A DNA stretch of 64,000 nt from an uncultured Planctomycetales bacterium. Lineage in GTDB: Bacteria > Omnitrophota > Gorgyraeia > Zapsychrales > JBDRMG01. The stretch covers positions 43,351-107,350 of the forward strand of contig CAYZIY010000004.1 in assembly GCA_964478715.1 (NCBI GenBank). The letters run 5' to 3'. The notes below the pieces were generated by a model. That model saw only the letters and a program-made list of their open reading frames with translations. It had not been told where the DNA came from and did no database searches. The position numbers were made by a program, and so were the translations under genes. Shown in pieces: positions 1 to 64,000 of this stretch (positions are counted from its first letter, which is position 1; the number at the start of each line of letters is the position of its first letter).

Positions 1-3000
1 CGCCGCCGTCGTTTCCGTCGCTGATGTTTTTATACTTTCCGCGGAACTCATCGAAGAGATTGCGCATGACAACTTTTTGATAATCACCCAGGATCGCGCG
101 CTCTTTTCGAACCGTTTTGCCGCGGCCGTCAGCAAAGAATGAATCAATGGTCGCGCCCCCTAAATCAACCTCGCCTTTGGAAAGATCGATATTGCGGGCC
201 AGTATTTGATGCGTGAGTTTTCCCGTATATGGTGTCTCTTGGACCATGTGCCTGAGTTTTTGAAGATTGGCAGGTAAATTAGCGGCATCCAGTTCATCCA
301 TACCGGCCTCTCTCATCAACCGACCTTGTTCCTCGGCTAAAATACTTGATACCGTTCCCTCAGTAAGCTGCAGGCCGCGAAGCGATTTTTTAAGCGCTCC
401 TGTATCCAGCGCGGTAATACCCATTTCGTTAACAGTCTGGAGGGCTAAATCGGATATAATCGGATCACCCGCCTGCGTGGCCTTTTGAGGAAGATTAAAT
501 AATACAGCCGCCGTAAGCTTTTCATCTTCATCCCCGATATAGGTCCGTTTTTCCTGCAAAATCAACTGGCGCGGCGTTAAAGAGGCAGCCTGCTTGGAAT
601 CCATCTTAGCCAGCAAGTCTTTAGAGAAGGCGCGCTTGTCATAGGTTTGAATATCCAATTTGGAAGCGGCACCCTTGCCTTTGCGGCCCCAGAATTCAGC
701 CACGCCTCTCATGTGCTTGGCCTCGTGACTGCGGTCGATATCAGCCTCTTTGAAATCTGTCAGGAATTGTACCGGCTTGCCGTATTCAGACCGGGCCATA
801 TATTGAGTAAGCTGTTCATCGGATAAATCCGCTATGGCATAGTATTCCCCGTCGGCAAAGACATGCTTGATCGTTTGATGATCTTTAAGAGCCGCCAAGC
901 TCAGCCCGCTGATATCTCTTTCGAGTCCGCCCTCGGCTTCGTTATACTGCGCTCGGTAAGCGGCCTGAAGTTCCTTGAAGGTATCGCCTTTTTTGTTAAA
1001 ATAACGACGGCCGACCGTATCCACTGAAAGAGTGGTCCCGTCATCCAGAGCCATGCGGGTAATGCCCATTTTCACAGACGCCCCGTCTTGGTCGGTATGA
1101 TTATAAAGATTTAAAGAATTGACCCGCATGCCCAGCTGAACGCGATCGTACTGTCCGTCAGCTCCTTTTGATTCAAACACAGCCAAAGGATCGCTTTGGG
1201 CCAACCGCAGAGCGGTTTCAAATCCCTGGGAACCTCTTGCATATCTTTTGCCGCCAACCGTCACGGCATCCACATCCTGGCCTTCAACAACAGCCAATCC
1301 TTCTCCGGCCCCGGCGAAAATATATTGCTTTTCTCCAACAGGAAGATGGACTCTGATGCTGGTATCAGGGATGGGCACCAGACGGGTTCCCTGTTCGGTA
1401 GTAATTAACTCGGCCTCCTGAAGCTCGGTGATGTTTCCTTCCTTATCCCGTTTGGTCACCTCATAGTAGCGCGCCTGAGGATCGGCCTCAGCCATTTGAA
1501 GAGCCTTGTTCCAGTCTTCCTGGGTGACCTGATCTCTTCTAACCTTTCGTCTGACGAGCTGGCCTGTCGTTAAATCAACATCAAGAATTTCGACCTGTCC
1601 CAAATCTCCATAATGCGCCGCCTGAGCCGGCACCAAGCTCGAGGTAAAAACCTGCGTTTCTCCAAAACGCGAAGCATAATTACCGCTTTTTGCGTTTTTA
1701 TCATAAATGGAAACAACCACTTTTTTATCTTTGGTCAGCTGATTGGTTGTCAGTTGGAATCTTTTCTTTTTGGTGGTTTTGCGGTTAAAAAGCTCTCCTA
1801 AAAACCGGCTTCCCAAAACCGGCTCAGCTTTCTTTTCATTGATCAGTTCGAAATCAAGAGTGACATCCCGGCCGGCCATTACGCTTTCATCCAAAAGACC
1901 GCGCACCCGGAAATTATCTCCGACTTTGGCCGCATCAGCATCGCTGTCTTCCATGAATCGATCAGGAAGCGCGGCCGTAAAGAAGGGTTTTTCGTCAATA
2001 TTTGTCTCAAAGAGAATATCCTCATCATCCATATTGAGTTTTTTCTGCCAGCCGGCGCTCAATGCGCCCATATGCAGAACCAGGGTCTTGCGGTCCATAA
2101 CGCCCATGCGGTAGGAATTCATCAGAGGTCCGTCAATCCAGTGCAGGGTCTCGGTGGCATCACCCAAATCCCGTTCGGCAAAGAAACGAAAATGCGTATT
2201 TTTTCCCTGGTCTTTAAGCTCTTTGGCCAGAACTTGATCATAAATTTGTTTCTTTTTCTTATCGGCGCTGGCCACCTCTTCCCCGTGGCTTTTGAGGACA
2301 TTTTGATAAGCTCCCTCGGCAATCATTTGAGCCGCCTCTGGAGTGTCAACTAAACTGTAAAGCGCGCCGATATAGGCTGACTCTCTGGCAGCTTCTGCCT
2401 CCTGAAGCACTCCCGCGTCAATCAGAAAATCTTCATAAGCCAATTGCCCGGCCGCCAGCGCTTTTTCTTTGGCCGCATTATCCCGTCTGACCAATTTGAT
2501 TCCGCGCTCATTGAATCCCAGCATATTGGCCAAATTATATCCGGTCATCACCGCATAACGCTTTTCGGCATCTGTTTTGGCCCGGTCTCTGGCCGCTTCG
2601 GCTTCTGATTCGCTCTGGCCGTTAGCTAAGGCAAGCTGATAGGCTTGCTTTCCGGCTTTCTCGCCAGCTTTGGTGCGAGCAGACGCGTATTTGCTCGTGA
2701 CGCGGTTTTTCTCCAATTCTTTAGCCACGGCAGCCATTTGTAAATCGCCTGTTTGTTTAAGAACTTCAAGAAATTTCTTTTCGCCCATTCTTTCGGCCAA
2801 CTCATCCACGGTCAATTCTTCCCGGCCTTTTAATCCGACTAAGGGACCGATCACTTCCCCTAAAGCAAGGCTGGTCACCCCCGCGGCCGCCGAAACCATA
2901 TTTTTTCCCATACGGGAGCTGAATTGCTCATAAGTGCCCTGATGGCTCATGGCCCGCATCGTGCCCCAAAGATTTTCTTTCCATATCCCTTCGGCATATT

Positions 3001-5820
3001 CTTCGGCACTTTTGCCTTCAAACAGCGCATTGAATTCTTTTTCCGAAATAGCTCCGACTTCCAGAAGATTTCTTGCTTCTTCGTATTGCTTATTGACCTG
3101 ATCAACGATCTCTTTTTTAGCCGCTTTGAGCTGAGCCAAATTGGAAGCGGACACTCCGCTTAAGACTCCCAGATTATCCACCATAGTATTAGCGTCCATA
3201 ATGGAACGCTGGCGTCTCATCAAGAGTCCGCCGCCTTGATCAATGGACACGCCAAAGAGGGCATCGGAGATATCAGCCACCAGAACTGTTGAGAAATCAT
3301 TCCACAAATTCTCCCCGATTCCCCGGCCATCACGCTTGGTCAGACCGGTAATGCCCGCCAGAGTCGCATCCGCAAGGGCCATCAGAGCAAAGCCCTTAAC
3401 CGAGAATTCCATCTTGGTCTTTTGTTTGGCCTTGCGGGTGGCCCATTCTTCTTTGCTCATGCCCTGGTATTTTTCCTGAAATTCTTCCTTCGTCATGCGG
3501 TTGCCGCGCACAGCCCAGATATCATCTTCATATTCCTGCATGGCTTTAGCTTTATCCGCCTGGATCATCCTTGATCTATTATGTGCTTTGTCGATTTGGT
3601 GAGCAATGAGTCCCAGCACAGCCGCGCGGGTAATCGGATTAGCCAGAACGCGATGAACATATTTGAGGAATGAATTTTTGTTCTCACTTCTTATGTTTGG
3701 TCTTCCTTTGTTTTTGACGCGCCCGATCAGATAATTACCGATCGAACCGCTTGTGCTCTCTAGGGCCATCATCAAAAACTGATGATCACCGTCTAAATCC
3801 AGATCTTCTTTACCCATTTTCCCGCGAATCGCATTGATCACCGCTACCATACTATAGGTGACACCGGTTGAGATGGCCTGATTGCCGATAGCCGGCAGGA
3901 CATAATCGGTAATTTGCGTGCCCATTTCTTTAAAGAAATTATTTCCGGCATCCACGCCAAAATCTCCGGCAAACCAGTTGTTCTCACCGCCGTCAAGTGT
4001 TCCCAGCTTATCAATGCCAAAGGTTAAACCGGCCATTACCGGAGTTGAGACAGCCGTTGAGATCATGCTGTTGAGACCGTTTCGCAAGATTGGATTTTTG
4101 ACCTTGTCTTCATCAAGAAGCAGAGGTTCGACAATATAGATATCCACCGCTGTTTTAAATCCACCGTAAATAAATCCCTTGCCGAATCCGGAACCGATTT
4201 TCTCCAGGCAATCGCCAATGGTGATATCGGTGAACATGTCGATGCCGGTTGCATCGAAAATCTTAGTGAACATCTCTTCCATAGTGCCGGTCAAACTGTC
4301 GGCCATGGTTTGGCCCAGAATATTTCCGGCATTTTGGGCAAAAAGTTCTTCGGTAAGTTTTTTTAGATCTGTTATCTCACTTTTTAAAAGGTCTAAAAGC
4401 TGGCCATCAATGACCTGATCATATATGCTCTTAACCGCCTCGTCGGACAACTCATCAAGGGTTTGACCAGCTTGCAAAACTCCCCGCTTTCTTAAGGCTT
4501 CTTGATAGGATTTCAAAGCCCCGCGCATAGCATCAGTGGTCGCATCCATCAGGCGCTCCTGAAGCATTTCATCAAAAATAGAATCCTGAAAAGCGCTGAA
4601 TCCCATGGTAAAAGCGTATCCGAGAGCACTGCTTAATATCGTTCCCCAGGTTTCATTCCACCAGCCCTTTTTGATGCCCAAATACATCACCGCTGCCTGC
4701 ATGCGGCCAACTGCTTGGTTGACCATGGCGCTATTCATTCCCATCCATAAAAGATCTTTGAAAGAGAGAATTTCTTTAAGGCCTGTCAAATGGCCGAAAA
4801 ACGCACCTCCAAAAACAGCCAAAACACTAAATCCAACGCTCGCACCAATATTGCTCCAAGCCTCTTTGCTGGTCAAACCAGGATAGTCATCCCAGTGACT
4901 CTTCCAGCCTGATCCCCATACAAAAGCCAGAACTTCATCCGGAACACGTCTCACTTCCTCTGGTTTGTCCAGACTGGACGCTAGAACAATTCCTGTGGAA
5001 TCACGCATAAAATCCTCTTTGGACAAAGTCATGGCATTTCCAAGATCAGTAAAATAGACATTGTCTTCATCAAAACCTGTCACCATCACAAAGTGTTCCT
5101 GCTTTAAGCTGGCTAAAAACGGAGGGGGGAAATAAGAAAGATGCTCCGGCTGGATCCTGAATGCCTTATAATCCAAACCATAAGCGGCAGCCAATTTATT
5201 GATGGCAAAAAGAGAGGTTTTAAGTTTGGGATCACCGGCTTTGATCACATCATACAGTAAATCAATCAAAATCGTGGCTACCGAGAGTTCTTCCAAGGTG
5301 GTATCTACTTCATGAGCGGTTAATATGTCCTTCAGGGCATAAATTCCGCAGTTTAGGGGGTGAATCTCAGGCTCTCTCAGCCAAAGGTAAATGTTCTCAA
5401 TGTCTTGAGAAGTGAATGACCGCTCAGATTCCAGTAAAAGCGAAGGCGCAGTTGATTCATCGGCATAATCGGGAAGATTATTATTCGTTAGGCGGATATG
5501 GAGTTTGGGGTCTTTTTGATGGGCAATCTGGTTCAGGAAATATTCGACATTTCCGGCAATTTGAGCGGTTCGGATCTCTTCTTGAGAGGCCTGCGGGCTG
5601 ATATAACGCGAAGCCTGTTCTTTGTGCAGGACATAAGGATTATAATTGATGGCCCAGGCAACTTGTTCCGGAATGAAACAGGCAAGGACAACAATGGCAG
5701 CAATTTTGATCCATTTCTTGAAACGGCTTTGAAATGGCTGATCAACAACAATATCAGTTTTACTCTGGCCTGAGTCTTCTGATTCGCTGTTATTTATGTC
5801 CATTCTTTCATTCATTTGCA
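1..5820 (-). CDS. Giant membrane-anchored protein, 5' part only (more than 1940 codons in window; the ORF runs off the left edge, so it is absent from the ORF track). After the N-terminal TM helix there is a papain-like/C39-like cysteine peptidase motif.
   Basis: Hand translation of the minus strand from the ATG at 5818-5820 (MQMNERMDINNSESEDSGQSKTDIVVDQPFQSRFKKWIKIAAIVVLACFIPEQVAWAINYNPYVLHKEQASRYISPQASQ...) stays open through 5040 and, by spot checks, to position 1. A hydrophobic segment IAAIVVLACFIP follows a charged N-terminus. Q...LNCGIYALKDIL followed by QEHFVMVTGFDEDNVYFTD resembles the Gln/Cys ... His/Asp spacing of Peptidase_C39-like domains. The downstream region is Ala/Lys/Glu/Gly-rich with no recognisable catalytic motif. 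Confidence 0.6.
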
Positions 5821-6003
5821 TTACCTAAGGTTTAACTTTACCGTTTTATAAAAAAACCCATATTCGACTCGCGAATATGGGCTATAAATTTCCAATCAAA
5901 AAAATTAGAACTATTTATACAATAGTATAAACATTTATTCCGTGGTTTTACATAATTAATTGTCATTCCGTGGCTTCCCTTCCTGTTGGCCAGACAGTAC
6001 GGG

Positions 6004-6051
6004 CAGAAAAAATAAAAAGGCTGCCGAAAACCAAATGGATTTCGGCAGCCT
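6004..6051 (-). terminator. Rho-independent terminator (hairpin GGCTGCCGAAA / TTTCGGCAGCC, with a T-tract on the minus strand).
   Basis: Perfect 11-bp inverted repeat 6019-6029 / 6040-6050. On the minus strand the stem is followed by TTTTTATTTTTTCT (plus-strand 6004-6018 aaaaaataaaaag). It lies downstream of the tadC stop and upstream of the giant gene start. Confidence 0.5.
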
Positions 6052-6422
6052 TATAAATCTAAATTAGATCATTTCTGATCCCGTGGCTTTGCAACCGCTT
6101 TTCTGGCGATTACCTTTTCGATTCCATCAACTGCATTATAAATATAACATATATAATGCAGAAGTCAAGAAAACGGGATTTTTTTAGACCGATTAATTTC
6201 TGTTATTTCAATATGTTACAAACTTATCAAAAATATATTGAAGTATTTTAATAATTCTACTTTATTTTATTTATATTAATATACCTATTAAAAATGTATA
6301 AATTTAGAGGTAACGGTTTTTTAGAATTTTAATAGAGTATTCCTGAATGGACAATTATTTTAATAATTTTTTAAATGGACATTATCTTCTAAGCGCTAAA
6401 TGAATTTATTGTCCAATTTGGA

Positions 6423-7313
6423 TTATCGAATCGCGCTATTAAGACTGCCAGCGGGATTTCTATGGAAGAAATCCATCAATATGGGGCCGGCCACAAGAAT
6501 AGCCACAACCGGAAAGATGCAGAATAGAAGGGGAACCAGCATTTTCAGGGGCGCCTTGAGAGCAATCTGTTCTCCCCTGCGAAAACGGGCTAAACGCATA
6601 TCCTCAGAAAGAATGTTAAGAGCTTCGGCCACCGAAGTCCCCATCCGATCAGCTTGAATAAGCGTACGGGTAAAGGTCGATACATCGGTGAGATCATATT
6701 TTGAAGATAAGTCTTTTAGAGCCGCTTTGCGGGTTTTACCGACATTGATCTCCTGCATAATCAAATTCAGCTCATCGGTTAAAACAGACTTTTTGGACTT
6801 TTCAATCACCCACTTTAAGGCCAGCATAAAATCCAGCCCGGCATTGACACACAGCGCCAGAAGATCGATCATATCAGGAAGTTCTTTAATAATTTCGTTC
6901 TTTATTCGCTTAATCTTGGCCTTGAGCCAAATTTCCGGAAACATATAACCAAAAACAAAACAAAGCAAACCCCAAGCCATAATGAAATCGGGATTCTTGG
7001 GATAAAAAATGATCATGAGGATAATAATAAGAAGCTCCTTGATCAGAAGAAACTCCTCAGGAGTCAGGTTCACCCTCGCCACAGCAATATCCTTGGCCAT
7101 ACGCTTGCCCAGAGGACCAGCGCAAATCGGCTTATTGAAGGCGGCAACCGCCCGGGTAATCTGTTTGATTAAAGGAGTCTTTCTTTTCTCGACGGGAGCA
7201 TGCGGATCGATAGGACGCAAACGCGGCCTGTTTTCCACGTCAATGAAAGCCGTCACAAAAACCGTCAGGCAAATAATCGAGCTGAATATCAATAAAGTAA
7301 TTGCGGTAACCAT
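6423..7313 (-). CDS. tadC: Tad pilus inner-membrane platform protein TadC (GspF/T2SSF family).
   Basis: 296 aa with multiple TM segments and a GspF-like cytoplasmic region (…DELNLIMQEINVGKTRKAALKDL…). It is the second of two adjacent T2SSF-like genes, and its start abuts the stop of the preceding gene (shared 7313). Confidence 0.75.
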   Translation of the reverse strand: MVTAITLLIFSSIICLTVFVTAFIDVENRPRLRPIDPHAPVEKRKTPLIKQITRAVAAFNKPICAGPLGKRMAKDIAVARVNLTPEEFLLIKELLIIILMIIFYPKNPDFIMAWGLLCFVFGYMFPEIWLKAKIKRIKNEIIKELPDMIDLLALCVNAGLDFMLALKWVIEKSKKSVLTDELNLIMQEINVGKTRKAALKDLSSKYDLTDVSTFTRTLIQADRMGTSVAEALNILSEDMRLARFRRGEQIALKAPLKMLVPLLFCIFPVVAILVAGPILMDFFHRNPAGSLNSAIR

Positions 7314-8170
7314 TAAAAATCCTTGAATTTGCTGATTTTATAAATCAAAAACATCCCGATCAGCTGAAGACAGCTGGCCAAAACAAGCAGATTCTTCCCC
7401 TGCTGGGTTTCCAGCATGACATCAAAGAAATGCTTGTTGGTGGAAAGAACGATCATCAAAAAGCCGATCGGCAAAGCGCTCATAATGATTCCCTGGAGTT
7501 TGCCCTGCAGAGTCAAATTCCTGAGATTCTCTTTGATTTTATTGTTTTCCCGGATGGTGGTCACGATGCGGTTAAAGATCACAGGAAGGTTTCCTCCGGT
7601 TTCCCTGGCCAGAAGAATGGCCGTAATCAGCTGGTGGAGCGCGTTTGATGGCACCCGTTCATAAAGCCGGCTGAACGATTCCTCCAGAGAAACTCCCATC
7701 TTATTTTCTCCCAATAAGATGCCAAACTCCTGGCTGATCGGAGGCGGCATCTCTTCATTGACCACCTCCATGGCCTGAATAATGCTTAAACCTCCTTTCA
7801 GCGAGCTGGACATGATCATAAGGGAATCAACCAGTTGATTCTGAAATCTTTCTTTTCTCTGCTCGGCAAGCATTTTGACATAGATGCTGGGGCCGATGAA
7901 GCCCAAAACCACGCCGGCGACAACGCCGATAAGCCGAAAGGCGGGAAAAAAATGAAACCCGGCCAGACCCAAAAGAGGCGGTCCTAATGAAAAAAGAAGA
8001 ATCACTTTGGTGGGTTTAACCCGGACAAAAATCCGATCCATATCATCCACCAGGGACTCGGAACGCTTACGCTGCGCCGAAACATAAAGACCCGTGGCCG
8101 AGGGGATAATAATATAGGCGATTAAGGCCGCCGAAGCAAAAACCAGAGTGAGGATAACAACCAGAAGCAT
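7313..8170 (-). CDS. tadB: Tad pilus inner-membrane platform protein TadB (GspF/T2SSF family).
   Basis: 285 aa, TM-rich, with a T2SSF-like motif region (…LLGENKMGVSLEESFSRLYERVPSNALHQLITAILLARETGGNLPVIF…). It is immediately upstream of tadC. Confidence 0.75.
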   Translation of the reverse strand: MLLVVILTLVFASAALIAYIIIPSATGLYVSAQRKRSESLVDDMDRIFVRVKPTKVILLFSLGPPLLGLAGFHFFPAFRLIGVVAGVVLGFIGPSIYVKMLAEQRKERFQNQLVDSLMIMSSSLKGGLSIIQAMEVVNEEMPPPISQEFGILLGENKMGVSLEESFSRLYERVPSNALHQLITAILLARETGGNLPVIFNRIVTTIRENNKIKENLRNLTLQGKLQGIIMSALPIGFLMIVLSTNKHFFDVMLETQQGKNLLVLASCLQLIGMFLIYKISKFKDF

Positions 8171-8220
8171 ATTTTTATTGTATCAAATTTCTTTGTTGAA
8201 TTGAGTTTTGAAAAATAATT

Positions 8221-8652
8221 TTAAAGAACGCCGGCGCAGCAGGCATCGCAGCAGCGGTCGCATTTGATAAAATCCCCTGAGGCGCAATCTACATCACCGC
8301 AGGCCGCGGAATCCCATAGAGTATAAAGCATACAGCTTTTGCGGCAATCATCATAACATTGCTGGTAGTCATCGGCATCGTACCATTCATTATTAAAGGG
8401 ATTGAGCGCTTCTTCATCAATGATTTTATCGGGATCATACTGCATGCCCTGGCCGAAGATATCGCCGGTCATTTTCCAGCGGCCGGCAAACCCCCGGACA
8501 ATGAATTTCTGCATGGTTAAAACGGCTGCTAACAAGAGCGTTAAGAAAACCGAATATTCCAAAATAGCACTGGCCTTAGATTGTTTGAAATTCCTTAATA
8601 ACATGAATGGGTTTACTTTCTTTAAAAAGGATTCGCTCCGTCTTTGCCGCAA
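8221..8652 (-). CDS. Flp/TadE-like prepilin N-terminus fused to a small Cys-rich C-terminal domain.
   Basis: …KQSKASAILEYSVFLTLLLAAVLTMQKF… fits the [GA]/xxxxEY-hydrophobic Flp leader. The C-terminus is CYDDCRKSCMLY…CGDVDCASGDFIKCDRCCDACCAG. The true start may be the internal Met (MLLRNFKQSKAS…, about 8604), because 8622-8652 overlaps the upstream gene. Confidence 0.5.
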   Translation of the reverse strand: MRQRRSESFLKKVNPFMLLRNFKQSKASAILEYSVFLTLLLAAVLTMQKFIVRGFAGRWKMTGDIFGQGMQYDPDKIIDEEALNPFNNEWYDADDYQQCYDDCRKSCMLYTLWDSAACGDVDCASGDFIKCDRCCDACCAGVL

Positions 8653-11600
8653 GGAACAAAATGAACCTGAAAACCATTGCTGAAGCTAAAGGGCCACCTG
8701 TTCTGACGGAAACTATAATCCGCGCAGGTGTCTGACATCACGCCTTTCTTTAATAATCGCGAAGCCGCATCAAAGCAGGGTGAGCAATTGGACTTTTCGA
8801 CCACATATCTACCGGACAATTGATTACATGTCTGATCGAATCCCCAGCTAAACGCACCGCCACCAAGCGGATCCGCGGGGGTAGAAACACCGTCATTGTT
8901 AATCATAAACGATCCGTCTTCGCTTTTGTCACAATACGTTTCAATCGCGGCAATATCAGCCGCCGTTGATCCCTGCTGGGCCGGATGGCGGAAAATAAAT
9001 TTCCACAAGGGCACATTATTGGCAAATTTCAAGGAGAGATCCCGGTCCTGATCATAAGTGATCACCCGTGATTTGACCCGCCCGCCTTGGAAGCAATCTT
9101 TGGCAGCATCGAAACCGCTTAAATTATCATCATCGCAATGGCTTTCTGGATAAGCGTAGCTGTCCAGCAAGGTGTAACACCGGCTCATCCCCCGGTTTTT
9201 GTTATAGGTTTTTATCCACGGCCAGCGGGGCTCGGCCAATTCCTCTTTGCGGGAACATTTGCCGGCGCATTTTCCTGGCATCGCCGCCTGGGACTGGACT
9301 AAATGCCAGTATCCTTTGGGGTCTTTGTAACCGTAAATCACCCAGGGAGCCAGTTTAGCCAGTTCATAGCGATTATTTTCCTCCAAATCTTTCCAATACT
9401 TAATAATATCGTCTACTCTACCGTCATTGAGCAAGCCATCTATTTTATTCATGGCTGTTTGAAGCTCATCAAGTTTCTCCTGGGCCTCATCGCGGACACC
9501 TTGGAGATAATCCCTGCGGATTTCAAACATGCGGGCTTCTTTCAAAAGATTAAACATGCTAAAGAACAAAGCATCAAAATATGTTCTATCGGGAATATTA
9601 TGCGGAACCATGCAATATTCATAATTATCCGCGTCAGGAAAAGAATCCGGATTGGAGATCCCGATGGGATTATTAGACCAGCAATCGTCTCCGCAAGTAT
9701 TAAAACAATAATCGCCGGTGCCGGGATCGCTCCACGCGCATTTGATCATGCAATTATAGACGATCCCCGCTCTTTGAACCCGGTTAGTGATTTGATTATC
9801 AAGGCAGTTAATAATACCCGGTAATGTTTGGCCGTTACAGACCGCCGGAGAGCCGGGATCATTAAATGCGACAGAATAACTCCCGACGCCGTTGGCCCAT
9901 CCGTTGATGTAACGATGGATTTTATCTATACTTTCACGTAACTCCATCAGCTTTCCGTCGTTGGAATCAAGAACGCTCATCGCCTCAGCAATCCAGGTTG
10001 AGAATTTCGCGTGCAAGCGCTCCGGCGTTTTATTTAAAATACTTTTGGCCCAGTCGATAAACTCATCAATCAGAACGCGGGAATAATCGGTATTATCCTC
10101 AACCCAATAATGCCATCCGCCGGGTGGAGGGCATGACCAACTTGTCAGGTCCTGACCCGGATCTTCCCAAGCGCAGTCATAATCCCAATCTTCGGGATCG
10201 TGATCGACCAACTGCCGCGCGCACAGCCAACCATTGTGACAGTCCCGGTCGCAGTGCTTGCCCGGGCAATCATTCTGATAAGGAAAATTCACAGAACAAA
10301 AATCATCCACGCCTTTTTTCCAGAAAGGAGGCTCTTCACTCTCGAGATCCGGACATTCGTTTTGCGGAATTTCCAAATCATCCGCATAATGAAAATTATC
10401 CGTGAGATTATTAGTAATACAGCAGTTGGCGGGATTCCAGTCATTGAAATGATACTCATCAATGGAGCCAAACCCGCAAGTGGGCGCCGTAGAAGCTGAA
10501 GTGACAAAATAAGAATCGGCAAAATCAAAGGCAAAAACCTGCGGACCGGAATCTGTCGGTAGAGTAAAGCTTCCATTGAGATTCAGATTACCGCAGTCCG
10601 GATGATAACTATGACACCAGTCGCACTCATACGTTCGATCTTCGGGCACAGCCGGAGGCCCCAGACCGACCGTGCCGGATTGACCGTCGTCAGGCAGATT
10701 CCATTTCTGATACTCTTTCGCCAATTTCCAGAAATAGGGATAAAGGATGCCTTCCGCATCCTCTTGTCGCCAGAAACCATCCACAGAAGCTGGATCGATA
10801 TTGATCTCATAATCATCCGAAGGACCGGCGGGGTTTAAAGGACTGGTCTTTTTATCCTTGCGGGTATCACCCCTCCAGTATCGATTATTATCATCCCGCC
10901 CGACGAACTCCCGAAAAGACACGAATTGCCCCGCTCCGGGATTATTGTTGTATTTATTCTCAGCGTATCGATCATAGACATTGGGCCAGTCATGATCCGG
11001 GCAATCAGTTGAAACCCCGCATTCGTCCGGCCCGCCGGTATCACAGCAGCTCGGACGGAGATTGGGCTCATCGGCAATCGGTGGTAAAACATCAGGCCTC
11101 AGCCCGGAATCTCCTTTAAAGGTATTGTTGTAGCTGGGCTCGCTGGGATAAGTCTTCAGTTTTCTAAAAAATACTATTTTTTTTCCGAATGGCGTAGTTA
11201 TTTTTTCTTCAAACCAGGTTCCAGTTCTACCCTCTGTCTTGGGAAGACAACAACAATTGCAATAGGCAGGTTTGGGGTCTTCACAGCATTCATGCTTGGG
11301 ACCAGCGTCCGGACAATAATTCCCGACCGGATCCCACAAGCCCCAGTTATCATTGACACCTTTCCATTCTTTTAATAAAAACTCTCCAATGGCTTTCTGA
11401 AATTTTTCAATCGCTTCTATCCGCGAATCAGCTCCCACCAAAGCCAGGCGGGAAACACGCTCATGCATATGATAGGTGAGGCGAGAAACTTTATCGTCAG
11501 TGGCATCAGGCCCCCACATCCCGTCCATGTCCATGTCCATAAAGTCGATCATCTTCTCCTGGTCCATCACCGCGTTTTGCAAGCCCAGCATCACACCACG

Positions 11601-12149
11601 CTCTAAAAATCCATCAACAATATCCAGGTCAATAGCTTCCAACATTTTGTTCCACTGATCGGTAATGCCGGGCTCGATCTCGGTTAAAGAAATACTTATC
11701 GATATAGCAGTAGCAACGGCTGCTATGATAATCCCCACCGCTAAAGAGGCCCCGGAGCCGCCGGTAGCAATCGTTACAATAACGGCCAGGATGACGCTGG
11801 CAATAAAAGTAACGACCGCCGTAAAGACATCGGTATGCTTGCAGGCCGTGAGATCGTCTCCGAACTCTTCGTCGCCCGCGTGTTGATAATAATACTCCGC
11901 GTAAGAAGCCATTTCCGAGGCCAAGAAAGCGGCCGCCTGATTGCTGGCTAAAGTGGCGGCTGTTTTGGACTGATTGATCCGTCCCAGATTGAGCGTGGCC
12001 GCGAAAAAGATCAGAGCTACCGCGAAAACCAAAACAAGAATCACCGCTACCTGGGCCCGCCTGGAAAGCAAGCTAGAGGATTTTGAAACAACCTTTCCAT
12101 TTATTTTACGGGAATGTCTTTTGATAAGATGGTTAAATATTTGAAACAC
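8622..12149 (-). CDS. TadG-like pilus-associated giant protein (1175 aa) with an extremely Cys/Trp/Asp-rich extracellular region.
   Basis: The N-terminus …LLSRRAQVAVILVLVFAVALIFFAATLNLG is TadE/G-like, followed by a second hydrophobic segment. The remaining roughly 1000 aa carry dozens of Cys in CC, CxC and CxxC clusters (CCEDPKPAYCNCCCLPK, CDWCHSYHPDCG, CPGKHCDRDCHNGWLC) plus W/D/P-rich stretches. It sits between the TadE-like gene and tadB in the operon. Confidence 0.6.
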   Translation of the reverse strand: MFQIFNHLIKRHSRKINGKVVSKSSSLLSRRAQVAVILVLVFAVALIFFAATLNLGRINQSKTAATLASNQAAAFLASEMASYAEYYYQHAGDEEFGDDLTACKHTDVFTAVVTFIASVILAVIVTIATGGSGASLAVGIIIAAVATAISISISLTEIEPGITDQWNKMLEAIDLDIVDGFLERGVMLGLQNAVMDQEKMIDFMDMDMDGMWGPDATDDKVSRLTYHMHERVSRLALVGADSRIEAIEKFQKAIGEFLLKEWKGVNDNWGLWDPVGNYCPDAGPKHECCEDPKPAYCNCCCLPKTEGRTGTWFEEKITTPFGKKIVFFRKLKTYPSEPSYNNTFKGDSGLRPDVLPPIADEPNLRPSCCDTGGPDECGVSTDCPDHDWPNVYDRYAENKYNNNPGAGQFVSFREFVGRDDNNRYWRGDTRKDKKTSPLNPAGPSDDYEINIDPASVDGFWRQEDAEGILYPYFWKLAKEYQKWNLPDDGQSGTVGLGPPAVPEDRTYECDWCHSYHPDCGNLNLNGSFTLPTDSGPQVFAFDFADSYFVTSASTAPTCGFGSIDEYHFNDWNPANCCITNNLTDNFHYADDLEIPQNECPDLESEEPPFWKKGVDDFCSVNFPYQNDCPGKHCDRDCHNGWLCARQLVDHDPEDWDYDCAWEDPGQDLTSWSCPPPGGWHYWVEDNTDYSRVLIDEFIDWAKSILNKTPERLHAKFSTWIAEAMSVLDSNDGKLMELRESIDKIHRYINGWANGVGSYSVAFNDPGSPAVCNGQTLPGIINCLDNQITNRVQRAGIVYNCMIKCAWSDPGTGDYCFNTCGDDCWSNNPIGISNPDSFPDADNYEYCMVPHNIPDRTYFDALFFSMFNLLKEARMFEIRRDYLQGVRDEAQEKLDELQTAMNKIDGLLNDGRVDDIIKYWKDLEENNRYELAKLAPWVIYGYKDPKGYWHLVQSQAAMPGKCAGKCSRKEELAEPRWPWIKTYNKNRGMSRCYTLLDSYAYPESHCDDDNLSGFDAAKDCFQGGRVKSRVITYDQDRDLSLKFANNVPLWKFIFRHPAQQGSTAADIAAIETYCDKSEDGSFMINNDGVSTPADPLGGGAFSWGFDQTCNQLSGRYVVEKSNCSPCFDAASRLLKKGVMSDTCADYSFRQNRWPFSFSNGFQVHFVPCGKDGANPF

Positions 12150-12176
12150 ATTACCCTCGCTTATACTTTTGCGTCA

Positions 12177-12455
12177 TCAATAATGAATCATGTTAAGCTT
12201 TTCAAACTCGTAAAAAATGGGATTGGTCTGCTTCATGGGTCCTTCATCACCTTCAAGAAGGCCCCAGTCTTCCTCGATCCCCTGGGTCAATTGATCATCG
12301 TGAGATTTCCGGCCGCTGGCCAAGCTAGCCCCGGCCCAGCGAAAAGCCATCACGCAGGCATAAATTAAAATAAGAACGATGATAAAGCTGAAGGTGAATT
12401 CGATCATCACTTGAGCTTTTCCTGTTTTGATTTTTGCTTTCAAAGACAATAACAT
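12177..12455 (-). CDS. tadE: TadE-like minor pilin / pseudopilin.
   Basis: 92 aa; …KTGKAQVMIEFTFSFIIVLILIYACVMAF… has the Flp/TadE leader with E at +5 followed by a TM helix. Confidence 0.6.
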   Translation of the reverse strand: MLLSLKAKIKTGKAQVMIEFTFSFIIVLILIYACVMAFRWAGASLASGRKSHDDQLTQGIEEDWGLLEGDEGPMKQTNPIFYEFEKLNMIHY

Positions 12456-12467
12456 TAATCCTCATCC

Positions 12468-13910
12468 TTATTGAATCGGCATTTGGTCATCACTGACATC
12501 GACCGTCCATCTGTGACCGCCGCGATCCTCGATCCGGCTGCGGATATAAAAAACTTTTTGCTCTTCATCGAAGCAGTTTTTAAACATATTGGCATCACTG
12601 AGACAGTCATTACAGGATTCCACATAGGGATTGACCTTATAATTAGGAACACCCTCACCTACGTCCCAACTTTTCCCCGTCCCATTGCCGCACAGGCGCC
12701 CGGTATCATTACTGAGCTGAAATTTGCGCTCAATCAAAGACAACCGGTCGGTCATGCGGGTGTTGCGCACCACCTGGCCGCCGGCCGCAACTAATTTTCC
12801 CTCTTCAATGCGCAGCAGTGTCCCGTCGCGGGTTTCGGTATAGATTCTGGTCTCATCCATCAGGCCCGGCTTTTTCTGATCCGTTCCCCCGGGTTCAGCC
12901 GGTGTCGGCCCTCCCACATAGTCATAGGTATTATAGGTTTGATCATAATCGCCTTCCTGCATATCCAAAACCCAGGCATATTTGACGATCCCTGAACCTT
13001 CACACCCGTATATTGAAGAAGGAGAAGAGGAATACTGCCACGGGGCTGTCGTATTAAACTGAGCCTGATTAGTGTCTTCCAGGCCGAACACTTTTTCTTC
13101 TTTCAGGTCTCCGTCGACATCGTAACTCAGCGTAGCGCCTTCCTCAATAAGAAAATTCTCTGTCAGGCCTGGAACCTTGCGCCATTGCCAGGCCATTCGA
13201 TTGGGATACATGACATCGCCGTCTCTATAAATGAATCCCCCATAATGTATTGTTTCTCCTGTTGCGCCGTTGCGATTATAATCAAATCTTTCTGTGTCGT
13301 TTGAATCCCAGTCCGCGCTCACTCCTGCCGGCCCGGGAATTTTCGTATAAAAAACAGGACAATCGAAGCCCGCGCATTCCCCGGCTTCCATCGAATCGGG
13401 AACAAAGACAGAATCCGGATGTTCCGTGCACTGGCCTTCATCATCCGCAAAACAATAAATCCGATAGGCGGCCACGCTTAAAGGGAAATGCTCGCCGTTA
13501 ACATATAAATCCATCACCGGCACTTCGTCATCCTTTCCGAATTCCGCCGGCATCATCAATTTGTTGGTCATACTGCCGCCGCCGCCAAACACATAAGCGC
13601 TGCGGGCTTCGGGACCGTATTTGCCGCTGCTGCCGGTCACATCAACATCCTTGCGGTCCTCGATCACCAGAACGCTGGCCATGATGCGGGAGGAATTCTC
13701 TGCCTTCCCGGAAGAATCAAGCTGCCAGGAAGAATGAAAAGACTTTGTTAAAGCCAGGCGCGTCGCTTTCATCCAGTGGTTTTGCACATTATTGCTGTGG
13801 CTGGCGTAGCGGATCAACAGCCCCAGCATAAAAAGCAAAATCACGCCGAAAGCGGCGAGTTCGGTGGCGGTTTGGGCTGATAATAATTTACGTTTTTTTC
13901 GATTTCTCAT
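12468..13910 (-). CDS. TadF-like pseudopilin with a large (about 430 aa) C-terminal extension.
   Basis: The N-terminus KRKLLSAQTATELAAFGVILLFMLGLLI has a TadE/F-type leader. The C-terminal region is Gly/Asp/Tyr-rich with scattered Cys. It lies immediately downstream of the Flp array. Confidence 0.55.
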   Translation of the reverse strand: MRNRKKRKLLSAQTATELAAFGVILLFMLGLLIRYASHSNNVQNHWMKATRLALTKSFHSSWQLDSSGKAENSSRIMASVLVIEDRKDVDVTGSSGKYGPEARSAYVFGGGGSMTNKLMMPAEFGKDDEVPVMDLYVNGEHFPLSVAAYRIYCFADDEGQCTEHPDSVFVPDSMEAGECAGFDCPVFYTKIPGPAGVSADWDSNDTERFDYNRNGATGETIHYGGFIYRDGDVMYPNRMAWQWRKVPGLTENFLIEEGATLSYDVDGDLKEEKVFGLEDTNQAQFNTTAPWQYSSSPSSIYGCEGSGIVKYAWVLDMQEGDYDQTYNTYDYVGGPTPAEPGGTDQKKPGLMDETRIYTETRDGTLLRIEEGKLVAAGGQVVRNTRMTDRLSLIERKFQLSNDTGRLCGNGTGKSWDVGEGVPNYKVNPYVESCNDCLSDANMFKNCFDEEQKVFYIRSRIEDRGGHRWTVDVSDDQMPIQ

Positions 13911-13929
13911 GATATCTAACTAAAGCGTG

Positions 13930-14241
13930 TCAATAATTCGGGACATTGGTCTGGCCTGTTTTTGTTTCGGTGGCATAGGCCGAGTCTTTCTTTTTCGACC
14001 AGTAGCTTCCAGCTTCCTCCTGAATCGACAATTCGGACACACTGTTTCCGACAGTGGTAAAAGTGATGTTGCTCACCGCGACCGTCGGATCGTATTGATC
14101 GCCGAAATTATCTATCTGCCCTCTCCAGCGACCCTGAATCCCGCGCTTGATATAAATGGTCATGGCCAGCAGAGCGCCGGCCACGACAATGATAAGAATC
14201 GAATATTCAAGCGTTGACTGGGCTTTTCGTATGCATTTCAT
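13930..14241 (-). CDS. flp: Flp-family pilin paralog 7 (103 aa).
   Basis: MKCIRKAQSTLEYSILIIVVAGALLAMTIYIKRG: prepilin motif A/QSTLEY plus a hydrophobic helix. RBS AAGAGG is upstream. Confidence 0.65.
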   Translation of the reverse strand: MKCIRKAQSTLEYSILIIVVAGALLAMTIYIKRGIQGRWRGQIDNFGDQYDPTVAVSNITFTTVGNSVSELSIQEEAGSYWSKKKDSAYATETKTGQTNVPNY

Positions 14242-14281
14242 TTTATCTAACCTCTTACTTGCGCGGCTTATCTCTTTCGCG

Positions 14282-14632
14282 TTAATACGTGCGGTTCGTT
14301 AATCCCATATTCACGATCGAAGAGCTTTCTTCTTCGGAAGAATCTCCGTAAATATAATCGATCGCGCCCCCCGGGCTTTGCAATAATTGTTTCCCCTGAG
14401 TATAACGGACAGCGGAATAGCTCTCTTCAATATAGCCGCTGGTTTCATCGATCTGCTGTTCGGCGCATTGCTGAATGCCGACCTGATCCGATGCCATTTT
14501 GATGGTCGCCTGGACACTGCGCATCAGAAAAGGGCGCATTAAAATTAAAAAGGAACCCACCACGCCGGCCACCAGAAGATATTCCATCAAGGATTGGGCT
14601 CTGTTATTAAAATGTCTCGATATTTTTCTCAT
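14282..14632 (-). CDS. flp: Flp-family pilin paralog 6. Start refined to the internal ATG at 14632; the track ORF is extended upstream with no pilin context.
   Basis: MRKISRHFNNRAQSLMEYLLVAGVVGSFLILMRPF from the ATG at 14630-14632. The leader is A/QSLMEY. Confidence 0.55.
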   Translation of the reverse strand: MRKISRHFNNRAQSLMEYLLVAGVVGSFLILMRPFLMRSVQATIKMASDQVGIQQCAEQQIDETSGYIEESYSAVRYTQGKQLLQSPGGAIDYIYGDSSEEESSSIVNMGLTNRTY

Positions 14633-14633
14633 A

Positions 14634-15005
14634 TTAATCGGCCTCACCGGGCGGCGCTGTTTCTCCCTCGGATATGACGGAAGTCGTGTCTGTGTCCGCG
14701 CCCTCATACTCTTGTCCTGTAGCCAGCGGAAACAATTGATCGATATCTTGGGTTTGCTGTTTGATCTCGCGAGTGGAATTAACATAATACGGCTCGTACT
14801 GATCAACGAAATCACCCGCGGATCCGGAAACATAAAAAGCGGTTTTGGCATCGGCGAAGGAGCGGTCATGGGCTCCTTTCATCGCCGCCATGAAACCGCG
14901 CTGGACATAGACGCTTATTCCTGTAATCGCGGCCACGACCAAAGCCAGCAAAATCGCCTGTTCGCTGATAATCTGAGCCTTTGTTTTCTTAATTCCTTTA
15001 AACAT
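14634..15005 (-). CDS. flp: Flp-family pilin paralog 5 (123 aa).
   Basis: MFKGIKKTKAQIISEQAILLALVVAAITGISVYVQRG; the C-terminal tail is acidic and Thr-rich. Confidence 0.6.
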   Translation of the reverse strand: MFKGIKKTKAQIISEQAILLALVVAAITGISVYVQRGFMAAMKGAHDRSFADAKTAFYVSGSAGDFVDQYEPYYVNSTREIKQQTQDIDQLFPLATGQEYEGADTDTTSVISEGETAPPGEAD

Positions 15006-15171
15006 TCTACGCCTTATTTATATTAAAGCTTGTTGATAATTGAAGTCAACATTTAATACTAATATTAATAATTCTGAAAGAAACTGCCGAAAAAACTGGC
15101 CTGCCACAATATCTTCCTCCCGGCAGGCCAGTTCTTCTCATTCTTTGATCAACGTGTACTCGACAAACTGA

Positions 15172-15504
15172 TTACTCTGTCTCCGATCCCCAGTATTCCT
15201 GCTGGACATTGATGAGATTAGCCGAATAAGTGACATTCGTCCATTCATCATCCAGAAGCCGGGATTCTGTTTGTCCGTCTATTGTAGTTTCGTTGGAATG
15301 GGTTTGAGTCGTCGTTGATCGGTAGTATCTGGTATTGCCAGGAGAAAACTGATCACCGATATCATCAGTGGCCTGGCGGTAACGTCCCTGAACACCTCGT
15401 TTAATATACATTTGCATAGAGAGCAAAGCACCTAAGACGACAATAATCAAGATGGCGTATTCTAAAGTGCTCTGCGCCTTTTTATTCCGTAAGAATCTTA
15501 ACAT
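15172..15504 (-). CDS. flp: Flp-family pilin paralog 4 (110 aa).
   Basis: MLRFLRNKKAQSTLEYAILIIVVLGALLSMQMYIKRG. RBS GGGAGGTG lies 8 nt upstream of the ATG (plus-strand 15510-15520). Confidence 0.65.
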   Translation of the reverse strand: MLRFLRNKKAQSTLEYAILIIVVLGALLSMQMYIKRGVQGRYRQATDDIGDQFSPGNTRYYRSTTTQTHSNETTIDGQTESRLLDDEWTNVTYSANLINVQQEYWGSETE

Positions 15505-15560
15505 GATTTTATTTCACCTCCCTAAATAAAATATATCAACACAGATCATCTGCTGTCGGC

Positions 15561-15896
15561 TTAATTGCCATTGACATCCGTGGTCAATGTATAACCGTCA
15601 CTGGCTCTTTTAGTATAAGTTGTTTCACCCACTTCTGTTTTATCCGCATCATAATCCTGATACTGAGTAGCATTGCGTTCCTGTTCGTATACTTTCACAT
15701 GATAATAGGGCTCGTATTGCGTAGTTGCGCTGCCCATTTCTGTTGACATTTCGTCTGTCTTGCCTTTAACACCGGCATTGATCGCGCGGGTCACATAGAC
15801 CTGCATCCCGGTGATCGCGCCGACGACAAGGGCGATGAGAATGGCGTATTCCGCCGTGGACTGCCCTTTGATTTTCTTTTTCAACTTAATTAACAT
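15561..15896 (-). CDS. flp: Flp-family pilin paralog 3. Start refined to the ATG at 15894-15896; the track start at 15905 is a GTG inside the RBS.
   Basis: MLIKLKKKIKGQSTAEYAILIALVVGAITGMQVY: canonical G/QSTAEY. RBS AGGAGGTG (15903-15910) lies 6 nt before the ATG. Confidence 0.65.
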   Translation of the reverse strand: MLIKLKKKIKGQSTAEYAILIALVVGAITGMQVYVTRAINAGVKGKTDEMSTEMGSATTQYEPYYHVKVYEQERNATQYQDYDADKTEVGETTYTKRASDGYTLTTDVNGN

Positions 15897-15945
15897 TGAT
15901 TTCACCTCCTATGAAAAACCATAACAACATTCATTAGCTTTTTGA

Positions 15946-16152
15946 TTACGTACCGTTCTTAGGCGACAAGGGCCGCGAACCGGCCAAACGATTGGCCATG
16001 GTCGACATACCATTAGCTGTTGACCCAACGGTATTCTCCAGAGCACTTTGGAATAATCCGCCTTCAACCATAACACCAATAATCACAATCACAACGCCCG
16101 TAATCAAGATAACGTATTCCAGCGTACTTTGTCCTTTTCTCTTTTTTCTCAT
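15946..16152 (-). CDS. flp: Flp-family pilin paralog 2. Start refined to MRKKRKGQ…
   Basis: MRKKRKGQSTLEYVILITGVVIVIIGVMV. RBS GGAGGTG (plus-strand 16160-16166) lies 9 nt upstream. Confidence 0.65.
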   Translation of the reverse strand: MRKKRKGQSTLEYVILITGVVIVIIGVMVEGGLFQSALENTVGSTANGMSTMANRLAGSRPLSPKNGT

Positions 16153-16210
16153 TTTAGTTTTCACCTCCTGCAAAGTCGTCTTGATAACCCTGATTACTCA
16201 GGGATGAATG

Positions 16211-16366
16211 TCACTTATCTCTGGCTTCCTCTTCTATCATTTTCTGGGTTGCCTGAATCGAACGATAGGCATAGGTGCTCATGGCGATCACAGCTGCAGA
16301 AACAATAGCAACAACGATAGAGTATTCAATCAGGTTTTGTGCTTGTCTTTTTTTTATTCGTCTCAT
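16211..16366 (-). CDS. flp: Short classical Flp pilin paralog 1 (51 aa). It is under 60 aa and so is absent from the ORF track.
   Basis: Hand-translated reverse complement: MRRIKKRQAQNLIEYSIVVAIVSAAVIAMSTYAYRSIQATQKMIEEEARDK*. Leader A/QNLIEY. RBS AGGGAG is upstream. This is the first gene of the array. Confidence 0.6.
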   Translation of the reverse strand: MRRIKKRQAQNLIEYSIVVAIVSAAVIAMSTYAYRSIQATQKMIEEEARDK

Positions 16367-16805
16367 CGTTGCTGCTCCCTTGTGCCTAACAAAAATGACA
16401 GATGACCCTTTCTTTTCTCCCCAACCTTAGAGAGCGGAATGCCTTACTAAGGGTCTCTATTTCCGGTTTCCACGAAAACCGGCCCCTTTTGGTCTTTGCG
16501 TTACCTTTTTTGTTTTGATATGTAAGAACAAAAGAGGATTTAAATCCCCCGGCCGATATTACGTCCGGAGAATGTCGCTTCCCTCTTTTTCTGGGTGGAG
16601 AAATAAAAAGTCCTCAACCAGAACAGTTGAGGCGCTGCATGAAATGATGGGTGATCTATTGTGGTGTTTATCTTTCATTATTTCTCCGTGGCCAGAAATA
16701 ATGCTGCTTGATTATAATGCATTTAAGGCTCTTCAAATATAACATATTAAAGAGGGAAAAGTCAAGGGACGGAATAAAAAGACAGAGAAATTTAAGAAAC
16801 CGCTT

Positions 16806-19199
16806 TTATCCTGAGTGACATTTGAAAAATATTTTTTTGCCCCGGGAAATTCTAATATCGCGCTCATTGATTCGTCTGATCGCATATTTAAGGTCTTGCG
16901 CATAGCCATAATTCTCAGGTATAATTAGAGTCACAATGGTTAGATCTCCGGATTCTTGCAAAGAACCCTCAAGGTCATAAAAACGCTCCTTGATGGTTGA
17001 AAAATCCAGCGTTTGACAGGAATCAGGAAAGAAATGTCTCTGACAGTAGTGATTCAGGGCTGACAACAGGAATTCGATGATAGTCCAGAGATCAGTCCAT
17101 CCCCCCAAAAGATTATATTGCCCTATGCCGCTGAAAAGAGGAACTCTCTCTGGCGAAGGAGCCATCATAAAATCCTTAAATGAGGGCCTCTCCACTTTTG
17201 ATCCAAAGTCTTCAAATCCTTCCTTAAAATTCGGCCAATGCAAAATATAATGACTAATGACATCTTGAATGGACATATTTTTTTCTGTGCTGTTCGTAAC
17301 AATGGCTATATTTGGAAAATCATTATCCTTTTCGCGAATAAAAGCAATTCTGAGTTTTATTTTTTGTCCAATCAGAGGCTGATCTATAAAATCGGTTATT
17401 TGGGAATAAATAAATTCCCTTTCTAATCCTTCTATGAAAATTCTCTCCTGGGTTCCCGTGTCTTTGCTGATGTATTTCTTGAACCCTTCCTGCCATGGCC
17501 ATGCTCCGGCAATGAAGCTTCTTTTCTTCTTAGGAACAGTTTTGAACTGAGCTATTAGATCTTTTTGTCCATTGTGAATGCTAACACTGGATATTGTTTT
17601 TTGAGAAATGTTTTCAAAAGCCCAGACAAATTCAAAGAATTCTTTGGAGAAATCATTATATCCGGGAATATTTTGTAAGACGCAAGGATAATTATTGCTG
17701 ATAAAACGTTTTGAAATAATTTCAAGCGCTTTATCAAAACTCTGACAAAATCCAGAATGGACAGTATTTTCATCCCAGATGCTATGACATTGTGTATCAA
17801 TACATAAAACTGTCCCGTCACTCAACTGCAGTTTAATATAGCTCGCCTCGGAAAAGACTTGGCTATATTCATTGGACATTTCCAGAGAGAGATTCCTTGG
17901 ATTATTGATATTCTCAACAAAATGAAGAAGATTTTCAGCTTCAATAGGCTTTTCAAGAGAATTCAAAACCCATAATCCTTTGCCTTTGTAATTCATGATT
18001 TCTTGAGTCTTATCCATACCAAAGGCACGCATATAAAGAATAATTTCGCTGGCCAGATTGACATCCGAAGCGGAAACAGAGCTGTATTTGCTTAGGAGTC
18101 CTCCTAAAATCGAATACGGAGATAAATCATTTTCGGCCGCCTTAAGAAAGAAAAAGCCCATATGATCAAACAACGCTTCTTTGGGAGTTAAGGAAACAAT
18201 TTCTCTGTCAAATACTGGTTCTTCTTCTGTCACAGGTTCCTGTTCTTGTGCCTGATCTTCGGGTAGAGGTTCTTTCTGCTGTCGATCTAACTCTTCCTCG
18301 GATTCTTCCGGAGAATCTTCCCGAGGTTCTTGTTTAGGTTTTTCTGGAGGCTCTTCTTGCACGCAAGAACCTTCGCCTTTTTGTAAGGATTCTTTTGTTT
18401 CCCGCTTTGAACCTTGTTCTGCTTCCCGGGTGAGTTCTTCTTTTTCTTGTTTCGGGATATCTTCGGATTCCAGGGGATCCGCTTCTCCTTTTTGGTTTGA
18501 TTCTTTTTTCTCTTGCGTTGGAGATTCCTCCAATAAAGAATGCTTTTCGTTTTGATCTTGCTGGACAAAGGGATATTTCAATATCTTATCATGCTCATCA
18601 GTCTTTTCTTCTTCCTTTTTTTCTTGATCATTTTCATTTCTGGACATTTCTTTTACAATATTTTCTTCTATATCCTCTTTGGACAATTCCTCTTTCTCAT
18701 GTGACCCCATTTTATCTCTGGACATTGCTTTATTATCAATATCCACCCTTTGCGGCCTCTGGACTGCTAATTCTTCCGGAGGCGTGGGCAATTCTTGCGG
18801 AAGAGCGATAGGTTTAACATCTTTGGATGTTTTTTCATGAATCATCTCACTCTGATTTTCTTTTTGAAGAGCATAATCTTTTTTTATCTCAGGCAAATGC
18901 TCATCCTGGCGATCTGCTTCAATCAATTTTGTTTCTTTGTTTTTCTCAAAAATTTCTTGCTTCTTTTCTTCCGGGATTTTGAAAGTGTCTTTCGATTTTC
19001 GGCTTTTTGATCTGCGGCCAACCGGAGAACTCAAATTGGACTCTTTTAAAACACTGTTGACTGAAGATTTTGAAACCGGAATCGAAAACTGAATTTGAAT
19101 AAGATCTGATATTTTACGGCAGCTTAGTTTGGGATTGGATTTCTTTTTTTCAATAATGAAATCAACAACTTCTTTTTTCAGCTTGTGGATGACACCCAT
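16806..19199 (-). CDS. Hypothetical 797-aa protein with an N-terminal helix-turn-helix, a long Glu/Lys-rich low-complexity linker and a conserved-looking C-terminal domain of about 450 aa.
   Basis: N-terminus …VDFIIEKKKSNPKLSCRKISDLIQIQFSIPVSKSSVNSVLKE (HTH_23/resolvase-like HTH). Residues about 60-330 are EK/QE-rich (EEKKQEIFEKNKETK…, PEESEEELDRQQKEP…). The C-terminal half is of mixed composition with no motif I recognise. It lies between the two tad operons. Confidence 0.6.
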   Translation of the reverse strand: MGVIHKLKKEVVDFIIEKKKSNPKLSCRKISDLIQIQFSIPVSKSSVNSVLKESNLSSPVGRRSKSRKSKDTFKIPEEKKQEIFEKNKETKLIEADRQDEHLPEIKKDYALQKENQSEMIHEKTSKDVKPIALPQELPTPPEELAVQRPQRVDIDNKAMSRDKMGSHEKEELSKEDIEENIVKEMSRNENDQEKKEEEKTDEHDKILKYPFVQQDQNEKHSLLEESPTQEKKESNQKGEADPLESEDIPKQEKEELTREAEQGSKRETKESLQKGEGSCVQEEPPEKPKQEPREDSPEESEEELDRQQKEPLPEDQAQEQEPVTEEEPVFDREIVSLTPKEALFDHMGFFFLKAAENDLSPYSILGGLLSKYSSVSASDVNLASEIILYMRAFGMDKTQEIMNYKGKGLWVLNSLEKPIEAENLLHFVENINNPRNLSLEMSNEYSQVFSEASYIKLQLSDGTVLCIDTQCHSIWDENTVHSGFCQSFDKALEIISKRFISNNYPCVLQNIPGYNDFSKEFFEFVWAFENISQKTISSVSIHNGQKDLIAQFKTVPKKKRSFIAGAWPWQEGFKKYISKDTGTQERIFIEGLEREFIYSQITDFIDQPLIGQKIKLRIAFIREKDNDFPNIAIVTNSTEKNMSIQDVISHYILHWPNFKEGFEDFGSKVERPSFKDFMMAPSPERVPLFSGIGQYNLLGGWTDLWTIIEFLLSALNHYCQRHFFPDSCQTLDFSTIKERFYDLEGSLQESGDLTIVTLIIPENYGYAQDLKYAIRRINERDIRISRGKKIFFKCHSG

Positions 19200-19514
19200 G
19201 TCTGGACATTTCTCCTTTTCTTTTTTATCAGTATATCAAAGGTCAATGTCCAGTCAAGATCAATATGCATTAAAAAGAAATATTTTGAAATAAATCGCAG
19301 TATCTAGCGCGTGATGATTTATTATTTCATTAATGATTGCTTTAATTTATTTTTTAAAAAATTAATATCCTGCCGATCGCTTTGATCTTAATAACACGAC
19401 TATACATAATTCGCCAGGACAATTTATTTCTATTTATTTCAAACTATTTCAATGTATTCAATTTTTTAGTTGATTTCTATTGTACAAATTCATTGTTCCT
19501 ATAAAATATTAATC

Positions 19515-19748
19515 ATGAAACGCTGCCCTTATTGTTTTGGAAAAGTGGAAGAACCTGCCAAGAAATGCCCACATTGTTTTCAATTTATTATTGATCCTCT
19601 CATTGATGTCAGCTACGCGCCTTTCGAAAAAAAGAAATGCATCCTTTGCGGAAAAAAAGTTTTTAAGGAAGCGCGTTATTGCAGACATTGCCATCAGTGG
19701 CTGGACCGCATCGACCAGGACGCGGATGATTTGGAAAAGATGGATTGA
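19515..19748 (+). CDS. Small zinc-ribbon protein (four CxxC pairs).
   Basis: MKRCPYCFGKVEEPAKKCPHCFQF…KKKCILCGKKVFKEARYCRHCHQWL. The start is taken at the ATG at 19515 rather than the track start at 19470. Confidence 0.45.
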   Translation: MKRCPYCFGKVEEPAKKCPHCFQFIIDPLIDVSYAPFEKKKCILCGKKVFKEARYCRHCHQWLDRIDQDADDLEKMD

Positions 19749-19823
19749 AGAGATCCTAAGCTCTAAACTCAAAATGCTAAGAAAATTCGGTTTTGGGCTT
19801 CCTTAGAATTTAGGATTTAAAGC

Positions 19824-20168
19824 TTAGGGTTTTAATGCGAGCTGGTCGCCGCATTCTGTTTGCGTTGCGTCGATGACGCCCACGGGCAGCTCGATCACAT
19901 ACGAGGCTTTAAAGAAAATCGGACTCACGCGGAAGGGTTTTATCTTTCTGCACAGGCCCGCCACACGATGATCAGAATCAGCAAAAACCGCATCAATAGC
20001 AAATTTCATAAAAAACATGTGGATGCTGTTACAGTTTTCGATCAAAAGGGCCTGATTTGCGCGGATCGTTTTCCGATTCAAAAGACCGGTCATTCGTTGA
20101 ACAAAAGATTTGGCGATTTGCACATCGTCCGCCAGGAGTGTCGATTTGTCTTGATTGATAATGACCAT
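19824..20168 (-). CDS. DUF192 (COG1430) family protein.
   Basis: 114 aa; …ADDVQIAKSFVQRMTGLLNRKTIRANQALLIENCNSIHMFFMKFAIDAVFADSDHRV… matches the DUF192 pattern (R.GLM.R..L…GMLF.F…MKN..IPLDI.F.D). It is the last gene of the cpaB-secretin-cpaEF operon. Confidence 0.55.
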   Translation of the reverse strand: MVIINQDKSTLLADDVQIAKSFVQRMTGLLNRKTIRANQALLIENCNSIHMFFMKFAIDAVFADSDHRVAGLCRKIKPFRVSPIFFKASYVIELPVGVIDATQTECGDQLALKP

Positions 20169-20177
20169 CGAGGGAGA

Positions 20178-22334
20178 TTAAGCGTTTTTGGAGAAGATTG
20201 ATTTTTTGATATTGATCCCGCGCCGCACAAAATCTTCATAGCAAATAGGAACATAGCCTGTGGGCCGATAGTCTCCGAGAACCATTCCGTTTTCACCGAT
20301 TCCTTTTTGCGCGAAAACAAAGACATCTTTTAAATCGAGTTCGCCCGAGCTTAACATCCCGCAGACCTCGGTGATACCGGTAATTTTTCTGGTCCCATCA
20401 GAAAACCGGGACACATGAACAATTAAATCAATCGCGGTAGAGATCATTTCATACATGGCGCGGATCGGCAATTCCACCCCGCTTAAAAGCATCATCGAGC
20501 TCATGCGGATCAAAACATCGCGGGTAGAATTCGCATGCAAAGTTGTTAAACTGCCGTCGTGACCGGTGTTCATGGCCTGAAGCATGTCCAGAATTTCAGG
20601 ACCGCGGCACTCGCCGATAATAATGCGATCGGGACGCATGCGCAAGGTATTGATGAACAAATCGCGGATCGATACCCGCCCTCTGCCTTCCACGTTAGGC
20701 GGCCGGGATTCCAAACGGGCCCAATGACTTTTCTTAAGTTTTAGCTCAGCCGCGTCCTCGATGGTAATAATGCGCTCCTCATCGGGAATAAATTGGGAGA
20801 TGACATTCAAAAGGGTTGTCTTACCCGCACCGGTTCCGCCGGAAACAACAATATTTTTCCGCGATAAAACAGCCGCCTGGATAAAATCCGACATCGAGAG
20901 AGTCAAACTTTTAAACTGATGCATCAGATCATCGATAGTGTAACGTTCCTGGCCGAATTTTCGGATGGTAAGCATCGGCCCGCCCAGAGAAAGCGGCGGG
21001 ATGATCGCATTAATCCGCGATCCATCAGGCAAACGCGCGTCCACCATCGGAACAGACTCATCGATCCGCCGGCCCAAAGGCGCGATAATCCGCTCGATCA
21101 CGCTGCGGACCTGACCATTAGAGATAAACTTCTTGCTCGTCAAAACCAGTCTTCCGTTTTTTTCAATATAGATCTCATCTTTATTATTGACCATAATATC
21201 GGTAATTTCATCATCGGCCAGAAGGTCTTCCAGGGGGCCCAAGCCCAGTGTCTCATCGGCGATTTCTTTGATCAATCGTTTTCTCTCTTCGTGAGAGGCA
21301 ATCATGGCGCCGGCTTCCTGAATTAAGAGTTCCCCGACGATCTTTTCGGTAGTGGTGCGCAAGGCTCTGGCTTTTTGGGGGTCATTCAAACTCTCGGCAG
21401 ATATATTACGCAAATCGAGTTTATCAACCAGCTTTTCGTGGATGCTTTTTTTGAGCTTGGATATCTCATCTTGCTGTTTGCTGTAGGGCGTAATTTCTTT
21501 GGCGGCTTCGCTGAGTCCAAATTTCTTCCAAAATTCATCGACCTGCGGAAGATCCTGGGTCGAACGTAATTTTCCGATCTCGGTTCCCGCGACAAAAAAT
21601 TCCGGCTTGGTCAGCTCTAATGCCAGCTTCTTGAACGATTCGCTCACCTTAGCCTTGGGGCTGTCGATCACGCAAGGCACGCCGCGGTTTAATGCCATCC
21701 CTACAGCGCGCCCGTCGGAAGGAAGATGCGCCACAATTTCGCAGGGCAAGGCTGAGCTCACTTCCTGCCAGGCCACCCCCCCGCGGGATTCCGAGCGGTT
21801 TAAAATGATCTTAACCATTTTTAAGGGAAAATGGAGGCTCTGCAAAATATCCAGACTCCAGCGGGTCTGATAAACCGAAAGGATATCGGGAGTGACCACA
21901 AGAAGAATTAAATTGGAATGATCAAAAATCGTCACCAATGTTTCCGAGAAGGCCTTGCCGACATCCATGACCAGATAGTCGTATCCGGCGGCCGCGCTTT
22001 TTAAAAACGGCTTGATATTATCGGGTGTGATCAATCCCACCTGGCGGGTATGGGTCACGCCGGGCAGAAAATCTAAACCCGAAGTGTGTGAAACAACATG
22101 TCTTTTGATGATCTCGGGATTGACGGTATCTTTGAGTTGAGAAAAGAGGTCCACCGCCGCGTAGCGGGGAGTGACATTCAGCATCCGGGCCATGTCTTGG
22201 CCGGCCTGAAAATCAAAATCCACCAACAAAACTTTATGGCCTGTCAAAGCCAGAGAAACAGAAAGATTAACGGATGTGAATGTTTTTCCCACTCCGCCTT
22301 TATTGCTAAAAACAGAAATCGTTCGCGCGCTCAT
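20178..22334 (-). CDS. cpaEF: Fusion protein: a CpaE/TadZ-like ParA/MinD ATPase domain (N-terminal about 250 aa) plus a CpaF/TadA secretion ATPase (C-terminal about 460 aa).
   Basis: N-terminal deviant Walker A SVFSNKGGVGKTFTSVNLSVSLA. The C-terminal half has the T2SSE/VirB11-type Walker A VVSGGTGAGKTTLLNVIS, a Walker B/Asp box (RIITIEDAAEL) and His box (MNTGHDGSLTTLHANS). One uninterrupted 718-codon ORF. Confidence 0.85.
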   Translation of the reverse strand: MSARTISVFSNKGGVGKTFTSVNLSVSLALTGHKVLLVDFDFQAGQDMARMLNVTPRYAAVDLFSQLKDTVNPEIIKRHVVSHTSGLDFLPGVTHTRQVGLITPDNIKPFLKSAAAGYDYLVMDVGKAFSETLVTIFDHSNLILLVVTPDILSVYQTRWSLDILQSLHFPLKMVKIILNRSESRGGVAWQEVSSALPCEIVAHLPSDGRAVGMALNRGVPCVIDSPKAKVSESFKKLALELTKPEFFVAGTEIGKLRSTQDLPQVDEFWKKFGLSEAAKEITPYSKQQDEISKLKKSIHEKLVDKLDLRNISAESLNDPQKARALRTTTEKIVGELLIQEAGAMIASHEERKRLIKEIADETLGLGPLEDLLADDEITDIMVNNKDEIYIEKNGRLVLTSKKFISNGQVRSVIERIIAPLGRRIDESVPMVDARLPDGSRINAIIPPLSLGGPMLTIRKFGQERYTIDDLMHQFKSLTLSMSDFIQAAVLSRKNIVVSGGTGAGKTTLLNVISQFIPDEERIITIEDAAELKLKKSHWARLESRPPNVEGRGRVSIRDLFINTLRMRPDRIIIGECRGPEILDMLQAMNTGHDGSLTTLHANSTRDVLIRMSSMMLLSGVELPIRAMYEMISTAIDLIVHVSRFSDGTRKITGITEVCGMLSSGELDLKDVFVFAQKGIGENGMVLGDYRPTGYVPICYEDFVRRGINIKKSIFSKNA

Positions 22335-22340
22335 AAGAAC

Positions 22341-24047
22341 CTATTGATCTAATCGGTAAACAATCGGTATGCTCAGGGTCAGCTCTGAAAAACCGCTTTT
22401 TTTCGGAAAGCCGTCATAAGGAGAAAGCTCTTTGACAAGGTTCAAAGCATCCTGATCGAATAATTCATGTCCGGAGGACTCCTGAACGCGAACAGTGCTT
22501 AAAGAACCGTCTCTTTTGAGGTGCAGGGACAATTTGACGGTTCCGCTCAAGCCCAATTCTCGAGCTTGGGACGGATAAATAATTCTACGGGCAATTTTTC
22601 TCTGAACTGCCCGGGCATAAGGCATCAATTCGCTGGGGATGGTCACAGAGTAAACCGGTTGCTCCATACCCGATATTCCCCGGGGGGTCATTACTTTTTT
22701 CCCGCTCTGCGGTAAAACAGCCTGAACAGGTCTAATCCGCCCAGGCATCATGATTTCCTCTCCCTTGGCGTACACAGGAGGTTCCAGGCGTTCATCCAGA
22801 AGACTTAGATTAAGAGGATATTCATTGGAATAAGATTCTCTCTCACCCTGACGTAGAATGCTGGGGGATATTGTAATAACGAGCTCGGTATCCGTGTCAT
22901 TCGAGCGGGTCTTTTTGCGAAACAGTAAACCCACAACAGGAATATCGCTTAAGAAAGGCACTCTTTCAAGAGTCTCGCCACGATTTTCTTTAATCAAACC
23001 AGCAATCACAATGGTTTCATTTTCTTTCACGTAAAGGCTGGTCTCTGTGTTGCGGGTTGTAAAAGCGGGCTGCCCGCTGTAATTGGTAGATCGGTCAATG
23101 TCACTGACTTCGATGTTAAGATTCAGTTCGATCGCATCCTTACCGTAAATGGTCGGCTGGATATCGATACCCACCCCGTAATCCTTAAAGGTCACATCCT
23201 GCTGAGAGGCACCGCTCGATGAAATCGATGTGGTCACAATAGGAACCTCGCCGCCGACCAGGAAATTGGCATCGCGGCCGCTGCGCACCACCAGCTTGGG
23301 GCGCGACAAAACCCGGGCCTTGCCTTCGTTGACCAAAGCGTTTAGCGTGGTTTGGATCGCGGTCGAACGGGCAAAATCTCCGAGCTTAAAGATATTGCCG
23401 AAATTCTCGATATGACCCGAAGGCACCGTCTCGTTGTAGGTGAGAGCATCGGTCCAGTCGATACCGAGTGTCTCGCTGTATGTTCCCGTGAGCTCGGTTA
23501 TTTGCGCGTCGATCTGCACCAGATCGTTCGTACTCTCTTGCTTGACCAAATTCATCACCACCATAAAAAACGGATCGATGATGCGTTCAAATTCCAACAA
23601 ATCTGTTGGGGAAACCTCTCCGGTGGCAATGATCTTGCCTTCCTTGCGGTCAATCTCCAAATCAATGCCCTTGAGATTGTCTTTCTCCATCAAATTCTCA
23701 ATACGTGTTTTCACCGAACCCAATTCGCGGTCGGCCACATGGATATCAATAGTCCGCTTCCCGTAGCGATCCCAAATGTAAAGTGTGGTATCGCCGGCGT
23801 TTCGGCCGATAATGAGAATTTTATCATCTTCCATTTCGACGATATCGATGACGCCCGGAATCGTGATAGAAACGCGAAAAAGTTCATAAGCCCGGATGTT
23901 TTCTAAGTCTCCCCGGGTCAGATAAACTTCATCGTCCATCAACTCGGTAAAAGTAAAAGCCTGGGCGCTGCGATGAAAAACAAATACACTGCCCGTCGCT
24001 AGAAGAATCAAAATGCCGATCGTTAAGACTGTTTTATTTTTAAACAT
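22341..24047 (-). CDS. cpaC: Tad secretin CpaC/RcpA with a fused C-terminal TonB_C domain.
   Basis: Signal peptide MFKNKTVLTIGILILLATGSVFVF. Secretin core …PKLVVRSGRDANFLVGGEVPIVTTSISSSGASQQDVTFKDYGVGIDIQP…. The C-terminal about 95 aa …RIIYPSQARELGLSGTVKLSLHLKRDGSLSTVRVQESSGHELFDQDALNLVKELSPYDGFP… matches the TonB C-terminal consensus (YP..A…G.eG.V.v.f.I..dG.v…v..SSG…LD.aAl). Confidence 0.8.
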   Translation of the reverse strand: MFKNKTVLTIGILILLATGSVFVFHRSAQAFTFTELMDDEVYLTRGDLENIRAYELFRVSITIPGVIDIVEMEDDKILIIGRNAGDTTLYIWDRYGKRTIDIHVADRELGSVKTRIENLMEKDNLKGIDLEIDRKEGKIIATGEVSPTDLLEFERIIDPFFMVVMNLVKQESTNDLVQIDAQITELTGTYSETLGIDWTDALTYNETVPSGHIENFGNIFKLGDFARSTAIQTTLNALVNEGKARVLSRPKLVVRSGRDANFLVGGEVPIVTTSISSSGASQQDVTFKDYGVGIDIQPTIYGKDAIELNLNIEVSDIDRSTNYSGQPAFTTRNTETSLYVKENETIVIAGLIKENRGETLERVPFLSDIPVVGLLFRKKTRSNDTDTELVITISPSILRQGERESYSNEYPLNLSLLDERLEPPVYAKGEEIMMPGRIRPVQAVLPQSGKKVMTPRGISGMEQPVYSVTIPSELMPYARAVQRKIARRIIYPSQARELGLSGTVKLSLHLKRDGSLSTVRVQESSGHELFDQDALNLVKELSPYDGFPKKSGFSELTLSIPIVYRLDQ

Positions 24048-24069
24048 AAAGGACCCTCTTTTTGTTTGT

Positions 24070-24906
24070 TTATCTTAACCCCTGAAAAATACTATCCTCA
24101 TAAAGTTCAATCGTTGACGGCTTGGGCCGGGGCCGTTTATCGCTAACGTCTTCTTCGAAGTCGACCTCATCGGGATCCTGGTAACCAATGTCCAGCCCTT
24201 GCGCATTATTGACATAATTCGAAAATGCCTCCCAGTCGCTGGGCGGCAAAATATAAGCACGCGAATCTACCGAGGAGCGCATAAAAAGCTGAAGCTTGCC
24301 GTTTTTGGAAGCAAAAGTCAAAAGACCAGCTTCCTGCGGATCCATGGCGAAGGTAATTACCATCTGATTACCGCTGGTCTTGGGCTTTCCGCTGATTACC
24401 CCGTCAACAGCTAATACCAAAGCATTTTGAAAAAGCGTAAAAGACATTAAATCCTTCTTGGAAGGATTGTAAGGATCGGTGGGAACATAAACATGAGAAA
24501 CAATATCCACTCTGTCTCCCGGCATCACCAAGCCGCCGACGGCAGCCAGGCGATCAACCATTACGGTCACAGCCCGCATGCCCTGCGGGGTAACGGCCGC
24601 CAAAGATTCGGCTGAAGCCATAACGGGCTTTCCCGCCCCGGAATCGATTTGCTTGAGACGATTGTCGAGATTGCGCAATTGATGCGCCAGATCATGATCA
24701 TTTTGTTCCAGCATGCGAAATTGCTCGGCCAGCCTGGCCGCTTCTTTCTCGCGGAAAATGGTGGCAAACTTTTCCGTTTTCTGACCAACGGTGGAATTGA
24801 TATAAATATTCGTTAAAATCACCGCCGCGAAAGCGGTCGCGACCGCCACAATTCCCAAAACCAGCTTCTTTTTATCCAATGTTTTAAAATCAATAGCCAT
24901 GAGCAC
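24070..24906 (-). CDS. cpaB: Flp pilus assembly protein CpaB/RcpC.
   Basis: N-terminal TM LVLGIVAVATAFAAVILTNIYI. Central …GMRAVTVMVDRLAAVGGLVMPGDRVDIVSHV… is typical of the CpaB SAF-like domain. It lies directly upstream of the secretin. Confidence 0.75.
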   Translation of the reverse strand: MLMAIDFKTLDKKKLVLGIVAVATAFAAVILTNIYINSTVGQKTEKFATIFREKEAARLAEQFRMLEQNDHDLAHQLRNLDNRLKQIDSGAGKPVMASAESLAAVTPQGMRAVTVMVDRLAAVGGLVMPGDRVDIVSHVYVPTDPYNPSKKDLMSFTLFQNALVLAVDGVISGKPKTSGNQMVITFAMDPQEAGLLTFASKNGKLQLFMRSSVDSRAYILPPSDWEAFSNYVNNAQGLDIGYQDPDEVDFEEDVSDKRPRPKPSTIELYEDSIFQGLR

Positions 24907-24914
24907 CTTCTTTT

Positions 24915-25871
24915 TTATTCGAGCAGGTCTTCATTCGTTTTAACCTCGATCTCTTCTTCCAATTTATTAACATAATTCAAAACGGCCTGTTGCTGCCTTT
25001 CAAGGGTCAGCTGGTCGATCAACCAGTCTTTGACTTCTGAAAACGGCTGCGGCTCTCCACCCCGTTTTTCTTCGAGTTTAATAATCGTATATCCTTTGGG
25101 GCCTTTGAACACACTGCTGAGCATCCCTTCTTCAAGGGTTAATAGCGCAACCATTAATTTCTCATCGGTGATGTCGGCTTCATTCACATAGCCGAGATCT
25201 CCGCCTTCAGCGGCCGAGTCGCTGATCGAACGCTCCCGGGCCAGCGCGGCAAAGTCGGCGCTTTGCAAAAGCTGGATACTGATCTCATTGGCACCCTGCT
25301 GGGTGGCGGTCACAATTTCGCGGATCTTGTATTCGGTGGGTTCGGTGAAAAAATCCTTGTTTTCATTATAAAATTCACGGGCTTCAAGTTCCGAAACATC
25401 AATTTCCTCAGTAATTTTGGTGATCACTTCCTGGACCAGAAGCGTTCTTTTAAATTCGTCAATCGCCTCCTGAATCCGCGGATCATCGGCTACGCCGCTG
25501 CGCTTGGCATCTTGAACAAACATCTCCTGGCGAATCAATTCCTGAAGGATCAGTCTTTTATTTTCCGCGCTTGCAACATCAGCATCGGGCAAAAGCTCTT
25601 TGATGGCATCGAGCCGTTCATTAAATTCTCGGAGGCTGATCGTCCAGCTGCCCACTTTAGCCAGGGTGTCGGGCCCCATCACAGTCTCTTTGGGCTGATC
25701 AGGCTGATCACCGGCAGCCGGCGCTTTATCATCTGCGTTTTTCTTTAATGAAGGAAAGAAGTCTTCTAAAAATGTCAGCTTATCACAACCGCTTAGCGTC
25801 AAGGAAACCGCAAAAAAACAAATGACCAATGAAGAGATGAAAAATTTCTTTATAGTTTGACCGGATTTCAT
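24915..25871 (-). CDS. SurA/PrsA-like lipoprotein with a PpiC-type (parvulin) peptidyl-prolyl isomerase domain.
   Basis: Lipobox LTLSGC. The parvulin region is …SADFAALARERSISDSAAEGGDLGYVNEADITDEKLMVALLTLEEGMLSSVFKGPKGYTIIKLEEK…. Confidence 0.65.
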   Translation of the reverse strand: MKSGQTIKKFFISSLVICFFAVSLTLSGCDKLTFLEDFFPSLKKNADDKAPAAGDQPDQPKETVMGPDTLAKVGSWTISLREFNERLDAIKELLPDADVASAENKRLILQELIRQEMFVQDAKRSGVADDPRIQEAIDEFKRTLLVQEVITKITEEIDVSELEAREFYNENKDFFTEPTEYKIREIVTATQQGANEISIQLLQSADFAALARERSISDSAAEGGDLGYVNEADITDEKLMVALLTLEEGMLSSVFKGPKGYTIIKLEEKRGGEPQPFSEVKDWLIDQLTLERQQQAVLNYVNKLEEEIEVKTNEDLLE

Positions 25872-25979
25872 ATTCCCTCCTTAAATAAATTTTTTATATA
25901 TAATTAATTATAATAAGCTTGATGACCGAAAACAAGGGCTTTATCACGAATTTACCAAAAGTTCATTTTTTTGGATTTA

Positions 25980-26222
25980 TTAAGCAGGCCGAAGAGGACA
26001 ATTACTGCAATTCTCGCCGGGGCCGCAGCCATCCCCCAGGCAATCGTCAGGACAATTCACGCAGGTCTCACCCGGCTCGCAGCCATTACCCGGACAGCTA
26101 CATTTGATGCCCCAGCAATCGACTAAACAACTCGCGCCGTCTTCATCTTCTTCGCAAACCCAGTTCCCGCATGTTCCTCCTGCTCCATCATGAGGAAGAC
26201 AGCGCCTAAAAAACGCACACAA
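25980..26222 (-). pseudogene. Out-of-frame 3' module of the upstream Cys-rich pilin-fusion paralog. It is homologous to the in-frame C-terminal module of the 469-aa paralog.
   Basis: MCAFFRRCLPHDGAGGTCGNWVCEEDEDGASCLVDCWGIKC…CLGDGCGPGENCSNC aligns with GFPHDGEYGTCGNWVCDPGEDCENCIVDCWGVACNC…CLGDGCGPGENCGNC of 27338..28747. It has no leader peptide of its own and sits 8 nt past the stop of 26231..27298 in a different frame. Confidence 0.45.
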
Positions 26223-26230
26223 AAAGCTTC

Positions 26231-27298
26231 TTATTTGAGGCAGTTACAATTTTTATAATTAGAATTTACGCAAGTATTATAAGACATATTATCGCTAAAC
26301 GTACATATGGTACGATTATCAAATCTTTTGACACACTTTTTCCAATAATAGCTAACGTACAATTTTGTGCATCTATTATCATCAAGGCAATTACTTTTGT
26401 TTCGGCTAGAGCAAGGTGTGGGCTGTGGTCCTTGTGGGGATTGCTTGCAGACAAAAGGGCAAGGGTCAGTCTTACACATTCCAAGAGCATCACAACATTT
26501 TGTCACGCCTCTTTCCCAAATACATCCACGGTCTACGCAATCTTCTTGGTCGAAGAGACATCCACAGTCACATTCGCAGCACTCCCCTACTTCATCGCAT
26601 TCAGGTGAGCAAATCAAGTCTCCACACCGTCCGCAGTCCTGGCAACAGTTGTACGCATCTTCCCCATCTTCACATACACCGTTAGGACATTGCGGCACAA
26701 TGCAATCTCCACTTAAATTAGTAGGCTCCGCCGGAGTTCCCGGCGGCCAGGGAGGGTTGGCCGGGTCAATGCTGGCTGTGTCCACATTATAACTATCTTC
26801 GCCATTGTCCACGCAGCATAAACCATCATCAGCTTCCCAGCAGTTATCCGCGCAGCAGGTATATTTATCCTCTCCGCAAGCCGCGTCGCAAACCCCGTCA
26901 ATCACACAGTTGCTGGCACAACAGTCCTGAGCGCACCATTTTGCGCTGGTGCGATCGTCTTCGTCTAACCCGGAACAACATACATCGCAGGGATTACCGT
27001 ATTGATCCACTCCACAGCCGTCATTGCAGTCTTCACAGCAGTATTCATCCGTGCTGCAGTCATCTTCGATACCGGGAGAGCATACTCCGTCACCGCAAAC
27101 ATCTTGAGGGGTTAATCCAGGATTTCCCGGTTTTTTGATCGGACCTTTGATGGAATCTTCACTGGCATAATCGAAATTTTTTAACAGGGCATTGATGGAG
27201 CGGATCAGGTAAGGGCCCATCAGGATGGCACCGGCCATCACCAGGGTGATGACGGTTGAAAATTCAAGGATAGACTGGGCTTTTTTTCCGTGGCTCAT
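26231..27298 (-). CDS. Flp/TadE-type prepilin leader fused to a large Cys-rich extracellular domain (paralog A, 355 aa, apparently frameshift-truncated).
   Basis: N-terminus MSHGKKAQSILEFSTVITLVMAGAILMGPYLIRSINALLKN (A/QSILEF leader plus TM), then DDCSTDEYCCEDCNDGCG…CCADNCWEADDGLCCVDNGED…PANPPWPPGTPAEP…. Roughly 20% of residues are Cys. Confidence 0.6.
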   Translation of the reverse strand: MSHGKKAQSILEFSTVITLVMAGAILMGPYLIRSINALLKNFDYASEDSIKGPIKKPGNPGLTPQDVCGDGVCSPGIEDDCSTDEYCCEDCNDGCGVDQYGNPCDVCCSGLDEDDRTSAKWCAQDCCASNCVIDGVCDAACGEDKYTCCADNCWEADDGLCCVDNGEDSYNVDTASIDPANPPWPPGTPAEPTNLSGDCIVPQCPNGVCEDGEDAYNCCQDCGRCGDLICSPECDEVGECCECDCGCLFDQEDCVDRGCIWERGVTKCCDALGMCKTDPCPFVCKQSPQGPQPTPCSSRNKSNCLDDNRCTKLYVSYYWKKCVKRFDNRTICTFSDNMSYNTCVNSNYKNCNCLK

Positions 27299-27337
27299 AT
27301 TTTTGAGAAAAACAATCGTCCTAATGGATAGAATGCA

Positions 27338-28747
27338 TCACCAATGCACAACGCATTCCCCGCAATCTTGGGGGCAGGTCGTGCAGCCTTCACCGTGATC
27401 ACTGCGGCAATCCCCGTCTCCGCAGCAATCGGTGCAGTCTTCAGGGCAGGTGAAACAAGTTTCAGCATTTTCGGATCTGCAATCCCCATCGCCGCAACAA
27501 GGATAGTCAATATTTCCATAATTACAGTCTTGCGGGCAATTTCCGCAATTCTCGCCGGGGCCGCAGCCGTCTCCCAGGCAATCTTTAGAACAATTCACGC
27601 AGGTCTCGCCCAGCTCACAGATATCATTCCCACAGTTGCATGCTACGCCCCAGCAGTCTACAATACAATTCTCGCAATCCTCTCCTGGGTCGCAAACCCA
27701 ATTTCCGCAGGTTCCGTATTCCCCGTCATGAGGAAAACCGCACTTTGCAGAAAAACCGCCATGGGGATTAGCCATGCTAGTTACAAGCTGCCCATTTTCA
27801 CACCGCCAATCACCCATGCCCGGCCACGGCCCCTCTTGCACCCAAGTGGCATTACATTCCTCATAAGCTTGATTGCTATAAAGCTTATTTTTCTTAAGGC
27901 ATATTTGTGGAGGGCAACAGTAACTATCATTGGCACAGGTGTTTGTTACACCCACATCACAAAATTTAAACGTTCCATCATCATTAAGCTCAAACGGGTA
28001 TTCGCACCCATCAAACCAATTATGGTAAGGGTTTATAGTATCTCTGCCAGGGTTAACACACACTTTCCCATAAGAACGTTGTTGGCATTTTCCACAGCAG
28101 CAATCATCACTTGTTTCACAGGTCTCCCATTCTACCACGCAACCCAATGGACAATCATCACTTTGATCGGCAGGCTCCGCCGGAGTTCCCGGCGGCCAGG
28201 GAGGGTTGGCCGGGTCAATGTCGGCTGTGTTCTCATTATAACTATCTTCGCCATTGTCCACGCAGCATAAACCATCATCAGCTTCCCAGCAGTTATCCGC
28301 GCAGCAGGTATATTTATCCTCTCCGCAAGCCGCGTCGCAAACCCTGTCAATCACACAGTTGCTGGAACAACAGTCTTCGGGGCACCAGCTCAAGCTGGTA
28401 CGATCGTCTTCATCTAACTCATGACAACAGGTCGGAGAAGCCTCTCCTTCGGCATTGATTCCGCACCAATCACAGTCTTCGCAACAGTAATCTTCGCTGT
28501 CAGGATTGTCTTCTATCCCTCCGACGCATATTTCATCGCCGCAGACATACTCGGGTGGAATAAATTCATCGCTCCCCGGTTTTTTGAGGGGGCCCTTAAT
28601 GGCTTCTTCGGTGGCGATGTCGTAATTCTTTAACAGGGCATTGATGGAGCGAATCAGGTAGGGGCCCATCAGGATGGCACCGGCCATCACCAGGGTGATA
28701 ACGGTCGAGAATTCAAGGATAGACTGGGCTTTTTTTCCGTGGCTCAT
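27338..28747 (-). CDS. Flp/TadE-type prepilin leader fused to a large Cys-rich extracellular domain (paralog B, 469 aa, intact).
   Basis: The first 41 aa are identical to paralog A. It shares about 215 bp that are near-identical at the nucleotide level (28166-28380 versus 26727-26940) and ends with the GTCGNWVC…CGPGENCGNCPQDC…CGDGDCRSDHGEGCTTCPQDCGEC module. Confidence 0.65.
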   Translation of the reverse strand: MSHGKKAQSILEFSTVITLVMAGAILMGPYLIRSINALLKNYDIATEEAIKGPLKKPGSDEFIPPEYVCGDEICVGGIEDNPDSEDYCCEDCDWCGINAEGEASPTCCHELDEDDRTSLSWCPEDCCSSNCVIDRVCDAACGEDKYTCCADNCWEADDGLCCVDNGEDSYNENTADIDPANPPWPPGTPAEPADQSDDCPLGCVVEWETCETSDDCCCGKCQQRSYGKVCVNPGRDTINPYHNWFDGCEYPFELNDDGTFKFCDVGVTNTCANDSYCCPPQICLKKNKLYSNQAYEECNATWVQEGPWPGMGDWRCENGQLVTSMANPHGGFSAKCGFPHDGEYGTCGNWVCDPGEDCENCIVDCWGVACNCGNDICELGETCVNCSKDCLGDGCGPGENCGNCPQDCNYGNIDYPCCGDGDCRSENAETCFTCPEDCTDCCGDGDCRSDHGEGCTTCPQDCGECVVHW

Positions 28748-28856
28748 AAAATAACCTTTCTTTTTTAAGTTTAATATATAAAAGAAGAAAAATCAAACTT
28801 ATTAAAACGAGAATATGAAAAACCAAAAAATATAAAAATCTGAATAAAACCGCTTT

Positions 28857-29222
28857 TTAAAATAATGAATCGACCTCCCGGATCAGCTTATCGCTTTCGA
28901 CGGGCTTAATCAAGACTTTATCGAACCCAAAATGAAGCATTTTCTGGGCTTGATTCTTAGAGAGAACTCCGGTCATCATGATCACCTTTGTATTTTTTAA
29001 ACTCTTGCTGGCTTTCAACTTTTGACAAAAATCGATTCCGCTTTCTTCATCTAGAAGGTAATAATCGACAAGCACAACATCCGGTTTATGCGCTTTGCAA
29101 ATGGTCCACGCCCCGGACACTTTTGAAGCGCAAAATACTTCCCAACCCGCTTCACTGAGAATTTCCGCAAAGCCTTTACGAATCGATTCCTCATCATCGA
29201 CAATTAAAATACTTTTGTTCAT
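28857..29222 (-). CDS. Single-domain response regulator (CheY-like receiver).
   Basis: SILIVDDEESIRKGFAEILSEAGWEVF…KPDVVLVDYYLLDEESGIDFCQKLK…VIMMTG. Confidence 0.75.
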   Translation of the reverse strand: MNKSILIVDDEESIRKGFAEILSEAGWEVFCASKVSGAWTICKAHKPDVVLVDYYLLDEESGIDFCQKLKASKSLKNTKVIMMTGVLSKNQAQKMLHFGFDKVLIKPVESDKLIREVDSLF

Positions 29223-29244
29223 TTTTGACCCGATGTCAACGACC

Positions 29245-32200
29245 TTAAGCCGCCTTTTTTAAGAAAAGCGGCAAAGTAATGATAAAGGTGCTCCCTTTGC
29301 CCCAAACGCTTTTGGCTTTGATCTGACCGCCGTGCTCCCGAATAATTCCCTGGCAAATAAAAAGGCCCAGCCCGGTTCCGCTTTTCTTTTTCGTCGTAAA
29401 AAAAGGATCGAAAATCTGATCCAGATGTTCTTTTTTGATTCCCTCTCCATTATCCTGAATGGTCAAGACGATCCGGTCTTCTTCTTGATCCGTTTTAACG
29501 AGAATCTCTCCCCGCTTGCCTTTCATGCTGTCTGCCGCGTTTAAGATAAGATTCAGCAGAACCTGATGTATTTGCTGCGGCCGGCATTCGATGGCGGGCA
29601 AAGGAGAAGCCCTCTCCGTTTTCAGTTTGATATTTTTGAGCCTCAGCTGGTGCTCAACCAGCTTCATTATTTTCTCAATAAGCTCATTAAGGTCAACCTG
29701 TGATTGTTTTTGATCAGGGGTTTTGTAAATATCCAATAATCTGGAAACAATCGATCGAATTTTCTCAATGTTGGCTTTAACCAAATCGTAATTTTTCTGT
29801 TTCTGATAATTTTTCGGCAAACCGGAGCGCATAATTTCCAGATGCGTCAAAATTCCCTGAAGGGGATTATTGATCTCATGGGCAATACTGGCCGAAAGCC
29901 GGCCCGTGGCGGCCAGGCGTTCGGACTGCCTGAGCTCGCGGGTCCTTTCATCGACCAGCTCTTCTAAATGCTGTCTGTAATTATCCAGCTCCCTTTCCTG
30001 TTTCTTTCTCCGGGTAATGTCTTCGGCAACACCTACCAGGCCGATAATCCGGCCCTGATCATCGCAGAGGGGAACCTTGATCGTGTGCAAAACATGCGCC
30101 CGGCCGTCCAGGGCCCTAAAGGGTTCTTCCGCAATATCCTGACGTTTTCCCGATTCGATCACCTTATGATCCACGAAAGCGGAGAAAGCTTTCTGTTCAT
30201 CGGGTCCGGCAGGACTTTTTTCAGTCAGCAAATTAATGAATTTTTCCGGTGCCACCCCGTAGTCGTTAGCCATTTTCTTATTAACCAGTAAAAATCGTGA
30301 CTTTTTATCTTTAACAAAAACCCATAGCGGCAGGTTATCAAAAACAGTCCGTAAAAGCGTCTCGCTGCGGCGCAGTGCCTCTTCGGCCTCTTTACGCTCG
30401 GTAATATCCCGAACACTGGCCCGATATCCCAGGATGGAGCCTCGATGATCCCTGACGGGCTGAGCGGAAATGGAGAGATAAAGGGAGTACCCGGCTTTGT
30501 TTTTGATCCGGAATTCTTCATCATTGATGATGTCACCCATCAGATATTTTTTGTAAAATTTCTCAACTTTTTCCTTATATTCGGGATAAACCAATTGACG
30601 CAAATCGATACGGCCCGAGTAGAAATCTTTAATCTCATATCCGGTAATCCTCTCCGCGGCCGGATTTATATACGCAATATTTTTTTCTTTATCACGATAC
30701 AATTCCCAGTCGTGGGTATAATCAAAAAACATTCGGAATTTGGCTTCCGAGGCCCGCAGAGCCTCTTCGGCCTTTTTGCGTTCGGTAATATCGATAGCCA
30801 ATTCAAATCGTACATCTCTTCCGTCAGGCCATTTGATAATCCGGTCAAAAATCATATAGTGTTTCTGGAGTTTCCGGTTATAGTATTCCCACTGATAAGT
30901 TTGGTTTCTATTTTTCAAAATGATTCTATTGGTGCAAAAAGGACAGGGTTTATCTAAACCCTGAAAAATGCGGTAACAGATTTTTCCTATCGGATTTTCC
31001 TGAAATGTTTCTTTGAGGAATTTATTAACAAAAAGAATTTTGTCGGTTTTGGGATCTGTTACATAAACGATTTCATTGATGCTGTCAAAAATGGACAACA
31101 ATTGAGCGCGTTCAAACGCGAGGGCTTTCTGCAATCTTTCGCTTTCCGTTATATCGCAGATAATCGTCAAAACGGCAACGACTTTATTTTTCCGGTAAAC
31201 AGGGATTTTTCTGGTCTCTGTCGTGAAACTGCGATTATTTAATGTTGATTTCTCCTGGGTGACAAGCATCTTGCCGCTCTGAAAAACTTCTCTGTATTCC
31301 CGCTTGATTTTTTTGGGCAAAAATGAAAAAACCTCGAAAACATATTTTCCAACAATATTTGCAGGCAGCCCTAACCGTTTATTCCAGCGGATGAATTCCT
31401 GATTGATTAACTGAATCCGCAAATTCTTGTCAACAACATGCACCGCGTCCAGCATGGCATCGATCGTCATCCGGTATTGCTGCTCCGATTCTCTTAACTT
31501 ATCTTCGGTTTCTTTTCTTTCAATGGCGCTGGCGAAAATATCGCCGGCAATTTGGAGGATAGCCACGACTTCATCTGACCAGTCTCTTTCTTTTAGCACG
31601 GAATCAAACCCGACAAAACCCAGAATCCGGTTTTCGGCCTTCATGGGCACGCAGAGCAATGACTGAATAGAAGCTCGTTGAAATTCTCTTTTTTCAGAGG
31701 AGGCCTGAGCCGGCAAGTCTTTCACCCGCAGAAGATTAACCACTTGATTGCCTTTAATTCGCTTAATGAACCAGGGAAAAGATTTGAGAGGTATATTCTG
31801 GAGCCTGGCCTTTTGAGAAGCGATTTCGCGGGCACACCATTCACTGGTATTATTCATAATATTTTGATCATCCGAAAAAAGAAATGTGTAAGCTCGATCA
31901 ACTTGAAGAAAACAGCCAATCTTCCGTAAGGCCTGATTGACCGCTCTGTTTAAATGCCGGGAATCCAAATTGATGAATTTAGCCGAAATAGCTACCAGCA
32001 ATGAATTCAATTTATTCCGGTAATCTGAAAACTGTTCCAGTTTTTTTGCTTCTGTTATATTTCGGGCAATGATCATGGCCGCGGTGATTTTCTCCTGCCG
32101 GTAGACCGGCATACAGCGTGTCGTATAAAAATATCCCTGGCTGTCAGCATATTCGGAATGAATCGTGACTCCCTGTTGAAAGGTCTTTTTAATATCGCGA

Positions 32201-33165
32201 TAAAAGCGTCGGTGATCCTTCTTAGGTATAAAACTCTCTAAGCTTAGACCTACCAAGTCTTCTTTGGAAGGAAGCCCGGGGCGGGACCGATTAACATAGG
32301 TTATGCTCCCTCTGGAGTCAATCATGATCACAAAATCGGGAAGGTTCTCTAGAAGAGACGCCAGCTTCTGCTCGCTTTCTTTGTAATCTGTCTGCGCGAG
32401 TTTCTGCGGCGTCATATCATAAACCATGCTCTGGAAACCAAATAGTTTTCCGTTTTTCTTTAACGGTGTGCTGCGCAGATTCACATAAAGAGCCCTGTTT
32501 TTTCTGGTAAGACAACGGATTTCATGAAAATCACCGGCCTTTTTATTCGTGACAGCTTTGCCAAAAAGGCCCCGCATTCGATCCTTTTCTTGCGGATGCA
32601 GCAAGGCGGAAAAATTTTTATTAAGAAAATCCTGCGGCTGGCCCTCAAACATTTTGCAAAACTGACCGCTAACAAATGTGATGCGCCCCTGAAGATTCAC
32701 GCGACAAATGCCTGCTAAAATATTGGCATAAAGCTCTTCGTATTGCTTTTCCGCTTCCCGCTTGCTTTCTTGAGCCCGCTTACGTTCAATAGCATGGCCG
32801 ATAATCCGCTTCATCATTCGGTTGTTGATCTGGTCTTTGACGACATAATCCTGAGCTCCCCGACGAACCGCCTGAAGAGCAAAAGTATCATCCTCATAGC
32901 TGCTTAAAACGATAATGGGAATCTGCGGAAAACTTTGATGGAGGCGGTCAAAGACTTGTAATCCGGACTGTTTTTGACCGTAAAGATCCAGGAAAAGAAT
33001 ATCGGCTTTAAAATTCTGAAGATAATCCAGAGCTTCATCGAGAATGGGTTTGATCCGAAAGTCAACTGAAAAAGCTCTGTCTTCCGTGCAAATTTTTTTG
33101 ATTAACTGAGCATCGCGGGCATCATCTTCAATGAAAAGAATGCGGATGGGGGATTTGCTTAACAT
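29245..33165 (-). CDS. Hybrid sensor histidine kinase: N-terminal receiver, multiple PAS/GAF domains, HisKA and HATPase_c.
   Basis: Receiver domain (ILFIEDDARDAQ…DLYGQKQSGLQ), several PAS-like repeats (…TERKKAEEALRASEAKFR…, …TERKEAEEALRRSE…), H-box RLSASIAHEINNPLQGI and G-boxes IQDNGEGI…KSGTGLGLFICQGIIREHGG. Confidence 0.8.
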   Translation of the reverse strand: MLSKSPIRILFIEDDARDAQLIKKICTEDRAFSVDFRIKPILDEALDYLQNFKADILFLDLYGQKQSGLQVFDRLHQSFPQIPIIVLSSYEDDTFALQAVRRGAQDYVVKDQINNRMMKRIIGHAIERKRAQESKREAEKQYEELYANILAGICRVNLQGRITFVSGQFCKMFEGQPQDFLNKNFSALLHPQEKDRMRGLFGKAVTNKKAGDFHEIRCLTRKNRALYVNLRSTPLKKNGKLFGFQSMVYDMTPQKLAQTDYKESEQKLASLLENLPDFVIMIDSRGSITYVNRSRPGLPSKEDLVGLSLESFIPKKDHRRFYRDIKKTFQQGVTIHSEYADSQGYFYTTRCMPVYRQEKITAAMIIARNITEAKKLEQFSDYRNKLNSLLVAISAKFINLDSRHLNRAVNQALRKIGCFLQVDRAYTFLFSDDQNIMNNTSEWCAREIASQKARLQNIPLKSFPWFIKRIKGNQVVNLLRVKDLPAQASSEKREFQRASIQSLLCVPMKAENRILGFVGFDSVLKERDWSDEVVAILQIAGDIFASAIERKETEDKLRESEQQYRMTIDAMLDAVHVVDKNLRIQLINQEFIRWNKRLGLPANIVGKYVFEVFSFLPKKIKREYREVFQSGKMLVTQEKSTLNNRSFTTETRKIPVYRKNKVVAVLTIICDITESERLQKALAFERAQLLSIFDSINEIVYVTDPKTDKILFVNKFLKETFQENPIGKICYRIFQGLDKPCPFCTNRIILKNRNQTYQWEYYNRKLQKHYMIFDRIIKWPDGRDVRFELAIDITERKKAEEALRASEAKFRMFFDYTHDWELYRDKEKNIAYINPAAERITGYEIKDFYSGRIDLRQLVYPEYKEKVEKFYKKYLMGDIINDEEFRIKNKAGYSLYLSISAQPVRDHRGSILGYRASVRDITERKEAEEALRRSETLLRTVFDNLPLWVFVKDKKSRFLLVNKKMANDYGVAPEKFINLLTEKSPAGPDEQKAFSAFVDHKVIESGKRQDIAEEPFRALDGRAHVLHTIKVPLCDDQGRIIGLVGVAEDITRRKKQERELDNYRQHLEELVDERTRELRQSERLAATGRLSASIAHEINNPLQGILTHLEIMRSGLPKNYQKQKNYDLVKANIEKIRSIVSRLLDIYKTPDQKQSQVDLNELIEKIMKLVEHQLRLKNIKLKTERASPLPAIECRPQQIHQVLLNLILNAADSMKGKRGEILVKTDQEEDRIVLTIQDNGEGIKKEHLDQIFDPFFTTKKKSGTGLGLFICQGIIREHGGQIKAKSVWGKGSTFIITLPLFLKKAA

Positions 33166-33183
33166 GACCTCATTCAGAATGGT

Positions 33184-33792
33184 CTATTTTTTCTTTGTTT
33201 TGCTTCTTGCCGGCGCAACCTTAGGGATCTGGAACAGGGCTTCAATCTCGGCAAGAAGGACTTTCTTGGATGCAGGTTTGGCAAGACAGCGATCGGCTCC
33301 CAGTTTGATCATTTTCTGAAAATTTTCTTCCGAAGGATATCCGGTCAAAACCAAGATCCGGATGTCTTTCAATAAAGGGTTGGACCTGATCAGGCGACAC
33401 GCACTGAAACCGTCCAAACCCTGCATCTTGATATCCAGGATGATGAGATCGGGCTCGCAGTGAATCGCCAATACGCCCGCCTCAAAACCGTCTGAAGCCG
33501 TTTCCACTTTAAATCCCTTGGCGATAAGTATTTCCTTAAGACCAACCCGGATGGCTTCATCATCATCAACGATTAAAATACGGTGCTGTCTTTTCTTATT
33601 GTATTTCAACCGATTGCGTTTGATAAAAGTCTCGAGCTCCCGGGTGGGGATTCGCCGATGACCCCCAAGAGTCTTGACGGCCTTGAGTTTGCCGTTTTCA
33701 ATCCAGTCGATAATGGTAGAATGCGAGACAAATAAGAGATCTCCCGCCTCATAGGTCGTGTAAAAATTCTTATGATTATTTCTCTTGAGCAT
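33184..33792 (-). CDS. Response regulator with an N-terminal excisionase/MerR-type HTH DNA-binding domain and a C-terminal receiver domain.
   Basis: HTH LLFVSHSTIIDWIENGKLKAVKTLGGHRRIPTREL. Receiver RILIVDDDEAIRVGLKEIL…PDLIILDIKMQGLDGF…LVLTG. Confidence 0.7.
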   Translation of the reverse strand: MLKRNNHKNFYTTYEAGDLLFVSHSTIIDWIENGKLKAVKTLGGHRRIPTRELETFIKRNRLKYNKKRQHRILIVDDDEAIRVGLKEILIAKGFKVETASDGFEAGVLAIHCEPDLIILDIKMQGLDGFSACRLIRSNPLLKDIRILVLTGYPSEENFQKMIKLGADRCLAKPASKKVLLAEIEALFQIPKVAPARSKTKKK

Positions 33793-33975
33793 GAAAATTT
33801 CTTTCTGCTATTTTAAAAATGTGACTGCGGATCCAGCCCCCGTCAAAATAGACACCCTCTTGGATTAATTCTAAGATTCCTAAGAAATCTAATGTCAATG
33901 ATATCATGACCAACGGGCTTTGTCAAACTTTGTCCCGCAGGGGCTTTTCCGAAATGCGAACCTGAAACCGTAACT

Positions 33976-34977
33976 TTATTTGTTCTCATTGGCCTTGATG
34001 ATATCTTGAAGAGACGCGCTTTCTGTCAGAAGCTCGTTGAGGGTAGCTGCAACTTTTTCCTGGGCGAAGTCATTGTGTTCTATTCCGTTAACGATAAGAG
34101 CCCTCTCTCCGCTCCATCGCACCGGAAAGCTGAACATCAGACCAACAGGAACGCGGTAGCTCCCGTCCGAACTCACAGCAACGGAAAAATATTCCCCCTG
34201 TGGTGTCGGGCGGCTCAAAGCCTTGACGGTATCAATAACGGCCTGGGCCGCGGAAGCCGCAGACGAGGATCCGCGGGCCGAAATAATTTCGGCGCCCCTT
34301 TTTTGAACTGATTCAATAAAACTTGTTTTTAACCAGCGATCATCGCCAATCGCCTCGGGAGCCGGGATCCCGTTGATCGTGGCGTGAAACGGATCCGGGA
34401 ACTGAGTCAGGGAATGATTGCCCCAAACAGCCAGATTCTTTATCGCTGAAGACTCGACACCCGCTTTCTGCGCCAGCTGCGCGCAGGCCCGGTTTTGATC
34501 TAGCATGGTCATAGCGAAGAAATTATGAGCAGGAATATTTTTAGCAGCCGACTTGGCAATATACGCATTGGTATTACAGGGATTGCCGACAACTAAAACC
34601 TTTGTTGTCGCCCTGGCGCATTCATTGAGCGCTTTGCCCTGCTCCAGAAAAACGGGAGCGTTGATTTTCAGCAGATCTTTTCTCTGCATCCCCATCTTGC
34701 GCGGAACGCTCCCGACTAAAAGCGCCCAATCAACATTCCTAAAGGCCTTTTGGGGATCATCGGTGATCAGGATATTCTTAAGCAAAGGATAGGCGCAGTC
34801 CTCAAGCTCCATGGCAATGCCTTTCAATTTTCCTAAAGCGCTCTTAAGCTCCAAAAGATACAGTTCGATCTCCGTATCCGGGCCAAACATCTCTCCTGCA
34901 GCGATCCGAAAGACCAGAGAATATCCTATTTGCCCGGCCGCTCCGGTTAAGGCCACTTTCGTTCGCATTCTTGTCAT
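33976..34977 (-). CDS. mdh: Malate dehydrogenase (NAD-dependent, cytosolic-type family).
   Basis: [29 protein letters not shown]-binding motif and a length of 333 aa, typical of LDH-like family-2 MDH. Confidence 0.8.
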
Positions 34978-34995
34978 AACAAAACTCCTTATAGA

Positions 34996-35799
34996 TTAAT
35001 GGCGTCTAATGAAATTGATTCTGCGACGTGTTTTGGGAGGCTCTTCCCCTAAATATCTGACGAAACCATGCTGTCTGGCGAGAAGAATGTCTGCCTTTCT
35101 TGATTCATCCGCCTGGCCAGCTTTATAAAGAACATCCAGGATTTCAATAAAATCTTGCGAATAATCTTTTAAAATTCCCGCATATTCATGCCAGACCTCT
35201 CCCTTTTTTATTTCAAAAACCACCTTGGCTCCAATATGCCTTTCGAGCAAAGGTTCATAGGCGGTGTTAACGGTTGCCATCATATCCTGCTTGATCCGAG
35301 ACACGTATTTTTCCTGCGCGCCCGGCACTCTTGACCCGGGAAAACGACTCTGGGCTTGAACCATAACCATATTGACAAGGTCCATCAGGGCATCTCTCAG
35401 TGTCTTAAAAAAATTCATTGTTCGTCTTTGAGCGCGCCGCATCCAGCAAGGGTGATATGTTCTTTTGAGATCTTTAATCCGCCGGGTATGAGCCTGCTGA
35501 TTGAGATCGTCCAGAAACCGGATAACCAGCCGGATCAGAGGATACTCATTTTTGTAAAATAAATAGCTGGCCTTCTGATGACCCTCTTGATCCCGAAGGA
35601 GCTTACCAAAAAGCAGCTCGCAGCCGGTCGTTTCAACAATGAGCCGGCCTTTGATCTGTTTTCCGTCGATTAATTCGAATGTCACCGTATCTTTTGAGAA
35701 ATCTCTCAGACATTTATCGCGGCTACGACCTTTGGCAAAGATTCCCGCTAATCCAGCCAGAATGATAAAAATAAAAGTCATCGTCAAGCTATCCGGCAT
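34996..35799 (-). CDS. Hypothetical membrane-anchored protein.
   Basis: 267-codon ORF with an N-terminal TM helix (TFIFIILAGLAGIFA). No motif recognised. Confidence 0.45.
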   Translation of the reverse strand: MPDSLTMTFIFIILAGLAGIFAKGRSRDKCLRDFSKDTVTFELIDGKQIKGRLIVETTGCELLFGKLLRDQEGHQKASYLFYKNEYPLIRLVIRFLDDLNQQAHTRRIKDLKRTYHPCWMRRAQRRTMNFFKTLRDALMDLVNMVMVQAQSRFPGSRVPGAQEKYVSRIKQDMMATVNTAYEPLLERHIGAKVVFEIKKGEVWHEYAGILKDYSQDFIEILDVLYKAGQADESRKADILLARQHGFVRYLGEEPPKTRRRINFIRRH

Positions 35800-36598
35800 G
35801 AAGCCCTCTCTTTCTTTTTCTTCCCGGAAGTATATTCTTGGCTTTTTTGATCGCCGACATTTTTAAACGGGCGTAAATGATTTCCTGACGGGTCGCGGAG
35901 CCCTTGGCGATAACGGCTCCCCAGGGATCAACGACCAGGCTGCAACCGTACGAAACCACGCCCTTTTCATTTTTTCCAACTTGATTTAAGGCCAAGACAT
36001 AAGAAGCATTTTCAATGGCCCGGGCCCGGCAGAGAATTTCCCAGTGCGCCCGGCCAGTCTGTTGGGTAAAATTTGATGGAATCGCAAAAACATTAACGCC
36101 TTTTTGAGCCAGGCAGTTAAAAAGAGAGGGAAAGCGCAAATCATAACAAATGGCCAGACCTACTTTAAAGAGTCCGCACGAAAAAGCGCTCAATCGTTTC
36201 CCTGAACGAAAATGCTTTGTCTCATCAATCTTTTTCTTTCCTAAAACAGCTTTAAACAGATTTATTTTTCTGTAGCTGGCCACTGTTCTGCCCTGCGGAT
36301 CAATAGCCAGCGAGGTATTATATACTTTCTTAGATCCGGCAATTTTTTCGTAAACGGATCCGGCCAGCAAAAATATTTCGTTCTGGCGGGCCGCTTCTTT
36401 TAAGAATTTGACGCTGGGTCCGTCTAAGCATTCGCTGTTTCCGCTGATGTCCCGGGAATGAGTCCGCGCGATAAAAAGTTCGGGAAGCAGCACCAGACGC
36501 GCCTTGCGCCGTGCCGCTTGTTCGATCAGCTTGGAGGCATTGAAAAGATTGTCTTCTTTTCTTGTTCCTGCTTGAAACTGGATCAACGCAATCTTCAT
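35789..36598 (-). CDS. Carbon-nitrogen hydrolase (nitrilase superfamily).
   Basis: MKIALIQFQ…RLVLLPELF…ICYDLRFP… Glu/Lys/Cys triad context. Confidence 0.75.
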   Translation of the reverse strand: MKIALIQFQAGTRKEDNLFNASKLIEQAARRKARLVLLPELFIARTHSRDISGNSECLDGPSVKFLKEAARQNEIFLLAGSVYEKIAGSKKVYNTSLAIDPQGRTVASYRKINLFKAVLGKKKIDETKHFRSGKRLSAFSCGLFKVGLAICYDLRFPSLFNCLAQKGVNVFAIPSNFTQQTGRAHWEILCRARAIENASYVLALNQVGKNEKGVVSYGCSLVVDPWGAVIAKGSATRQEIIYARLKMSAIKKAKNILPGRKRKRGLHAG

Positions 36599-36602
36599 GG
36601 CC

Positions 36603-37361
36603 TCATTCCATCCCGACGATTTTCTTTAACACGGACATAATTTGAACAGGTGTGCTAAACATCTTCTCGACTTTTTCTTTATAATTGAAATGGCATTCGG
36701 TATAAAAATTTCTCTTTCTCATTTCTTTTAAGAATAAAATAATATGTTGATATTTGGCCAGGTTGATCTCGGCAACTTCACAAGGATCTAGTGTGGCCAG
36801 TAAATTAATATCGGCTAAAGACATTGCCCGGTAGACCAAAAATCCGGTCTTTTTTAACTGCGTGTCGATAACGGGCAAAAACCTGCTTAAAAAGCTCACG
36901 CCGGTTTTAACGGATCTTTCATCGACAGGGGCATTGATCCGGGGGGCGAAAACCCGGTTAAAGGCGATCCGGTCAATCGCGCTGCCGACGTGAATCGTGG
37001 TGAAATCCATCCATTGATCAATGAGAGCCCTCTTGTGTGAGTCCGCGGGATAAAGCGCGCTCTCGGTTTTTTGAGCCAGATATTTGATGATCGCATTGCT
37101 CTCAAAGAGAATAAATCCCTCATCGTCAATAACCGGAATTTTTGAAGCCGGATGAAGGCGCTTAAAATCCGGATTTTTATGCTCCTGATCCCGCAGAGAA
37201 ATTCGTTTATATTGATAAGGGATTCCCAAATGCTTTAAGGTAAAACGGACTTTATTGGAATAGCTTGAAAGATCTGCCCCGTATAATTTAAGCACAGGTT
37301 TTCTCCTTTTTTTGTTTGCGGTTTTGATATTGGCGAAGCGATGTTTCCATCCAGTTGGCAA
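36603..37361 (-). CDS. Glutathione S-transferase-like protein.
   Basis: GST N-terminal thioredoxin-fold motifs: LKLYGADLSSYSNKVRFTLKHLGIPYQ…SKIPVIDDEGFILFESNAIIKYLAQK. Confidence 0.65.
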   Translation of the reverse strand: MPTGWKHRFANIKTANKKRRKPVLKLYGADLSSYSNKVRFTLKHLGIPYQYKRISLRDQEHKNPDFKRLHPASKIPVIDDEGFILFESNAIIKYLAQKTESALYPADSHKRALIDQWMDFTTIHVGSAIDRIAFNRVFAPRINAPVDERSVKTGVSFLSRFLPVIDTQLKKTGFLVYRAMSLADINLLATLDPCEVAEINLAKYQHIILFLKEMRKRNFYTECHFNYKEKVEKMFSTPVQIMSVLKKIVGME

Positions 37362-38214
37362 TAAGCATCTCTTTATTGAGAAGGGTTTTAAATCGACATT
37401 TCCGGCAATATTCTATTTCCCCGCTTTGGATCTTTTCCTGAAAATCATCAAATCTTTGCTGCAACCTATTGATATTTTGTTGTTGAGTAAAATCGATTTG
37501 CGTAATATCCATGCCGAAATTTTCAATATTTTTACAAAAACTGATGCTATTGCCTTTAATCGAAAGGGGGTGATTACAAACAATCCCGTACCACCGGCTT
37601 GTCGCAACTTTCTCCGCCAAACCCTGGCGCAAATGAAAATCATGAATATAAACTTTTGGGTATTTCTCAACGAGGCTCTCAAATAATGCCTGATAAGGTC
37701 CGATTGCCTCGTCTTCGTCGCTAAAAAGCTTGATGTGTTCGATTTTTTTCAGCTTAGAAAACCTCTCAACCAGAGAAGAAAGCTGCGTCACGCTCTGATC
37801 ATTGACCAAAATATTAATGGCGCATACCGGCATTTGCTCGATGAATTGATCGCACAAATTTAGTCTTTGCGGGTGACCCTCCTGATTATAAGAAACGCCT
37901 ATCCTCAGTTCCCTGTTAATGGCTATTAACCTAAGGTATTCCTTTAGAAGCGTCCCGTTTGTGAAGGTACCAACGATAATATTTTTCTTTCGGCAAAAAC
38001 GCATCAATGCCTCGATGCGATAATAGAAGCAGATTTCTCCCCCAATCAAAAAAAGGCGGTTAATTTTTAAAGCCTCGATGAAGCGAGCGAGTGCCTCAAA
38101 ATTGGTTTCGGGCCGATTGCGATATTCTTCGCTGGTTAGACTCAGGCAATAATCACACCGTAGATTGCATTTATTGGTACATTCAACTCTCAGGCCCACA
38201 TCAGAAATGTTCAT
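37288..38214 (-). CDS. Radical SAM domain protein. Start refined to the internal Met abutting the upstream gene.
   Basis: CNLRCDYCLS (CxxxCxxC) about 20 aa after MNISDVGLRVE. The track ORF start at 38331 would overlap the 2-hydroxyacid dehydrogenase gene. Confidence 0.6.
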   Translation of the reverse strand: MNISDVGLRVECTNKCNLRCDYCLSLTSEEYRNRPETNFEALARFIEALKINRLFLIGGEICFYYRIEALMRFCRKKNIIVGTFTNGTLLKEYLRLIAINRELRIGVSYNQEGHPQRLNLCDQFIEQMPVCAINILVNDQSVTQLSSLVERFSKLKKIEHIKLFSDEDEAIGPYQALFESLVEKYPKVYIHDFHLRQGLAEKVATSRWYGIVCNHPLSIKGNSISFCKNIENFGMDITQIDFTQQQNINRLQQRFDDFQEKIQSGEIEYCRKCRFKTLLNKEMLIANWMETSLRQYQNRKQKKEKTCA

Positions 38215-38215
38215 C

Positions 38216-39190
38216 TTAAAATAATGGATCCTTGATTGGGTGAGGAAATCCTCGCCGCTTGATGAAATATTCAATCGACTGAATAGCCTGCCTGGCCTTG
38301 CGGCTGGTGGCTTCTCTGGTATTGAAAGCATTGTGCGGCGTAAAGATACAGGCCGGATTTTTCTTTAACTCCTGAAAAATTTTCAGCTGACCTGTTTTCG
38401 CTTTTGAATTACTTCTTAAAGAAACAGCCAGCTCGTGTTCCCGATCATAAACATCGCACCCCAAGCCCCCCAGAAAACCCTCATCAAGTAATTTTTTTAA
38501 ATCTTTAAGGGGAGCGATCTCTCCGCGGGCGATATTAAGAAAAACGAGTCCCTTTCGACAGTGTTTAAGAGCTTCGTAACTAAGCATGTTCTCTGTTAAT
38601 CTTGTTAAGGGAAGCGCGCAAACCGCCGCATGGGCCCACATCAAACCGTCAACTAAAGTCACGTATTCGATGTCTTTGCGTTTTTGATTAATATCAATAC
38701 CGCGGACATTCATCCCGATCCCTTTGGCTATGTCAACAATTTCTGAACCAATATTGCCGACTCCGATCACCAGACAATTGCGTCCTTTCGCTTCTGTACC
38801 CGTCATTCCGTCTCGGTGAAATCTTTTCATATGCTCCATTTGCAATTTGCATTTTCGAAAAATCATGAACATCATCATAATAGCCTGCTCAGCAACAGCC
38901 CGGCTGCAATAAGCTGGCAAATACCCGCAAGACGTTTCTGTCTTAGTTTTTTCTCGATAAGCGATCAGGTGATCATAACCAACACTTCGGGTTAGAATGC
39001 CTCTCAATTGGCCTGACCAGCTCACGGGGATAACAGACTGCGTACGAATACTGATAATATCAGCCGGAGGTTCGCGGCGTCCATCTTCTTGAATAGTTTT
39101 TAAAGTAAAATCGGCCTTGAGATAGCTTGGAAGAAACTCTTTTAAAAGATCCTGTTCTTCTTCAAAAGCTTCGTAGAATATGCAATCCAT
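38216..39190 (-). CDS. D-isomer-specific 2-hydroxyacid dehydrogenase family protein.
   Basis: Rossmann motif GKNCLVIGVGNIGSEIVDIAKGIGMNVRGID and a catalytic-domain C-terminus. Confidence 0.7.
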   Translation of the reverse strand: MDCIFYEAFEEEQDLLKEFLPSYLKADFTLKTIQEDGRREPPADIISIRTQSVIPVSWSGQLRGILTRSVGYDHLIAYREKTKTETSCGYLPAYCSRAVAEQAIMMMFMIFRKCKLQMEHMKRFHRDGMTGTEAKGRNCLVIGVGNIGSEIVDIAKGIGMNVRGIDINQKRKDIEYVTLVDGLMWAHAAVCALPLTRLTENMLSYEALKHCRKGLVFLNIARGEIAPLKDLKKLLDEGFLGGLGCDVYDREHELAVSLRSNSKAKTGQLKIFQELKKNPACIFTPHNAFNTREATSRKARQAIQSIEYFIKRRGFPHPIKDPLF

Positions 39191-39346
39191 ATTAAAAATA
39201 AAAAATAGACTTGAAATAAATGGAAATAGTTTGAAATAGATTGAAATAAATTGTCAGCTTAAAAAATTCGCTGCTTTTAAATCGCGAAGGACAAGGTATT
39301 TCTATTTATTTCTGCGTATTCCCACATATTTCATTTCCCGTATTAA

Positions 39347-40366
39347 CTATTGTCTTTCAAACGCTAATTTTACGATCTTCCTTATCAAATTATTATAATC
39401 CATCCCCGCCTTGGCGGCTGATTCGGCAAATTCATCGATTTTGGCGATACAGGGATTCGCGTTGGGCTCTAAAATATAAACCTGGCCGGTTGGGGTAATG
39501 CGGATATCAAAACGCGCATAGCTGTCCATATCCAGCGCCCGATAGGCGCGCTTGCAGGTATCTTGAATTTTTTCATCCATGCCGTTGGGCAATTTACCGG
39601 CAAATTCACTGCGGATATTGTACCGGGCACGATATTTATCATCCCATTTGGCTTTATAGGTCGCCACCCGCGGTTCTTCGTCGGACATCTCGCCGAATTT
39701 TAACTCCCGCGGCGGAAAAACAGTAATGCGTTTTTTTCCCATCACGCTCATATAAAGCTCTCTGCCTTCGATATATTCTTCGGCGATCGCATCAGCTTTC
39801 ATGTGCTCATGAATGAATTTCACTCGCTCAACCAACCCATCCTCACTATCGACGACAGAAGCTTGCGATATTCCCCTCGAAGCCTCCTCGCATAAAGGCT
39901 TGACAACAAGCGGTGTTTTTAATTGCTTGGGTAACCATACTCTATGACCTCTTAAGAATGCATAGAATCGAGGCACCCTTAACCGGTGATAGCGAAGAAT
40001 TTTTTTGGCCAGAGCCTTGTTGTTGCAAACAAATAAACATCCCGGGGAGGCGCCTGTATAGGGAATCTGAAGCATCTCAAGAAGCGAGGCAACATTCTTT
40101 TCAAGATGCGATTTCTGATCAAAAACTTCCGCCTGGTTAAAAATAACATCGGGCTTGTTTTCTTTGATTTCATTGAGAAGAAGATGAATGTCATTATAAA
40201 GCCCCAGAAGACTCACATCGTATCCGCTGGCTTTAAGGGCTCGATATACATCACGCTCAGTATACCACCAGCCTTCGGTGTCTTTGAATTCTTCTTCGTA
40301 GGAATATCCCCTATCGTGCATTTCGGGGCTATCGAATAAAAGCAGCACTTTGAGCTTTTTTTTCAT
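39347..40366 (-). CDS. ATP-grasp ligase (D-Ala-D-Ala ligase-like family).
   Basis: The N-terminal pre-ATP-grasp region (KVLLLFDSPEM…) and central ATP-grasp region (…VVKPLCEEASRGISQASVVDSEDGL…EEYIEGRELYMSV…) are in Ddl-like order. Confidence 0.6.
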   Translation of the reverse strand: MKKKLKVLLLFDSPEMHDRGYSYEEEFKDTEGWWYTERDVYRALKASGYDVSLLGLYNDIHLLLNEIKENKPDVIFNQAEVFDQKSHLEKNVASLLEMLQIPYTGASPGCLFVCNNKALAKKILRYHRLRVPRFYAFLRGHRVWLPKQLKTPLVVKPLCEEASRGISQASVVDSEDGLVERVKFIHEHMKADAIAEEYIEGRELYMSVMGKKRITVFPPRELKFGEMSDEEPRVATYKAKWDDKYRARYNIRSEFAGKLPNGMDEKIQDTCKRAYRALDMDSYARFDIRITPTGQVYILEPNANPCIAKIDEFAESAAKAGMDYNNLIRKIVKLAFERQ

Positions 40367-41388
40367 TTGTTTCCTCTGAGACGGCCGGTGTAACGGTAAT
40401 TCATAATCAAGGCTGTAATGTATGTTGAAATCTTGATAATTGCTGCCTGATCCTCATCTGTCGCAATCAACTTTAACTCCCGGCAACGTTTACCAATTTT
40501 TTTGAGCAGATCATCAGTAATATATTTTTTTTCACCAGTCCAATTCGCAATACTTTTGAGAATCTGAAGACGGTTTGTTTTAAGAAGATCGGACGCGGCA
40601 GGCGCATTTTTTCCACTCTCTTCTTTTTCGGAAAAAATGCGCTTCAAATTCACATCATGAAAATCCGGAAAATCTTCCGCGCCGTAGGCGCGCTTTTTCT
40701 TGTAATAATTCTTTAAAGTCACGCGCAGTGTTGAGAGTCTCCAATCTTTCTTGCCTTTCTTGACAACGGACTCTTTGTCTTTGATCTCTTCCATAAGCTG
40801 TTCGACAAATTTCAATTTAACCAGAGCCCGCCAGCCCTGATAGCGCTGCTGCCAGTCGCTATGCGGTGTCAACCAGACAGCAAAAGTTTCTGAAAAATCT
40901 TCATCGGGATGATATTGCGCGTAATAATCTTCCAGATGCCTGACATAGCTTCTGCTATAGGGACGAAACCGGTAGGTCTCGCCGTATTCTTTATCGGGTG
41001 AACCAAATATTTTCTGCCATTTCTTCTTTTTACTTAACCGATAGGCATGATTGATCGCATGACCCGCTTCGTGGCGCAATAGCTGCATACACCATTCATT
41101 GGTCCAGCCTTCGGCCTCCAGCATCATCTTTTTTTCCAGGCGGATCAGAGCATCGTCGGCCAGGTAAAAAGGGATCCCGATCGTCGGCTCCCCGTCTGGC
41201 GTGAGCCACTCATCGGCCAGATAGCATTCGGGCTTAAAGCCAATGCCTTTGCCATCCAGCTCCCGGTAAAGATCATTGACCCGGTCCTGTAGCCAGGTGC
41301 CTTTGATTTCTAAAGGAAGGTCGCAAATGCGGGTATGAAGCAGTTCCTCTTCAGAAATTTTAGACAAATCGATCTGTTTCTTTTTCAT
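40363..41388 (-). CDS. Putative zinc metallopeptidase (HEXXH).
   Basis: LRHEAGHAINHAYRL HEXXH motif. It is translationally coupled (4-nt overlap) to the ATP-grasp gene. Confidence 0.5.
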   Translation of the reverse strand: MKKKQIDLSKISEEELLHTRICDLPLEIKGTWLQDRVNDLYRELDGKGIGFKPECYLADEWLTPDGEPTIGIPFYLADDALIRLEKKMMLEAEGWTNEWCMQLLRHEAGHAINHAYRLSKKKKWQKIFGSPDKEYGETYRFRPYSRSYVRHLEDYYAQYHPDEDFSETFAVWLTPHSDWQQRYQGWRALVKLKFVEQLMEEIKDKESVVKKGKKDWRLSTLRVTLKNYYKKKRAYGAEDFPDFHDVNLKRIFSEKEESGKNAPAASDLLKTNRLQILKSIANWTGEKKYITDDLLKKIGKRCRELKLIATDEDQAAIIKISTYITALIMNYRYTGRLRGNK

Positions 41389-41403
41389 TGCGGCAACGCT
41401 TCT

Positions 41404-42795
41404 TTACCATTTCCCTGACTTGCGGGCTTCAGCGGGCGGATATTGTTTGAGAACTTCTTCAGATTGATCGATTTCTTTTTGAGGAAGATGGAAAATATCC
41501 AACTTGTCGTCCAAATACTTCTGATAACCCAAAAGATCAAGCAGGCCGTGGCCGCTGTAATTCATCAGGATCACTTTTTCTTTTCCTTCTTCTTTGGCCT
41601 TGAGAGCTTCGTCAATCGTACAAGCCAGCGCATGAGATGTTTCCGGCGCGCAAACTGTGCCTTCGCTGCGTGCCCATGTGATGGCGGCCTCAAAACATTT
41701 AAGTTGATCATAACAACGCGGCTCAAGCAATCCTTCGACAACAGCCTGGCTGACCAAAGGTGCCATGCCGTGATAGCGAAGCCCTCCGGCATGAATCGGC
41801 GCTGGAATGAAATTATGGCCTAAAGTGAGCATCGCCAAAAGAGGCGTCATCTGGGCGGTGTCTCCGAAATCATAAGCAAAAAGACCGCGTGTCATTTTTG
41901 GAGCGGCCGCTGATTCGACAGGAATAATATCAATTTTGGCGCCATGAATCTTATCGTTGACAAATGGAAATGAAAGTCCGGCAAAATTACTCCCGCCTCC
42001 CGCGCATCCAATGATGGTATCAACTTTTTTCTCACCGGTAATCTCAAGCTGTTTTTTGGCCTCAAGCCCGATAATCGTCTGATGCAGCATCACATGATTC
42101 AAGACACTGCCCAGCGAATAACGGGTCTGTCCGCTTTGATCGCTCACCGCCTCTTCAATTGCTTCAGAAATGGCGATCCCCAGGCTACCGGGTGTATCCG
42201 GCATTTTTTCCAAAATGTCCCGCCCGACTTTGGTTTCATTACTCGGCGAAGCCACGCAATGAGCCCCCCAGGTACGCATGAGCGTTTTGCGCATCGGTTT
42301 TTGATCAAAGCTGATCCGCACCATATACACCTTACATTCCAGTCCAACTAAAGCACAGGAAAATGCCAGAGCGCTTCCCCACTGACCGGCCCCGGTTTCG
42401 GTTGTTAATTTCTTAATCCCAAACTGTTTGTTATACCAGGCCTGGGCCACCGCCGTGTTTGGCTTATGGCTTCCAGCCGGAGAGACGCTTTCGTCCTTAT
42501 AGTAAATACGCGCAGGCGTTTTAAGATGCTGTTCCAAATATTTCGCCCGTCGAAGGGGCGAAGGACGCCAGCGATAAAGGATTTCCAGAATCTCATCCGG
42601 TATATCAATCCACCGCTTCTGGGAGACTTCCTGTTCGATCAAATTCGTCGGAAAAACCGGCTCCAGCATATCGGGTGTTATCGGTTTACCGTCGGGCCCT
42701 AAAGGCGGCAGCATGGGCGTGGGCAGATCAGCCGCCAGATTATACCATTTACGAGGAATGTCTTTTTCCGAGAGAGTGATTTTGATTTCGCTCAC
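41404..42795 (-). CDS. trpB2: TrpB-like PLP-dependent enzyme (tryptophan synthase beta chain, type 2).
   Basis: 463 aa. N-terminal extension, then YLKRGDLNPTGSHKINN-like motif (…SPAGSHKPNTAVAQAW…), GAGQWGSALAFSC, and the GGGSNFAGL glycine loop. Confidence 0.75.
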   Translation of the reverse strand: MSEIKITLSEKDIPRKWYNLAADLPTPMLPPLGPDGKPITPDMLEPVFPTNLIEQEVSQKRWIDIPDEILEILYRWRPSPLRRAKYLEQHLKTPARIYYKDESVSPAGSHKPNTAVAQAWYNKQFGIKKLTTETGAGQWGSALAFSCALVGLECKVYMVRISFDQKPMRKTLMRTWGAHCVASPSNETKVGRDILEKMPDTPGSLGIAISEAIEEAVSDQSGQTRYSLGSVLNHVMLHQTIIGLEAKKQLEITGEKKVDTIIGCAGGGSNFAGLSFPFVNDKIHGAKIDIIPVESAAAPKMTRGLFAYDFGDTAQMTPLLAMLTLGHNFIPAPIHAGGLRYHGMAPLVSQAVVEGLLEPRCYDQLKCFEAAITWARSEGTVCAPETSHALACTIDEALKAKEEGKEKVILMNYSGHGLLDLLGYQKYLDDKLDIFHLPQKEIDQSEEVLKQYPPAEARKSGKW

Positions 42796-42807
42796 AGTCG
42801 ATCTCCT

Positions 42808-43431
42808 TTATTGGTTCATGGCTTTTTCGAGAATCCGAATATTCTCCTCTAAAATTTTCGTTTGATGATCGTAATCTTCTTTCACTTCATAGGGCAATGA
42901 AGGAGGAATCTTTTTGTGAAAGTCTAATGTCTCTTTGGCTAGAGATAGGGCTGTCTCACCAAACATATCTTTTCTATCCGCAGCGGCTCCTTTTGATAAT
43001 AAAAATTTGATCGCGTCCTGCGATCCTGATGATGCGGCCATCATTAAAGGAGAGCCTTCCTCTGTCCCCTCTATGTCTGCGCCGGCATCCAAAAGAAGCT
43101 CCATGATTTCTATATTATTAACCCCCGCCGCCCACATCAACGGTGTTGAGCCCATGACGTCTTCGGTTGCCTCAGTATCGGCACCATGTGAAAGCAAGAG
43201 CTTAACCATTTCTTTGTTTCCCGATTGAACGGCATAAAATAAAGCAGGCGCCGTAACGTCATTCGCATTGATATCCGCCTCCTTCTCGATAGCTTCAAGG
43301 GCTTTGTCGTAATCTTTCATTTTTACGGCCACAATCAAGTTATCTTCTTTTAATCCACAGTAAGCTGGATAAACAAAAAGGATGGATAATATCAATAGAG
43401 ATGCGATGATATGAATTCGGGTAAATGTCAT
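42808..43431 (-). CDS. Ankyrin-repeat protein with an N-terminal signal/anchor.
   Basis: ANK repeats: ALFYAVQSGNKEMVKLLLSHGADTEA…TPLMWAAGVNNIEIMELLLDAGADIEG…SPLMMAASSGSQDAIKFLLSKGAAAD. Confidence 0.7.
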   Translation of the reverse strand: MTFTRIHIIASLLILSILFVYPAYCGLKEDNLIVAVKMKDYDKALEAIEKEADINANDVTAPALFYAVQSGNKEMVKLLLSHGADTEATEDVMGSTPLMWAAGVNNIEIMELLLDAGADIEGTEEGSPLMMAASSGSQDAIKFLLSKGAAADRKDMFGETALSLAKETLDFHKKIPPSLPYEVKEDYDHQTKILEENIRILEKAMNQ

Positions 43432-43440
43432 GTTGAATAT

Positions 43441-45182
<1,742 letters not shown>

Positions 45183-45240
45183 GGCTCCTCGCTTTCTTTA
45201 AAATCAATGTTCATATTCTACAGTTGTTTGGGAGCTGGGG

Positions 45241-45287
45241 CAAGGAAAAAGAACCCCACTCTTTTGGCTTAGGTCAAAAGAGTGGGG
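45241..45287 (-). terminator. Rho-independent terminator downstream of the CBM/dockerin gene.
   Basis: Inverted repeat CCCCACTCTTTT / AAAAGAGTGGGG (45254-45287), followed on the minus strand by TTCTTTTTCC. Confidence 0.55.
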
Positions 45288-45325
45288 CTATCCATAGTTA
45301 GGATTATCGCGGGAGAGAATAGTTT

Positions 45326-48300
45326 TTATTTTCCGCTACCGTCACAATCAGGCGCCGGACCGCCGCTAAACATATAGGAAACCAGATAAGTCAAATCAGA
45401 AATATCCGGATTCAGTCCATCCCTACCGTTAACATTGGCCACCCACATCGGATCCGGAGCCGGACCGCCGCTGAACATGTACGAAACTAAATAGGTTAAA
45501 TCCGAAATATCTACTGTCGGAGAACCATCTCCATTTATATCGCCGCAATAATATTCCTGGCTTGATGTAGTCATCTGCGCACTGTCAAAAATAGCTGTCG
45601 CGCCGATGGCATCTACATTGTCGATTTGATCTGCGAAAATGAAGCAGAGAACCTTGATGCTGGCCGCCGCAGCAGGAGCGGTGGCGCTCACGCTAAGCTC
45701 GCTCCAGCCATTGACGCCTTGCAGAGTATCATCAACCTGGGAGCTGACTTCTTGTCCTTGATCATCCAAGAAAATGAGGCCTAAACCGGCAGATGTCGAG
45801 CTGGCAAAGGCGCTGATATCGGTTTTAGCCATAATGCTGACGGTAACATCACTGCCAGCATCTACGGCTACGATCTGCTCGGCGCTGGCATAGTAATTTC
45901 CCGTCGTCACAGAGGAATCAACGACAAACTCCGCGGCATAGGATCCTTCATAAACATCAGCTGTCGTTATAGCAGCTGGTTTATTGGGAGTGTCCCAATC
46001 GCCCAGTCCGTTTTCAAATCCCGGATTCAAAAGATCCGTTGGAAGCGGCGGCGGTTCAATCGCGTCATATGAATAATAAAAGGAATCGAAATTCACCGTT
46101 CCGTTTTCGCCCAAAGGATCATCTTCGGGAACAAAGGCAAAGCCGCTAACGCGTACTTTGACAGCTCCCGCCGGAATGGTGGCAGCCACATAAAGCTCTC
46201 GCCAATCATTAGTGCCGCTGAGGCTGTCCTGACCGATAATATAAGCTTCATTTTCTTCGTCAAAGAACTCTATCTGAATCCCAACACTAGCTTCGGATGC
46301 CGGCTCAATATCGGATTTCAAATAGGCGGTCAAATAGACGTCTTGCTCGCTTGGAAAAGGCGTTCCTTGATTGTTGTAATAAATATCCTGATACACAATG
46401 CTGAAATAATCATCGTTGGGAGGATTTTCACCAATGGTTTTTTGTCCCGAGTAAGTACCCGCGTGAGCCTGGGTGTCGTCAATAACTGTGGGCAATCCAT
46501 AAAGATCGCTCCATCCAGTTAACCCTAATTCGAAACCAGGGTTCACTAAATCTGTGGCAAATCCTGGAGGATCAATAGGATCCAGCGAGGCCACAACATC
46601 GTCGAAATAAGCAGTGCCGCCTAAACCGACATCCGCATTGGGAGCCGAAGCAAAAACGCTAACCCTCGCCTTGACAGTCTGAGTCGGAGCATTTTCGGCC
46701 ACATACAATTTGGTCCATCCGGTTTGCCCGGAAATCGTGTCGGTGTAGGTGGCGATTTCAACATCCATCGCATCCACAAATTCCACCAGCAAACCAGCCG
46801 AACTTCCTGAAGAAGGATCCATGTCGGTTTTCACCCATGCCGTTGTATAAAGTGTGTCTCCGGCCCCAAAAACAAACTCCTGACTTGTTCGCGACCAGAA
46901 ATCGGCACTGCCGCCGGGATCTTGAACAACGGATTTGGCCGCATAGTCTCCGGAATGGCTTGCTTCGCTTGTGACCGTCATCGGAAAGCCTGAGGCATCA
47001 AGGGTCCATCCGCTTAAGGCATCTTCAAAGCTGGGATTAAGAATCAACTCGCTGGGAGGGGTGTTGGAAAACGTGACATCATCGACATAAACCGTTCCGT
47101 TGACAATCCCCTGACCCTGCGCTGCCCAGGTATATCCACTAATACGCATTTTTACGGTCCCAGCGGGCGCTGTCTTGGTGACATAAAGGAGTTTCCAGTC
47201 GGTATTGGCTGTAATCTCCGATTTCGCCGGAGAGCCAATCAGATCATTGTTGGAATTATAGAATCCCACCTGAATACCGCCCACAGCAGTATAAACCGGA
47301 TTGATTTCCGATTTGACCCAAGCGGTCACAAAGGCTGATTCTCCAGAAGAAAACGGCAGCTCCTGATAAACCTCACCCCAGTAATCTTGCGGATCGGTAT
47401 TGCCGATCGTCCTGGCCGCTGCATAGTTTCCGGAATTGACGACTTGGTCGGTCGCCACAAACGGAAAGCCATTAGCCGACCAGTCATTGACTCCGTTTTC
47501 AAAACCGGCGTTGATCAAATCTGTCTGCGGCGGCGGAGTCGAGATGGGACTTGTGGAGACAATAAAATCATCCACATAAAATTTCCCCGTTAAGGCCGGA
47601 GAATCGTTTTGGGCTGCCCAAAGAAAAGCGCCGATACGAACTTTGGCTGTTTGGGAAGGAGCCGTTCCTTCCGTATAAAGCAAACGCCAATCTGTCTGAC
47701 CCCCGATTTCAGAGGTCACTTGTGAAATAATAGTATCGTTGGAACGCAAAAATTGAATAATCAAACCGCCTTTGGCCCCTGCTAATGGAGAAATATTTGT
47801 TTGTCCCCAAGCCGAAGCGTAAAAAGTATTGCCAACTGTTGCCGCTGTTTCCTGATAGATAAAACCGTAATAATCCCCGCCGGTTACGCTATTAACGGCA
47901 TCGTAAGCGCTGTATGATCCGCTATGAACCTGAGAGGAAGAAACGCTAAAGGGATAGGTCCCGGCTCCCGTAGTCCAGCCGCTTAATTGCGATTCAAATC
48001 CGGGATTCGTCACAATTCCACCAGGAGCTTCCTCAAGATCTAGGAAAAGATCGTCTGCGTAAGCTGCGCCGTTGATTGCCTGAGCATCATCTTCAGCGGC
48101 AAAAATAAAGGCCCCGGCTCTAATTTGAACTGTACCGGTCGGCGCATGTCCTGAAACATAAAGTTTGAACCAGTCATTGACCCCGCCCATATCGGTCTTG
48201 ATATTACTGATCACATCACCACCGCTATTGAGGAATTCCACTAAAATACCAGCCCGAGCAGAGGATCCAGCGGCAAAATCCGTCTTGATCCATCCCGACA

Positions 48301-48622
48301 TCAACACCGGATCGCCGGCTGCCACCGGTTCGATGATTTGATAAACCTGACCATAATATTCCTGATCTTCAACATCAGAAATGGTATTTTTTACCGCATA
48401 CGGGCTCCCGTGAACTTCTGTATTAGTAACCCGAAACGGATATCCGATAGACGAATAGCTGTTAAGTCCATTATCAAATCCCGGATTTTCAATCAGATTG
48501 TCGGCAAGAGCTAATTGAGGAACGGCCAGCAGCATTCCAATAATTAAAACTTTCCTTAGTATAGGCATATGTACAACCTCCTTAATTTGGTAAATTTCTT
48601 GTTTGGGTTTGAAGTATAACAT
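45326..48622 (-). CDS. Secreted 1098-aa protein with six tandem CBM-like beta-sandwich repeats of about 150 aa and a C-terminal tandem dockerin-like (Ca-binding) module.
   Basis: Signal peptide MPILRKVLIIGMLLAVPQLALA. The repeat units each start with [LV]xNPGFExxLxxW and contain …YVDD…. C-terminus: GDINGDGSPTVDISDLTYLVSYMFSGGPAPD…VNGRDGLNPDISDLTYLVSYMFSGGPAPD, a duplicated dockerin type I segment. Confidence 0.7.
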   Translation of the reverse strand: MLYFKPKQEIYQIKEVVHMPILRKVLIIGMLLAVPQLALADNLIENPGFDNGLNSYSSIGYPFRVTNTEVHGSPYAVKNTISDVEDQEYYGQVYQIIEPVAAGDPVLMSGWIKTDFAAGSSARAGILVEFLNSGGDVISNIKTDMGGVNDWFKLYVSGHAPTGTVQIRAGAFIFAAEDDAQAINGAAYADDLFLDLEEAPGGIVTNPGFESQLSGWTTGAGTYPFSVSSSQVHSGSYSAYDAVNSVTGGDYYGFIYQETAATVGNTFYASAWGQTNISPLAGAKGGLIIQFLRSNDTIISQVTSEIGGQTDWRLLYTEGTAPSQTAKVRIGAFLWAAQNDSPALTGKFYVDDFIVSTSPISTPPPQTDLINAGFENGVNDWSANGFPFVATDQVVNSGNYAAARTIGNTDPQDYWGEVYQELPFSSGESAFVTAWVKSEINPVYTAVGGIQVGFYNSNNDLIGSPAKSEITANTDWKLLYVTKTAPAGTVKMRISGYTWAAQGQGIVNGTVYVDDVTFSNTPPSELILNPSFEDALSGWTLDASGFPMTVTSEASHSGDYAAKSVVQDPGGSADFWSRTSQEFVFGAGDTLYTTAWVKTDMDPSSGSSAGLLVEFVDAMDVEIATYTDTISGQTGWTKLYVAENAPTQTVKARVSVFASAPNADVGLGGTAYFDDVVASLDPIDPPGFATDLVNPGFELGLTGWSDLYGLPTVIDDTQAHAGTYSGQKTIGENPPNDDYFSIVYQDIYYNNQGTPFPSEQDVYLTAYLKSDIEPASEASVGIQIEFFDEENEAYIIGQDSLSGTNDWRELYVAATIPAGAVKVRVSGFAFVPEDDPLGENGTVNFDSFYYSYDAIEPPPLPTDLLNPGFENGLGDWDTPNKPAAITTADVYEGSYAAEFVVDSSVTTGNYYASAEQIVAVDAGSDVTVSIMAKTDISAFASSTSAGLGLIFLDDQGQEVSSQVDDTLQGVNGWSELSVSATAPAAAASIKVLCFIFADQIDNVDAIGATAIFDSAQMTTSSQEYYCGDINGDGSPTVDISDLTYLVSYMFSGGPAPDPMWVANVNGRDGLNPDISDLTYLVSYMFSGGPAPDCDGSGK

Positions 48623-48695
48623 AAGAAAACGCTTTTTGCCAAAAATTCTGTCAAAGAAAGCGTTTTCGCAATTGAAAAATTATTATTAACTTCGA

Positions 48696-49463
48696 TTATT
48701 TTGCGGGACGGTTTTTGGAGATGATATAGCCATAAAGAGCAATGATACATCCTAATAAGATCAACTGGATCTGCTTCTGGCTGAATCCTGAGACAAATCC
48801 CCACTTGAGCCAGTCGGCTGAAACGGTAAAGAGAATCAGAAGAGTGCCAGTGATCTTAAGAAAGGTGCCTTTGGCGGATCTGGCGCGCGGTGCTTCCTGA
48901 GGTCTTAGCTGGGTTTGGTCACATGGTGATTTTGGATCTTTCAAAGGAGGCGTTTTTTGCAAAGCCAGAAAGCTGGCGATTTCCAAAGCGCCGATGGTGA
49001 AAAACCCGAACAGCGTCATCCATAATCCGTAAACAATATTAACTTTAAGGACAAATTTATCCAGATCGGTTGAAAGCAGTTTATAGGTCACAGCGCAGAC
49101 AATCGCAATGGAAACAATGCCCAAAAACAATCGGATGATTTTGGCCCGCCGGAAGACTTTACCGGCCAGAGCAATCAAAACGGCAATCAGCGGCACGCAC
49201 CACAGCAGATAACTTTTTTTATCAGCATCACGGATTTGGGGATTGAAGATTTTAATCACACTGATCATAAAGCGCGACTCTTCGCTGTTGGCTAAAAGAG
49301 GCACGCTAAAACCGCTAATCGAATCAATCACATCCTGACGTTTGCCGGTTAAAAAGCCGGAGATGTCCCCCACCGTCTTGGCCTCAACAGAAATCCAGGG
49401 TAAGAAAAAAGCGATCACAATCATCGCCGCTAATAACATGGTTAATCGTTCTTGTCCGTCCAT
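48696..49463 (-). CDS. Hypothetical polytopic membrane protein.
   Basis: 255 aa with 6-7 hydrophobic helices. No motif recognised. Confidence 0.45.
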   Translation of the reverse strand: MDGQERLTMLLAAMIVIAFFLPWISVEAKTVGDISGFLTGKRQDVIDSISGFSVPLLANSEESRFMISVIKIFNPQIRDADKKSYLLWCVPLIAVLIALAGKVFRRAKIIRLFLGIVSIAIVCAVTYKLLSTDLDKFVLKVNIVYGLWMTLFGFFTIGALEIASFLALQKTPPLKDPKSPCDQTQLRPQEAPRARSAKGTFLKITGTLLILFTVSADWLKWGFVSGFSQKQIQLILLGCIIALYGYIISKNRPAK

Positions 49464-49516
49464 ATTTTTTCTTTTCGATTTTTTATTGTACTTCTATTTG
49501 GACTATAAAGCAAGAA

Positions 49517-49541
49517 GGAAGCCGAGCTTAGCTCGGCTTCC
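49517..49541 (-). terminator. Hairpin terminator downstream of the higBA pair.
   Basis: GGAAGCCGAGC-tta-GCTCGGCTTCC, a perfect 11-bp stem, followed on the minus strand by TTCTTGCTTTAT. Confidence 0.45.
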
Positions 49542-49653
49542 TTCATAGTTAAACCAACGACCCCGACGGGACACAACCGCCCCCCCCTGATTTAGAAGTC
49601 GATATCGCTACGATAAAGCTGATTTTTAAGAAGTGTGCGCTGGAGATGATCAG

Positions 49654-49929
49654 CTAGGCAAGACTTACTTTCAAATGTTTCCCGACCGCCACGGCAACCT
49701 TTTGCAAAGTAGACAGCTTGATATCCTCGGCATGATTTTCAATCCGGGATATAGCCGTTCGCTGAGTCTTGATCATCCGTGCGACCTCTTCCTGGCTCAA
49801 TCCCGCTTCTTCTCTGGCTTGCCGAATCATTACCCCAATCTTGAACTCCTCAAAACCCTCTTCATAATCTTTGGCAAATTGAGTATCTGTTTTTTTACGT
49901 TTTTCGATATATTTTTCTAAATCGCCCAT
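49654..49929 (-). CDS. higA: XRE-family HTH antitoxin (HigA-like).
   Basis: …MIRQAREEAGLSQEEVARMIKTQRTAISRIENHAEDIKLSTLQKVAVAVGKHL. The start is taken at the ATG preceded by AGGGGG. The track start is a TTG further upstream. Confidence 0.65.
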   Translation of the reverse strand: MGDLEKYIEKRKKTDTQFAKDYEEGFEEFKIGVMIRQAREEAGLSQEEVARMIKTQRTAISRIENHAEDIKLSTLQKVAVAVGKHLKVSLA

Positions 49930-49991
49930 TTCTAACCCCCTCATTAGCCTTCTTTTGGCTAATATGAAGGTAACACGTGTGTTACCTTTTG

Positions 49992-50338
49992 TCAAGGCCT
50001 TCTTTGCCAGTAATCTTGTTTGTAAGCCTCGGATTTCTTGATTTCAGCTAATGGAGTTTTCTGCGATTTCTTAACTATTCCGTGTGTCAGTACAATTTGA
50101 TGGCCATCCCAGAAAGCAAAGATACGATAAATATTGGATCCCAGTTTAATCCGGCATTCCCAAATATCTCTGCTCCTTCCATTTTACAAAAGTATTGCGC
50201 AGGCACGCGCTCCAGCCGGACCAGTAAGCGCAGAACCCATGTAATTTTTTTTGCTTCTTTTGGTGGCAAAGAATCCAAAAATTCTTCTACAGGACATCGA
50301 TTATTATCGGTTTTGTAAAATACAACGGTTCTTAACAT
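49992..50338 (-). pseudogene. higB: HigB/Gp49-like (DUF891) toxin gene interrupted by a frameshift.
   Basis: The N-terminus MLRTVVFYKTDNNRCPVEEFLDSLPPKEAKKITWVLRLLVRLERVPAQYF is canonical. After EIFGNAG the track frame gives a nonsense tail. The +1 frame continues LGSNIYRIFAFWDGHQIVLTHGIVKKSQKTPLAEIKKSEAYKQDYWQRRP*, ending at 49992 and overlapping the antitoxin start. Confidence 0.55.
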
Positions 50339-50444
50339 ACCATAGGGATAACATCTACGTTACCTATCATTAAGGCTTTTTTTATGGGCAAAATAAAGCA
50401 AGGCTTCATCAACGATTTTCGAACTTATTTGACATTAATAGGTA

Positions 50445-51122
50445 CTATTTAACTGGAACGCATTGATTATCCCGGCATTCACAATTATTGCAAACATAGG
50501 CTCCACCTGGTGACACGTAAGGTCCATGTATAGCGTTAGCGCATCCTATAAAAGGCAGGCCGCTTCTAAAAGGCAGGCCGCTTCCTCTTAAACACACGCA
50601 GCCTGTCTTCTCTGAACAATACCGAGGAAATTTTATTGCTGAAATTTCAGCAGTGTGCTCTAAAACAACACCCTTATCGACATCAACAGCGACAGCAAAC
50701 CCGGGAGACAATTTAAACCGTAAAGAATAATCAGCCGCTGCTGGATATTTAAAACCGCATGCTGGACTAACAAAATAACGAATCACAACAGGATTTATAA
50801 ATTTGCGAGTAAATACATAGGCTTGTGGGTCTATAAATCTATATTCCACACAACCTATAAGATTGTCTTTTCCTTCAGAATATTCAGTATTGCAATTTAT
50901 GCATTCTCCATAATGCTTCAAAAATGCTTGAACTGCATCAGATTCATTAGCAATCAAAAGGCCCTTCTGGCTGCGCTTGTCATTGCGAGATTGAACTTGC
51001 AGGGCGGATGATTTCGTTTTACTAACAAAATATCCAAATAATATCTGTGGTAAATTGCTAAAATAGATGCAAGCACAAATTACAATTGTAGAAAGTATCC
51101 AAATTATCTGATTTTTCTTCAT
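50445..51122 (-). CDS. Hypothetical secreted or anchored protein with a Cys-rich C-terminus.
   Basis: N-terminal signal/anchor MKKNQIIWILSTIVICACIYF. C-terminus …CVCLRGSGLPF…CANAIHGPYVSPGGAYVCNNCECRDNQCVPVK. Confidence 0.45.
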   Translation of the reverse strand: MKKNQIIWILSTIVICACIYFSNLPQILFGYFVSKTKSSALQVQSRNDKRSQKGLLIANESDAVQAFLKHYGECINCNTEYSEGKDNLIGCVEYRFIDPQAYVFTRKFINPVVIRYFVSPACGFKYPAAADYSLRFKLSPGFAVAVDVDKGVVLEHTAEISAIKFPRYCSEKTGCVCLRGSGLPFRSGLPFIGCANAIHGPYVSPGGAYVCNNCECRDNQCVPVK

Positions 51123-51220
51123 AGTATTTATATTTCGGTCTTCTCTTGCTTGATTATACCATTATTCTAGTAGAAAATAAAACCCCCCATAACTTTTTTA
51201 GTCACAGGAGGTTGTGGAAT

Positions 51221-51297
51221 TGGCGACCCCAGCGGGATTTGAACCCGCGCCGCAAGCTTGAAAAGCTTGTGTCCTGACCAGGCTAGACGATGGGGTC
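51221..51297 (-). tRNA. tRNA-Glu (anticodon UUC).
   Basis: The reverse complement GACCCCATCGTCTAGCCTGGTCAGGACACAAGCTTTTCAAGCTTGCGGCGCGGGTTCAAATCCCGCTGGGGTCGCCA folds as a cloverleaf: 7-bp acceptor stem, D-arm GTCT/AGGAC, anticodon stem CAAGC/GCTTG with loop TTTTCAA, T-arm GCGGG-TTCAAAT-CCCGC, and encoded CCA. Confidence 0.8.
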
Positions 51298-51442
51298 GAA
51301 ATTTACGTTGTAAATTTTGACCCTAAATCCCGCCTATAGCGGGATGAAGGATCTTGACATAAGAATGTTTTATTATATTAAAAAATACTTTTTCGTAAAG
51401 AACTTTTTAACCGAACCGAACAATGAGAACCGAACAATGGAA

Positions 51443-53893
51443 CTAGTCGTCCTTCGATGCAATATACGCCGCCGAGCTAACCTCATCTCCTTTTTTTAGA
51501 GACAGCAAACGAACGCCGATAGTATTGCGCCCGGACTGACGGATATCCTTCACCCGGCAGCGGACAATCATGCCCTGGCGGGTAATCGCCATGATTTCAT
51601 CATCAACAGTGGCAGCTACCGCCCCAACCACATGACCGGCCTTGGACGAAACTTTGACATTAATAATCCCCTTCCCGCCGCGCGATTGAGTGCGATATTC
51701 ATCAAAGCTGGTCCGCTTGGCAAAGGCCAGTGAAGTCACCGTCAAAAGTCCGCATCCGGTTTTGCTGATATCCGTAGGAAAAACCTGCATGCTGACCACG
51801 TGATCATTTTTGGCCAGATTGATGCCCCGCACACCTTTGGCCGAGCGTCCCATGTCGCGAAGATTGTTTTCCGGAAATCTTAATGCCTTGCCTTCTTTAG
51901 TAGCCAAGAGAACGTCATATTTCCCATCGCTAATCGCTGTGCCGATCAACTGATCATCTTTTTCCAGCGTGATGCCAACAATCCCCGCTTTTCGCGGATT
52001 GCTAAATGCGGAAAGCTTTGTCTTTTTAATGACACCCTTACTCGTTCCCATCACCAGATAGGAATTCTCTGAAAATTCTTTGACAGCCACAATGGAAGCG
52101 ATATGCTCTTCTCTCGTGATCGAAAGGAGATTGACGATCGCTTTTCCCTTGGCTACACGCGAAGCGATGGGAATTTCATAAACTTTCAGCCACCGCACAA
52201 CGCCTTTGTTGGAAAAAACCAAAAGGTAATCTTTAGACGAGGCTATAAATAGATGACTGACAAAATCTTCTTCTTTAGTGCCCATGCCCGAAACACCCCT
52301 GCCCCCCCTTTTTTGTCGTCTATAAGAATCGACCGGCATTCTCTTGATGTAACCGGTGCTGGAGATCATGATTGCCATGTCTTCTTCGGCAATCAGGTCT
52401 TCGATTTCAATTTCTTCGGCCTTGGCCGCAATTTCCGTTCGACGAGCATCTGCAAATTTTTTCCTAATTGCCTGAAGATCCTCTTTAATAAGATCATCGA
52501 TTTTTTTCTCTGACGCCAAAATTGTTCTCAGTTCATCGATCGTCTTTAAAAGAGTCTCGTATTCGGCATCGATTTTACTTTGCTCGAGAGCGGTCAATCG
52601 CTGCAACTGCATTTCCAAAATAGCCTGAGCCTGAATTTCGCTTAAATTGAATCTTTTCATCAGGTTCTTTTTAGCCTCGTGTGTCGACTTCGATGATTTT
52701 ATGGTCTTAATGATTTGATTGATTTGCTTGATGGCAATTTTTAAACCTTCCAGAATATGGGCCCGCCGAAGAGCTTTGTCCAAATCAAACTGCGTCCGAC
52801 GGCGGATTACGATCCGTCGATGTCCGATATATTGATTGATCAACTGCTTAACATTCAAAACGCGCGGACTGCCATTCACCAGCGCCAGATTGATAATCCC
52901 AAAAGTCGTTTCCATCTGAGTATGTTTATAAAGATAATTCAATACGATTTGAGGCTCGACATCACGCCTGAGTTCGATCACAATCCGAACTCCCTCTTTG
53001 TCGGTTTCGTCGCGAATATCGGTGATGCCCTCGACCTTTTTGTTTTGGACATGCCCAACGATCGCGGTAATCAAATTGGCCTTATTCACCTGATAAGGCA
53101 GCTCGGAAATAACAATAGTGTCCTTATTGCCCTTTTGACGTTCAATCGATGCCTTAGCCCGCAAAGTCAGCTTACCCCGGCCTGTCTCATAAGCCTGCTT
53201 GATCCCTTCGCGTCCGCAGATAATACCGCCTGTAGGAAAGTCGGGGCCGTGGATAATTCTATTGAGATCCTTAATGGTAGCCTGGGGATTATCCAGAACG
53301 TGAATAATGCCATCCGCCACTTCAGCCAGATTATGCGGCGGCATGTTGGTGGCCATCCCCACGGCAATCCCGCTGGATCCGTTTAAGAGCAAATTCGGAA
53401 GAGTAGCCGGCAGGACTTCTGGCTCTTTAAGAGTGGCGTCAAAATTATCGTTAAAATAAACGGTATCTTTTTCAATATCCGCAAGTATTTGGCCGGTGAT
53501 AGAGGACATCCGAGCTTCCGTATATCGCATAGCCGCGGCCGCATCTCCGTCAATGGACCCGAAGTTCCCCTGTCCGTCAATCAACGGATAGCGCAGAGAA
53601 AATTCCTGAACCATACGCACAATCGCATCATAAACCGCCATATCGCCATGCGGATGATATTTTCCCAAAACCTCTCCGACGATACGGGCGCATTTTTTAT
53701 AGGGCTTACTGTGCTCTAAACCCAGTTCTTTCATCGCATACAAAATACGGCGATGAACAGGCTTAAGCCCGTCACGCACATCCGGCAGCGCCCGGCTGAC
53801 AATAACGCTCATGGAATAGGATAGATAGGAATTTTTCATCTCGGTCTCGATATTAACCGGAATGATTTTTTCTTTTATCGTGATGTCTTTCAT
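51443..53893 (-). CDS. gyrA: DNA gyrase subunit A.
   Basis: N-terminus …[33 protein letters not shown]…, active-site region [12 protein letters not shown], and GyrA-box [10 protein letters not shown] in the C-terminal beta-pinwheel. Adjacent to gyrB. Confidence 0.9.
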
Positions 53894-53955
53894 TTTGGTT
53901 GCTCTCCTCCAATGGTCAGCATTTTATCTCGCTTCATAGCGAAACGGCGATCTCA

Positions 53956-56743
<2,788 letters not shown>

Positions 56744-56744
<1 letters not shown>

Positions 56745-57835
56745 CAGATCCTCATAGGTAAAGCCAGGTATAAATAATTATCCAGTCTTATCACACCAGG
56801 TTTATCGGATCCCATTAGCTCGAGTTCTAATTGAGGAGCGTCAATATTTTTTAAAACATCAATAAAAAATTGCGGATTGAAGCCGACAATTAATTCTCCG
56901 TATCCGTATTGAATCGGAATTTCCTCGCGTGATTCTCCGACATCGGGAGTCGTTTTGGAAATAATTAATTTTTCTTGAAAAACTTCAAACTTAATAGCCT
57001 GAAAATCCGGCGTGGTTAACAAATTTGCCCGGCGGATCGCTGCCAGCAATTCCTTAGTATCCACAACGATCTTCTCCTTCTGCGCAGACGGAATCACTTG
57101 TTGATAGTTGGGAAATTCTCCCTCAATCATTCTTGTGGCGATTAAAATTCCATCGATATCAAATAAAACCTGGTTGTTCCCGATAACAATAGCAACCGCC
57201 GATCCCTCATCTTTGAGATTGCGGTTCACTTCATAAACCGCCTTAATGGGGATGATAGCGGACACGGCCTTTGGGGTCGACCCCATGAGTGGATTTTCCA
57301 TTTTCGCCAAACGCCGTCCATCTGTGGCTACCAGTCGAATGATCTCTCCCGAAATTTCCATTAATACTCCATTTAAAACATAGCGGGACTCTTCATGCGA
57401 AGCGGCAAAAGCCGTCATTCTCAGCATCTCCCTCAGCTTGTCCTGACTTACTTGAATTACATCGGCATTGTCAAACTCCGGAAATTTAGGAAACTCCTCT
57501 TTGGGAAGGCCTATTAATTTAAAACGAATGCGATCTCCTTCGATATCTATCTGATTATTCCTTTTGGCATGAATAACAATATCACCTGCGGGTAATTCTC
57601 TAATAATATCGCTGAATCTTTTTGCTGGTATTGTTATCGCTCCTTTTTCCAAGATATCTACAGGTAATTCACAACAAATGCCGATGTCTAAATCTGTTGC
57701 ATTCAATTTAAGGACATCGTCTTTCGTTTGAAGAAGAATATTTGAAAGTACTGGCAGTGTCGCTTTTGTGGAAACAATATTTTGGACAATTTGAATTCCT
57801 GAAAGCAGATTTTGTTTGGATATCTTTATCTTCAT
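56744..57835 (-). CDS. dnaN: DNA polymerase III beta sliding clamp.
   Basis: MKIKISKQNLLSGIQIVQNIVSTKATLPVLSNILLQT…; 363 aa in three-domain clamp organisation. Downstream of dnaA. Confidence 0.9.
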
Positions 57836-57993
57836 AGAATTAACAACCCCTTCTGTTATTATTATTCTTTAACAATTTAAAACAAGCAGTAATCATAATA
57901 GTGCTTGTGATATATTTGAATAAAATCTCAAAATATTTGATTTCAGATACTTATGTCAAATTGACTTGTAGAATAAAGCTTAATAATATTGCT

Positions 57994-59328
57994 TTAACCT
58001 TCGATTTCCTGAACAAGATGTTGAATAGTGTTTTTTAAGTTTTGATCTTTGGACATTACAGCCTCAATTTTTTTGCAACTATGCAAGACAGTGGTATGGT
58101 CTTTTCCGCCAAAGGCATTGCCTATTTCAGGAAGAGAAAAATTCGTCAATTTTCGGGTTAAATACATAGCCGTTTGGCGTGGAAGAACAATATTTCTGTT
58201 TCTTCTTTTTGTTTTGAGATCTCTTAAAGAGACATCATAATGGTCTGCAACGATTTTTTGAATCATATCAATACTTATGATTTTAGCGGTTTCTAGAACC
58301 ATATCTTTTAGAATGATTTTAGTCATCTCTAAAGTTACTGGTCTTTCTTCCAGTAAAGAATAGGCGATGACTCTGACCAAGGCTCCTTCCAATTCTCGGA
58401 TATTTGTCTTGATTTCCTGAGCTATAAAAAGGATTACATCATCAGGAACCGCAACGGGTTCTTTTTCAGTTTTTTTCTTTAAGATTGCTACGCGGGTTTC
58501 GAAATCAGGAGGTTGGATATCCGTAATCAATCCCCAGGTAAATCGGGATGTAAGCCTCTCTTCAAGATTGGCGATGGCTTTCGGCGGACGATCGGATGCC
58601 ATGATAATTTGCTTCCGGTTATCATGGAGCGCGTTGAAGGTATGAAAGAATTCTTCCTGAGTAGACTCCTTGCCGGCGATAAAATGAATGTCGTCGATTA
58701 AAAGAACATCGATATTACGGTATTTTTCACGGAAACGGGTTGTAGATCTGTGGCGAATGGCGTCGATTAATTCATTGGTAAAACGTTCCGATGTTAAATA
58801 GCAGTGTTTTGCATGGGGATGAGTTTCTTTAATTTTTTGAGTAATGGCCTGCATCAAGTGAGTTTTGCCGAGTCCCACGCCTCCATAAATAAAAAGAGGA
58901 TTATAAGCTTTCGCCGGACTTTCCGCAACTGCCAAGCAGGCAGCATAAGCAAAACGGTTGGAAGATCCGATGACAAAACTATTGAAGGTGAAACGCGGAT
59001 TCAAATTTGATTGTTTAACAGAAGGATTGCTGAAGCCCGTTTCCAATTGAGAAAGACTTTTTTGCTTTGTCTGATTGAGAATTTGGCTATTAACAATAAA
59101 TTCGCAAACAATGGATTTTGGGGTCGACTGATTCAAGGCTTCCTGTATTAATGTGTGGTAATGTTCCACGATCCAATTTTTAAAAAATTCATCAGGCGCT
59201 TCGACAAGAAGGGTATGTGAATCCTTTTCTTTAACATTAAGCGACGCAAACCATGTTTCATAAGTGGTAGGGCCTATTTTTGTTTTGATATAGGGCTGGG
59301 CTTGTTGCCATATAGAAACGAGGTTCAT
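57994..59328 (-). CDS. dnaA: Chromosomal replication initiator DnaA.
   Basis: AAA+ Walker A YNPLFIYGGVGLGKTHLMQAI, Walker B VLLIDDIHFIAGKE, sensor/box VII, and C-terminal DNA-binding domain …VLPRQTAMYLTRKLTNFSLPEIGNAFGGKDHTTVLHSCKKIE. Confidence 0.9.
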   Translation of the reverse strand: MNLVSIWQQAQPYIKTKIGPTTYETWFASLNVKEKDSHTLLVEAPDEFFKNWIVEHYHTLIQEALNQSTPKSIVCEFIVNSQILNQTKQKSLSQLETGFSNPSVKQSNLNPRFTFNSFVIGSSNRFAYAACLAVAESPAKAYNPLFIYGGVGLGKTHLMQAITQKIKETHPHAKHCYLTSERFTNELIDAIRHRSTTRFREKYRNIDVLLIDDIHFIAGKESTQEEFFHTFNALHDNRKQIIMASDRPPKAIANLEERLTSRFTWGLITDIQPPDFETRVAILKKKTEKEPVAVPDDVILFIAQEIKTNIRELEGALVRVIAYSLLEERPVTLEMTKIILKDMVLETAKIISIDMIQKIVADHYDVSLRDLKTKRRNRNIVLPRQTAMYLTRKLTNFSLPEIGNAFGGKDHTTVLHSCKKIEAVMSKDQNLKNTIQHLVQEIEG

Positions 59329-59655
59329 TTGTCGGATGTCCTTATATTATAGTACAAGAGTAATACACAGTTTCCACAAGATTTCCACAGATGCGATGAT
59401 CCCAATTATAGCAAGAACAAAATAAATCACAATGAGAACTTTGACAAAAAATTCGCCATAGACAAAAAGTGTCATCATTATAGCAAAGAAACATTTTTAT
59501 GCAACCCCGCAAATGATTAAAATCTTTTCAGCAATTGAAAAAGATATTTTCAGAGGTCATCTTCCGCGCAACCATTAGGTAAATATTGGGTTTTGACTCT
59601 ATGAAAATCGAAAAAAACTTGACGTGCTTTTCACCTATGTTATAATTGACAAACT
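59329..59655. promoter_or_regulatory. Probable oriC / dnaA-rpmH divergent intergenic region.
   Basis: AT-rich 327-bp spacer at the global strand-switch between dnaA (minus) and rpmH (plus). It contains two degenerate DnaA-box-like 9-mers, GTTTCCACA (59370-59378) and ATTTCCACA (59383-59391), each 2 mismatches from TTATCCACA. Confidence 0.5.
59619..59646 (+). promoter_or_regulatory. Sigma-70-type promoter for rpmH.
   Basis: TTGACG (59619-59624), a 16-nt spacer, then TATAAT (59641-59646), 10 nt upstream of the rpmH ATG. Confidence 0.5.
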
Positions 59656-59796
59656 ATGAAGAAAAATTTGAAGACTCCCACAATATTAAAAGGCAAAAGA
59701 AGGCATGGTTTCCGACGGAAAAAACAAACATCAGGAGGCCAGGCTGTTTTGAATCGAAGACGTAGAAAAGGCCGCAAAAGATTGACAACGGTGTAA
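59656..59796 (+). CDS. rpmH: 50S ribosomal protein L34.
   Basis: Hand-translated 46-aa ORF (under 60 aa, not in track): [46 protein letters not shown]. It matches the L34 consensus (…[23 protein letters not shown]). Confidence 0.8.
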
Positions 59797-59811
59797 CCCG
59801 CCGCTTTTTAA

Positions 59812-60021
59812 ATGAAATATTTAATTCTTTTTTTTATACGAATTTACCAAAAGACGGCGATTTTATTTTGCGTTAGCCGTTGCCGCTTTACCCCCTCCTG
59901 TTCTCACTACACCTATGAAGTTATCTCCAGAAAAGGTGTTTGCAAAGGCGTGCCACAATCTTTATGGCGCATCATGCGCTGTTCTCCTCTTTTTAAAGGG
60001 GGGTATGACCCGGTTAAATAA
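59812..60021 (+). CDS. yidD: Membrane protein insertion efficiency factor YidD.
   Basis: …CRFTPSCSHYTYEVISRKGVCKGVPQSLWRIMRCSPLFKGGYDPV, the conserved YidD motif. It begins 16 nt after the rpmH stop. Confidence 0.85.
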   Translation: MKYLILFFIRIYQKTAILFCVSRCRFTPSCSHYTYEVISRKGVCKGVPQSLWRIMRCSPLFKGGYDPVK

Positions 60022-60023
60022 TT

Positions 60024-61634
60024 ATGGATAAAAAAACATTAACAGGTTTTGTGTTAATATTTTTGGTGCTTATTGTTTTTAACATGACAGCTATCAATCC
60101 GGACAAAACGAAGGTCGAAGAGACTCTTCCGGCATCCGGCCCAGAAAGCCATGAACCAGCCGCAGAGGCATATGATGAAGATTTTCAAGATCAAAAATCA
60201 GAGGTACTGGAAGCAAAAATTCAGGAGAAAATTACGCAAACCATTGAAAATAATGTAGTTAAGTTAGAAGTGGTAAATATAGGCGGTGCGATTCAGGGGA
60301 TTACTCTCAAGCAATATCGACATGCCTTCCCCCTCTCTGCTTTCTTTGCTCCCAATGAGTTGAATGCTCAACCGTATTTATTCACTGAGGAATTGAGAGA
60401 ATCAGACAACGGTAAGGAGCTTTTGGCTCAATACAATAATTTATCGGTTCGGAAAATTATCGATTTAGGTGAAAAGAACCAGGCAAAGATCAAAACCTAT
60501 ATTACCAACATTGGCACAAGCCCGGTCAGCCATCGATTCCAAATTGATAACTTTAAAATTCAGATAGAAGACGTTAATGAGATAATAGAAAGTGCGCGCG
60601 ATAAAGGTTTTTTGGAGTACTCTTATTCAATTAATAATGAAATAACTCGAGTAAATAATGCTTTTAAATTTTCTGCTAGAAATGATAAGACCATATCAGG
60701 GAATATAAACTGGCTTGGTTTCAGAGATAGATACTATGCTATTGTGGCAAAGCCAAAATATGATGCTGACACAGTTCGGATAGAATCTTTGGACCGCAAG
60801 ACTTTGAGAATGTCCATTTTGACGGGTATAATTAACCTTGATCCTGGCGAAAGTGTTGATTTTGAAACTTCGCTTTATATCGGCCCGCAGGATATGCAAA
60901 AAATGGCTGATTATGATGAGGGATATGAACAGATCACAGCTTTTATGAGCTTTGCGCCTTTGAATTATATTTCAAAGATGATCATTAGAATTATGGACTT
61001 TTTGCATTCCTTTATACCTAATTGGGGCATATGTATTATTATGATTGGTCTTCTGGTTAATGGATTGATGTATCCAATGACCTTGAAATCGATGTCATCC
61101 ATGAAAAAGATGCAGTCCTTGCAACCGGAATTGAATAAGCTCAAGGAAAGATACAAGAATAATCCGCAAAGATTAAATAAGGAAATGATGGAGCTTTACA
61201 AAGAGCATCAAGTTAATCCGCTGGGAGGATGCTTGCCTATGCTTTTGCAGTTACCCATCTTTTTTGCCATATTCCAGGCTTTATGGAGAACAGTTCACTT
61301 GAAGGGCGCACAATTTTTATGGATTGAAGATCTCTCCATGCCAGACCGATTAGTTCTGCTGCCTTTTAAAATTCCTATAATAAATGTTGAATACATTAAT
61401 ATTCTACCTATAATAATAATTGTGTTAATGTCTATTCAGCAAAAATTGTCCTCGAAAAATATGGTTGCCACCGACCCGAATCAAGCGGCACAACAGAAGA
61501 TGATGACCATTTTTTTACCTGTTTTTATCGGCATACTATTTTATAATTTTGCAAGCGGTATGACACTCTACTTTATGACTTTTTACATTTTCAGTATAAC
61601 GACTCAGCTGAAAATAGCCAAAATGAAGATATAA
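60024..61634 (+). CDS. yidC: Membrane protein insertase YidC.
   Basis: N-terminal TM, large periplasmic domain, then the conserved core …QSLQPELNKLKERYKNNPQRLNKEMMELYKEHQVNPLGGCLPMLLQLPIFFAIFQAL…. Confidence 0.9.
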   Translation: MDKKTLTGFVLIFLVLIVFNMTAINPDKTKVEETLPASGPESHEPAAEAYDEDFQDQKSEVLEAKIQEKITQTIENNVVKLEVVNIGGAIQGITLKQYRHAFPLSAFFAPNELNAQPYLFTEELRESDNGKELLAQYNNLSVRKIIDLGEKNQAKIKTYITNIGTSPVSHRFQIDNFKIQIEDVNEIIESARDKGFLEYSYSINNEITRVNNAFKFSARNDKTISGNINWLGFRDRYYAIVAKPKYDADTVRIESLDRKTLRMSILTGIINLDPGESVDFETSLYIGPQDMQKMADYDEGYEQITAFMSFAPLNYISKMIIRIMDFLHSFIPNWGICIIMIGLLVNGLMYPMTLKSMSSMKKMQSLQPELNKLKERYKNNPQRLNKEMMELYKEHQVNPLGGCLPMLLQLPIFFAIFQALWRTVHLKGAQFLWIEDLSMPDRLVLLPFKIPIINVEYINILPIIIIVLMSIQQKLSSKNMVATDPNQAAQQKMMTIFLPVFIGILFYNFASGMTLYFMTFYIFSITTQLKIAKMKI

Positions 61635-61635
61635 T

Positions 61636-61827
61636 ATGGAAGATAAGCAAATAAAGAAAGTCGAGTCAACAGGGAATACGGTTGAAGAAGCAATTCAAGA
61701 AGGCATTAATGAATTAGGTGTTGCAAGGGATAAGGTCAGTATAAAGATAGTTTGCGAAGAGCAAAAAGGACTTTTTGGGATGGGTGGAGCCAAACCTGCC
61801 AAAGTCATCGTTAGTGTTAAAGAATAA
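61636..61827 (+). CDS. jag: Jag N-terminal-domain protein (short, without KH/R3H domains).
   Basis: 63 aa; …GNTVEEAIQEGINELGVARDKVSIKIVCEEQKGLFGMGGAKPAKVIV matches the Jag_N pattern. Start is 2 nt after the yidC stop. Confidence 0.6.
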   Translation: MEDKQIKKVESTGNTVEEAIQEGINELGVARDKVSIKIVCEEQKGLFGMGGAKPAKVIVSVKE

Positions 61828-61855
61828 ATATGGTAATCTTTTAGATTGGACATAA

Positions 61856-61871
61856 TGTTTCACGTGAAACA
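61856..61871. promoter_or_regulatory. parS centromere site, an exact match to the 16-bp consensus.
   Basis: TGTTTCACGTGAAACA palindrome, 12 nt upstream of the parA start. Confidence 0.85.
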
Positions 61872-61882
61872 TTAAAGAATAT

Positions 61883-62734
61883 ATGAGTAAAATCGTATCA
61901 GTTTGTAATCAGAAGGGCGGGACAGGAAAAACCACAACAGCTGTAAATCTTTCTGCCGCACTAGCTTTAGCTTGTAAAAAAACATTACTGGTGGATATTG
62001 ACCCTCAAGGTAATGCAACAAGCGGAGTTGGAATTAATAAAAACACCATCAATCTTTCTGTTTATGAGATCCTTCTGAATCATTCTAAAATTCAAGAAGT
62101 AATCACAGAAACCAATATTTCTAATTTATTTTGCGTTCCATGCAATATCAACCTAACAGGTGCAGAGATTGAGCTTGTTGGTGCATTGTCCAGAGAGACG
62201 CGGCTAAAGCGCTCTTTGGACATTATTCGCTCTAACTATGACTACGTGATTATAGACTCACCACCATCTCTTGGTTTGCTAACCCTCAATTCTCTTGTTG
62301 CTTGCGATTCCATTATTATTCCTATTCAGTGTGAATTTTATGCCCTTGAGGGAGTTTCGCAACTATTAAATACAATTAATCTGGTTAAGGATGGATTGAA
62401 TTCAAATCTAGAAATTGAAGGTGTTCTGATGACAATGGCTGACTACAGAACAAATTTGACCACCGAAGTCATCGAAGAAATTAAAAAATATTTTAAAGAT
62501 AAAGTATACCAGACAGTTATTCCAAGAAACGTGAAACTTAGTGAAGCACCCAGCTTTGGAAAGCCAATTGCGCTTTACGATAAAAATTCCATTGGCTCAA
62601 AGAAATATGAAGAGTTTGCTATGGAGTTTATGGGTAATGAGACGGATGAGCAGAAAGAAGAAAATTCTGCCAGTCCCAGGGGGAATTATGAAGGCCAGGT
62701 TAATAAAGTGACCATAAGCGAGGCAGGAGGTTAA
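61883..62734 (+). CDS. parA: Chromosome partitioning ATPase ParA/Soj.
   Basis: Deviant Walker A VCNQKGGTGKTTTAVNLSAALA; …DYVIIDSPPSLGLLTLN…. Confidence 0.9.
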   Translation: MSKIVSVCNQKGGTGKTTTAVNLSAALALACKKTLLVDIDPQGNATSGVGINKNTINLSVYEILLNHSKIQEVITETNISNLFCVPCNINLTGAEIELVGALSRETRLKRSLDIIRSNYDYVIIDSPPSLGLLTLNSLVACDSIIIPIQCEFYALEGVSQLLNTINLVKDGLNSNLEIEGVLMTMADYRTNLTTEVIEEIKKYFKDKVYQTVIPRNVKLSEAPSFGKPIALYDKNSIGSKKYEEFAMEFMGNETDEQKEENSASPRGNYEGQVNKVTISEAGG

Positions 62735-62735
62735 A

Positions 62736-63578
62736 ATGGAAGGAAAAGCTCTAGGCAAGGGATTGTCTGCTTTAATTCCGGAAAAAGAAAAGTCCGGTCA
62801 GGCCGAAAATATCGCTTATGTAAAAACACAGCTTGTTCAAGACAGTTCGATTCAGCCGCGTGTTGATTATAATCAAGAGAAATTGGCCGATCTTGTTGCA
62901 TCCATAAAGGAGCGTGGTGTTCTGCAGCCGATTCTAGTGAGAAAAAAAGATGATCGTTTCGAAGTGATTGCGGGAGAGAGAAGATTGAAGGCGGCGCGAA
63001 CGATAGGCCTAGAAGAAATTCCAGTGATAATTAAATCGGTTACGGATCGCGAAGCTCTGGTTATTGCATTGATTGAAAATATTCAGAGAGAAGAATTAAA
63101 CGCGATCGAAGAAGCCCACGCTTATCAAAAGCTCATCAATGATTTCGAATATACACAAGATACTGTGGCGCAATCAGTTGGGAAGAATAGGACAACTATT
63201 ACAAACCTATTGCGATTGCTAAGATTGCCTGCAGAGATACAGCAAAGCCTGATCGAGAATACCATTACAGCAGGGCATGCTCGCACTCTGGTTGGCATAG
63301 AGAATCCGCAGAAACAAAAAAAATTATTTGAACAAACACTGAAGAAAAGTTTATCAGTTAGGGATCTCGAGCGATTATCGAAGGGGGAGTCTGCTGGCGC
63401 TAAAAGGATTCAGCAATCCTCTCAGAAAGATCATTACATTATCGCGGCTGAGGAAGATTTGCAAAGAACATTGGGAACAAAAGTGCGGATTGATTCCAAA
63501 AAAAACAAAGGCAAAATCGTTATCGATTATTATTCAAATTTAGATTTAGAACGCATTATCGAAGTAATTAAGAAATGA
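62736..63578 (+). CDS. parB: Chromosome partitioning protein ParB/Spo0J.
   Basis: ParB box LQPILVRKKDDRFEVIAGERRLKAAR; HTH …QDTVAQSVGKNRTTITNLLRL. Confidence 0.9.
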   Translation: MEGKALGKGLSALIPEKEKSGQAENIAYVKTQLVQDSSIQPRVDYNQEKLADLVASIKERGVLQPILVRKKDDRFEVIAGERRLKAARTIGLEEIPVIIKSVTDREALVIALIENIQREELNAIEEAHAYQKLINDFEYTQDTVAQSVGKNRTTITNLLRLLRLPAEIQQSLIENTITAGHARTLVGIENPQKQKKLFEQTLKKSLSVRDLERLSKGESAGAKRIQQSSQKDHYIIAAEEDLQRTLGTKVRIDSKKNKGKIVIDYYSNLDLERIIEVIKK

Positions 63579-64000
63579 ATAATGACCGCGCTCTTATTTT
63601 AATTAAACCCGATGGCTTGGCCAAGTCTTTGACAGGCAATATTCTCACCCGTTTGTCGGAATCAAAATTGGAAATTGTTGCCGCTCGAATGATGCGTGTT
63701 TCTAAAGAATTAGCCGAAGAACACTATAAGCAGCTCAGCGATAAACCCTTTTTCGGCGAAATCATTAAGTATATTACGGGCAATTACCATAGCCGAAAAA
63801 AGGTTATGGCTATGGTTTATTGGGGTCCCGATGCGATTGAGAAGTGCCGATTATTGGCCGGGCGGACCAATCCGGAGGAAGCCGATTCTGTGAGTATCCG
63901 TGGGCAATATGGGAGGATCACAACCAGCGGCGTTTACGAAAATGTGATTCATGTGTCTTCGGATCCAGAAGAGGCCGAAAGAGAAATTAAATTGTGGTTT
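63575..64000 (+). CDS. ndk: Nucleoside diphosphate kinase (3' end beyond the window).
   Basis: MNNDRALILIKPDGLAKSLTGNILTRLSESKLEIVAARMM…YWGPDAIEKCRLLAGRTNP…SIRGQYG…NVIHVSSDPEEAEREIKLWF. The ATG overlaps the parB stop (ATGA). Confidence 0.8.
   Translation, partial: MNNDRALILIKPDGLAKSLTGNILTRLSESKLEIVAARMMRVSKELAEEHYKQLSDKPFFGEIIKYITGNYHSRKKVMAMVYWGPDAIEKCRLLAGRTNPEEADSVSIRGQYGRITTSGVYENVIHVSSDPEEAEREIKLWF

What the first reader, a model, noticed from the sequence alone, without database searches (positions are those of the whole stretch)
1..5820. Giant (more than 1940 aa, truncated) membrane-anchored protein with a C39-like cysteine peptidase motif, invisible in the ORF track
The minus strand is open from the ATG at 5820 to the window edge, so it does not appear as a complete ORF. 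After one TM helix it has Q…NCGIYALKDIL…QEHFVMVTGFDEDNVYFTD, reminiscent of papain-like/C39 peptidase Gln-Cys…His-Asp geometry. It continues as more than 1600 aa of Ala/Lys/Glu-rich sequence. Giant surface or secreted proteins with an autoprocessing peptidase module are candidates for toxins or host-interaction factors. It lies directly downstream of the Tad operon, separated by a terminator.
Basis: partly seen in the sequence, partly recalled or inferred. Interest (0 to 1): 0.6.

Follow-up and report, generated by a model that had tools for sequence, protein, structure and literature searches.

The report
Head of an Omnitrophota giant gene
This is the first 1,940 codons of one of the very long, fast-evolving membrane/surface genes that Omnitrophota bacteria carry next to a Tad-like pilus/secretion locus; the architecture (export signal plus C39 protease at the start) is already described, but comparison with relatives here adds a candidate cut site and a riboswitch that can be tested.

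Summary
The ORF is real: the minus strand is open for 1,941 codons to the window edge, with the ATG at 5821 (not 5820). Residues 157-281 match Pfam Peptidase_C39 above threshold. An AlphaFold model (pLDDT about 95) matches solved double-glycine proteases, and Cys158 and His243 are invariant in 66 relatives. The window is from an Omnitrophota genome. The gene follows a Tad/T2SS-like locus exactly as published for Omnitrophota giant genes (West-Roberts 2023), so this is a new member of a known kind. The same head starts ORFs in 67 GTDB Omnitrophota species; 33 are still open after more than 3,500 codons. After about residue 315 nothing is conserved: the tail has no relative among 1.84 billion proteins. 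Two details are absent from the three Omnitrophota papers read. First, one double-glycine-leader-like motif with an invariant Gly303 sits right behind the protease, at the conservation boundary, once per protein; it is a candidate self-cleavage site. Second, c-di-GMP-I-clan riboswitches lie upstream of the head ORF in 16 related loci, with a divergent, sub-threshold copy plus a strong terminator in this window's leader. The claims of Ala/Lys/Glu richness and a catalytic Gln are not supported.

The parts
2..5821 (-). 5' part (at least 1,940 codons) of a giant gene; the C-terminus lies beyond the window edge
   Evidence: Open frame 5824..2 with no stop, ATG at 5821. GC and codon usage resemble neighbouring genes.
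5642..5725 (-). N-terminal export signal or signal-anchor (aa 33-60: RFKKW-IKIAAIVVLACFI-PEQVAWA|INY) with an AxA-type c-region
   Evidence: Kyte-Doolittle peak of 2.06. W37, F49, P51, Q53 and A57 are 100% conserved, Y60 97%, and position 55 is S or A in 63 of 66. K+R averages 3.2 on the N side and 1.3 on the C side across the family. Cleavage by signal peptidase I is inferred.
5372..5638 (-). Conserved helical/beta linker subdomain (aa 62-150) between the signal and the C39 core; no Pfam match
   Evidence: AF2 pLDDT is 81-97 from aa 71 on. L96 is invariant and W147 is 98% conserved.
4973..5353 (-). C39 cysteine peptidase domain (aa 157-283); Cys158 = 5348-5350, His243 = 5093-5095, Asp259 = 5045-5047
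   Evidence: Pfam PF03412, 42.3 bits, E = 8.3e-11. Foldseek best hit 6MPZ, TM 0.72, 25% identity. His and Asp align with LahT150. C158 66/66, H243 66/66, D259 59/66. Coordinates verified.
4904..4951 (-). Double-glycine-leader-like motif RRVPDEVLAFVWG303S|GW (aa 291-306); candidate C39 self-cleavage site; Gly303 = 4913-4915
   Evidence: Hydrophobic residues at -4, -7, -12 and -15. G303 is 66/66, V/I301 66/66, V/I/L293 65/66; one subfamily reads LTDKEAKxVLGA. The motif occurs once per protein in 165,701 aa. pLDDT is 96 for aa 291-300. Cleavage is inferred.
4586..4864 (-). Gly-rich hydrophobic region (aa 320-412) with at least one TM-like segment (aa 325-343)
   Evidence: Kyte-Doolittle 1.78 at aa 325-343. 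Only weakly conserved in the family.
2..4834 (-). Orphan, hypervariable body (aa 330-1940); aa 1001-1200 (2222-2821) is the only Ala/Lys/Glu-rich stretch
   Evidence: aa 741-1940: 0 hits among 1.84 billion representatives. aa 330-1940: no tblastn hit in 72 related loci. No Pfam, NCBIfam or PADLOC domain. No internal repeats. AF2 model unusable, pLDDT 36.5.
6141..6168 (-). Promoter-like site (TTGACT-16-TATATT with TG) in the TadC-to-giant-gene gap
   Evidence: 10 of 12 consensus matches. This is a consensus match only.
6040..6124 (-). Divergent c-di-GMP-I-clan (GEMM-I-like) aptamer candidate in the 5' leader
   Evidence: Rfam RF01051, 24.7 bits, below the gathering score of 35, full model length. 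A model built without the window gives 28.1 bits, E about 9e-6, best hit in 64 kb (next best 12.8 bits). One helix that is invariant in relatives is broken.
6001..6055 (-). Strong intrinsic terminator whose 5' arm (GGCUGCCGAA) is the aptamer's 3' strand; expression platform
   Evidence: 13-bp stem, -25.7 kcal/mol, z = -6.5, followed by UUUUUAUUUUUU.
5845..5883 (-). Second terminator-like hairpin with a T-run, about 25 nt upstream of the ATG
   Evidence: 12-pair stem. -16 kcal/mol, z = -2.9.
6423..8170 (-). TadC-like and TadB-like platform genes (T2SSF), immediately upstream of the giant gene
   Evidence: Pfam T2SSF, 55.6 and 62.3 bits. The same pair lies upstream of the head ORF in 54 of 67 related loci.
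8221..28747 (-). Rest of the Tad/T2SS-like locus: pseudopilin-like genes, 6 or more Flp/class-III-signal pilins (13930-16366), DUF192, TadZ-TadA fusion, secretin-TonB_C, RcpC, Rotamase_2 PPIase, two Cys-rich pilin-like genes
   Evidence: Pfam hits. Weak Class_IIIsignal and Flp matches. Leader sequences read. The gene set matches the locus described.

Best explanation
Window 2-5821 (minus strand) is the 5' end of an Omnitrophota 'giant gene', placed as in other members of the phylum directly downstream of a Tad/T2SS-like pilus-secretion locus.

Shown: its first ~315 residues are a phylum-wide conserved head made of four parts. These are an N-terminal export signal or anchor, a small linker domain, a C39 (double-glycine-type) cysteine peptidase with the Cys-His-Asp triad intact, and one leader-like motif ending in an invariant Gly303. 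Everything after that is a hypervariable, orphan body.

Inferred mechanism: the positive-inside pattern and the AxA-like site suggest that Sec exports the head, so the peptidase faces the periplasm. The peptidase then most likely cuts once, at or next to Gly303 in its own chain (in cis, or between neighbouring copies). That would separate the conserved secretion/processing head from the variable body. The body would then act at the envelope or cell surface together with the Tad-like machine in attachment to or attack on host cells.

Transcription enters the gene through a leader carrying a GEMM-I-type aptamer fused to a terminator. In relatives this is a bona fide c-di-GMP-I-clan riboswitch wired as an ON switch. 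In this window the aptamer is divergent and may no longer sense a ligand.

My sub-probabilities: identity as an Omnitrophota giant-gene head, about 0.9. Peptidase catalytically active, about 0.6. Single self-cleavage at the Gly303 motif, about 0.35.
For: Identity. The ORF is open for 1,941 codons. GyrA's named best hits are nearly all Omnitrophota at 72-80% identity. The head was found in 60 proteins and in 67 GTDB species genomes, essentially all Omnitrophota. The head ORF is still open where the fetched DNA ends in 59 of 67 loci, 33 of them after more than 3,500 codons. The TadB/TadC pair lies upstream in 54 of 67. In L002 the head is followed by a 14,858-aa ORF. The locus content (Rotamase_2, RcpC, secretin, GspE-type ATPase, GspF x2, class-III-signal genes) equals the published description.

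Peptidase. Pfam C39 is above its cutoff. The AF2 model has pLDDT about 95 over aa 80-300. The best PDB matches are LahT150 with bound leader, ComA and PCAT1. C158 and H243 are 66/66 and D259 is 59/66.

Cut site. The motif has double-glycine-leader spacing. G303 is invariant, and one subfamily reads LTDKEAKxVLGA, close to the canonical LSxxELxxIxGG (the consensus is from my knowledge of class II bacteriocin and ComC leaders). It occurs once per protein. It sits about 10 residues before the point where all similarity ends. It is confidently packed in the model.

Topology. K+R averages 3.2 on the N side against 1.3 on the C side, and S/A-x-A precedes residue 58.

Leader.
Against: No experiment and no model coordinates were available, so I could not measure whether Gly303 lies in the active site.

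The canonical oxyanion-hole Gln six residues before the Cys is absent from the family.

The residue after Gly303 is Asn or Asp in 27 of 66 sequences. Known C39 enzymes accept Gly, Ala or Ser there (from my knowledge).

The invariant Gly and high pLDDT could simply reflect a structural C-terminal extension of the domain.

Where the head is a separate 400-480-aa gene (L002, L004), cutting at the motif would not free the giant body.

Only 45 of 66 sequences follow the positive-inside pattern on net charge, and no dedicated topology predictor was available.

The window's aptamer is below Rfam's threshold and lacks an invariant helix.

The true length of this gene is unknown, and some relatives (P0001, P0003) end at about 2,100 aa.
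Confidence: 0.6

Rival explanations
1. The C39 head does not cut its own chain. It is a binding or docking module, like the C39-like domain of HlyB. It would hold the leader-like motif as a bound pseudo-substrate, or tether the nascent giant chain to the Tad/T2SS-like machine.
For: The canonical oxyanion Gln is missing. Asn or Asp follows Gly303 in 27 of 66 sequences. The HlyB C39-like domain (3ZUA) and the Vibrio C39-like domain (3B79) are among the best fold matches. The motif segment is confidently packed onto the domain.
Against: C39-like chaperone domains have lost the catalytic Cys (from my knowledge of HlyB). Here Cys158 and His243 are invariant in 66 sequences that are only 25-50% identical, which argues for retained catalysis.
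Confidence: 0.2
2. The C39 domain cuts the giant polypeptide at many internal sites, turning it into a polyprotein. This is the hypothesis raised by West-Roberts et al.
For: The hypothesis is published. The Cys-His-Asp triad is intact.
Against: The only conserved leader-like motif occurs once per protein. It has no recurrence in about 140,000 residues downstream of the heads, against 0-1 hits in reversed controls. The window's body has just four loose G[GAS] sites with partial spacing. Looser or unrelated sites were not excluded.
Confidence: 0.1
3. The head acts in trans on other proteins of the neighbouring locus, for example by maturing the Flp-like pilins and pseudopilins in place of a TadV prepilin peptidase.
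For: Pfam scans of the window ORFs of 120 aa or more, plus selected small ORFs, found no A24 prepilin peptidase. At least ten pilin-like genes with class-III-type leaders lie upstream. The head is always adjacent to TadB/TadC.
Against: Pilin leaders read K/R-[G/A] then QST-EY. They have no Gly at -2 and none of the leader spacing. Prepilin leaders are cut at the cytoplasmic face (from my knowledge), whereas the C39 domain is predicted to be periplasmic. A TadV gene may lie elsewhere in the genome.
Confidence: 0.08
4. The long open frame is not a functional gene. It would be a decaying pseudogene or an assembly artefact.
For: The body has no relative anywhere. The protein is absent from the 5.8-billion-protein collection although the source contig's GyrA is present.
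Against: 1,941 codons without a stop. GC and codon usage are native-like. The head is conserved with an intact active site. An independent Logan assembly carries the same first 1,055 codons.
Confidence: 0.02

Closest known systems
Omnitrophota giant genes with an N-terminal C39 domain (West-Roberts et al. 2023, bioRxiv 10.1101/2023.11.21.568195; the PF03412 architecture cluster in bioRxiv 10.64898/2026.06.07.730766)
   Same: Same phylum. A C39 domain next to a predicted signal peptide at the N-terminus. A preceding secretion locus with gspD/E/F, rcpC, Rotamase_2 and class-III-signal genes. A poorly conserved, mostly unannotated body.
   Different: Only 1,940 codons are visible here, so the size class is unknown. 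No SecA_DEAD, GGDEF or carbohydrate-active domain appears in the visible part. The downstream PilZ genes cannot be checked. The single leader-like motif and the upstream riboswitches are not mentioned in those papers.
C39 peptidase domains of peptidase-containing ABC transporters (LahT150 6MPZ, ComA 3K8U, PCAT1 4RY2)
   Same: Same Pfam family and fold. The catalytic Cys, His and Asp align. A leader-like G-[S/A] motif with hydrophobic residues at -4, -7 and -12 is present.
   Different: It is not fused to an ABC transporter. It is predicted to lie outside the cytoplasm behind a signal sequence. It lacks the Gln at -6. The putative substrate motif is in the same chain, C-terminal to the enzyme, rather than at the N-terminus of a separate small peptide.
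C39-like domain (CLD) of HlyB-type RTX exporters (3ZUA)
   Same: Same fold. It is associated with the handling of a very large secreted protein.
   Different: CLDs lack the catalytic Cys and do not cleave (from my knowledge). Here Cys and His are invariant.
LapG/LapA adhesin release system (from my knowledge; not tested here)
   Same: In concept: a periplasm-facing cysteine protease cuts a giant surface protein once near its N-terminus, under c-di-GMP control.
   Different: LapG belongs to a different protease family and is a separate protein. LapA is exported by a type I system, and control works through the LapD receptor rather than a riboswitch. This is an analogy only.
c-di-GMP-I (RF01051) and c-di-GMP-I-GGC (RF03167) riboswitches
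   Same: In relatives, hits above Rfam's gathering score lie upstream of the head ORF, with terminator expression platforms. The window's leader keeps AAAAGG-AA, the GAAA hairpin, GCAAAGCC and GGCUGCCGAA.
   Different: The window's copy scores 24.7 bits (gathering score 35). It has lost the invariant CGG/CCG helix and reads GUUGCAAAGCC where relatives read GGCGCAAAGCC. The ligand of the GGC variant was not established by anything I read.

Membership tests
Peptidase C39 (PF03412) | Match to the family HMM above the curated gathering score | tested here: met
   42.3 bits against a cutoff of 22, aa 157-281, profile positions 12-127 of 133.
Peptidase C39 (PF03412) | Papain-like fold superimposable on solved C39 domains | tested here: met
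   The AF2 head model (pLDDT about 95 over aa 80-300) matches 6MPZ, 3K8U, 4RY2 and 7N87, with target TM scores of 0.66-0.76 for the isolated domains.
Peptidase C39 (PF03412) | Catalytic Cys and His, with Asp completing the triad | tested here: met
   C158 66/66, H243 66/66, D259 59/66. The positions align with those of LahT150.
Peptidase C39 (PF03412) | Oxyanion-hole Gln about six residues before the Cys | tested here: not met
   No conserved Gln lies near C158. The only Gln conserved in the head is Q53, in the signal region. The profile alignment shows that the family lacks the Gln-bearing segment of LahT150.
Peptidase C39 (PF03412) | Cleavage after a Gly-Gly/Ala/Ser leader motif | not testable with these tools
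   A candidate motif exists, but cleavage needs biochemistry or proteomics.
Peptidase-containing ABC transporter (PCAT/AMS) | C39 domain fused to ABC transmembrane and ATPase domains | tested here: not met
   No ABC_membrane or ABC_tran domain in 1,940 aa. The NCBIfam NHLM_micro_ABC1 match covers only the peptidase part, at 30 bits against a cutoff of 853.
HlyB-type C39-like domain (CLD) | Catalytic Cys replaced; the domain is inactive | tested here: not met
   The Cys is invariant, so this is not a CLD.
Omnitrophota giant gene (as described by West-Roberts 2023) | Encoded in an Omnitrophota genome | tested here: met
   GyrA's named best hits are nearly all Omnitrophota at 72-80% identity. Head relatives are found only in Omnitrophota MAGs.
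Omnitrophota giant gene (as described by West-Roberts 2023) | C39 domain near the N-terminus, next to a signal peptide | tested here: met
   Signal/anchor at aa 33-60 and C39 at aa 157-283.
Omnitrophota giant gene (as described by West-Roberts 2023) | Preceded by a multi-subunit T2SS/T4P-like locus (gspD, gspE, gspF, rcpC, Rotamase_2, class-III-signal genes) | tested here: met
   All of these were found at 6423-28747 on the same strand.
Omnitrophota giant gene (as described by West-Roberts 2023) | Extreme length (tens of thousands of residues) | tested here: inconclusive
   At least 1,940 aa, truncated by the window. The source contig is 155,887 bp but could not be retrieved. Relatives range from about 2,100 aa to 14,858 aa, and 33 are still open beyond 3,500 codons.
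Omnitrophota giant gene (as described by West-Roberts 2023) | Numerous transmembrane helices and a SecA_DEAD domain; PilZ genes downstream | tested here: inconclusive
   There are two strong and several weak hydrophobic segments, and no SecA_DEAD domain in the visible 1,940 aa. The downstream region lies outside the window.
c-di-GMP-I clan riboswitch (RF01051 / RF03167), for the leader at 6040-6124 | Score at or above Rfam's gathering threshold | tested here: not met
   Window: 24.7 bits against 35. Met in 7 relatives.
c-di-GMP-I clan riboswitch (RF01051 / RF03167), for the leader at 6040-6124 | All conserved helices can form | tested here: not met
   The CGG/CCG helix, invariant in 15 relatives, has no 3' partner in the window.
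c-di-GMP-I clan riboswitch (RF01051 / RF03167), for the leader at 6040-6124 | Homology to validated aptamers at the same genomic position, plus an expression platform | tested here: met
   With a window-independent model it is the best hit in 64 kb, at 28.1 bits and E about 9e-6. The terminator overlaps the aptamer's 3' strand.
Tad (tight adherence) pilus locus | RcpC/CpaB, secretin, TadZ and TadA ATPases, TadB/TadC, Flp-type pilins | tested here: met
   Pfam hits for all of these. The Flp and Class_IIIsignal matches are below Pfam's cutoffs, but the leaders are readable.
Tad (tight adherence) pilus locus | Dedicated A24 prepilin peptidase (TadV/CpaA) | tested here: not met
   None was found among the window ORFs of 120 aa or more or the selected small ORFs. 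It may be encoded elsewhere in the genome.

The most novel reading that the evidence does not exclude
The conserved head is a self-removing export module. A protease of the bacteriocin-leader (C39) type has been moved to the outside of the membrane and fused in the same chain, upstream of its own leader-like site. It cuts once at the invariant Gly303, exactly at the junction between the conserved head and the hypervariable body. Synthesis of the whole giant protein is gated by a c-di-GMP-I-clan (mostly 'GGC' variant) riboswitch wired as an ON switch. Neither feature appears in the Omnitrophota giant-gene papers I could read.
Probability: 0.3. Interest if true: 0.6.

Novelty: new member of a known kind. 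Interest (0 to 1): 0.4.

Why it matters
Giant genes take up a large share of the small Omnitrophota genomes, and nobody knows how their products are exported, processed or regulated. The main preprint states that no information on cleavage points exists.

This window adds no new kind of system. Comparing it with 66 relatives does yield three concrete handles:
- A sharply bounded, phylum-wide head module that can be used to find and classify these genes even in fragmented assemblies.
- One candidate cleavage site that can be tested with a 300-residue recombinant fragment, or by searching existing metaproteomes.
- A riboswitch link between a cyclic-dinucleotide-type signal and giant-gene expression. 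This would also give the orphan c-di-GMP-I-GGC variant a defined genetic context.

Tried and rejected
**Completing the ORF**
- An exact 60-mer from the window edge found nothing in the GTDB genomes or the JGI metagenomes.
- Exact look-ups of TadC and TadB returned only a 5.7-kb Logan contig that ends inside the window.
- GyrA is 100% identical to a protein on a 155,887-bp NCBI contig, but that record is not indexed and carries no accession.

**Function of the body**
- Pfam, NCBIfam and PADLOC gave nothing beyond C39.
- The exhaustive HMMER search of aa 741-1940 gave 0 hits.
- tblastn of aa 330-1940 against 72 related loci gave no hits.
- Self-BLAST found no internal repeats, and a crude heptad scan found no coiled-coil stretch.
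- Single-sequence AlphaFold of aa 1201-1940 gave pLDDT 36.5, which is unusable.

**Geometry of the motif relative to the active site**
- Model coordinates are not exposed.

**Ideas rejected or weakened**
- Repeated cleavage sites carrying this motif.
- C39 acting as a prepilin peptidase: the leader motifs do not fit and the topology is wrong.
- Recent foreign origin of the tail: its GC and codon usage are native-like.
- The other Rfam matches in the leader (mir-7131, Phe_leader, Yfr11 and others) are just the terminator hairpin.

Full report
**1. The observation**

One base over, the minus strand is open from 5824 down to base 2: 1,941 codons with no stop, running off the window. ATGs lie at 5821, 5815 and 5803.

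The quoted peptides are present: PLNCGIYALKDIL, and KQEHFVMVTGFDEDNVYFTD.

The composition claim is wrong. Overall the protein is 9.9% Ala, 7.1% Lys and 7.2% Glu. Only aa 1001-1200 are enriched in these residues.

Besides the strong hydrophobic segment at aa 40-58, there is another at aa 325-343 and several weaker ones. No internal repeats or coiled-coil-like stretches were detected.

**2. The peptidase**

- Pfam Peptidase_C39 matches aa 157-281 at 42.3 bits, against a cutoff of 22.
- NCBIfam matches only the peptidase part of a bacteriocin ABC exporter model.
- phmmer and profile searches of the PDB find LahT150 (6MPZ), with the catalytic His, Asp and Cys aligned.
- An AlphaFold model of aa 1-340, built on 45 family sequences, has pLDDT about 95 over aa 80-300.
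- Its best Foldseek matches are LahT150 with bound leader peptide, a Vibrio C39-like domain, the HlyB C39-like domain, PCAT1 and ComA.

Across 66 family members, Cys158 and His243 are invariant and Asp259 is present in 59. The canonical Gln six residues before the Cys is absent. The only conserved Gln, Q53, lies in the signal region.

**3. Context and taxonomy**

The upstream genes on the same strand form a Tad/T2SS-like locus:
- two T2SSF genes (TadB/TadC-like);
- large pseudopilin-like proteins;
- at least six small pilin genes with class-III-type leaders;
- a DUF192 gene;
- a TadZ-TadA fusion ATPase;
- a secretin with a TonB_C domain;
- RcpC;
- a Rotamase_2 PPIase;
- two Cys-rich pilin-like proteins.

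The far end of the window holds dnaA, dnaN, gyrB, gyrA, yidC, parA and parB, which is the chromosomal origin region.

GyrA's best named hits are nearly all Omnitrophota, at 72-80% identity. One 100% identical protein sits on a 155,887-bp NCBI contig, evidently the window's source.

**4. What is already known**

West-Roberts et al. 2023 state that full-length Omnitrophota giant genes carry C39 domains near the N-terminus, next to predicted signal peptides. They also report that these genes are preceded by a conserved secretion locus with gspD/E/F, rcpC, a Rotamase_2 isomerase and class-III-signal genes.

A 2026 preprint lists a 24-protein PF03412 group as one of its two largest architecture clusters among Omnitrophota long proteins. 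Seymour et al. 2023 describe Tad complexes and giant ORFs across the phylum.

The finding is therefore a new member of a described kind.

**5. The family**

The whole protein found only three relatives among 5.8 billion proteins, all similar only in the first 300-500 residues. A profile of that region found 60 proteins, nearly all labelled Omnitrophota and mostly contig-end fragments. It also found 67 loci in GTDB species representatives.

In those 67 loci:
- The ORF that begins with this head is still open where the fetched DNA ends in 59. In 33 it is still open after more than 3,500 codons.
- Both T2SSF genes lie upstream on the same strand in 54.

The head can be arranged in three ways:
- as a separate 400-480-aa gene directly before a huge ORF (L002: a 14,858-aa ORF follows; L004: ORFs of 2,370 aa and at least 1,901 aa follow);
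- as the start of a roughly 2,100-aa ORF followed by more large ORFs (P0001, P0003);
- fused to a long open frame, as in this window.

**6. The body**

- aa 741-1940 have no relative at E <= 0.001 among 1.84 billion representative proteins.
- aa 330-1940 give no tblastn hit even in relatives whose heads are about 50% identical.
- GC content and codon usage match the neighbouring genes.
- A single-sequence structure prediction failed.

Conservation collapses after about residue 315.

**7. A candidate cleavage site**

Directly behind the C39 core lies RRVPDEVLAFVWG303S|GW. It has hydrophobic residues at -4, -7, -12 and -15 relative to the Gly-Ser.

In 66 sequences:
- Gly303 is invariant;
- position 301 is always Val or Ile;
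- position 293 is Val, Ile or Leu in 65.

The more distant subfamily reads L-T-D-K-E-A-K-x-V-L-G-A. This is close to the double-glycine leader consensus L-S-x-x-E-L-x-x-I-x-G-G that C39 enzymes recognise (the consensus is from my own knowledge).

A position matrix of the motif finds it exactly once per protein in 165,701 residues. Reversed-sequence controls gave 0-1 hits. The segment is confidently modelled (pLDDT 96 for aa 291-300).

The published work never mentions a double-glycine motif and says that cleavage points are unknown.

Caveats:
- Asn or Asp follows the Gly in 27 of 66 sequences.
- The oxyanion Gln is missing.
- I could not inspect model coordinates.

**8. Topology**

The flank before the hydrophobic core is richer in Lys and Arg than the flank after it (3.2 against 1.3 on average). 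The core is followed by P-E-Q-x-[S/A]-W-A, an AxA-like site. From this I infer Sec export and a periplasm-facing protease, unlike the cytoplasmic C39 domains of ABC exporters.

The anchor motif is as strictly conserved as the active site (W37, F49, P51, Q53 and A57 at 100%). That is unusual for a plain signal peptide and remains unexplained.

**9. The leader**

The 601-nt, 29% GC gap between TadC and the giant gene contains, in order:
- a promoter-like site at 6168-6141;
- a full-length but sub-threshold match to the c-di-GMP-I aptamer at 6124-6041, scoring 24.7 bits against a gathering score of 35;
- a very strong terminator (-25.7 kcal/mol, z = -6.5) whose 5' arm is the aptamer's 3' strand;
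- a second hairpin with a T-run at 5883-5855.

In relatives, Rfam's curated models score above threshold just upstream of the head ORF in 7 of 16 loci tested. Six match the c-di-GMP-I-GGC variant and one matches c-di-GMP-I.

A covariance model finds aptamers within 725 nt upstream, on the same strand, in 16 related loci. The structure is well supported there: 97.9% of cells are paired, 9 pairs change on both sides, and 0 of 500 shuffles reach the observed covariation score.

A model built without the window still ranks the window's element first in all 64 kb, at 28.1 bits and E about 9e-6; the next best hit scores 12.8 bits. However, the window's copy has lost a helix that is invariant in relatives. 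I regard it as a homologous but possibly degenerate copy.

In several relatives the sequence shown also has a terminator whose 5' arm overlaps the aptamer's 3' strand, for example in L006. The shared wiring implies an ON switch; this is inference.

None of the three Omnitrophota papers mentions riboswitches.

**10. Verdict**

This is an ordinary member of a recently described, still poorly understood class. Its identity is secure.

The proposed mechanism is inferred and untested: export, a single self-cleavage at Gly303, and cyclic-dinucleotide-gated transcription.

Noticed in passing
window 6001-6168 (minus strand): The giant gene's leader holds a promoter-like site, a sub-threshold c-di-GMP-I-like aptamer and a strong overlapping terminator. 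Homologous aptamers that pass Rfam's threshold sit at the same place in relatives.
   Followed up: yes
L003 2335-2543 and 9732-9831; L055 38-129; L059 1858-2014; L061 2550-2636; L067 234-376; L073 906-1035: Additional GEMM-I-clan aptamer hits. L003 has one in front of each of its two C39 head genes. Several loci have a second copy kilobases upstream, possibly in front of other genes of the Tad-like locus.
   Followed up: no
window 5642-5725 (aa 33-60): The signal/anchor motif (W37, F49, P51, Q53, A57, Y60) is conserved as strictly as the catalytic residues across 66 sequences. That is more than export alone would require.
   Followed up: partly
L002 around 11441-11443: A single in-frame TAA separates the 480-aa C39 head from the frame that continues as the 14,858-aa ORF. 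It could be a real split, a sequencing error or read-through.
   Followed up: partly
L005 around 7620-7800: Just after the stop of P0001, the +1 frame encodes a stretch identical to P0001 residues around 500-560 (EKEKARRPEDNGSNRRGDEF...). This suggests a multi-kilobase tandem duplication or a misassembly.
   Followed up: no
L002 8574-9278 and L004 6637-7362: A Y1_Tnp (IS200-type) transposase gene sits between the TadB/TadC pair and the C39 head in two unrelated loci.
   Followed up: no
window 22341-24047 and 20178-22334: The secretin carries a C-terminal TonB_C domain. The ATPase is a fusion of a ParA/TadZ-like domain and a T2SSE (TadA) domain.
   Followed up: no
window 25980-28747: Two paralogous Cys-rich pilin-like proteins (355 and 469 aa) share an identical N-terminal stretch of about 40 residues (MSHGKKAQSILEFSTVITLVMAGAILMGPYLIRSINALLKN). 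A small Cys-rich ORF lies next to them. None has a Pfam match.
   Followed up: no
window 8622-12149 and 16806-19199: A 1,175-aa Cys-rich pseudopilin-like protein and a 797-aa protein with a long acidic low-complexity region. Both lie inside the Tad-like locus and neither has a Pfam match.
   Followed up: no
window 50445-63578: The chromosomal origin region: dnaA, dnaN, gyrB and gyrA on the minus strand, and yidC, parA and parB on the plus strand. The Tad/giant-gene locus therefore lies within about 55 kb of the origin. Seymour et al. likewise place the V. archaeovorus LiM Tad locus at 12-30 kb of its genome record.
   Followed up: no
window 19824-20168 and 42808-43431: A DUF192 gene is embedded in the Tad-like locus next to the ATPase. 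An ankyrin-repeat protein lies among metabolic genes.
   Followed up: no

Follow-up and report, generated by a model that had tools for sequence, protein, structure and literature searches.

Several described systems resemble the locus reported here. In Omnitrophota, a conserved T2SS-like locus lies upstream of giant genes (West-Roberts et al. 2023, 10.1101/2023.11.21.568195), and a Tad complex has been recorded in Velamenicoccia and Ca. Velamenicoccus archaeovorus (Seymour et al. 2023, PMC10066038). The Kil Tad pilus of Myxococcus xanthus possesses interchangeable KilL/M/N (TadE/F/G-like) tip complexes with large modular KilN/TadG domains and many predicted disulfides (Herrou et al. 2025, PMC12075869). 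Modular pilins are also widespread in type IV pili (T4P), among them PilB and PilC of Streptococcus sanguinis with a vWA and a lectin module, respectively (Raynaud et al. 2021, PMC8179133).

In this study, we analysed 64,000 nucleotides of DNA (the window) from an Omnitrophota bacterium, focusing on a gene cluster that the original prediction had regarded as an unrecognised Tad variant. That claim did not hold, as the cluster is the known Omnitrophota T2SS-like locus preceding giant 'Archaeovorin'-type genes. It is a lineage-specific Tad/Flp (type IVc) filament machine, and a family of Flp pilins fused to Cys-rich tails is an apparently new, undescribed part of it; within the literature searched, no paper joined cysteine-rich with Flp/Tad pilins. 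We lean slightly towards a Tad machine whose modular Flp pilins would present Cys-rich domains for prey or host contact.

Machine genes and gene order of the Tad locus

All of the ORFs listed for the cluster in the original prediction were recovered where it had placed them, on the minus strand, and Pfam analysis confirmed the machine genes it had named. These are TadC (6423..7313) and TadB (7313..8170), both with T2SSF domains; a 718-aa fusion of a CpaE/TadZ-like ParA/MinD domain and a CpaF/TadA T2SSE ATPase (20178..22334; PF00437 at 8.9e-59, PF13614 (ParA/AAA_31) at 1.4e-16), for which many phyla give full-length matches; an RcpA/CpaC-type secretin (22341..24047; PF00263 at 5.4e-44, PF13629 (T2SS-T3SS_pil_N) at 1e-6) with a TonB_C domain at its C-terminus (PF03544, 1.6e-14); and RcpC/CpaB (24070..24906; PF16976, E = 3.9e-21). 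Next to the last lies a SurA-like periplasmic PPIase (24915..25871, minus strand; Rotamase_2 in Pfam) with a lipoprotein-like N-terminus, whose gene is kept in the related loci L001, L002, L003, L086, L090 and L091.

The two operons are separated by three conserved genes, namely a DUF192 gene adjoining the ATPase (19824..20168, minus strand; PF02643 at 2.5e-18), present in 36 of the 88 compared loci; a small double-zinc-ribbon gene on the opposite strand (19470..19748, plus), conserved in position, with tblastn matches in L001, L002, L082 and L083 and Pfam DZR domains in related loci; and a gene for a 797-aa protein (16806..19199, minus strand) in which an acidic linker joins an N-terminal HTH to a conserved C-terminal domain (~450 aa) of unknown fold. 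An insertion as the cause of the split was rejected, because the intervening genes are conserved. The 797-aa protein belongs to the conserved members of the locus and is a candidate regulator; it is not an IS element.

Upstream, on the minus strand, is a conserved set of two-component genes: 28857-29222 and 33184-33792 encode response regulators, the latter of HTH_17 type, and 29245-33165 between them encodes a hybrid PAS/GAF histidine kinase. PAS kinase and response-regulator genes also precede the gene of the Flp-fusion family described below in L001, L086 and L091. At the other end, a giant ORF (2..5824, minus strand) runs off the window; its N-terminal part of at least 1941 aa contains a TM segment and a Peptidase_C39 domain (aa 158-282) and is 41% identical to an ORF of L084, the giant gene coming after TadC in both. 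The distal operon is arranged as seven pilins, TadF-like, TadE-like, TadG-like, Cys-tailed pilin, TadB and TadC. This half is complete in L082, reaches the Cys-tailed pilin in L083, where the contig ends, and is present only from the TadE-like gene onward in L084 and L085. The whole gene order, followed by a giant C39-peptidase gene, is seen again in relatives, and the Tad locus of the window is located near oriC.

Leader-bearing proteins and the Cys-tailed Flp family

A leader of the form [KR]x[GA]/Q[ST]xxE[YF] (slash, predicted cleavage), followed by ~20 hydrophobic residues, was identified in 13 ORFs, seven of which are small pilins, and this supports the original prediction of an unusually large leader-bearing repertoire with several members fused to big extracytoplasmic regions. 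All 13 are confined to the Tad cluster, and the 64 kb contain no others; when the strict motif was sought in six frames, its nine sites all fell on the minus strand between 12416 and 28729. Among the window's own proteins, Flp_Fap, TadE and Tad had no match above Pfam thresholds, and the pilins gave only sub-threshold Class_IIIsignal matches. Among 41 orthologous leader proteins, Class_IIIsignal matched 12 (best 4.3e-6), Flp_Fap 5 (best 5.7e-5), and Tad and TadE 2 each, weakly. As predicted, tadV is absent from the window: Peptidase_A24 had no match in 43 window ORFs (all distinct ORFs of 150 aa or more not shadowed by a longer gene, together with shorter ones), and no frame contained a GGGD[VI]K-type motif. 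No prepilin peptidase appeared in the Pfam-marked gene lists of eleven related loci (L001, L082-L091).

The seven small pilins stand in tandem (13930-16366, minus strand), as had been predicted, with lengths of 51, 68/75, 111/114, 110, 123, 116 and 103 aa. They comprise the 51-aa Flp pilin (MRRIKKRQA/QNLIEY..., 16211..16366), whose L083 orthologue has 52 aa; a 68-aa Flp-type pilin (15946..16152, the ORF reaching 16173) that scored 23.2 bits with PF04021 against a cut-off of 23.7; and leader-bearing pilins of ~111 aa (15561..15896), 110 aa (15172..15504, motif YIKRGVQGRYR...GDQF), 123 aa (14634..15005, KA/QIISEQ), 116 aa (14282..14632, starting at an internal Met of a 195-aa ORF, 14282-14869) and 103 aa (13930..14241).

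These are followed on the same strand by a TadF-like large minor pilin of 480 aa (12468..13910, SA/QTATEL), with orthologues of 424 aa in L082 and 603 aa (5.8% Cys) in L083, a TadE-like minor pilin of 92 aa (12177..12455, KA/QVMIEF) and a TadG-like giant minor pilin or anchor of 1175 aa (8622..12149, RRA/QVAVIL). The TadG-like protein has additional hydrophobic segments at ~aa 106-155 and three homologs, all at the matching position of Tad loci, and 19 of its 45 Cys are invariant in 4 homologs; proteins of this type (1175-1322 aa) have no detectable sequence similarity to known families. Adjoining TadB is a leader-bearing, Cys-tailed pilin (8221..8604, minus strand) of 127 aa in an ORF of 143 aa, with 6.9% Cys over the ORF, 7.9% from the likely start and all 10 Cys in the last 50 aa; the L083 gene at its position encodes at least 576 aa with 15.5% Cys.

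At the head of the machine operon lie modular Flp pilins A (469 aa, MSHGKKA/QSILEF, 27338..28747) and B (355 aa, 26231..27298), both on the minus strand. Pilin A consists of an Flp module (~aa 1-55), a Pro-rich linker and an acidic Cys-rich tail; it contains 64 Cys (13.6%), with CGDGxC...CPxDC-type repeats in the C-terminal third, and pilin B contains 50 (14.1%). Local maxima reach 13-14 Cys per 50 aa, with a background of 0.70% in 15 other window proteins. The first 200 aa of A and B are 75% identical, whereas the tails beyond are unrelated; at the DNA level, repeats D1 and D3, spaced 1449 bp apart, share 89-90% identity. A Cys-rich module remnant (25995..26213, minus strand), out of frame inside ORF 25980-26222, matches aa 332-405 of pilin A at 66% aa and 76% DNA identity. 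The 51-aa pilin aligns with pilin A over aa 5-40 (42% identity, E = 2e-9).

The original prediction of up to ~20% Cys in five proteins was thus borne out in part: pilins A and B and the tail of the 127/143-aa protein are Cys-rich, the 1175-aa protein has only 3.8% and the 480-aa protein, with 9 Cys (1.9%), is not cysteine-rich. All five share the predicted class III leader, that of the 1175-aa protein being without Glu5. In AF2 models of pilin A, pLDDT exceeded 90 only in two helices of the Flp module (5-26 and 28-51, separated by a kink) and was below 50-70 in the remainder; the suggested modelling of the Cys-rich regions gave nothing usable for the tail (mean 49.9), nor for the TadG-like protein (29.6). 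Because of this, 'disulfide-knotted' is to be read as a description by composition.

A full HMMER search against 1.84 billion representatives yielded a family of 41 proteins (cluster representatives), whose alignments nearly all begin at query residue 1-6 and for which there is no Pfam or NCBIfam model. Mean pairwise identity of the mature N-terminus is 50% over 45 aa; among 34 aligned members Gln+1 is invariant and Glu+5 occurs in at least 90%, at the start of the hydrophobic helix, and I/V-N-A is conserved after the hydrophobic stretch. In the 27 members that reach 200 aa, Cys makes up 4.7-15.9% of residues, His 1.5% and D+E 13.7%, and 19 of them have an even number of Cys. Throughout the family the Flp module is complete, and the tail linked to it is hypervariable and acidic, with 5-16% Cys. 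In five genomes (the window, L001, L086, L090 and L091) a family gene is the first of the machine operon, directly upstream of PPIase-RcpC-secretin-ATPase. A scan of 86 loci, some 80 of which are CpaE-CpaF loci drawn from many phyla, found leader-bearing ORFs that reach 200 aa and exceed 5% Cys only in the window, L001 and L083. The tail of P0012, the orthologous first gene of L001, carries a PT-HINT/intein-like domain followed by a Cys-rich peptide of ~45 aa. Two members, P0025 and P0026, lie outside Tad loci, and a DsbA/MauE pair was observed near one orphan member.

Possible role of the Cys-rich pilins and alternative explanations

We propose that a prepilin peptidase encoded elsewhere would cut after the [GA] preceding Gln+1, that the small Flp pilins would be polymerised by the TadB/TadC platform and the CpaE-CpaF ATPase, and that the filament would exit via RcpC and the secretin. 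Assembly would be primed by the TadE-like (92 aa), TadF-like (480 aa) and TadG-like (1175 aa) proteins, a trio that may also make up the tip, where, as in the Kil pilus of Myxococcus, large variable domains would be stabilised by disulfides. The 469- and 355-aa proteins would be modular Flp pilins, in which residues 1-55 amount to a complete Flp pilin and are homologous to the 51-aa one; this module would allow their incorporation into the filament, either at the tip or at scattered points along its length, and would bear the Pro-rich linker and, outside the cell, a disulfide-rich domain that is acidic and hypervariable. The 127-aa pilin ahead of TadB would act likewise, as would the longer protein at its place in L083. 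Judging from sequence and gene order, Cys-rich modules would thus be carried on the fibre or its tip, and such Cys-packed outer domains make good candidates for modules that contact prey or host. Their likely function would be recognition of and attachment to prey or host surfaces; the neighbouring giant protein would take part, and control would come from the PAS kinase and response regulators encoded upstream. Points against this reading are the sub-threshold Pfam scores of the window pilins, the lack of a prepilin peptidase in the window and in the gene lists of the eleven related loci, the unusable AF2 models and the two family members outside Tad loci. With 300-400 aa attached, an Flp subunit may also be too large to fit into the filament body, and many Omnitrophota are regarded as anaerobes, which makes extracellular disulfides less certain.

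Instead of an extended pilus, the genes might encode a secretion or surface-assembly machine, either a short T2SS-like pseudopilus or a surface installer like the archaeal bindosome, with the Cys-rich proteins and the neighbouring giant protein as cargo or surface array rather than filament subunits; we consider this unlikely. The position of the giant gene in the window and L084, the conserved periplasmic PPIase within the operon and the number of pilin-like genes (thirteen, several of whose products are too large for a fibre body) would agree with it, and Sulfolobus sugar-binding proteins are large non-pilin proteins that carry class-III leaders. West-Roberts et al. call the locus T2SS-like and tie it to giant proteins (10.1101/2023.11.21.568195). 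However, all components are Tad-type (RcpC, a CpaF-type ATPase with a CpaE-like domain, two TadB/C-type T2SSF proteins), and the locus includes pilins of normal Flp size (51 and 68 aa). T2SS substrates are known to carry Sec or Tat signals, not prepilin leaders. Moreover, the closest studied predator system polymerises a real pilus, Kil (PMC12075869).

It seems quite improbable to us that the tails are effectors or toxins rather than adhesins, that is, defensin- or knottin-like disulfide-rich mini-proteins brought to the prey surface by the pilus and in some cases released by autoproteolysis. The HINT domain and terminal peptide of P0012 point in this direction, as do the hypervariable tails, the C-terminal modules swapped between the two paralogs and the decayed remnant alongside, and the class Velamenicoccia of this phylum has been inferred to be predatory or parasitic (PMC10066038). 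However, no toxin domain was recognisable in Pfam or NCBIfam, the HINT domain is known in only 1 of the 41 members, and the tails are strongly acidic (pI ~4). Most membrane-active defensins are cationic.

We regard as very improbable a metallothionein-like, metal-binding or redox-active function in metal sequestration or filament electron transfer. Cys contents up to 14-16%, the many CC, CxxC and CxxxC motifs and the supposed anaerobic life of many phylum members would suit it, and conductive pilins have been predicted in Omnitrophota (PMC10066038). Against it, even Cys counts prevail (19/27), His is very low, the spacing resembles CGDGxC...CPxDC repeats in other database matches, several with signal-peptide-like N-termini, and the above DsbA/MauE pair lies near an orphan member. 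Since export by a class-III leader delivers an unfolded chain, pre-assembled cofactors would be incompatible with it.

Finally, the sub-threshold Pfam scores, the I/V-N-A motif, which could mimic an AxA signal-peptidase site, and the lack of a prepilin peptidase nearby would allow ordinary Sec signal peptides or anchors on periplasmic or envelope Cys-rich proteins unrelated to a filament, but this is extremely improbable, as the invariant Gln+1 and prevalent Glu+5 at the helix start are a prepilin hallmark, the 51-aa pilin has the same motifs including Y-x-x-R-S-I-Q/N-A, where cleavage would leave ~14 residues, the leader is confined to the Tad cluster, and a family gene leads the machine operon in five genomes.

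Comparison with described systems

The archaeal class III signal peptide proteins (PF04021; EppA/DUF361-type pilins) share Gln +1 and Glu +5 with the window pilins, the small ones of which have Class_IIIsignal as their best Pfam match; the Sulfolobus bindosome is a precedent for large extracellular proteins with prepilin leaders. In contrast, the host of the window is a bacterium with an outer-membrane secretin, and its pilins all score under the gathering cut-off. Modular type IV pilins likewise join an N-terminal class III leader pilin module through a short linker to a bulky graft proposed to be tip-exposed, whereas they have an N_methyl (IPR012902) type IVa/b leader and a globular pilin fold (PMC8179133); here a Tad system supplies the carrier, an Flp-type pilin made only of helices, and the graft is an unclassified hypervariable Cys-rich domain, and the words Tad and Flp each occur zero times in that survey.

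The Kil system (PMC12075869) is alike in being a Tad pilus, the phylum of the window organism having inferred predatory members, with several small Flp pilins, candidate 'adapter' pilins among them, and a TadE/F/G-like triad whose very large TadG-like member has a variable, predicted disulfide-rich C-terminal domain. It differs in having four dispersed triads versus one in the main locus here, in its TadG-like proteins, the window type being without detectable similarity to known families, and in the Flp pilins, fused here to tails of 5-16% Cys, a fusion not found in the accessible part of that paper.

In the two papers on Omnitrophota loci (10.1101/2023.11.21.568195 and PMC10066038), the word cysteine occurs zero times, and nothing in their available portions deals with the large leader-bearing proteins, the Flp-fusion family or the TadE/F/G-like triad. 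Those T2SS-like/Tad loci and the window are alike in phylum, secretin, T2SSE ATPase, two T2SSF proteins, RcpC, Rotamase_2 PPIase and many small class-III-signal genes, in the downstream giant gene with an N-terminal C39 peptidase, and in lying near oriC, the LiM locus being at 12-30 kb of the LiM genome.

Tad machine genes and organisation of the locus

The genes of the original prediction are all located on the minus strand, and the core Tad machine was recovered by the Pfam scan. It includes TadC (T2SSF, 6423-7313; PF00482, E = 6.5e-15), TadB (T2SSF, 7313-8170; PF00482, E = 5.7e-17), RcpC/CpaB (24070-24906; PF16976, E = 3.9e-21), an RcpA/CpaC secretin with a pilus N-domain and a C-terminal TonB_C domain (22341-24047; PF00263, E = 5.4e-44; PF13629, E = 1e-6) and a 718-aa fusion of a CpaE/TadZ-like ParA/MinD protein with a CpaF/TadA-like T2SSE ATPase (20178-22334; PF00437, E = 8.9e-59). 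In the fusion, AAA_31, ParA and CbiA domains at aa 4-240 and the T2SSE domain at aa 364-639 lie on the same polypeptide. A SurA-like PPIase (24915-25871, E = 7.2e-18) and a DUF192 protein (19824-20168, E = 2.5e-18) are encoded on the same strand. The TonB_C domain of the secretin occupies aa 490-566, and the same fusion was found in four related loci from other genomes (L001, L086, L090 and L091). Promoter and terminator scans were uninformative, promoter counts being at the level of shuffled sequence.

The statement that tadV is missing from the window holds, since no Peptidase_A24 domain (PF01478) was matched among the 43 window ORFs scanned (all distinct ORFs of 150 aa or more that are not overshadowed by a longer gene, together with shorter ones) and no GGGD[VI]K-type motif was present in any frame. 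The gene lists with Pfam marks for L001 and L082-L091 likewise contained no Peptidase_A24, and the prepilin peptidase may be encoded elsewhere in the genome. DUF192, a small soluble domain frequent in these loci, found no support as a substitute for this enzyme. Its homologs lie a few kb 3' of the ATPase gene in 36 of 88 loci from many phyla (tblastn), and it looks like an unrecognised common accessory to this class of Tad loci.

Among species-representative genomes, the nearest homolog of CpaE-CpaF was that of a Candidatus Omnitrophota MAG (64% identity), and the domain fusion itself is spread over many phyla. The proximal half of the locus, which comprises a PAS kinase with response regulators, a cysteine-rich leader protein, the PPIase, RcpC, the secretin-TonB_C protein, CpaE-CpaF and DUF192, is also present in L001, L086 and L091; L090 keeps this order but lacks the kinase genes, and its sequence stops within the gene that follows the secretin. 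The distal half runs from DUF192 through an opposite-strand zinc-ribbon gene, a large HTH protein, seven small pilins, the TadF-like and TadE-like genes, the TadG-like giant and a Cys-tailed pilin to TadB and TadC. It is complete in L082, extends through the Cys-tailed pilin to the contig end in L083, and is found in L084 and L085 only from the TadE-like gene onward.

Several neighbouring genes were also characterized. The large HTH protein (797 aa, 16806-19199, minus strand) lies in a stretch of about 38% GC. It carries a transposase-like HTH at its N-terminus, joined by a long acidic linker to a conserved C-terminal domain of some 450 aa, for which no match was found in Pfam or, with the family profile, in PDB. 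Its gene was rejected as an IS or transposase insertion, having no inverted repeats or DDE domain and the same position in L001, L082 and L083; kept in the loci of relatives, it is a conserved member and not an insertion splitting the cluster, possibly a regulator. The small double-zinc-ribbon protein between DUF192 and the HTH protein (19470-19748, plus strand) is conserved in L001, L002, L082 and L083. A giant ORF 3' of TadC (2-5824, minus strand; at least the first 1941 aa, running off the window) encodes a TM segment and, at aa 158-282, a Peptidase_C39 domain; it shares 41% identity with the post-TadC ORF of L084 and matches the 'Archaeovorin'-type giant genes of Omnitrophota. Processing of the pilin leaders by this C39 domain is unlikely because the leaders have no double-glycine motif. 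Outside the cluster, a 207-aa ankyrin-repeat protein (42808-43431, minus strand) and a 1098-aa protein that looks secreted, contains internal repeats and has no Pfam match (45326-48622, minus strand) are encoded. Further on, gyrA, gyrB, dnaN and dnaA are followed by yidC, parA and parB on the opposite strand (51443-63578); together with a flip of GC skew at about 58-60 kb, these genes place the window at the replication origin.

Leader-bearing proteins and their cysteine content

The six-frame scan with a strict leader pattern (basic stretch, [GA], Q/S, xxx, E[YF] and about 18 hydrophobic residues) returned nine sites, which are confined to the minus strand from 12416 to 28729. Looser inspection added four leaders, belonging to the 51-aa pilin (16211-16366), the 123-aa pilin, the 127/143-aa Cys-tailed pilin (8221-8604) and the 1175-aa TadG-like protein (8622-12149). 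The [GA]/xxxxE[YF] motif is complete in 12 of the 13 leader proteins, the exception being the 1175-aa protein, in which Ile replaces Glu at +5; TadG-type proteins are likewise without Glu at this position. Seven tandem small pilins of 51, 68, about 111, 110, 123, 116 and 103 aa were found, the number first proposed. Their consensus is [KR]x[GA]/Q-S-T-L-E-Y, followed by ...M-x-x-Y-I-x-R-G-[IV]-Q, and the 51- and 68-aa members fit the size of Flp pilins, which are defined by a helix-only mature peptide of 40-80 aa. A triad of TadE-like (92 aa, 12177-12455), TadF-like (480 aa, 12468-13910) and TadG-like genes is present, each with a leader; Pfam TadE and Tad matches in the leader-protein set described below are few and weak.

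In Pfam, the window pilins matched only Class_IIIsignal (PF04021), with at best 23.2 bits, below the cut-off of 23.7. When 41 leader proteins from the window locus and four relatives (L004, L082, L083 and L084) were taken together, Class_IIIsignal matched 12 (best E = 4.3e-6), Flp_Fap (PF04964) five (best E = 5.7e-5), Tad (PF13400) two (best E = 0.014) and TadE (PF07811) two (best E = 0.042), while N_methyl (PF07963) matched only two (E = 0.016). A weak alignment of the small pilins with Caulobacter PilA had the right register in hhalign (probability 12.8%) and was not used. When the 127-aa pilin was used as query in a word-index homolog search, it retrieved only itself.

Cysteine-rich regions had been proposed for five of these proteins, and this description applies to three of them against a background of 0.70% Cys in 15 other window proteins. 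The 469-aa protein (27338-28747, minus strand) contains 64 Cys (13.6%), with peaks of 13-14 per 50 residues, about 20% D+E and a pI of about 4; the 355-aa protein (26231-27298, minus strand) contains 50 (14.1%) and has the same character; and the 127/143-aa pilin contains ten, every one within its final 50 residues. The 1175-aa protein is moderately rich (45 Cys, 3.8%), with 19 Cys invariant in four homologs, and the 480-aa protein (nine Cys, 1.9%) is not cysteine-rich. The AF2 model of the 1175-aa protein (four sequences) was unusable (mean pLDDT 29.6). A second long hydrophobic stretch follows its leader helix at aa ~106-155, possibly forming two further TM helices. The 469-, 1175- and 480-aa proteins had no meaningful sequence match in PDB, and NCBIfam gave no real match to the ten proteins of unknown function that were compared with it.

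The family with hypervariable cysteine-rich tails

The leader-plus-cysteine-rich architecture that the original prediction proposed to seek in relatives was indeed found there. A full HMMER search of 1.84 billion cluster representatives with residues 1-345 of the 469-aa protein (E <= 1e-3) identified 41 family members, nearly all of which align from query residue 1-6. Their N-terminus reads KKA/QSxIEYxxxIxLVxAGIILMGPYVIRSINAHxKxWEDSVxDSxxDPL, in which Q, P, R and N do not vary among 34 aligned members, and the mature 45 residues have a mean pairwise identity of 50% (40 members), while the tails are essentially unalignable. In the 27 members of at least 200 aa, the median Cys content is 11.2% (range 4.7-15.9%) and D+E amounts to 13.7%; CC pairs occur in all 27, and CCxDC and CPxDC each in 15. 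The 51-aa pilin aligns to residues 5-40 of the 469-aa protein with 42% identity, and AF2 (34 sequences) modelled in the latter a helix at 5-26, a Gly-Pro kink and a helix at 28-51 with pLDDT >90. By alignment and model, the conserved N-terminus of the family corresponds to a whole Flp pilin. The mean pLDDT of the model was 49.9, confidence being confined to the N-terminal helices, and Foldseek found no match for it in PDB; nor did the tails have a sequence match in Pfam, NCBIfam or PDB.

Gene context was checked for nine members. Six of them, from five genomes (the two window paralogs of 469 and 355 aa, P0012, P0022, P0036 and P0034), lie directly 5' of the PPIase-RcpC-secretin genes, two lie elsewhere in the genome (P0025, and P0026 on a short contig), and the contig of P0047 is too short for placement. 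In L087 (1281-2452 and 8001-9422), the orphan P0025 (473 aa, 15% Cys) is about 6 kb from DsbA-like and MauE/DoxX genes, which could constitute a disulfide-forming system. In a survey of 86 loci, including about 80 CpaE-CpaF loci that span many phyla, only the window, L001 and L083 contained ORFs with a leader, a length of at least 200 aa and a Cys content above 5%. The L083 pilin (12423-14150; at least 576 aa, 15.5% Cys, cut by the contig end) is located before the TadB position and directly follows the TadG-like gene, the slot of the 127-aa pilin in the window. Cysteine-rich extension of Flp-type pilins thus recurs in the lineage at two locus positions.

The window paralogs form a tandem duplication, about 90% identical over the 5' 600 nt and 75% identical in amino acids over the first 200 aa, with unrelated C-terminal modules. 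An out-of-frame remnant 3' of the 355-aa gene (25995-26213, minus strand), with 66% identity to the 469-aa paralog over its residues 332-405, may reflect a frameshift or represent a pseudogene or a cassette left behind. The common 5' part, the unrelated modules and the remnant together point to module turnover in the tails. In P0012, the product of the first operon gene of L001 (10001-11410; 469 aa, 10.9% Cys), the cysteine-rich tail includes a PT-HINT/intein-like domain and, after it, a cysteine-rich peptide of about 45 aa.

Proposed function and comparison with known systems

We lean, by a modest degree, towards a Tad filament in which modular Flp pilins display cysteine-rich contact domains. 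Leaders would be cut by a prepilin peptidase encoded elsewhere, Flp pilins would be assembled by TadB/TadC and CpaE-CpaF and exported via RcpC and the secretin, and a TadE/F/G-like tip would prime assembly. The modular pilins would enter the filament by their Flp module, with the disulfide-rich variable domains facing prey or host, and the PPIase may aid their folding.

Instead of such a filament, the genes might serve T2SS- or bindosome-like export or surface assembly, which is rather unlikely. That the cysteine-rich tails act as effectors or toxins is quite improbable. Metallothionein-like metal binding by the cysteine-rich domains is a slimmer prospect again, the composition of the long members (an even Cys count in 19 of 27, His at 1.5%) leaning against it, as far as composition goes. 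With window pilins below threshold and the orthologous set matched in part, the case for putative prepilins rests mainly on the leader motif, its confinement to the cluster and the family-level HMM matches, and plain Sec signals are a very improbable reading of these N-termini.

A bolder extension of the modular-pilin filament, to which we give a small chance, is that the tails are polymorphic, cassette-exchangeable determinants delivered by the pilus, acting either as receptors for prey specificity or as disulfide-rich effectors that are released. Their diversity would arise through duplication and the swapping of modules, as supported by the shared 5' half of the paralogs, the decayed remnant and the HINT domain of the orthologue. 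If so, the Tad pilus of ultra-small Omnitrophota would be a programmable contact and delivery device, working with the neighbouring giant protein.

Omnitrophota are widespread bacteria of ultra-small size, mostly uncultured, for which a predatory or parasitic way of life has been inferred. The machine beside their giant genes, previously noted in outline only, now has a concrete parts list of seven Flp pilins, a TadE/F/G-like tip triad and an unnamed family of Flp pilins with hypervariable, Cys-packed domains, closely tied to the machine operon. These parts are specific candidates for surface-contact molecules and can be sought in the metaproteomes and metatranscriptomes already available from the Ca. 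Velamenicoccus archaeovorus enrichment.

Giant Omnitrophota genes with an N-terminal C39 domain have been described as preceded by a conserved T2SS-like secretion locus with gspD/E/F homologs, rcpC, a Rotamase_2 PPIase and many small class-III-signal genes (West-Roberts 2023, bioRxiv 10.1101/2023.11.21.568195); every component was found in the window, including a giant C39 gene 3' of TadC. Tad complexes were reported across Velamenicoccia, and the Tad locus of V. archaeovorus was expressed in co-culture with Methanosaeta (Seymour 2023, PMC10066038). Cysteine is not mentioned in either of these two papers. In the Myxococcus Kil Tad pilus, the TadE/F/G homologs KilL/M/N, a heterotrimer held together by a bundle of alpha-1N helices, form interchangeable tips with numerous predicted disulfides. 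A variable C-terminal domain is exposed on the large KilN/TadG, and such tips were proposed for TadEFG generally (Herrou 2025, PMC12075869). On this literature, the machine, its link to giant genes and large disulfide-bearing TadG-like tips are of known kinds. The original prediction of a Tad variant not described before was therefore too broad for the machine, a lineage-specific version of one already in the literature, and stands for the Flp-fused hypervariable cysteine-rich family, which appears undescribed so far and merits follow-up; no paper found in the literature search pairs cysteine-rich with Flp/Tad pilins or with Omnitrophota pili. Modular pilins are established for N_methyl-type T4P, in an account that leaves Tad/Flp pilins unmentioned (Raynaud 2021, PMC8179133). 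Their layout of pilin module, linker and grafted non-pilin module recurs in the present family, as indicated by the homology to the 51-aa pilin, the confident AF2 helices (>90) and the conserved N-terminus with variable tail in 34 members; the leader differs, being of Flp/class III type with Gln+1 instead of N_methyl (IPR012902). The family broadens the modular-pilin concept beyond type IVa pili, to include the minimal Flp pilins that Tad systems use.

Follow-up and report, generated by a model that had tools for sequence, protein, structure and literature searches.

Seven ordered pilin-type genes in a Tad-type locus of Omnitrophota

Multi-pilin Tad systems occur in predatory bacteria (PMC12075869, PMC5430801). 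The Tad-like Kil system of Myxococcus xanthus comprises one major and 14 minor pilins with exchangeable tips (PMC12075869). Bdellovibrio and Halobacteriovorax possess several non-redundant, differentially regulated flp genes (PMC5430801). Tad systems are thought to derive from an archaeal Epd-like system (PMC6668835); the archaeal peptidase EppA needs glutamine at position +1 (PMC4390842).

Omnitrophota are widespread, uncultured and ultra-small bacteria, thought to be predators or parasites, and their Tad locus together with the neighbouring giant genes provides the main genomic clues to host attack. The Tad locus of V. archaeovorus is reported to be expressed, and TadB and TadC of Omnitrophota are reported to cluster with Bdellovibrionales proteins (PMC10066038). 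In the passages of their preprint consulted, West-Roberts et al. (2023, bioRxiv, 10.1101/2023.11.21.568195) describe a conserved T2SS-like system before giant genes across Omnitrophota, a locus for which they mention "many small genes with class III signal peptides". Those passages give the small genes one sentence, in which their number, order, orthology, Gly/Ala site and expression signals are not covered.

The window analysed here, 64,000 nucleotides of an Omnitrophota genome, resolves these "many small genes" into at least eight small pilins and four large pilin-like proteins that keep a fixed order and are accompanied by expression signals of their own, likewise conserved. With a probability of roughly 70%, the seven consecutive small genes supply the core pilins of a filament machine of Tad type (type IVc) conserved in Omnitrophota, as old subunit types, with pilins 1–4 forming the bulk and the rest being minor.

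The pilin array and its locus

The seven consecutive minus-strand genes of the sequence-only reading are all present at the positions listed in Table 1, and the same seven were called by an independent gene caller in two Logan assemblies. As that reading had stated, the track of open reading frames (ORFs) leaves out or over-extends some members: pilin 1 is missing there, and pilins 2, 3 and 6 are over-extended. At least one start was picked wrongly by the gene caller: it places that of pilin 6 15 codons later (101 aa), so that the leader is lost, while the leader is retained in the orthologues of this pilin (L086_6, L087_6).

All seven products share a basic leader of 7–12 residues, a G↓XXXXEY-type processing motif of the form [G/A]↓Q-x-x-x-E-[Y/Q] and about 20 hydrophobic residues. 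Residue −1 is Gly in pilins 2 and 3 and Ala in the other five; residue +6 is Gln in pilin 5 and Tyr elsewhere. The predicted mature proteins are 42 aa (pilin 1), 61 aa (pilin 2) and 96–113 aa (pilins 3–7) long. The shared motif is not coincidental, since the strict leader-plus-helix pattern occurs in 11 ORFs of the window, every one of them a minus-strand ORF within 8221–28747, versus none in 100 dinucleotide shuffles. The count of seven is correct for the array and incomplete for the locus, which has at least 12 leader-bearing proteins: the leader recurs in pilin 8, in the 92-, 480-, 355- and 469-aa proteins and probably in the 1175-aa protein.

Table 1. Features of the locus in order of transcription (↓, predicted cleavage site; RBS, ribosome-binding site)
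Feature	Positions	Strand	Description
469-aa protein	27338-28747	minus	Cys-rich, acidic, paralogous to the 355-aa protein; pilin-type N-terminus KKA↓QSILEF
355-aa protein	26231-27298	minus	Cys-rich, acidic, paralogous to the 469-aa protein; pilin-type N-terminus KKA↓QSILEF
PPIase	24915-25871	minus	Pfam
RcpC/CpaB	24070-24906	minus	Pfam
Secretin	22341-24047	minus	C-terminal TonB_C domain; Pfam
Fused ParA/TadZ-like and TadA/CpaF ATPase (T2SSE)	20178-22334	minus	Pfam
DUF192 protein	19824-20168	minus	conserved between ATPase and pilin array
797-aa acidic protein	16806-19199	minus	conserved between ATPase and pilin array
Pilin 1	16211-16366	minus	51 aa, MRRIKKRQA↓QNLIEY, 9-aa leader; Flp-sized, ~42 aa mature
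Pilin 2	15946-16152	minus	68 aa, MRKKRKG↓QSTLEY; GGAGGTG RBS
Pilin 3	15561-15896	minus	111 aa, KG↓QSTAEY; invariant QYEPYY motif; GGAGGTG RBS
Pilin 4	15172-15504	minus	110 aa, KA↓QSTLEY; motifs DDIGDQFSPGN and QEYWG; GGAGGTG RBS
GC-rich 16-bp hairpin, then UUUUUU	15086-15136	minus	directly 3' of pilin 4; fold z-score −3.6
Promoter-like site	15049-15020	minus	before pilin 5
Pilin 5	14634-15005	minus	123 aa, KA↓QIISEQ; QYEPYY motif, acidic C-terminus, weak RBS
Pilin 6	14282-14632	minus	116 aa, NRA↓QSLMEY; start 1 nt past pilin 5 stop
Pilin 7	13930-14241	minus	103 aa, RKA↓QSTLEY; GDQYDP motif, pointing to kinship with pilin 4
480-aa protein, TadE-like by position	12468-13910	minus	pilin-type N-terminus SA↓QTATEL
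92-aa protein, TadF-like by position	12177-12455	minus	pilin-type N-terminus GKA↓QVMIEF
1175-aa Cys-rich protein, TadG-like	8622-12149	minus	hydrophobic N-terminus RRAQVAVILVLVFAV
Pilin 8, small	8221-8604	minus	127 aa, SKA↓SAILEY; GxxQYDP motif, Cys-rich C-terminus
TadB-like platform protein	7313-8170	minus	one T2SSF domain
TadC-like platform protein	6423-7313	minus	one T2SSF domain
Giant ORF, N-terminal part	1-5824	minus	>1941 aa; Peptidase_C39 domain; directly downstream of tadC, exceeds window

Machinery genes lie before and after the array, in a complete Tad-type locus that comprises RcpC, a secretin, the fused TadZ-TadA, TadB and TadC. The features by which Denise et al. (2019, PMC6668835) define Tad systems are all found: two separate genes for single-T2SSF platform proteins, together with a secretin and ATPases of TadZ-like and CpaF type. 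The order ATPase-secretin-RcpC-PPIase is shared by the related loci L083–L087. Downstream of the array, the 480-, 92- and 1175-aa proteins resemble TadE, TadF and TadG by motif and position only. No Pfam match was obtained for the first two, including the TadE/TadF/TadG families (PF07811, PF13400), and the third gives a weak match to PF13400 'Tad' (13.7 bits; gathering score 22.3). Orthologues at the same position have 398–481 aa for the 480-aa protein (L085–L087) and 1308–1443 aa for the 1175-aa protein, and pilin 8 matches its orthologues L086_p8 and L087_p8 with 59–81 bits. The paralogous 355- and 469-aa proteins are identical in their first 41 residues and show 74% identity over the first 200 aa. 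This pair is missing from its position in L083–L087, where Ldh lies directly before the PPIase gene. In L085 and L086, tadC is followed by a transposase-like gene and not by a giant gene; linkage to one is therefore not obligatory.

Alternatively, the locus could build a short periplasmic pseudopilus, a T2SS-like device on Tad parts, whose main task would be to export or present the giant C39-domain protein along with the Cys-rich ones, and not to make a long, adhesive pilus. A tandem set with one conserved and several minor subunits recalls gspG–K, a secretin is present, the giant ORF follows tadC directly, and the T2SS-like label of West-Roberts et al. points the same way. However, the parts are of Tad type and not of T2SS type (RcpC, TadZ-like domain, two single-domain platform proteins; PMC6668835), no N_methyl-type pseudopilin motif was found in the seven proteins by the Pfam scan, and L085 and L086 lack the giant gene after tadC. 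A pseudopilus is considered doubtful; it is compatible with the best explanation, a Tad-type filament, and does not exclude it.

The sequence-only reading had named the seven Flp pilins and compared their number with that in typical tad loci. Pilin-type genes in a tad-type locus are indeed present; membership in the Flp_Fap family was not borne out by HMM scoring (Pfam PF04964). Only pilin 1 gives a match (17.9 bits, E 0.0027, against a gathering score of 32.2), and none was found for pilins 2–7 at E ≤ 1. Precomputed PF04964 matches exist for a 65%-identical homologue of pilin 1 (P0122) and, marked as weak, for the gene at the pilin 1 position in L083/L084. The best curated-HMM match of the array is Class_IIIsignal (PF04021, gathering score 23.7 bits), just under the cutoff in pilin 2 (23.5 bits) and lower in pilins 7 (16.4), 4 (15.7) and 3 (13.2). 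The same scan gives no Class_IIIsignal match for pilins 1, 5 and 6, while the L085 orthologue of pilin 2 has a full-strength precomputed one. Pilins 5 and 6 have no Pfam match at all. Scanned against Pfam and NCBIfam, none of the seven proteins scored above threshold or matched the N_methyl motif (PF07963; G↓F-T-L-I-E) or GspG–K families. The pilin assignment is based on motif, genomic context and orthology. JGI annotates some homologues of pilin 3 as 'Flp pilus assembly pilin Flp'.

The Flp build, essentially a helix of about 40–60 aa when mature, fits pilins 1 and 2; pilins 3–7 are longer, with beta strands predicted at moderate to low confidence. AF2 models pilin 4 as a helix (residues 13–52) followed by four beta-strands (58–97), with a mean pLDDT of 69.5, and pilin 3 as a confident helix (14–54) with a low-confidence C-terminal region. 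A PDB sequence search with the pilin 4 family profile gave no match; with a profile of eight paralogs, the only match was a weak one, to the N-terminus of a pilin of Geobacter type (E 0.039).

Orthology, expression signals and processing site

Three other Omnitrophota genomes (L085, L086 and L087) have seven small pilins of like sizes in an identically ordered locus, and L083/L084 and L003 agree in part. Each paralog of the window has its best score with its positional counterpart in L085–L087. Pilin 4 reaches 127–131 bits there versus at most 71 bits to any paralog of its own genome, pilin 7 75–94 bits versus 71 bits to pilin 4, and pilin 1 54–62 bits. Pilin 4 is the most conserved member, with more than 860 homologues of 55–64% identity over 96–100% of its length and without a Pfam domain. 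For pilin 3, 645 homologues were found, in the alignment of which the motif listed in Table 1 does not vary; the search with the 51-aa pilin 1 gave only 2 proteins, because it relies on shared words. Four pilin families of about 100 residues are added, with hundreds of members each by the counts for pilins 3 and 4. None of them is recognised by curated models, and annotation pipelines therefore label the members hypothetical.

On sequence grounds, the seven are old, separately conserved subunit types and not freshly diversified copies. The sequence-only reading had noted the diversified C-terminal tails and considered antigenic variation, and the seven could in this sense be diversifying copies of one Flp pilin, serving antigenic or phase variation or a variable fibre surface. 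Within the genome the C-terminal parts do differ strongly, similarity between paralogs being mostly limited to the first 30–60 residues. The tails, however, are not fast-evolving: that of pilin 4 is highly conserved, every paralog is nearer to its positional orthologue elsewhere than to its own-genome paralogs, and gene order and sizes are maintained across genomes. At the DNA level, the best repeat between paralogs is 60–70% identical over 50 nt; long or near-identical repeats, which could drive recombination, are absent, and neither invertible elements nor silent cassettes were seen. Since order, positional orthology and tails are conserved and the paralogs are not connected by DNA repeats, antigenic variation is without support, and the reading as diversifying copies is very improbable. 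Recent tandem duplication or gene conversion was rejected on the same best inter-paralog repeat.

The strong ribosome-binding sites proposed earlier are confirmed: three of the five GGAGGTG sites in the window lie 6–10 nt upstream of the ATG codons of pilins 2, 3 and 4. An AGGAGG-type Shine-Dalgarno (SD) sequence on pilins 2–4 and a weak one on pilins 1 and 5 recur in four genomes. The hairpin with a U-rich tract after pilin 4 is found in the same place in L085, L086 and L087 (z-scores −4.2 to −5.7) with differing sequences, and is likely to be an intrinsic terminator or attenuator. It was missed by a consensus terminator scan, probably because of its long loop, and found by direct folding. 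The Rfam search of the whole window gave one tRNA only and nothing in the 440-nt region upstream of pilin 1. Differential expression within the array, one of the possibilities raised before, is made plausible by the hairpin and U-run after pilin 4 and the strong SD of pilins 2–4 in four genomes. SD strength, the predicted hairpin and the degree of conservation suggest that pilins 1–4 form the abundant unit and that the minor pilins are produced at a lower level.

Among 240 orthologues of pilins 3 and 4, position −1 is Gly in 198 and Ala in 42, and Gln+1, Glu+5 and Tyr+6 are found in 240/240. Gln+1 is also present in all seven paralogs of the window. Gly and Ala flip between genomes at all seven array positions. 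The mixed Gly/Ala site is thus a real feature, as observed before; the paralog-specific constraint on the prepilin peptidase deduced from it does not hold, because the two residues interchange within orthologue families. For the same reason a tie of Gly or Ala to particular paralogs was ruled out. Judging from these alignments, the exchange of Gly for Ala at −1 is neutral, which points to a peptidase accepting either. No prepilin peptidase (Peptidase_A24) was detected among the window ORFs scanned against Pfam or among the called genes of related loci, and the locus contains no tadV gene.

Glu+5 of type IV pilins is tied to subunit packing in filaments. As in the sugar-binding proteins of Sulfolobus, a class III signal peptide could here be borrowed only for membrane insertion and surface anchoring, in which case the proteins would not polymerise. 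Several of the leader-bearing proteins (those of 355, 469, 480 and 1175 aa) are large and Cys-rich and do not resemble pilins. However, the seven small proteins consist of little more than a pilin helix and a short extension, their array sits between ATPase and platform genes, and Glu+5 is invariant, so that this explanation, too, is very improbable. That the small ORFs are chance or unexpressed, as the sub-threshold Pfam scores might suggest, is refuted at the level of gene reality by the shuffled sequences, hundreds of full-length homologues, concurring independent gene calls and the conserved order and SD sites.

Proposed filament assembly

If the seven are the core pilins of a Tad-type filament, every product would be made as a prepilin with a short basic leader. 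An aspartic A24-type prepilin peptidase, presumably encoded elsewhere in the genome, could cleave after Gly or Ala, leaving an N-terminal Gln and the conserved Glu+5 on the mature pilin. The TadZ-TadA ATPase, with TadB and TadC, would then pull the hydrophobic N-terminal helix out of the inner membrane and polymerise it, and the filament would exit via the RcpA-type secretin. Pilins 1 and 2 would be essentially helix-only, while the extra 60–75 residues of pilins 3–7 could form a small beta element like other type IV pilin heads. Pilins 1–4 would serve as fibre subunits in bulk, the likeliest major subunit being pilin 4 or pilin 1. Pilins 5–7, the TadE/F/G-like proteins (480, 92 and 1175 aa) and pilin 8 could act as scarce minor pilins which make up the tip and prime assembly.

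The Tad/Kil systems of Bdellovibrio and Myxococcus, taken as analogues, and the lifestyle predicted for Omnitrophota suggest that the filament probably serves to attach to host or prey cells or to attack them, perhaps jointly with the adjacent giant protein. A more speculative and rather unlikely version is a heteropolymeric fibre of co-abundant pilins 1–4, including undescribed 'long Flp' pilins of about 100 residues with an alpha+beta fold, and a modular tip (pilins 5–7, pilin 8, Cys-rich and TadEFG-like proteins) which docks or delivers the giant protein onto prey. The Tad pilus of these ultra-small bacteria would then have become a device dedicated to predation and secretion. Defined targets are provided in the form of a fibre subunit, tip subunits and a peptidase taking Gly or Ala before an obligatory Gln.

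Comparison with known pilin systems

Like GspG–K of the T2SS and the minor pilins FimU-PilVWXE of type IVa pili, the array is an ordered tandem in which one subunit is highly conserved and several are less so, each in its own orthologue group; N-terminal motif, ATPase and platform types are different.

The archaeal Epd pilins (EpdA–E, EppA; Methanococcus maripaludis) are similar in the short leader, the Gly-Gln junction and several pilin genes per system, and Class_IIIsignal is the best Pfam resemblance of the array. In contrast, the Omnitrophota locus is bacterial and includes RcpC and a secretin, the array falls just short of the HMM threshold, and no EppA-type peptidase was found in the locus.

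Flp pilins such as Aggregatibacter Flp1 and Caulobacter PilA have a G↓xxxxEY-type motif followed by a hydrophobic helix, and Tad/Cpa loci contain TadA/CpaF, TadB, TadC, RcpA/CpaC, RcpC/CpaB and a TadZ/CpaE-like domain, as here; pilins 1 and 2 are Flp-sized. Unlike typical Flp pilins, six of the seven lack a Flp_Fap match and pilin 1 stays below threshold, the leaders are short (7–12 aa), Gln+1 is invariant, Ala often replaces Gly at −1, and five members are about twice as long as Flp, with a predicted beta element. Instead of heading the locus, the array sits between tadA and tadB, and tadV is absent from the locus. Bdellovibrio and like organisms (BALOs) have 4–6 flp genes, all Flp-sized and partly outside the tad locus, whereas the Omnitrophota locus has 8 small and at least 4 large leader-bearing genes.

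The Kil pilins of M. xanthus are arranged in four tip clusters with a separate major pilin gene, unlike the single ordered array of Omnitrophota. Their likeness to the Omnitrophota pilins, whose roles are inferred, is one without demonstrated sequence relation. Both systems combine a Tad-type machine with a large pilin repertoire in a (putative) predator, both include small Flp-like 'adapter' pilins next to large TadE/F/G-like proteins with exposed domains, and in both the peptidase for some pilins appears to be encoded outside the locus.

The pilin array and its Tad-type locus

The products of seven consecutive minus-strand genes (pilins 1–7, table) begin with a basic leader of 7–12 residues, followed by [G/A]-Q-x-x-x-E-Y (Q in pilin 5) and about 20 hydrophobic residues. 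A strict pattern combining leader charge, [GA]Q...E[YFLQ] and a hydrophobic run is found in 11 ORFs of the 64-kb window, every one of them on the minus strand and within 8221–28747, vs none in 100 dinucleotide shuffles, which bears out the common leader and helix described in the sequence-only reading. The same seven genes are called in two independent Logan assemblies (SRR7048227 and SRR7048228), where the gene caller places the start of pilin 6 15 codons too late and the leader is lost. Automatic calls use an internal Met for pilin 6 in the window and at 4361–4666 of the comparison locus L081, and for pilin 1 or 6 at 151–285 and 1926–2219 of L085, a related Omnitrophota locus. Since such starts delete the leader and the cleavage motif, these pilins would escape motif-based surveys. 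What was said earlier about the ORF track holds as well: pilin 1 is below 60 aa, and pilins 2, 3 and 6 are over-extended.

The array lies inside a complete Tad-type locus, the whole of which is on the minus strand. Its two single-domain platform genes, CpaF-type ATPase, secretin and TadZ-like domain identify the machine as Tad-type under the criteria of Denise et al., and pilins 1–7 are pilins of this locus. Leaders and helices of this type are also present in the 480-aa and 92-aa proteins, in an eighth small pilin and in two Cys-rich proteins encoded upstream, and the 1175-aa protein has a TadG-like N-terminus; thus the number of leader-bearing proteins is at least 12 rather than seven. No A24 prepilin peptidase was found among the window ORFs scanned against Pfam. 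The nearest relatives of the ATPase belong to Candidatus Omnitrophota MAGs (64% and 51% identity), and Candidatus Omnitrophota/Omnitrophica is also the source of those homologues of pilins 3 and 4 that have a name. According to a genome scan, the TadZ-TadA/CpaF fusion is widespread in many phyla. The window is part of a bacterial chromosome and located near oriC (dnaA, dnaN, gyrB, gyrA, yidC and parAB are present).

Features of the pilin locus and its surroundings; positions refer to the window unless another locus is named
Feature	Coordinates	Strand	Length (aa)	Remark
Pilin 1	16211-16366	-	51	
Pilin 2	15946-16152	-	68	
Pilin 3	15561-15896	-	111	
Pilin 4	15172-15504	-	110	
Pilin 5	14634-15005	-	123	
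Pilin 6	14282-14632	-	116	
Pilin 7	13930-14241	-	103	
PPIase	24915-25871	-		
RcpC/CpaB	24070-24906	-		
Secretin	22341-24047	-		C-terminal TonB_C domain
ParA/TadZ-like + TadA/CpaF ATPase fusion	20178-22334	-	718	
DUF192	19824-20168	-		
DUF192, L003	10645-10986			
DUF192, L083	6397-6744			
DUF192, L086	6556-6912			
DUF192, L087	6596-6955			
Acidic protein	16806-19199	-	797	
480-aa protein	12468-13910	-	480	
92-aa protein	12177-12455	-	92	
1175-aa protein	8622-12149	-	1175	TadG-like hydrophobic N-terminus, weak PF13400 match
Eighth small pilin	8221-8604	-		
TadB	7313-8170	-		
TadC	6423-7313	-		
Giant ORF	1-5824	-	>1941	Peptidase_C39 domain; runs past window edge
Cys-rich protein	26231-27298	-	355	
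Cys-rich protein	27338-28747	-	469	
Regulatory genes	28857-33792	-		
Protein with dockerin-like repeats	45326-48622	-	1098	
Five Flp-sized genes and a TadE-like gene, L036	716-2651	+		

The giant ORF, located directly downstream of tadC, carries its C39 domain at the N-terminal residues 158–282 and fits the description of Omnitrophota 'giant genes'; it is missing from the ORF list because the list omits ORFs touching the window end. The very Cys-rich, acidic pair is paralogous, with 74% identity over the first 200 aa and divergence beyond; the first 41 residues, comprising the pilin-type leader and helix (KKA|QSILEF), are identical. Neither protein matches a Pfam family, and both may be pilus-tip or surface proteins. 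The neighbouring regulatory genes encode a response regulator, a 1306-aa multi-PAS/GAF hybrid histidine kinase and an HTH-plus-receiver regulator. In the window these genes and the Cys-rich pair stand between Ldh and PPIase; in the related loci L083–L087 Ldh directly precedes PPIase, so the block looks like a lineage-specific insertion beside the Tad locus.

DUF192 (COG1430) always follows the TadZ-TadA gene immediately, upstream of the pilins, in the Omnitrophota loci examined. The 797-aa protein has an N-terminus that appears HTH-like by eye, a long low-complexity middle rich in Glu and Lys, a C-terminal part that is conserved, and no Pfam family match; its counterparts at the same position in L083–L087 are 579–609 aa long, and a 440-nt non-coding stretch separates its gene from pilin 1. 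Elsewhere in the window, a secreted-looking 1098-aa protein contains about six internal repeats (NPGFE..G...W...) and ends in two dockerin-like repeats, DISDLTYLVSYMFSGGPAPD; no Pfam family matches it at E <= 0.001.

Family assignment and conservation of the paralogs

In the strict sense the seven proteins are not members of Flp_Fap, contrary to their earlier description as Flp paralogs: this Pfam model matches pilin 1 alone (17.9 bits vs a gathering score of 32.2). Class_IIIsignal reaches 23.5 bits in pilin 2 (gathering score 23.7) and matches pilins 3, 4 and 7 weakly; the Pfam scan returned nothing for pilins 5 and 6, and the NCBIfam scan nothing for any of the seven. The weak matches recur in orthologues, Flp_Fap at the position of pilin 1 and Class_IIIsignal at that of pilin 2, and some homologues of pilin 3 are named 'Flp pilus assembly pilin Flp' by JGI (COG-based). 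With the curated models below threshold, the pilin assignment rests on the motif, the genomic position, the recurring weak matches and the JGI name. A profile of the eight paralogs compared with the PDB matched weakly the N-terminus of a Geobacter-type pilin (E 0.039).

Three further Omnitrophota contigs, L085 (GCA_964499685.1), L086 (JGI 3300037722) and L087 (GCA_028280285.1), share the gene order of the window, including seven small pilins whose sizes match; proteins of 398–481, 91–113 and 1308–1443 aa follow there, and TadB and TadC end the locus. The gene calls of L086 and L087 include an eighth pilin. The first four pilins are visible in L083 and L084 before the contig ends, and eight or nine pilins lie downstream of DUF192 in a less closely related MAG (L003). 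In all-against-all BLASTP, the best score of each window paralog is that with the same-position paralog in L085–L087. Pilin 4, for instance, aligns over its full length with these counterparts at 127–131 bits (57–60% identity), and its best match within its own genome is pilin 7 (71 bits). Its family comprises more than 860 cluster representatives (55–64% identity over 96–100% of the length) with 26 invariant columns, including DDIGDQ..G mid-protein and WG near the C-terminus; in the 645 homologues of pilin 3 the QYEPYY motif is invariant. Judging from these comparisons, each paralog is old and conserved in its own right. The C-terminal tails do differ between paralogs, as first described, but each is conserved inside its own orthologue group.

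Among the paralogs, DNA identity is 60–70% at most over 50 nt and long DNA repeats are absent, which excludes a recent duplication. Antigenic variation, proposed earlier as one explanation of the array, is not supported, and for the same reasons a recombination-based form of it is very unlikely.

AlphaFold2, supplied with a 40-sequence alignment, predicts for pilin 4 a helix (13–52) followed by four beta-strands (58–97), with a mean pLDDT of 69.5 and values of 67–79 in the sheet. In the model of pilin 3, whose mean pLDDT is 66.5, the helix (14–54) is confident and a beta-hairpin is predicted with low confidence.

Putative cleavage site and expression signals

The residue at position -1 is Gly in pilins 2 and 3 and Ala in pilins 1, 4, 5, 6 and 7. 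The mixture noted before is thus present, but it is not paralog-specific, since Gly and Ala are exchanged at all seven array positions among the five genomes compared. Of 240 orthologues of pilins 3 and 4, 198 carry Gly at -1 and all the remaining 42 carry Ala. Ala is therefore a tolerated alternative and a neutral variant; the many Ala sites are simply a trait of the window's genome, and the cognate peptidase must accept both residues. PilD of P. aeruginosa partially cleaves a pilin with Gly-1 changed to Ala, and Sulfolobus PibD accepts G, A or S.

More telling than the G/A exchange is the Gln at +1, which is invariant; like Glu+5 and Tyr+6, it is conserved in all 240 orthologues. The archaeal peptidase EppA cannot do without Gln+1 (PMC4390842), and Epd-like archaeal pili are the presumed ancestors of Tad systems (PMC6668835). 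Flp and TadE genes of other phyla with a fused TadZ-TadA often encode a G-Q junction too.

A perfect AGGAGG-type SD with good spacing precedes pilins 2–4 in the window and in L085–L087; the site is weaker in pilin 1, almost absent in pilin 5 and weak to moderate in pilins 6 and 7. Three of the five GGAGGTG occurrences in the window are the ribosome-binding sites of pilins 2, 3 and 4, in agreement with the sequence-only reading. Directly 3' of pilin 4, a long GC-rich hairpin that runs into a U-rich tract is found in all four genomes, with fold z-scores from -3.6 to -5.7; its position is kept and the sequences differ. A promoter-like site lies upstream of pilin 5 in the window. This architecture fits an abundant unit of pilins 1–4 and a lower-level unit from pilin 5 onward, and the earlier suggestion of differential expression becomes plausible from the conserved hairpin and SD pattern. 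Pilin 4, as the most conserved paralog with a strong SD and the hairpin behind it, and the Flp-sized pilin 1 would be the strongest candidates for the principal subunit of the fibre.

Relation to known pilin repertoires

The array is probably (about 0.7) a conserved set of several pilin subunits that belong to a Tad-type filament of Omnitrophota. Abundant subunits would build the fibre, minor or tip pilins would complete the set, and the filament would serve in contact with host or prey. The adjacent giant protein may be coupled to it.

An Omnitrophota Tad locus was described earlier and reported to be expressed in V. archaeovorus (PMC10066038). In Ca. Velamenicoccus archaeovorus the orthologous array belongs to the locus at 12382–29832 of CP019384.1, and metatranscriptomes and metaproteomes are available under PRIDE PXD025008. 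The preprint by West-Roberts et al. (bioRxiv 10.1101/2023.11.21.568195) describes a secretion locus that is conserved, precedes giant genes and contains numerous small genes with class III signal peptides; it is very likely the same locus, and to that extent the existence of the small genes is not new. New are the seven, or eight, ordered orthologue groups distinguished within the array, the 'long Flp-like' families of about 100 residues outside every curated model, the G/A polymorphism alongside an obligatory Gln+1, and the conserved hairpin and SD pattern.

In an unrelated uncultured bacterium (locus L036), five tandem Flp-sized genes and a TadE-like gene stand upstream of a TadZ-TadA gene; multi-flp arrays of at least five therefore also occur outside Omnitrophota. 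A large pilin repertoire of Tad systems is already known from predators: Bdellovibrio has four flp genes and Halobacteriovorax six (PMC5430801), and the Kil system of Myxococcus has one major and 14 minor pilins, which form exchangeable tips (PMC12075869).

Follow-up and report, generated by a model that had tools for sequence, protein, structure and literature searches.

What is a domain of the TonB type doing at the end of a pilus secretin? The question arises from one ORF in the 64-kb window (the whole stretch of DNA analysed here). A first-pass annotation of this stretch had read the ORF as a Tad secretin with a C-terminal TonB domain (TonB_C), remarked that canonical Tad secretins have no such part, and suggested three uses without deciding among them: anchoring of the channel to peptidoglycan, anchoring to a periplasmic partner, or coupling of the channel to an energy source. 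The predatory or parasitic way of life of Omnitrophota has been linked to Tad pili, the organelle with which the cells attach (PMC10066038).

The secretin ORF and its C-terminal domain

By sequence comparison, the product of this ORF is an outer-membrane secretin of the Tad/Flp (type IVc) pilus type (Table 1). The ORF contains the peptide quoted in the first-pass annotation and has Pfam matches both to Secretin (PF00263, residues 237-399, E = 5.4e-44, 150.2 bits against a cut-off of 27.5) and to TonB_C (PF03544). PDB sequence matches include 8jvb (E = 5e-35) and RcpA, 8odn (E = 5.6e-27), and the top Foldseek matches of the predicted model are secretins, with the TsaP-PilQ complex 6ve2 among the matches. 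The putative signal peptide, which is read from a hydrophobic core at residues 4-22 and A-Q-A before F31, is not conserved in the ortholog alignment. Beyond it lies a T2SS-T3SS_pil_N domain (PF13629, residues 43-104, 28.8 bits against a cut-off of 23), whose strands are modelled by AlphaFold2 (AF2) with pLDDT values of 96-98 and which is found in nearly all database homologs of the secretin. In RcpA of P. aeruginosa, RcpC binds to this beta domain (PMC12307814). A second alpha/beta domain has predicted helices at residues 109-122 and 147-160 and strands at 128-133, 138-145 and 164-170, with pLDDT above 90; the label N1-like is taken from this model, with no HMM match.

Pfam gave no match to AMIN, LysM or OmpA_C in the secretin ORF at E values up to 0.1, and STN (PF07660) was likewise not detected there. 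STN, or 'Secretin and TonB N-terminus', is a periplasmic module of secretins and Ton-system proteins (PMC10350073); it occupies the N-terminal end of TonB-dependent transducers and of some secretins and is unrelated to the TonB C-terminal domain (CTD).

Table 1. Features of the Tad locus in the window and the basis of each assignment
Feature	Coordinates	Strand	Basis or remark
Secretin::TonB_C ORF	22341..24047	(-)	568 aa, ATG start
Secretin signal peptide (putative), residues 1-30	23958..24047	(-)	Sequence reading, hydropathy window
pil_N N-terminal beta domain, residues 40-105	23733..23930	(-)	Pfam PF13629, AF2 strands
Second periplasmic alpha/beta domain (putatively N1-like), residues 109-170	23538..23723	(-)	AF2
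Secretin channel domain, residues 176-399	22851..23522	(-)	Pfam, PDB matches, Foldseek
Disordered linker, residues 400-471	22635..22850	(-)	pLDDT 36-52
TonB_C with leading helix, residues 472-568	22344..22634	(-)	Pfam, TIGR01352, AF2, Foldseek
CpaB/RcpC alignment-complex protein	24070..24906	(-)	Pfam RcpC, 75.5 bits
SurA/PrsA-like PPIase lipoprotein, first gene of the core	24915..25871	(-)	Pfam Rotamase_2, Rotamase, SurA_N_3
TadZ-like ParA/MinD domain::CpaF/TadA secretion ATPase, 718 aa	20178..22334	(-)	Pfam
DUF192 protein, conserved operon member	19824..20168	(-)	Pfam PF02643, 66.4 bits; 65/80 loci
797-aa conserved protein	16806..19199	(-)	60/80 loci
Flp-type pilin/pilin-like cluster	12177..16173	(-)	N-terminal motifs read from translations
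ORFs of the pilin cluster	15946-16173, 15561-15905, 15172-15504, 14282-14869, 13930-14241, 12468-13910, 12177-12455	(-)	
TadB inner-membrane platform	7313-8170	(-)	Pfam T2SSF, 62.3 bits
TadC inner-membrane platform	6423-7313	(-)	Pfam T2SSF, 55.6 bits

The TonB_C profile match covers residues 490-566 (E = 1.6e-14, 54.6 bits against a cut-off of 24.6) and spans profile positions 4-79 of 79, while TonB_2 (PF13103) matches residues 476-548 with 25.8 bits (cut-off 22) and the NCBIfam model tonB_Cterm (TIGR01352) scores 50.1 bits (cut-off 27.1). The first-pass reading therefore stands where it was most exposed, in that the stretch from about residue 470 to 568, in which a failure to find TonB_C would have told against it, holds this match. 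TolA_C (PF06519) has no match in the secretin ORF at E values up to 0.1, and the full-length TolA model TIGR02794 reaches 23.2 bits, below its cut-off of 59.45. With PF03544 and TIGR01352 matched and PF06519 absent, the domain is of the TonB type and not of the TolA type.

An AF2 monomer model, a kind of check that the first-pass annotation had proposed, places residues 472-566 at pLDDT 93-98. Foldseek finds this domain to resemble the TonB CTDs 6sly, 5lw8, 7zc8, 9dc4_T and 6i97_D, with a TM score of 0.78 for 6sly from H. pylori and an rmsd of 2.4 A for the superpositions of 9dc4_T and 6i97_D. Across the CTDs of H. pylori (6SLY/5LW8), P. aeruginosa TonB-FoxA (6I97) and TbpA-TonB (9DC4), the predicted domain shares the fold (TM 0.72-0.78), the leading helix and the YP motif; a direct sequence match to the H. 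pylori TonB CTD has E = 9e-6. Its elements are a helix at residues 472-488, the YP motif at 491-492, SSG at 524-526 and a last strand at 555-564.

These elements are maintained among relatives. At Y477, Y491 and S525, conservation is 90% or higher in sets of both 36 and 120 sequences; P492, G526, D531 and F547 show this level in the 120 and do not vary in the 36; and G514 is invariant in both. P561 and Y564 of the last strand are also conserved in orthologs, and TonB_C with its YP and SSG motifs is kept in orthologs at only 30-45% identity. This part of the protein appears to be under purifying selection. As judged from profiles and predicted fold, the C-terminus of this Tad secretin is a genuine TonB CTD, with a match far beyond chance.

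The linker that precedes it, about 70 aa long in this protein, has no secondary structure in the AF2 model and no sequence conservation in ortholog alignments. Across 78 loci its length ranges from 20 to 228 aa, and it is rich in P, E, K and A. Disorder, variable length and this composition fit the expectation for a tether.

Spread of the fusion and organization of the locus

The first-pass annotation had also proposed a survey of secretins in related lineages. Of the 120 best database homologs, 119 are secretin::TonB_C fusions; so are 78 of the 79 secretin ORFs taken from loci of 80 GTDB species, and the sole exception among these ORFs is split by a frameshift. Two tandem TonB_C copies are present in seven of the 80 loci. 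By its domain architecture, the fusion is conserved across Omnitrophota. An assembly or frameshift artefact that joins two genes was ruled out, because the same architecture recurs in independent loci and homologs in these numbers. Nearly all of the loci are assigned to Omnitrophota by label; many bear the name 'uncultured Planctomycetales', a single one is called 'Phycisphaerae' and another just 'bacterium'. Loci with the labels Planctomycetales, Phycisphaerae or 'bacterium' have the same synteny and identity range as those labelled Omnitrophota.

No prior description of a secretin::TonB_C fusion was found in the literature outside the subscription journals, and papers on Omnitrophota, on TonB/TolA evolution and on Myxococcus Kil do not mention it. 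The name that the NCBI pipeline assigns to these proteins is 'TonB family protein'. Database entries with this name, or with the name 'TolA', include hundreds that are in fact pilus secretins, which surveys of Tad systems that rely on such names would misfile or miss.

The core of the locus has a fixed gene order: lipoprotein PPIase, CpaB, secretin::TonB_C and TadZ::CpaF. The PPIase, two genes upstream of the secretin, is present in all 65 loci with enough upstream DNA and has an LSGC lipobox whose cysteine (Cys29) is at least 90% conserved. CpaB lies directly upstream of the secretin in 78 of 80 loci. It consists of an N-terminal TM helix, the RcpC domain, a disordered tail and a conserved terminal strand; the tail ends in STIELYEDSIFQGLR, and orthologs share the C-terminal motif P-x-I-Q-I-F-R-G-G. 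TadZ::CpaF follows downstream on the same strand in 77 of 80 loci, with AAA_31/ParA at residues 4-238 and T2SSE at 364-639 (Pfam).

Farther downstream, the 797-aa protein has no Pfam match and, by sequence and hydropathy, no signal peptide or TM segment; it is probably cytoplasmic and was for this reason rejected as a periplasmic partner of TonB_C. The ORFs of the pilin cluster have no Pfam matches. Their translations were read for an N-terminal G/A-Q-S-T-x-E-Y motif followed by a hydrophobic helix, and four small ORFs have such Flp-type N-termini. Three small pilins (15561-15905, 15172-15504 and 13930-14241) recur in 53-55 of the 80 loci, and a fourth (15946-16173) in 18.

Docking, piloting or energy coupling

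RcpA-CpaC type secretins form gated rings of 12-15 subunits in the outer membrane, and the RcpA ring of P. aeruginosa has 13-14. RcpA of this species is 416 aa long and closes with an unstructured S-domain tail, the last four residues of which form the binding site for the pilotin TadD; the S-domains of other secretins occupy the same C-terminal position (PMC10499894). This agrees with the earlier statement that TonB_C is foreign to canonical Tad secretins, and it makes the C-terminus an established docking position in the family. The Omnitrophota secretin resembles RcpA/CpaC (8ODN) in its Secretin and pil_N domains and in an operon shared with RcpC/CpaB, a CpaF-type ATPase, TadB/C and Flp pilins. 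However, it does not end in the canonical short pilotin-binding tail, but in a spacer of about 70 aa and a folded TonB_C of about 95 aa.

We favour, with a probability of about 0.5, the reading that TonB_C serves the Tad secretin passively in the periplasm, as a module for docking or anchoring. The flexible spacer and TonB_C would replace the usual short tail, and the assembled ring would carry, on flexible tethers, a crown of binding domains that reach into what we infer to be the periplasm. Each domain would clamp passively onto another envelope component, most likely by beta-strand addition, as the CTDs of TonB and TolA do (PMC12204202), and the clamping would keep the secretin in place in the envelope, or set its position there, and might also aid its assembly. 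Candidate ligands are the CpaB C-terminal strand, the lipoprotein PPIase, a protein close to the outer membrane, and peptidoglycan. Linkers of only 20-30 aa in about 10 loci point to a common target near the outer membrane or the wall and not at the inner membrane.

By analogy, this role may be akin to those of the RcpA pilotin-binding tail, the AMIN domains of PilQ and TsaP. The AMIN domains and the LysM protein TsaP are wall-anchoring accessories of type IVa pilus secretins, and wall binding is established for both modules. Like TonB_C in the proposed role, they are additions to a pilus secretin, attached to it or lying around it, that secure it in the envelope. They differ from the C-terminal TonB_C in fold and in position, AMIN being found at the N-terminus and TsaP being a protein of its own.

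The position of the domain could instead indicate piloting, such that TonB_C captures the PPIase or another lipoprotein, which would chaperone the secretin monomer to the outer membrane and replace the pairing of the RcpA tail with TadD. The canonical pilotin site indeed consists of the C-terminal residues of RcpA. RcpA pairs with the TPR lipoprotein TadD, whereas Pfam finds no TPR pilotin or TadD-like ORF among 49 ORFs scanned in the window, and the locus contains instead a SurA/PrsA-like lipoprotein whose conserved lipobox and constant place two genes upstream would suit such a partner. However, a gene for TadD may lie in another part of the genome. Moreover, the ortholog alignment has no conserved TonB-box-like segment after the lipid anchor of the PPIase; its N-terminal linker was thus rejected as the source of a short ligand strand. 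Operons with TolC-borne TonB_C, described below, have no such PPIase, and tandem TonB_C domains are not obviously useful for piloting. We therefore consider this explanation rather unlikely. Even so, a TonB-type domain at the position where RcpA binds its pilotin offers a testable handle on how a secretin may be piloted or held without TadD.

Energy coupling, the third use originally suggested, would have TonB_C link the secretin to a proton-motive-force motor or bind the TonB boxes of transporters, and so gate the channel or compete with the TonB of the cell. The TonB-type rather than TolA-type character of the domain, its retention of the YP motif and of the last strand, with which a TonB box pairs, and the NCBI protein name are all in keeping with such a link. 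Yet TonB has an N-terminal inner-membrane helix whose S-H-L-S motif engages ExbB/ExbD (PMC12204202), and alignment and hydropathy reveal neither an inner-membrane anchor nor SHLS spacing at the N-terminus of the secretin. TonB is anchored in the inner membrane and reaches up, whereas here TonB_C would hang from an outer-membrane channel with no link to a motor. Tethered from that end, it offers no path for force from an inner-membrane motor. By its predicted architecture, the fusion protein is not a TonB despite its database name.

Genomic context also argues against coupling. A TonB works with ExbB/ExbD, which are often encoded next to it, and with TonB-dependent receptors. No ExbB, ExbD, TolQ, TolR or TonB-dependent receptor was found by Pfam among the 49 ORFs scanned, and in the 80 loci the 10 kb around the secretin contain no other ORF with TonB_C. 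The uses suggested at the outset thus part company: anchoring to peptidoglycan or a periplasmic partner remains plausible and is favoured, whereas energy coupling is disfavoured by the absent anchor and SHLS helix, the lack of exbBD or tolQR in the window and the tether on the outer-membrane side, and we judge it very improbable.

TonB_C domains on TolC-like channels and other proteins

The nearest relatives of this TonB_C outside secretins belong to proteins with a signal peptide, one to six TonB_C copies and a TolC-like OEP domain. Four such fusions were found (P0262, P0268, P0248 and P0166), and they rank among the best non-secretin matches in a search of 1.84 billion representatives. Two of the four have an Omnitrophota label (P0268, and P0121 within the P0262 cluster). 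A homolog search with P0262 gave three matches, the repeats probably saturating the word prefilter. No earlier description of OEP::TonB_C proteins was found in the literature.

These proteins share with the Tad secretin the TonB_C subfamily, a signal peptide and the lack of an inner-membrane anchor, and in both cases the partner of TonB_C is the outer-membrane channel of a trans-envelope machine. They differ in that TonB_C is N-terminal in the TolC-like proteins and C-terminal in the secretins, and at least two of the TolC-like proteins, P0268 and P0248, are encoded in RND efflux operons and not in a pilus operon. The module is thus reused on outer-membrane channels, with no link to an inner-membrane motor. 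A motorless TonB CTD that works from the side of the outer membrane would, along with the fusions to TolC-like proteins, widen the known uses of this fold.

The comparison bears on the identity of the ligand. The C-terminal strand of CpaB is at best a lead: CpaB tails are 32-52 aa long, and their length shows no covariation with that of the TonB_C linker (rho = -0.06, p = 0.63, n = 58), and the C-terminal motif is specific to CpaB and absent from the TolC::TonB_C operons, such that a single shared ligand, if there is any, is not CpaB. The strand is further disfavoured because the equivalent element in P. aeruginosa, the C-terminus of RcpC, contacts the N-domain of the secretin RcpA (PMC12307814).

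A ligand that is not specific to Tad systems could be the cell wall itself, with TonB_C binding peptidoglycan or another extended periplasmic polymer directly and the 13-14 copies per ring, or tandem copies, providing the avidity to fix both secretin and TolC to the wall. The occurrence of one TonB_C subfamily on two unrelated channel families, in one to six tandem copies, is the usual pattern of wall-binding modules and speaks for a ligand outside the Tad system. The linker, unconstrained at 20-228 aa in comparison with the fixed-length CpaB tail, suits a diffuse target layer, and the secretin has no AMIN, LysM or OmpA_C domain to do this job. Omnitrophota also have a complete peptidoglycan pathway, as found in 176 of 176 complete genomes (preprint 10.64898/2026.06.07.730766). 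Against direct wall binding, the established ligand of the TonB CTD fold is a peptide strand, and one relative (P0241) carries an OmpA_C wall-binding domain beside four TonB_C copies, a redundant arrangement if TonB_C bound the wall. The evidence for peptidoglycan binding by TonB CTDs is old and weak. Peptidoglycan contact in the Ton system is moreover ascribed to another component by Zinke 2024, as that work is cited in PMC12204202. Direct wall binding is possible on balance, though unlikely.

Helical S-domains stabilise the multimer in type II secretion secretins. The shared C-terminal position of S-domains and TonB_C could accordingly mean that TonB_C staples the ring by binding a neighbouring subunit at its N-domain, its barrel wall or its own TonB_C. 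Contact with a neighbour would require neither linkers as long as 228 aa nor tandem domains, however, and the TolC fusions do not fit. Dimeric TonB crystal forms, according to a statement in PMC3005593, do not exist in vivo. We regard such stapling as highly improbable.

Passive docking of the secretin, the preferred reading, may be one case of a wider arrangement. We tentatively raise, as a conjecture with the odds well against it, that TonB_C is a general, motor-independent tether that joins Omnitrophota outer-membrane channels, both Tad secretins and TolC-like efflux ducts, to the wall or to a scaffold in the periplasm that they share. If true, this would be an unrecognised outer-membrane attachment system in a phylum of ultra-small predatory or parasitic bacteria, perhaps in place of Pal, OmpA or Lpp.

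Multi-domain TonB_C proteins are also known from Bacteroides, where TonB1, 9 and 10 of B. thetaiotaomicron, Peptidase_M56+TonB_C fusions and tandem TonB_C are described (PMC10350073 Table 1); P0160, P0216 and P0244 are akin to these. As in the Tad secretin, TonB_C is mobile, occurs in tandem and is fused to other domains, but none of the Bacteroides fusions is joined to an outer-membrane channel. The Peptidase_M56 fusions appear to be inner-membrane proteins, as their hydrophobic N-termini look membrane-spanning.

Domain architecture of the secretin

The secretin ORF begins with ATG, encodes 568 residues in translation of the window and lies exactly where the first-pass annotation placed it; the peptide quoted there is also present. 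Pfam searches match T2SS-T3SS_pil_N to residues 43-104 (28.8 bits; cut-off 23), Secretin to residues 237-399 (E 5.4e-44, 150.2 bits) and TonB_C, with the profile nearly fully covered, to residues 490-566 (E 1.6e-14, 54.6 bits; cut-off 24.6). TonB_2 also matches residues 476-548, and the NCBIfam tonB_Cterm model gives 50.1 bits (cut-off 27.1). Because the profile match is significant, the earlier observation of a TonB_C tail on a CpaC/RcpA-type secretin stands.

An AlphaFold2 model computed from 120 homologs (mean pLDDT 81) separates the secretin and TonB_C domains by a disordered stretch. Foldseek comparison of the model with the PDB ranks secretins first, RcpA (8odn) among them, followed by TonB C-terminal domains, including those of H. 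pylori (6sly, TM 0.78), FusB (7zc8) and HasB (2m2k), as well as TonB bound to TbpA (9dc4_T) and to FoxA (6i97_D), each with an rmsd of 2.4 A. PDB sequence searches concur (RcpA, E 5.6e-27; H. pylori TonB C-terminal domain, approximately E 1e-5).

TonB and TolA proteins are defined by an N-terminal inner-membrane helix, a periplasm-spanning region and a C-terminal domain; the helix bears an SHLS motif and sits in the ExbBD/TolQR motor, and beta-strand addition is how the C-terminal domain engages its target (PMC12204202). The present protein is not a TonB, as it starts with a signal peptide that is not conserved and continues into secretin domains. Energy coupling of the channel, an option raised in the first-pass annotation, is consequently improbable: TonB is anchored at the inner membrane in the motor, whereas this domain would be tethered from the outer-membrane end, where motor force has no route to it. 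Ton cross-talk is equally improbable. Pfam searches of 49 window ORFs revealed no ExbB, ExbD, TolQ, TolR, TonB-dependent receptor, TPR pilotin or prepilin peptidase.

Nor is the protein a canonical RcpA. In P. aeruginosa, the C-terminus of the 416-residue RcpA is an unstructured S-domain, and its final four residues form the binding site for TadD, a TPR lipoprotein, in a contact essential for assembly (PMC10499894). This difference bears out the earlier remark that TonB_C is foreign to canonical Tad secretins.

Distribution and conservation of the fusion

Among the 120 best homologs from a search of 5.8 billion proteins, 119 carry both Secretin and TonB_C in precomputed domain assignments, and the source organism, where named, is Candidatus Omnitrophota. 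Scanning a single genome for each GTDB species yielded 334 relatives. Among the 80 best of these loci the match extends to query residue 547 or beyond, reaching 564-568 in 79, and HMMs built from the family detect TonB_C in 78 of 79 secretin ORFs. The exception, locus L064 (856-3166), has its secretin and TonB_C parts in two overlapping ORFs, an arrangement that points to a frameshift and most likely reflects this or a sequencing error, not two naturally separate genes. Two tandem TonB_C copies, with linkers of 78-138 residues, occur in seven of the 79 orthologs (loci L005, L007, L009, L022, L042, L047 and L080; proteins P0002 and P0005).

Pairwise identity among the orthologs is just 30-45%, yet conservation is strong. 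G514 is invariant in alignments of both 36 and 120 sequences, while P492, G526, D531 and F547 are invariant in the former and at least 90% conserved in the latter. In each of these alignments, Y477, Y491 and S525 reach at least 90% conservation; P561 and Y564 are also at least 90% conserved. When the last 104 residues were searched exhaustively against 1.84 billion cluster representatives, 354 proteins matched at E <=1e-10; secretin fusions make up at least 81 of the best 150, and many of the short matches are pieces of these fusions. Together, this recurrence and residue conservation indicate that the fusion arose long ago, is maintained by selection and occurs in almost all Tad systems of Omnitrophota.

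These sequences are public and automatically annotated, so the architecture already exists in databases, although the names given to it there vary and mislead ('TonB family protein', 'cell envelope integrity protein TolA', 'pilus assembly protein CpaC', 'hypothetical protein'). We found no paper describing it, but most subscription journals lay outside our search and this absence is not proof. TonB goes unmentioned in an Omnitrophota study that analyzed the phylogeny of RcpA, 'TonB-domain' genes beside giant ORFs appear in a 2026 preprint without being recognized as secretins, and a study of TonB/TolA evolution mentions neither secretins nor Omnitrophota (PMC12204202).

The Tad operon and its surroundings

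Pfam matches and translations place the secretin gene in a long minus-strand Tad/Flp operon. The core order PPIase, CpaB, secretin, TadZ::CpaF is rigid and always on one strand, with CpaB present in 78 and the ATPase fusion in 77 of 80 loci, and the PPIase in all 65 with enough upstream DNA. Canonical Tad systems encode TadZ/CpaE and CpaF/TadA as separate proteins and have no PPIase gene, whereas here the two are fused and a lipoprotein PPIase, its lipobox cysteine at least 90% conserved, is a core member that may serve as a chaperone or pilotin substitute.

Features of the window, the secretin model and loci encoding TolC-like fusions (residue numbers refer to the secretin unless stated)
Feature	Position	Strand	Remarks
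Secretin::TonB_C	22341..24047	minus	
Signal-peptide-like segment	secretin N-terminus		AlphaFold2 model
Beta domain	residues 40-105		AlphaFold2 model
Alpha/beta domain	residues 109-170		AlphaFold2 model
Secretin domain	residues 176-398		AlphaFold2 model
Disordered stretch	residues 400-470		pLDDT 36-52
Helix, then compact alpha/beta domain	residues 472-488, 493-564		C-terminus; pLDDT 93-98
Hybrid histidine kinase with flanking response regulators	28857-33792	minus	kinase 1306 aa
Flp-like paralogs	26231-27298, 27338-28747	minus	
Cys-rich ORF	25980-26222		80 aa
SurA/PrsA-like PPIase	24915-25871	minus	lipobox LSGC; first core gene
CpaB/RcpC	24070-24906	minus	directly upstream of secretin
TadZ/CpaE-like ParA/MinD fused to CpaF/TadA T2SSE ATPase	20178-22334	minus	its residues 4-238 and 364-639
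DUF192 protein	after ATPase fusion	minus	in operon
797-aa protein	16806-19199	minus	no Pfam match
Several Flp-type pilins and pilin-like proteins	16173-12177, 8221-8652	minus	
1175-aa protein	8622-12149	minus	predicted N-terminal membrane segments
TadB, TadC	8170-6423	minus	
Giant ORF	2-5824	minus	>1941 aa; directly downstream of tadC; exits left window end
gyrA, gyrB, dnaN, dnaA; yidC, parA, parB	51443-63578	minus; plus	replication-origin neighbourhood
TonB_C::TolC-like genes	L082 7735-9744, L083 7415-9424, L084 214-2340		P0268, P0248; also P0262, P0166

The 797-residue protein, kept in 60 of 80 related Tad loci, has a very acidic, E/K-rich middle and neither signal peptide nor transmembrane segment. 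Peptidase_C39 (residues 158-282) is the sole Pfam match of the giant ORF; giant proteins have been reported beside pilus cassettes in Omnitrophota. Two paralogs without Pfam matches have the same first 40 residues, which are Flp-like (MSHGKKAQSILEFSTVITLVMAGAIL...), and continue into Cys-rich acidic regions. They may be large pilin-like subunits; the small Cys-rich ORF adjoins them. Just upstream of the pilus genes, a hybrid histidine kinase with receiver, many PAS and GAF, HisKA and HATPase domains is flanked by single-domain and HTH_17 response regulators. These may control the pilus genes, and their homologs occur in only 14-17 of 80 loci. The presence of dnaA, dnaN, gyrB, gyrA, yidC and parAB identifies the window as chromosomal DNA near the origin, and the sign of the GC skew switches near 58-60 kb.

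Candidate ligands of the TonB_C domain

On the best-supported reading, TonB_C acts passively: held by a flexible tether at the periplasmic face of the secretin ring, it would serve for docking or anchoring, occupy the position used for pilotin binding in canonical Tad secretins and probably bind by beta-strand addition. Domain identity, fold, tether, conservation, operon context and the lack of a motor link are observed; topology, passive role and binding mode are inferred. Stapling of the ring by these domains is very improbable. The spacer preceding TonB_C, enriched in P, E, K and A, spans 20-228 residues in the best 80 loci; the longest resemble TolA domain II, and the shortest (20-30 residues) limit any common target to the outer-membrane-proximal periplasm.

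As ligand, we tentatively give most weight to a strand contributed by a Tad or envelope protein (probability about 0.3). CpaB orthologs, those of L002-L050 among them, finish with a disordered tail whose length varies little (32-52 residues in 58 loci) and then a terminal strand with the conserved motif P-x-I-Q-I-F-R-G-G, which in the window copy reads STIELYEDS; 54 of 59 locus ORFs ending in this motif are 250-350 residues long, the size of the CpaB gene directly upstream of the secretin. Such a strand is of the type that binds by strand addition and is a candidate ligand. Against this, the C-terminal end of RcpC in P. aeruginosa completes a sheet in the N-domain of the secretin (PMC12307814), and CpaB tail length and TonB_C spacer do not covary (rho -0.06). 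The lipoprotein PPIase could be a pilotin-like factor, but its docking to TonB_C is doubtful, as its orthologs have no conserved strand after the lipid anchor.

Outside the secretins, the closest relatives of this TonB_C are secreted and contain two to seven copies of the domain. In four of them (P0262, P0268, P0248 and P0166), a TolC-like OEP domain comes after one to six N-terminal copies; the label Omnitrophota is attached to P0268 and, within the P0262 cluster, to P0121, and P0268 and P0248 are encoded in RND (ACR_tran) efflux operons. The module is thus reused, in tandem, on a second outer-membrane channel, a fusion for which we found no description in the literature. This reuse speaks for a ligand outside the Tad machinery that may be multivalent, peptidoglycan for example, whose full pathway is retained in Omnitrophota (preprint 10.64898/2026.06.07.730766). 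The secretin fusion would gain in interest should TonB_C modules prove to be a general outer-membrane tether in Omnitrophota. Binding to the cell wall is possible, though unlikely; against direct contact, a further relative, P0241, has both four TonB_C copies and a genuine OmpA_C domain for wall binding. In L082 and L083, a 2200-2300-residue ORF adjoins the TolC-like fusion gene.
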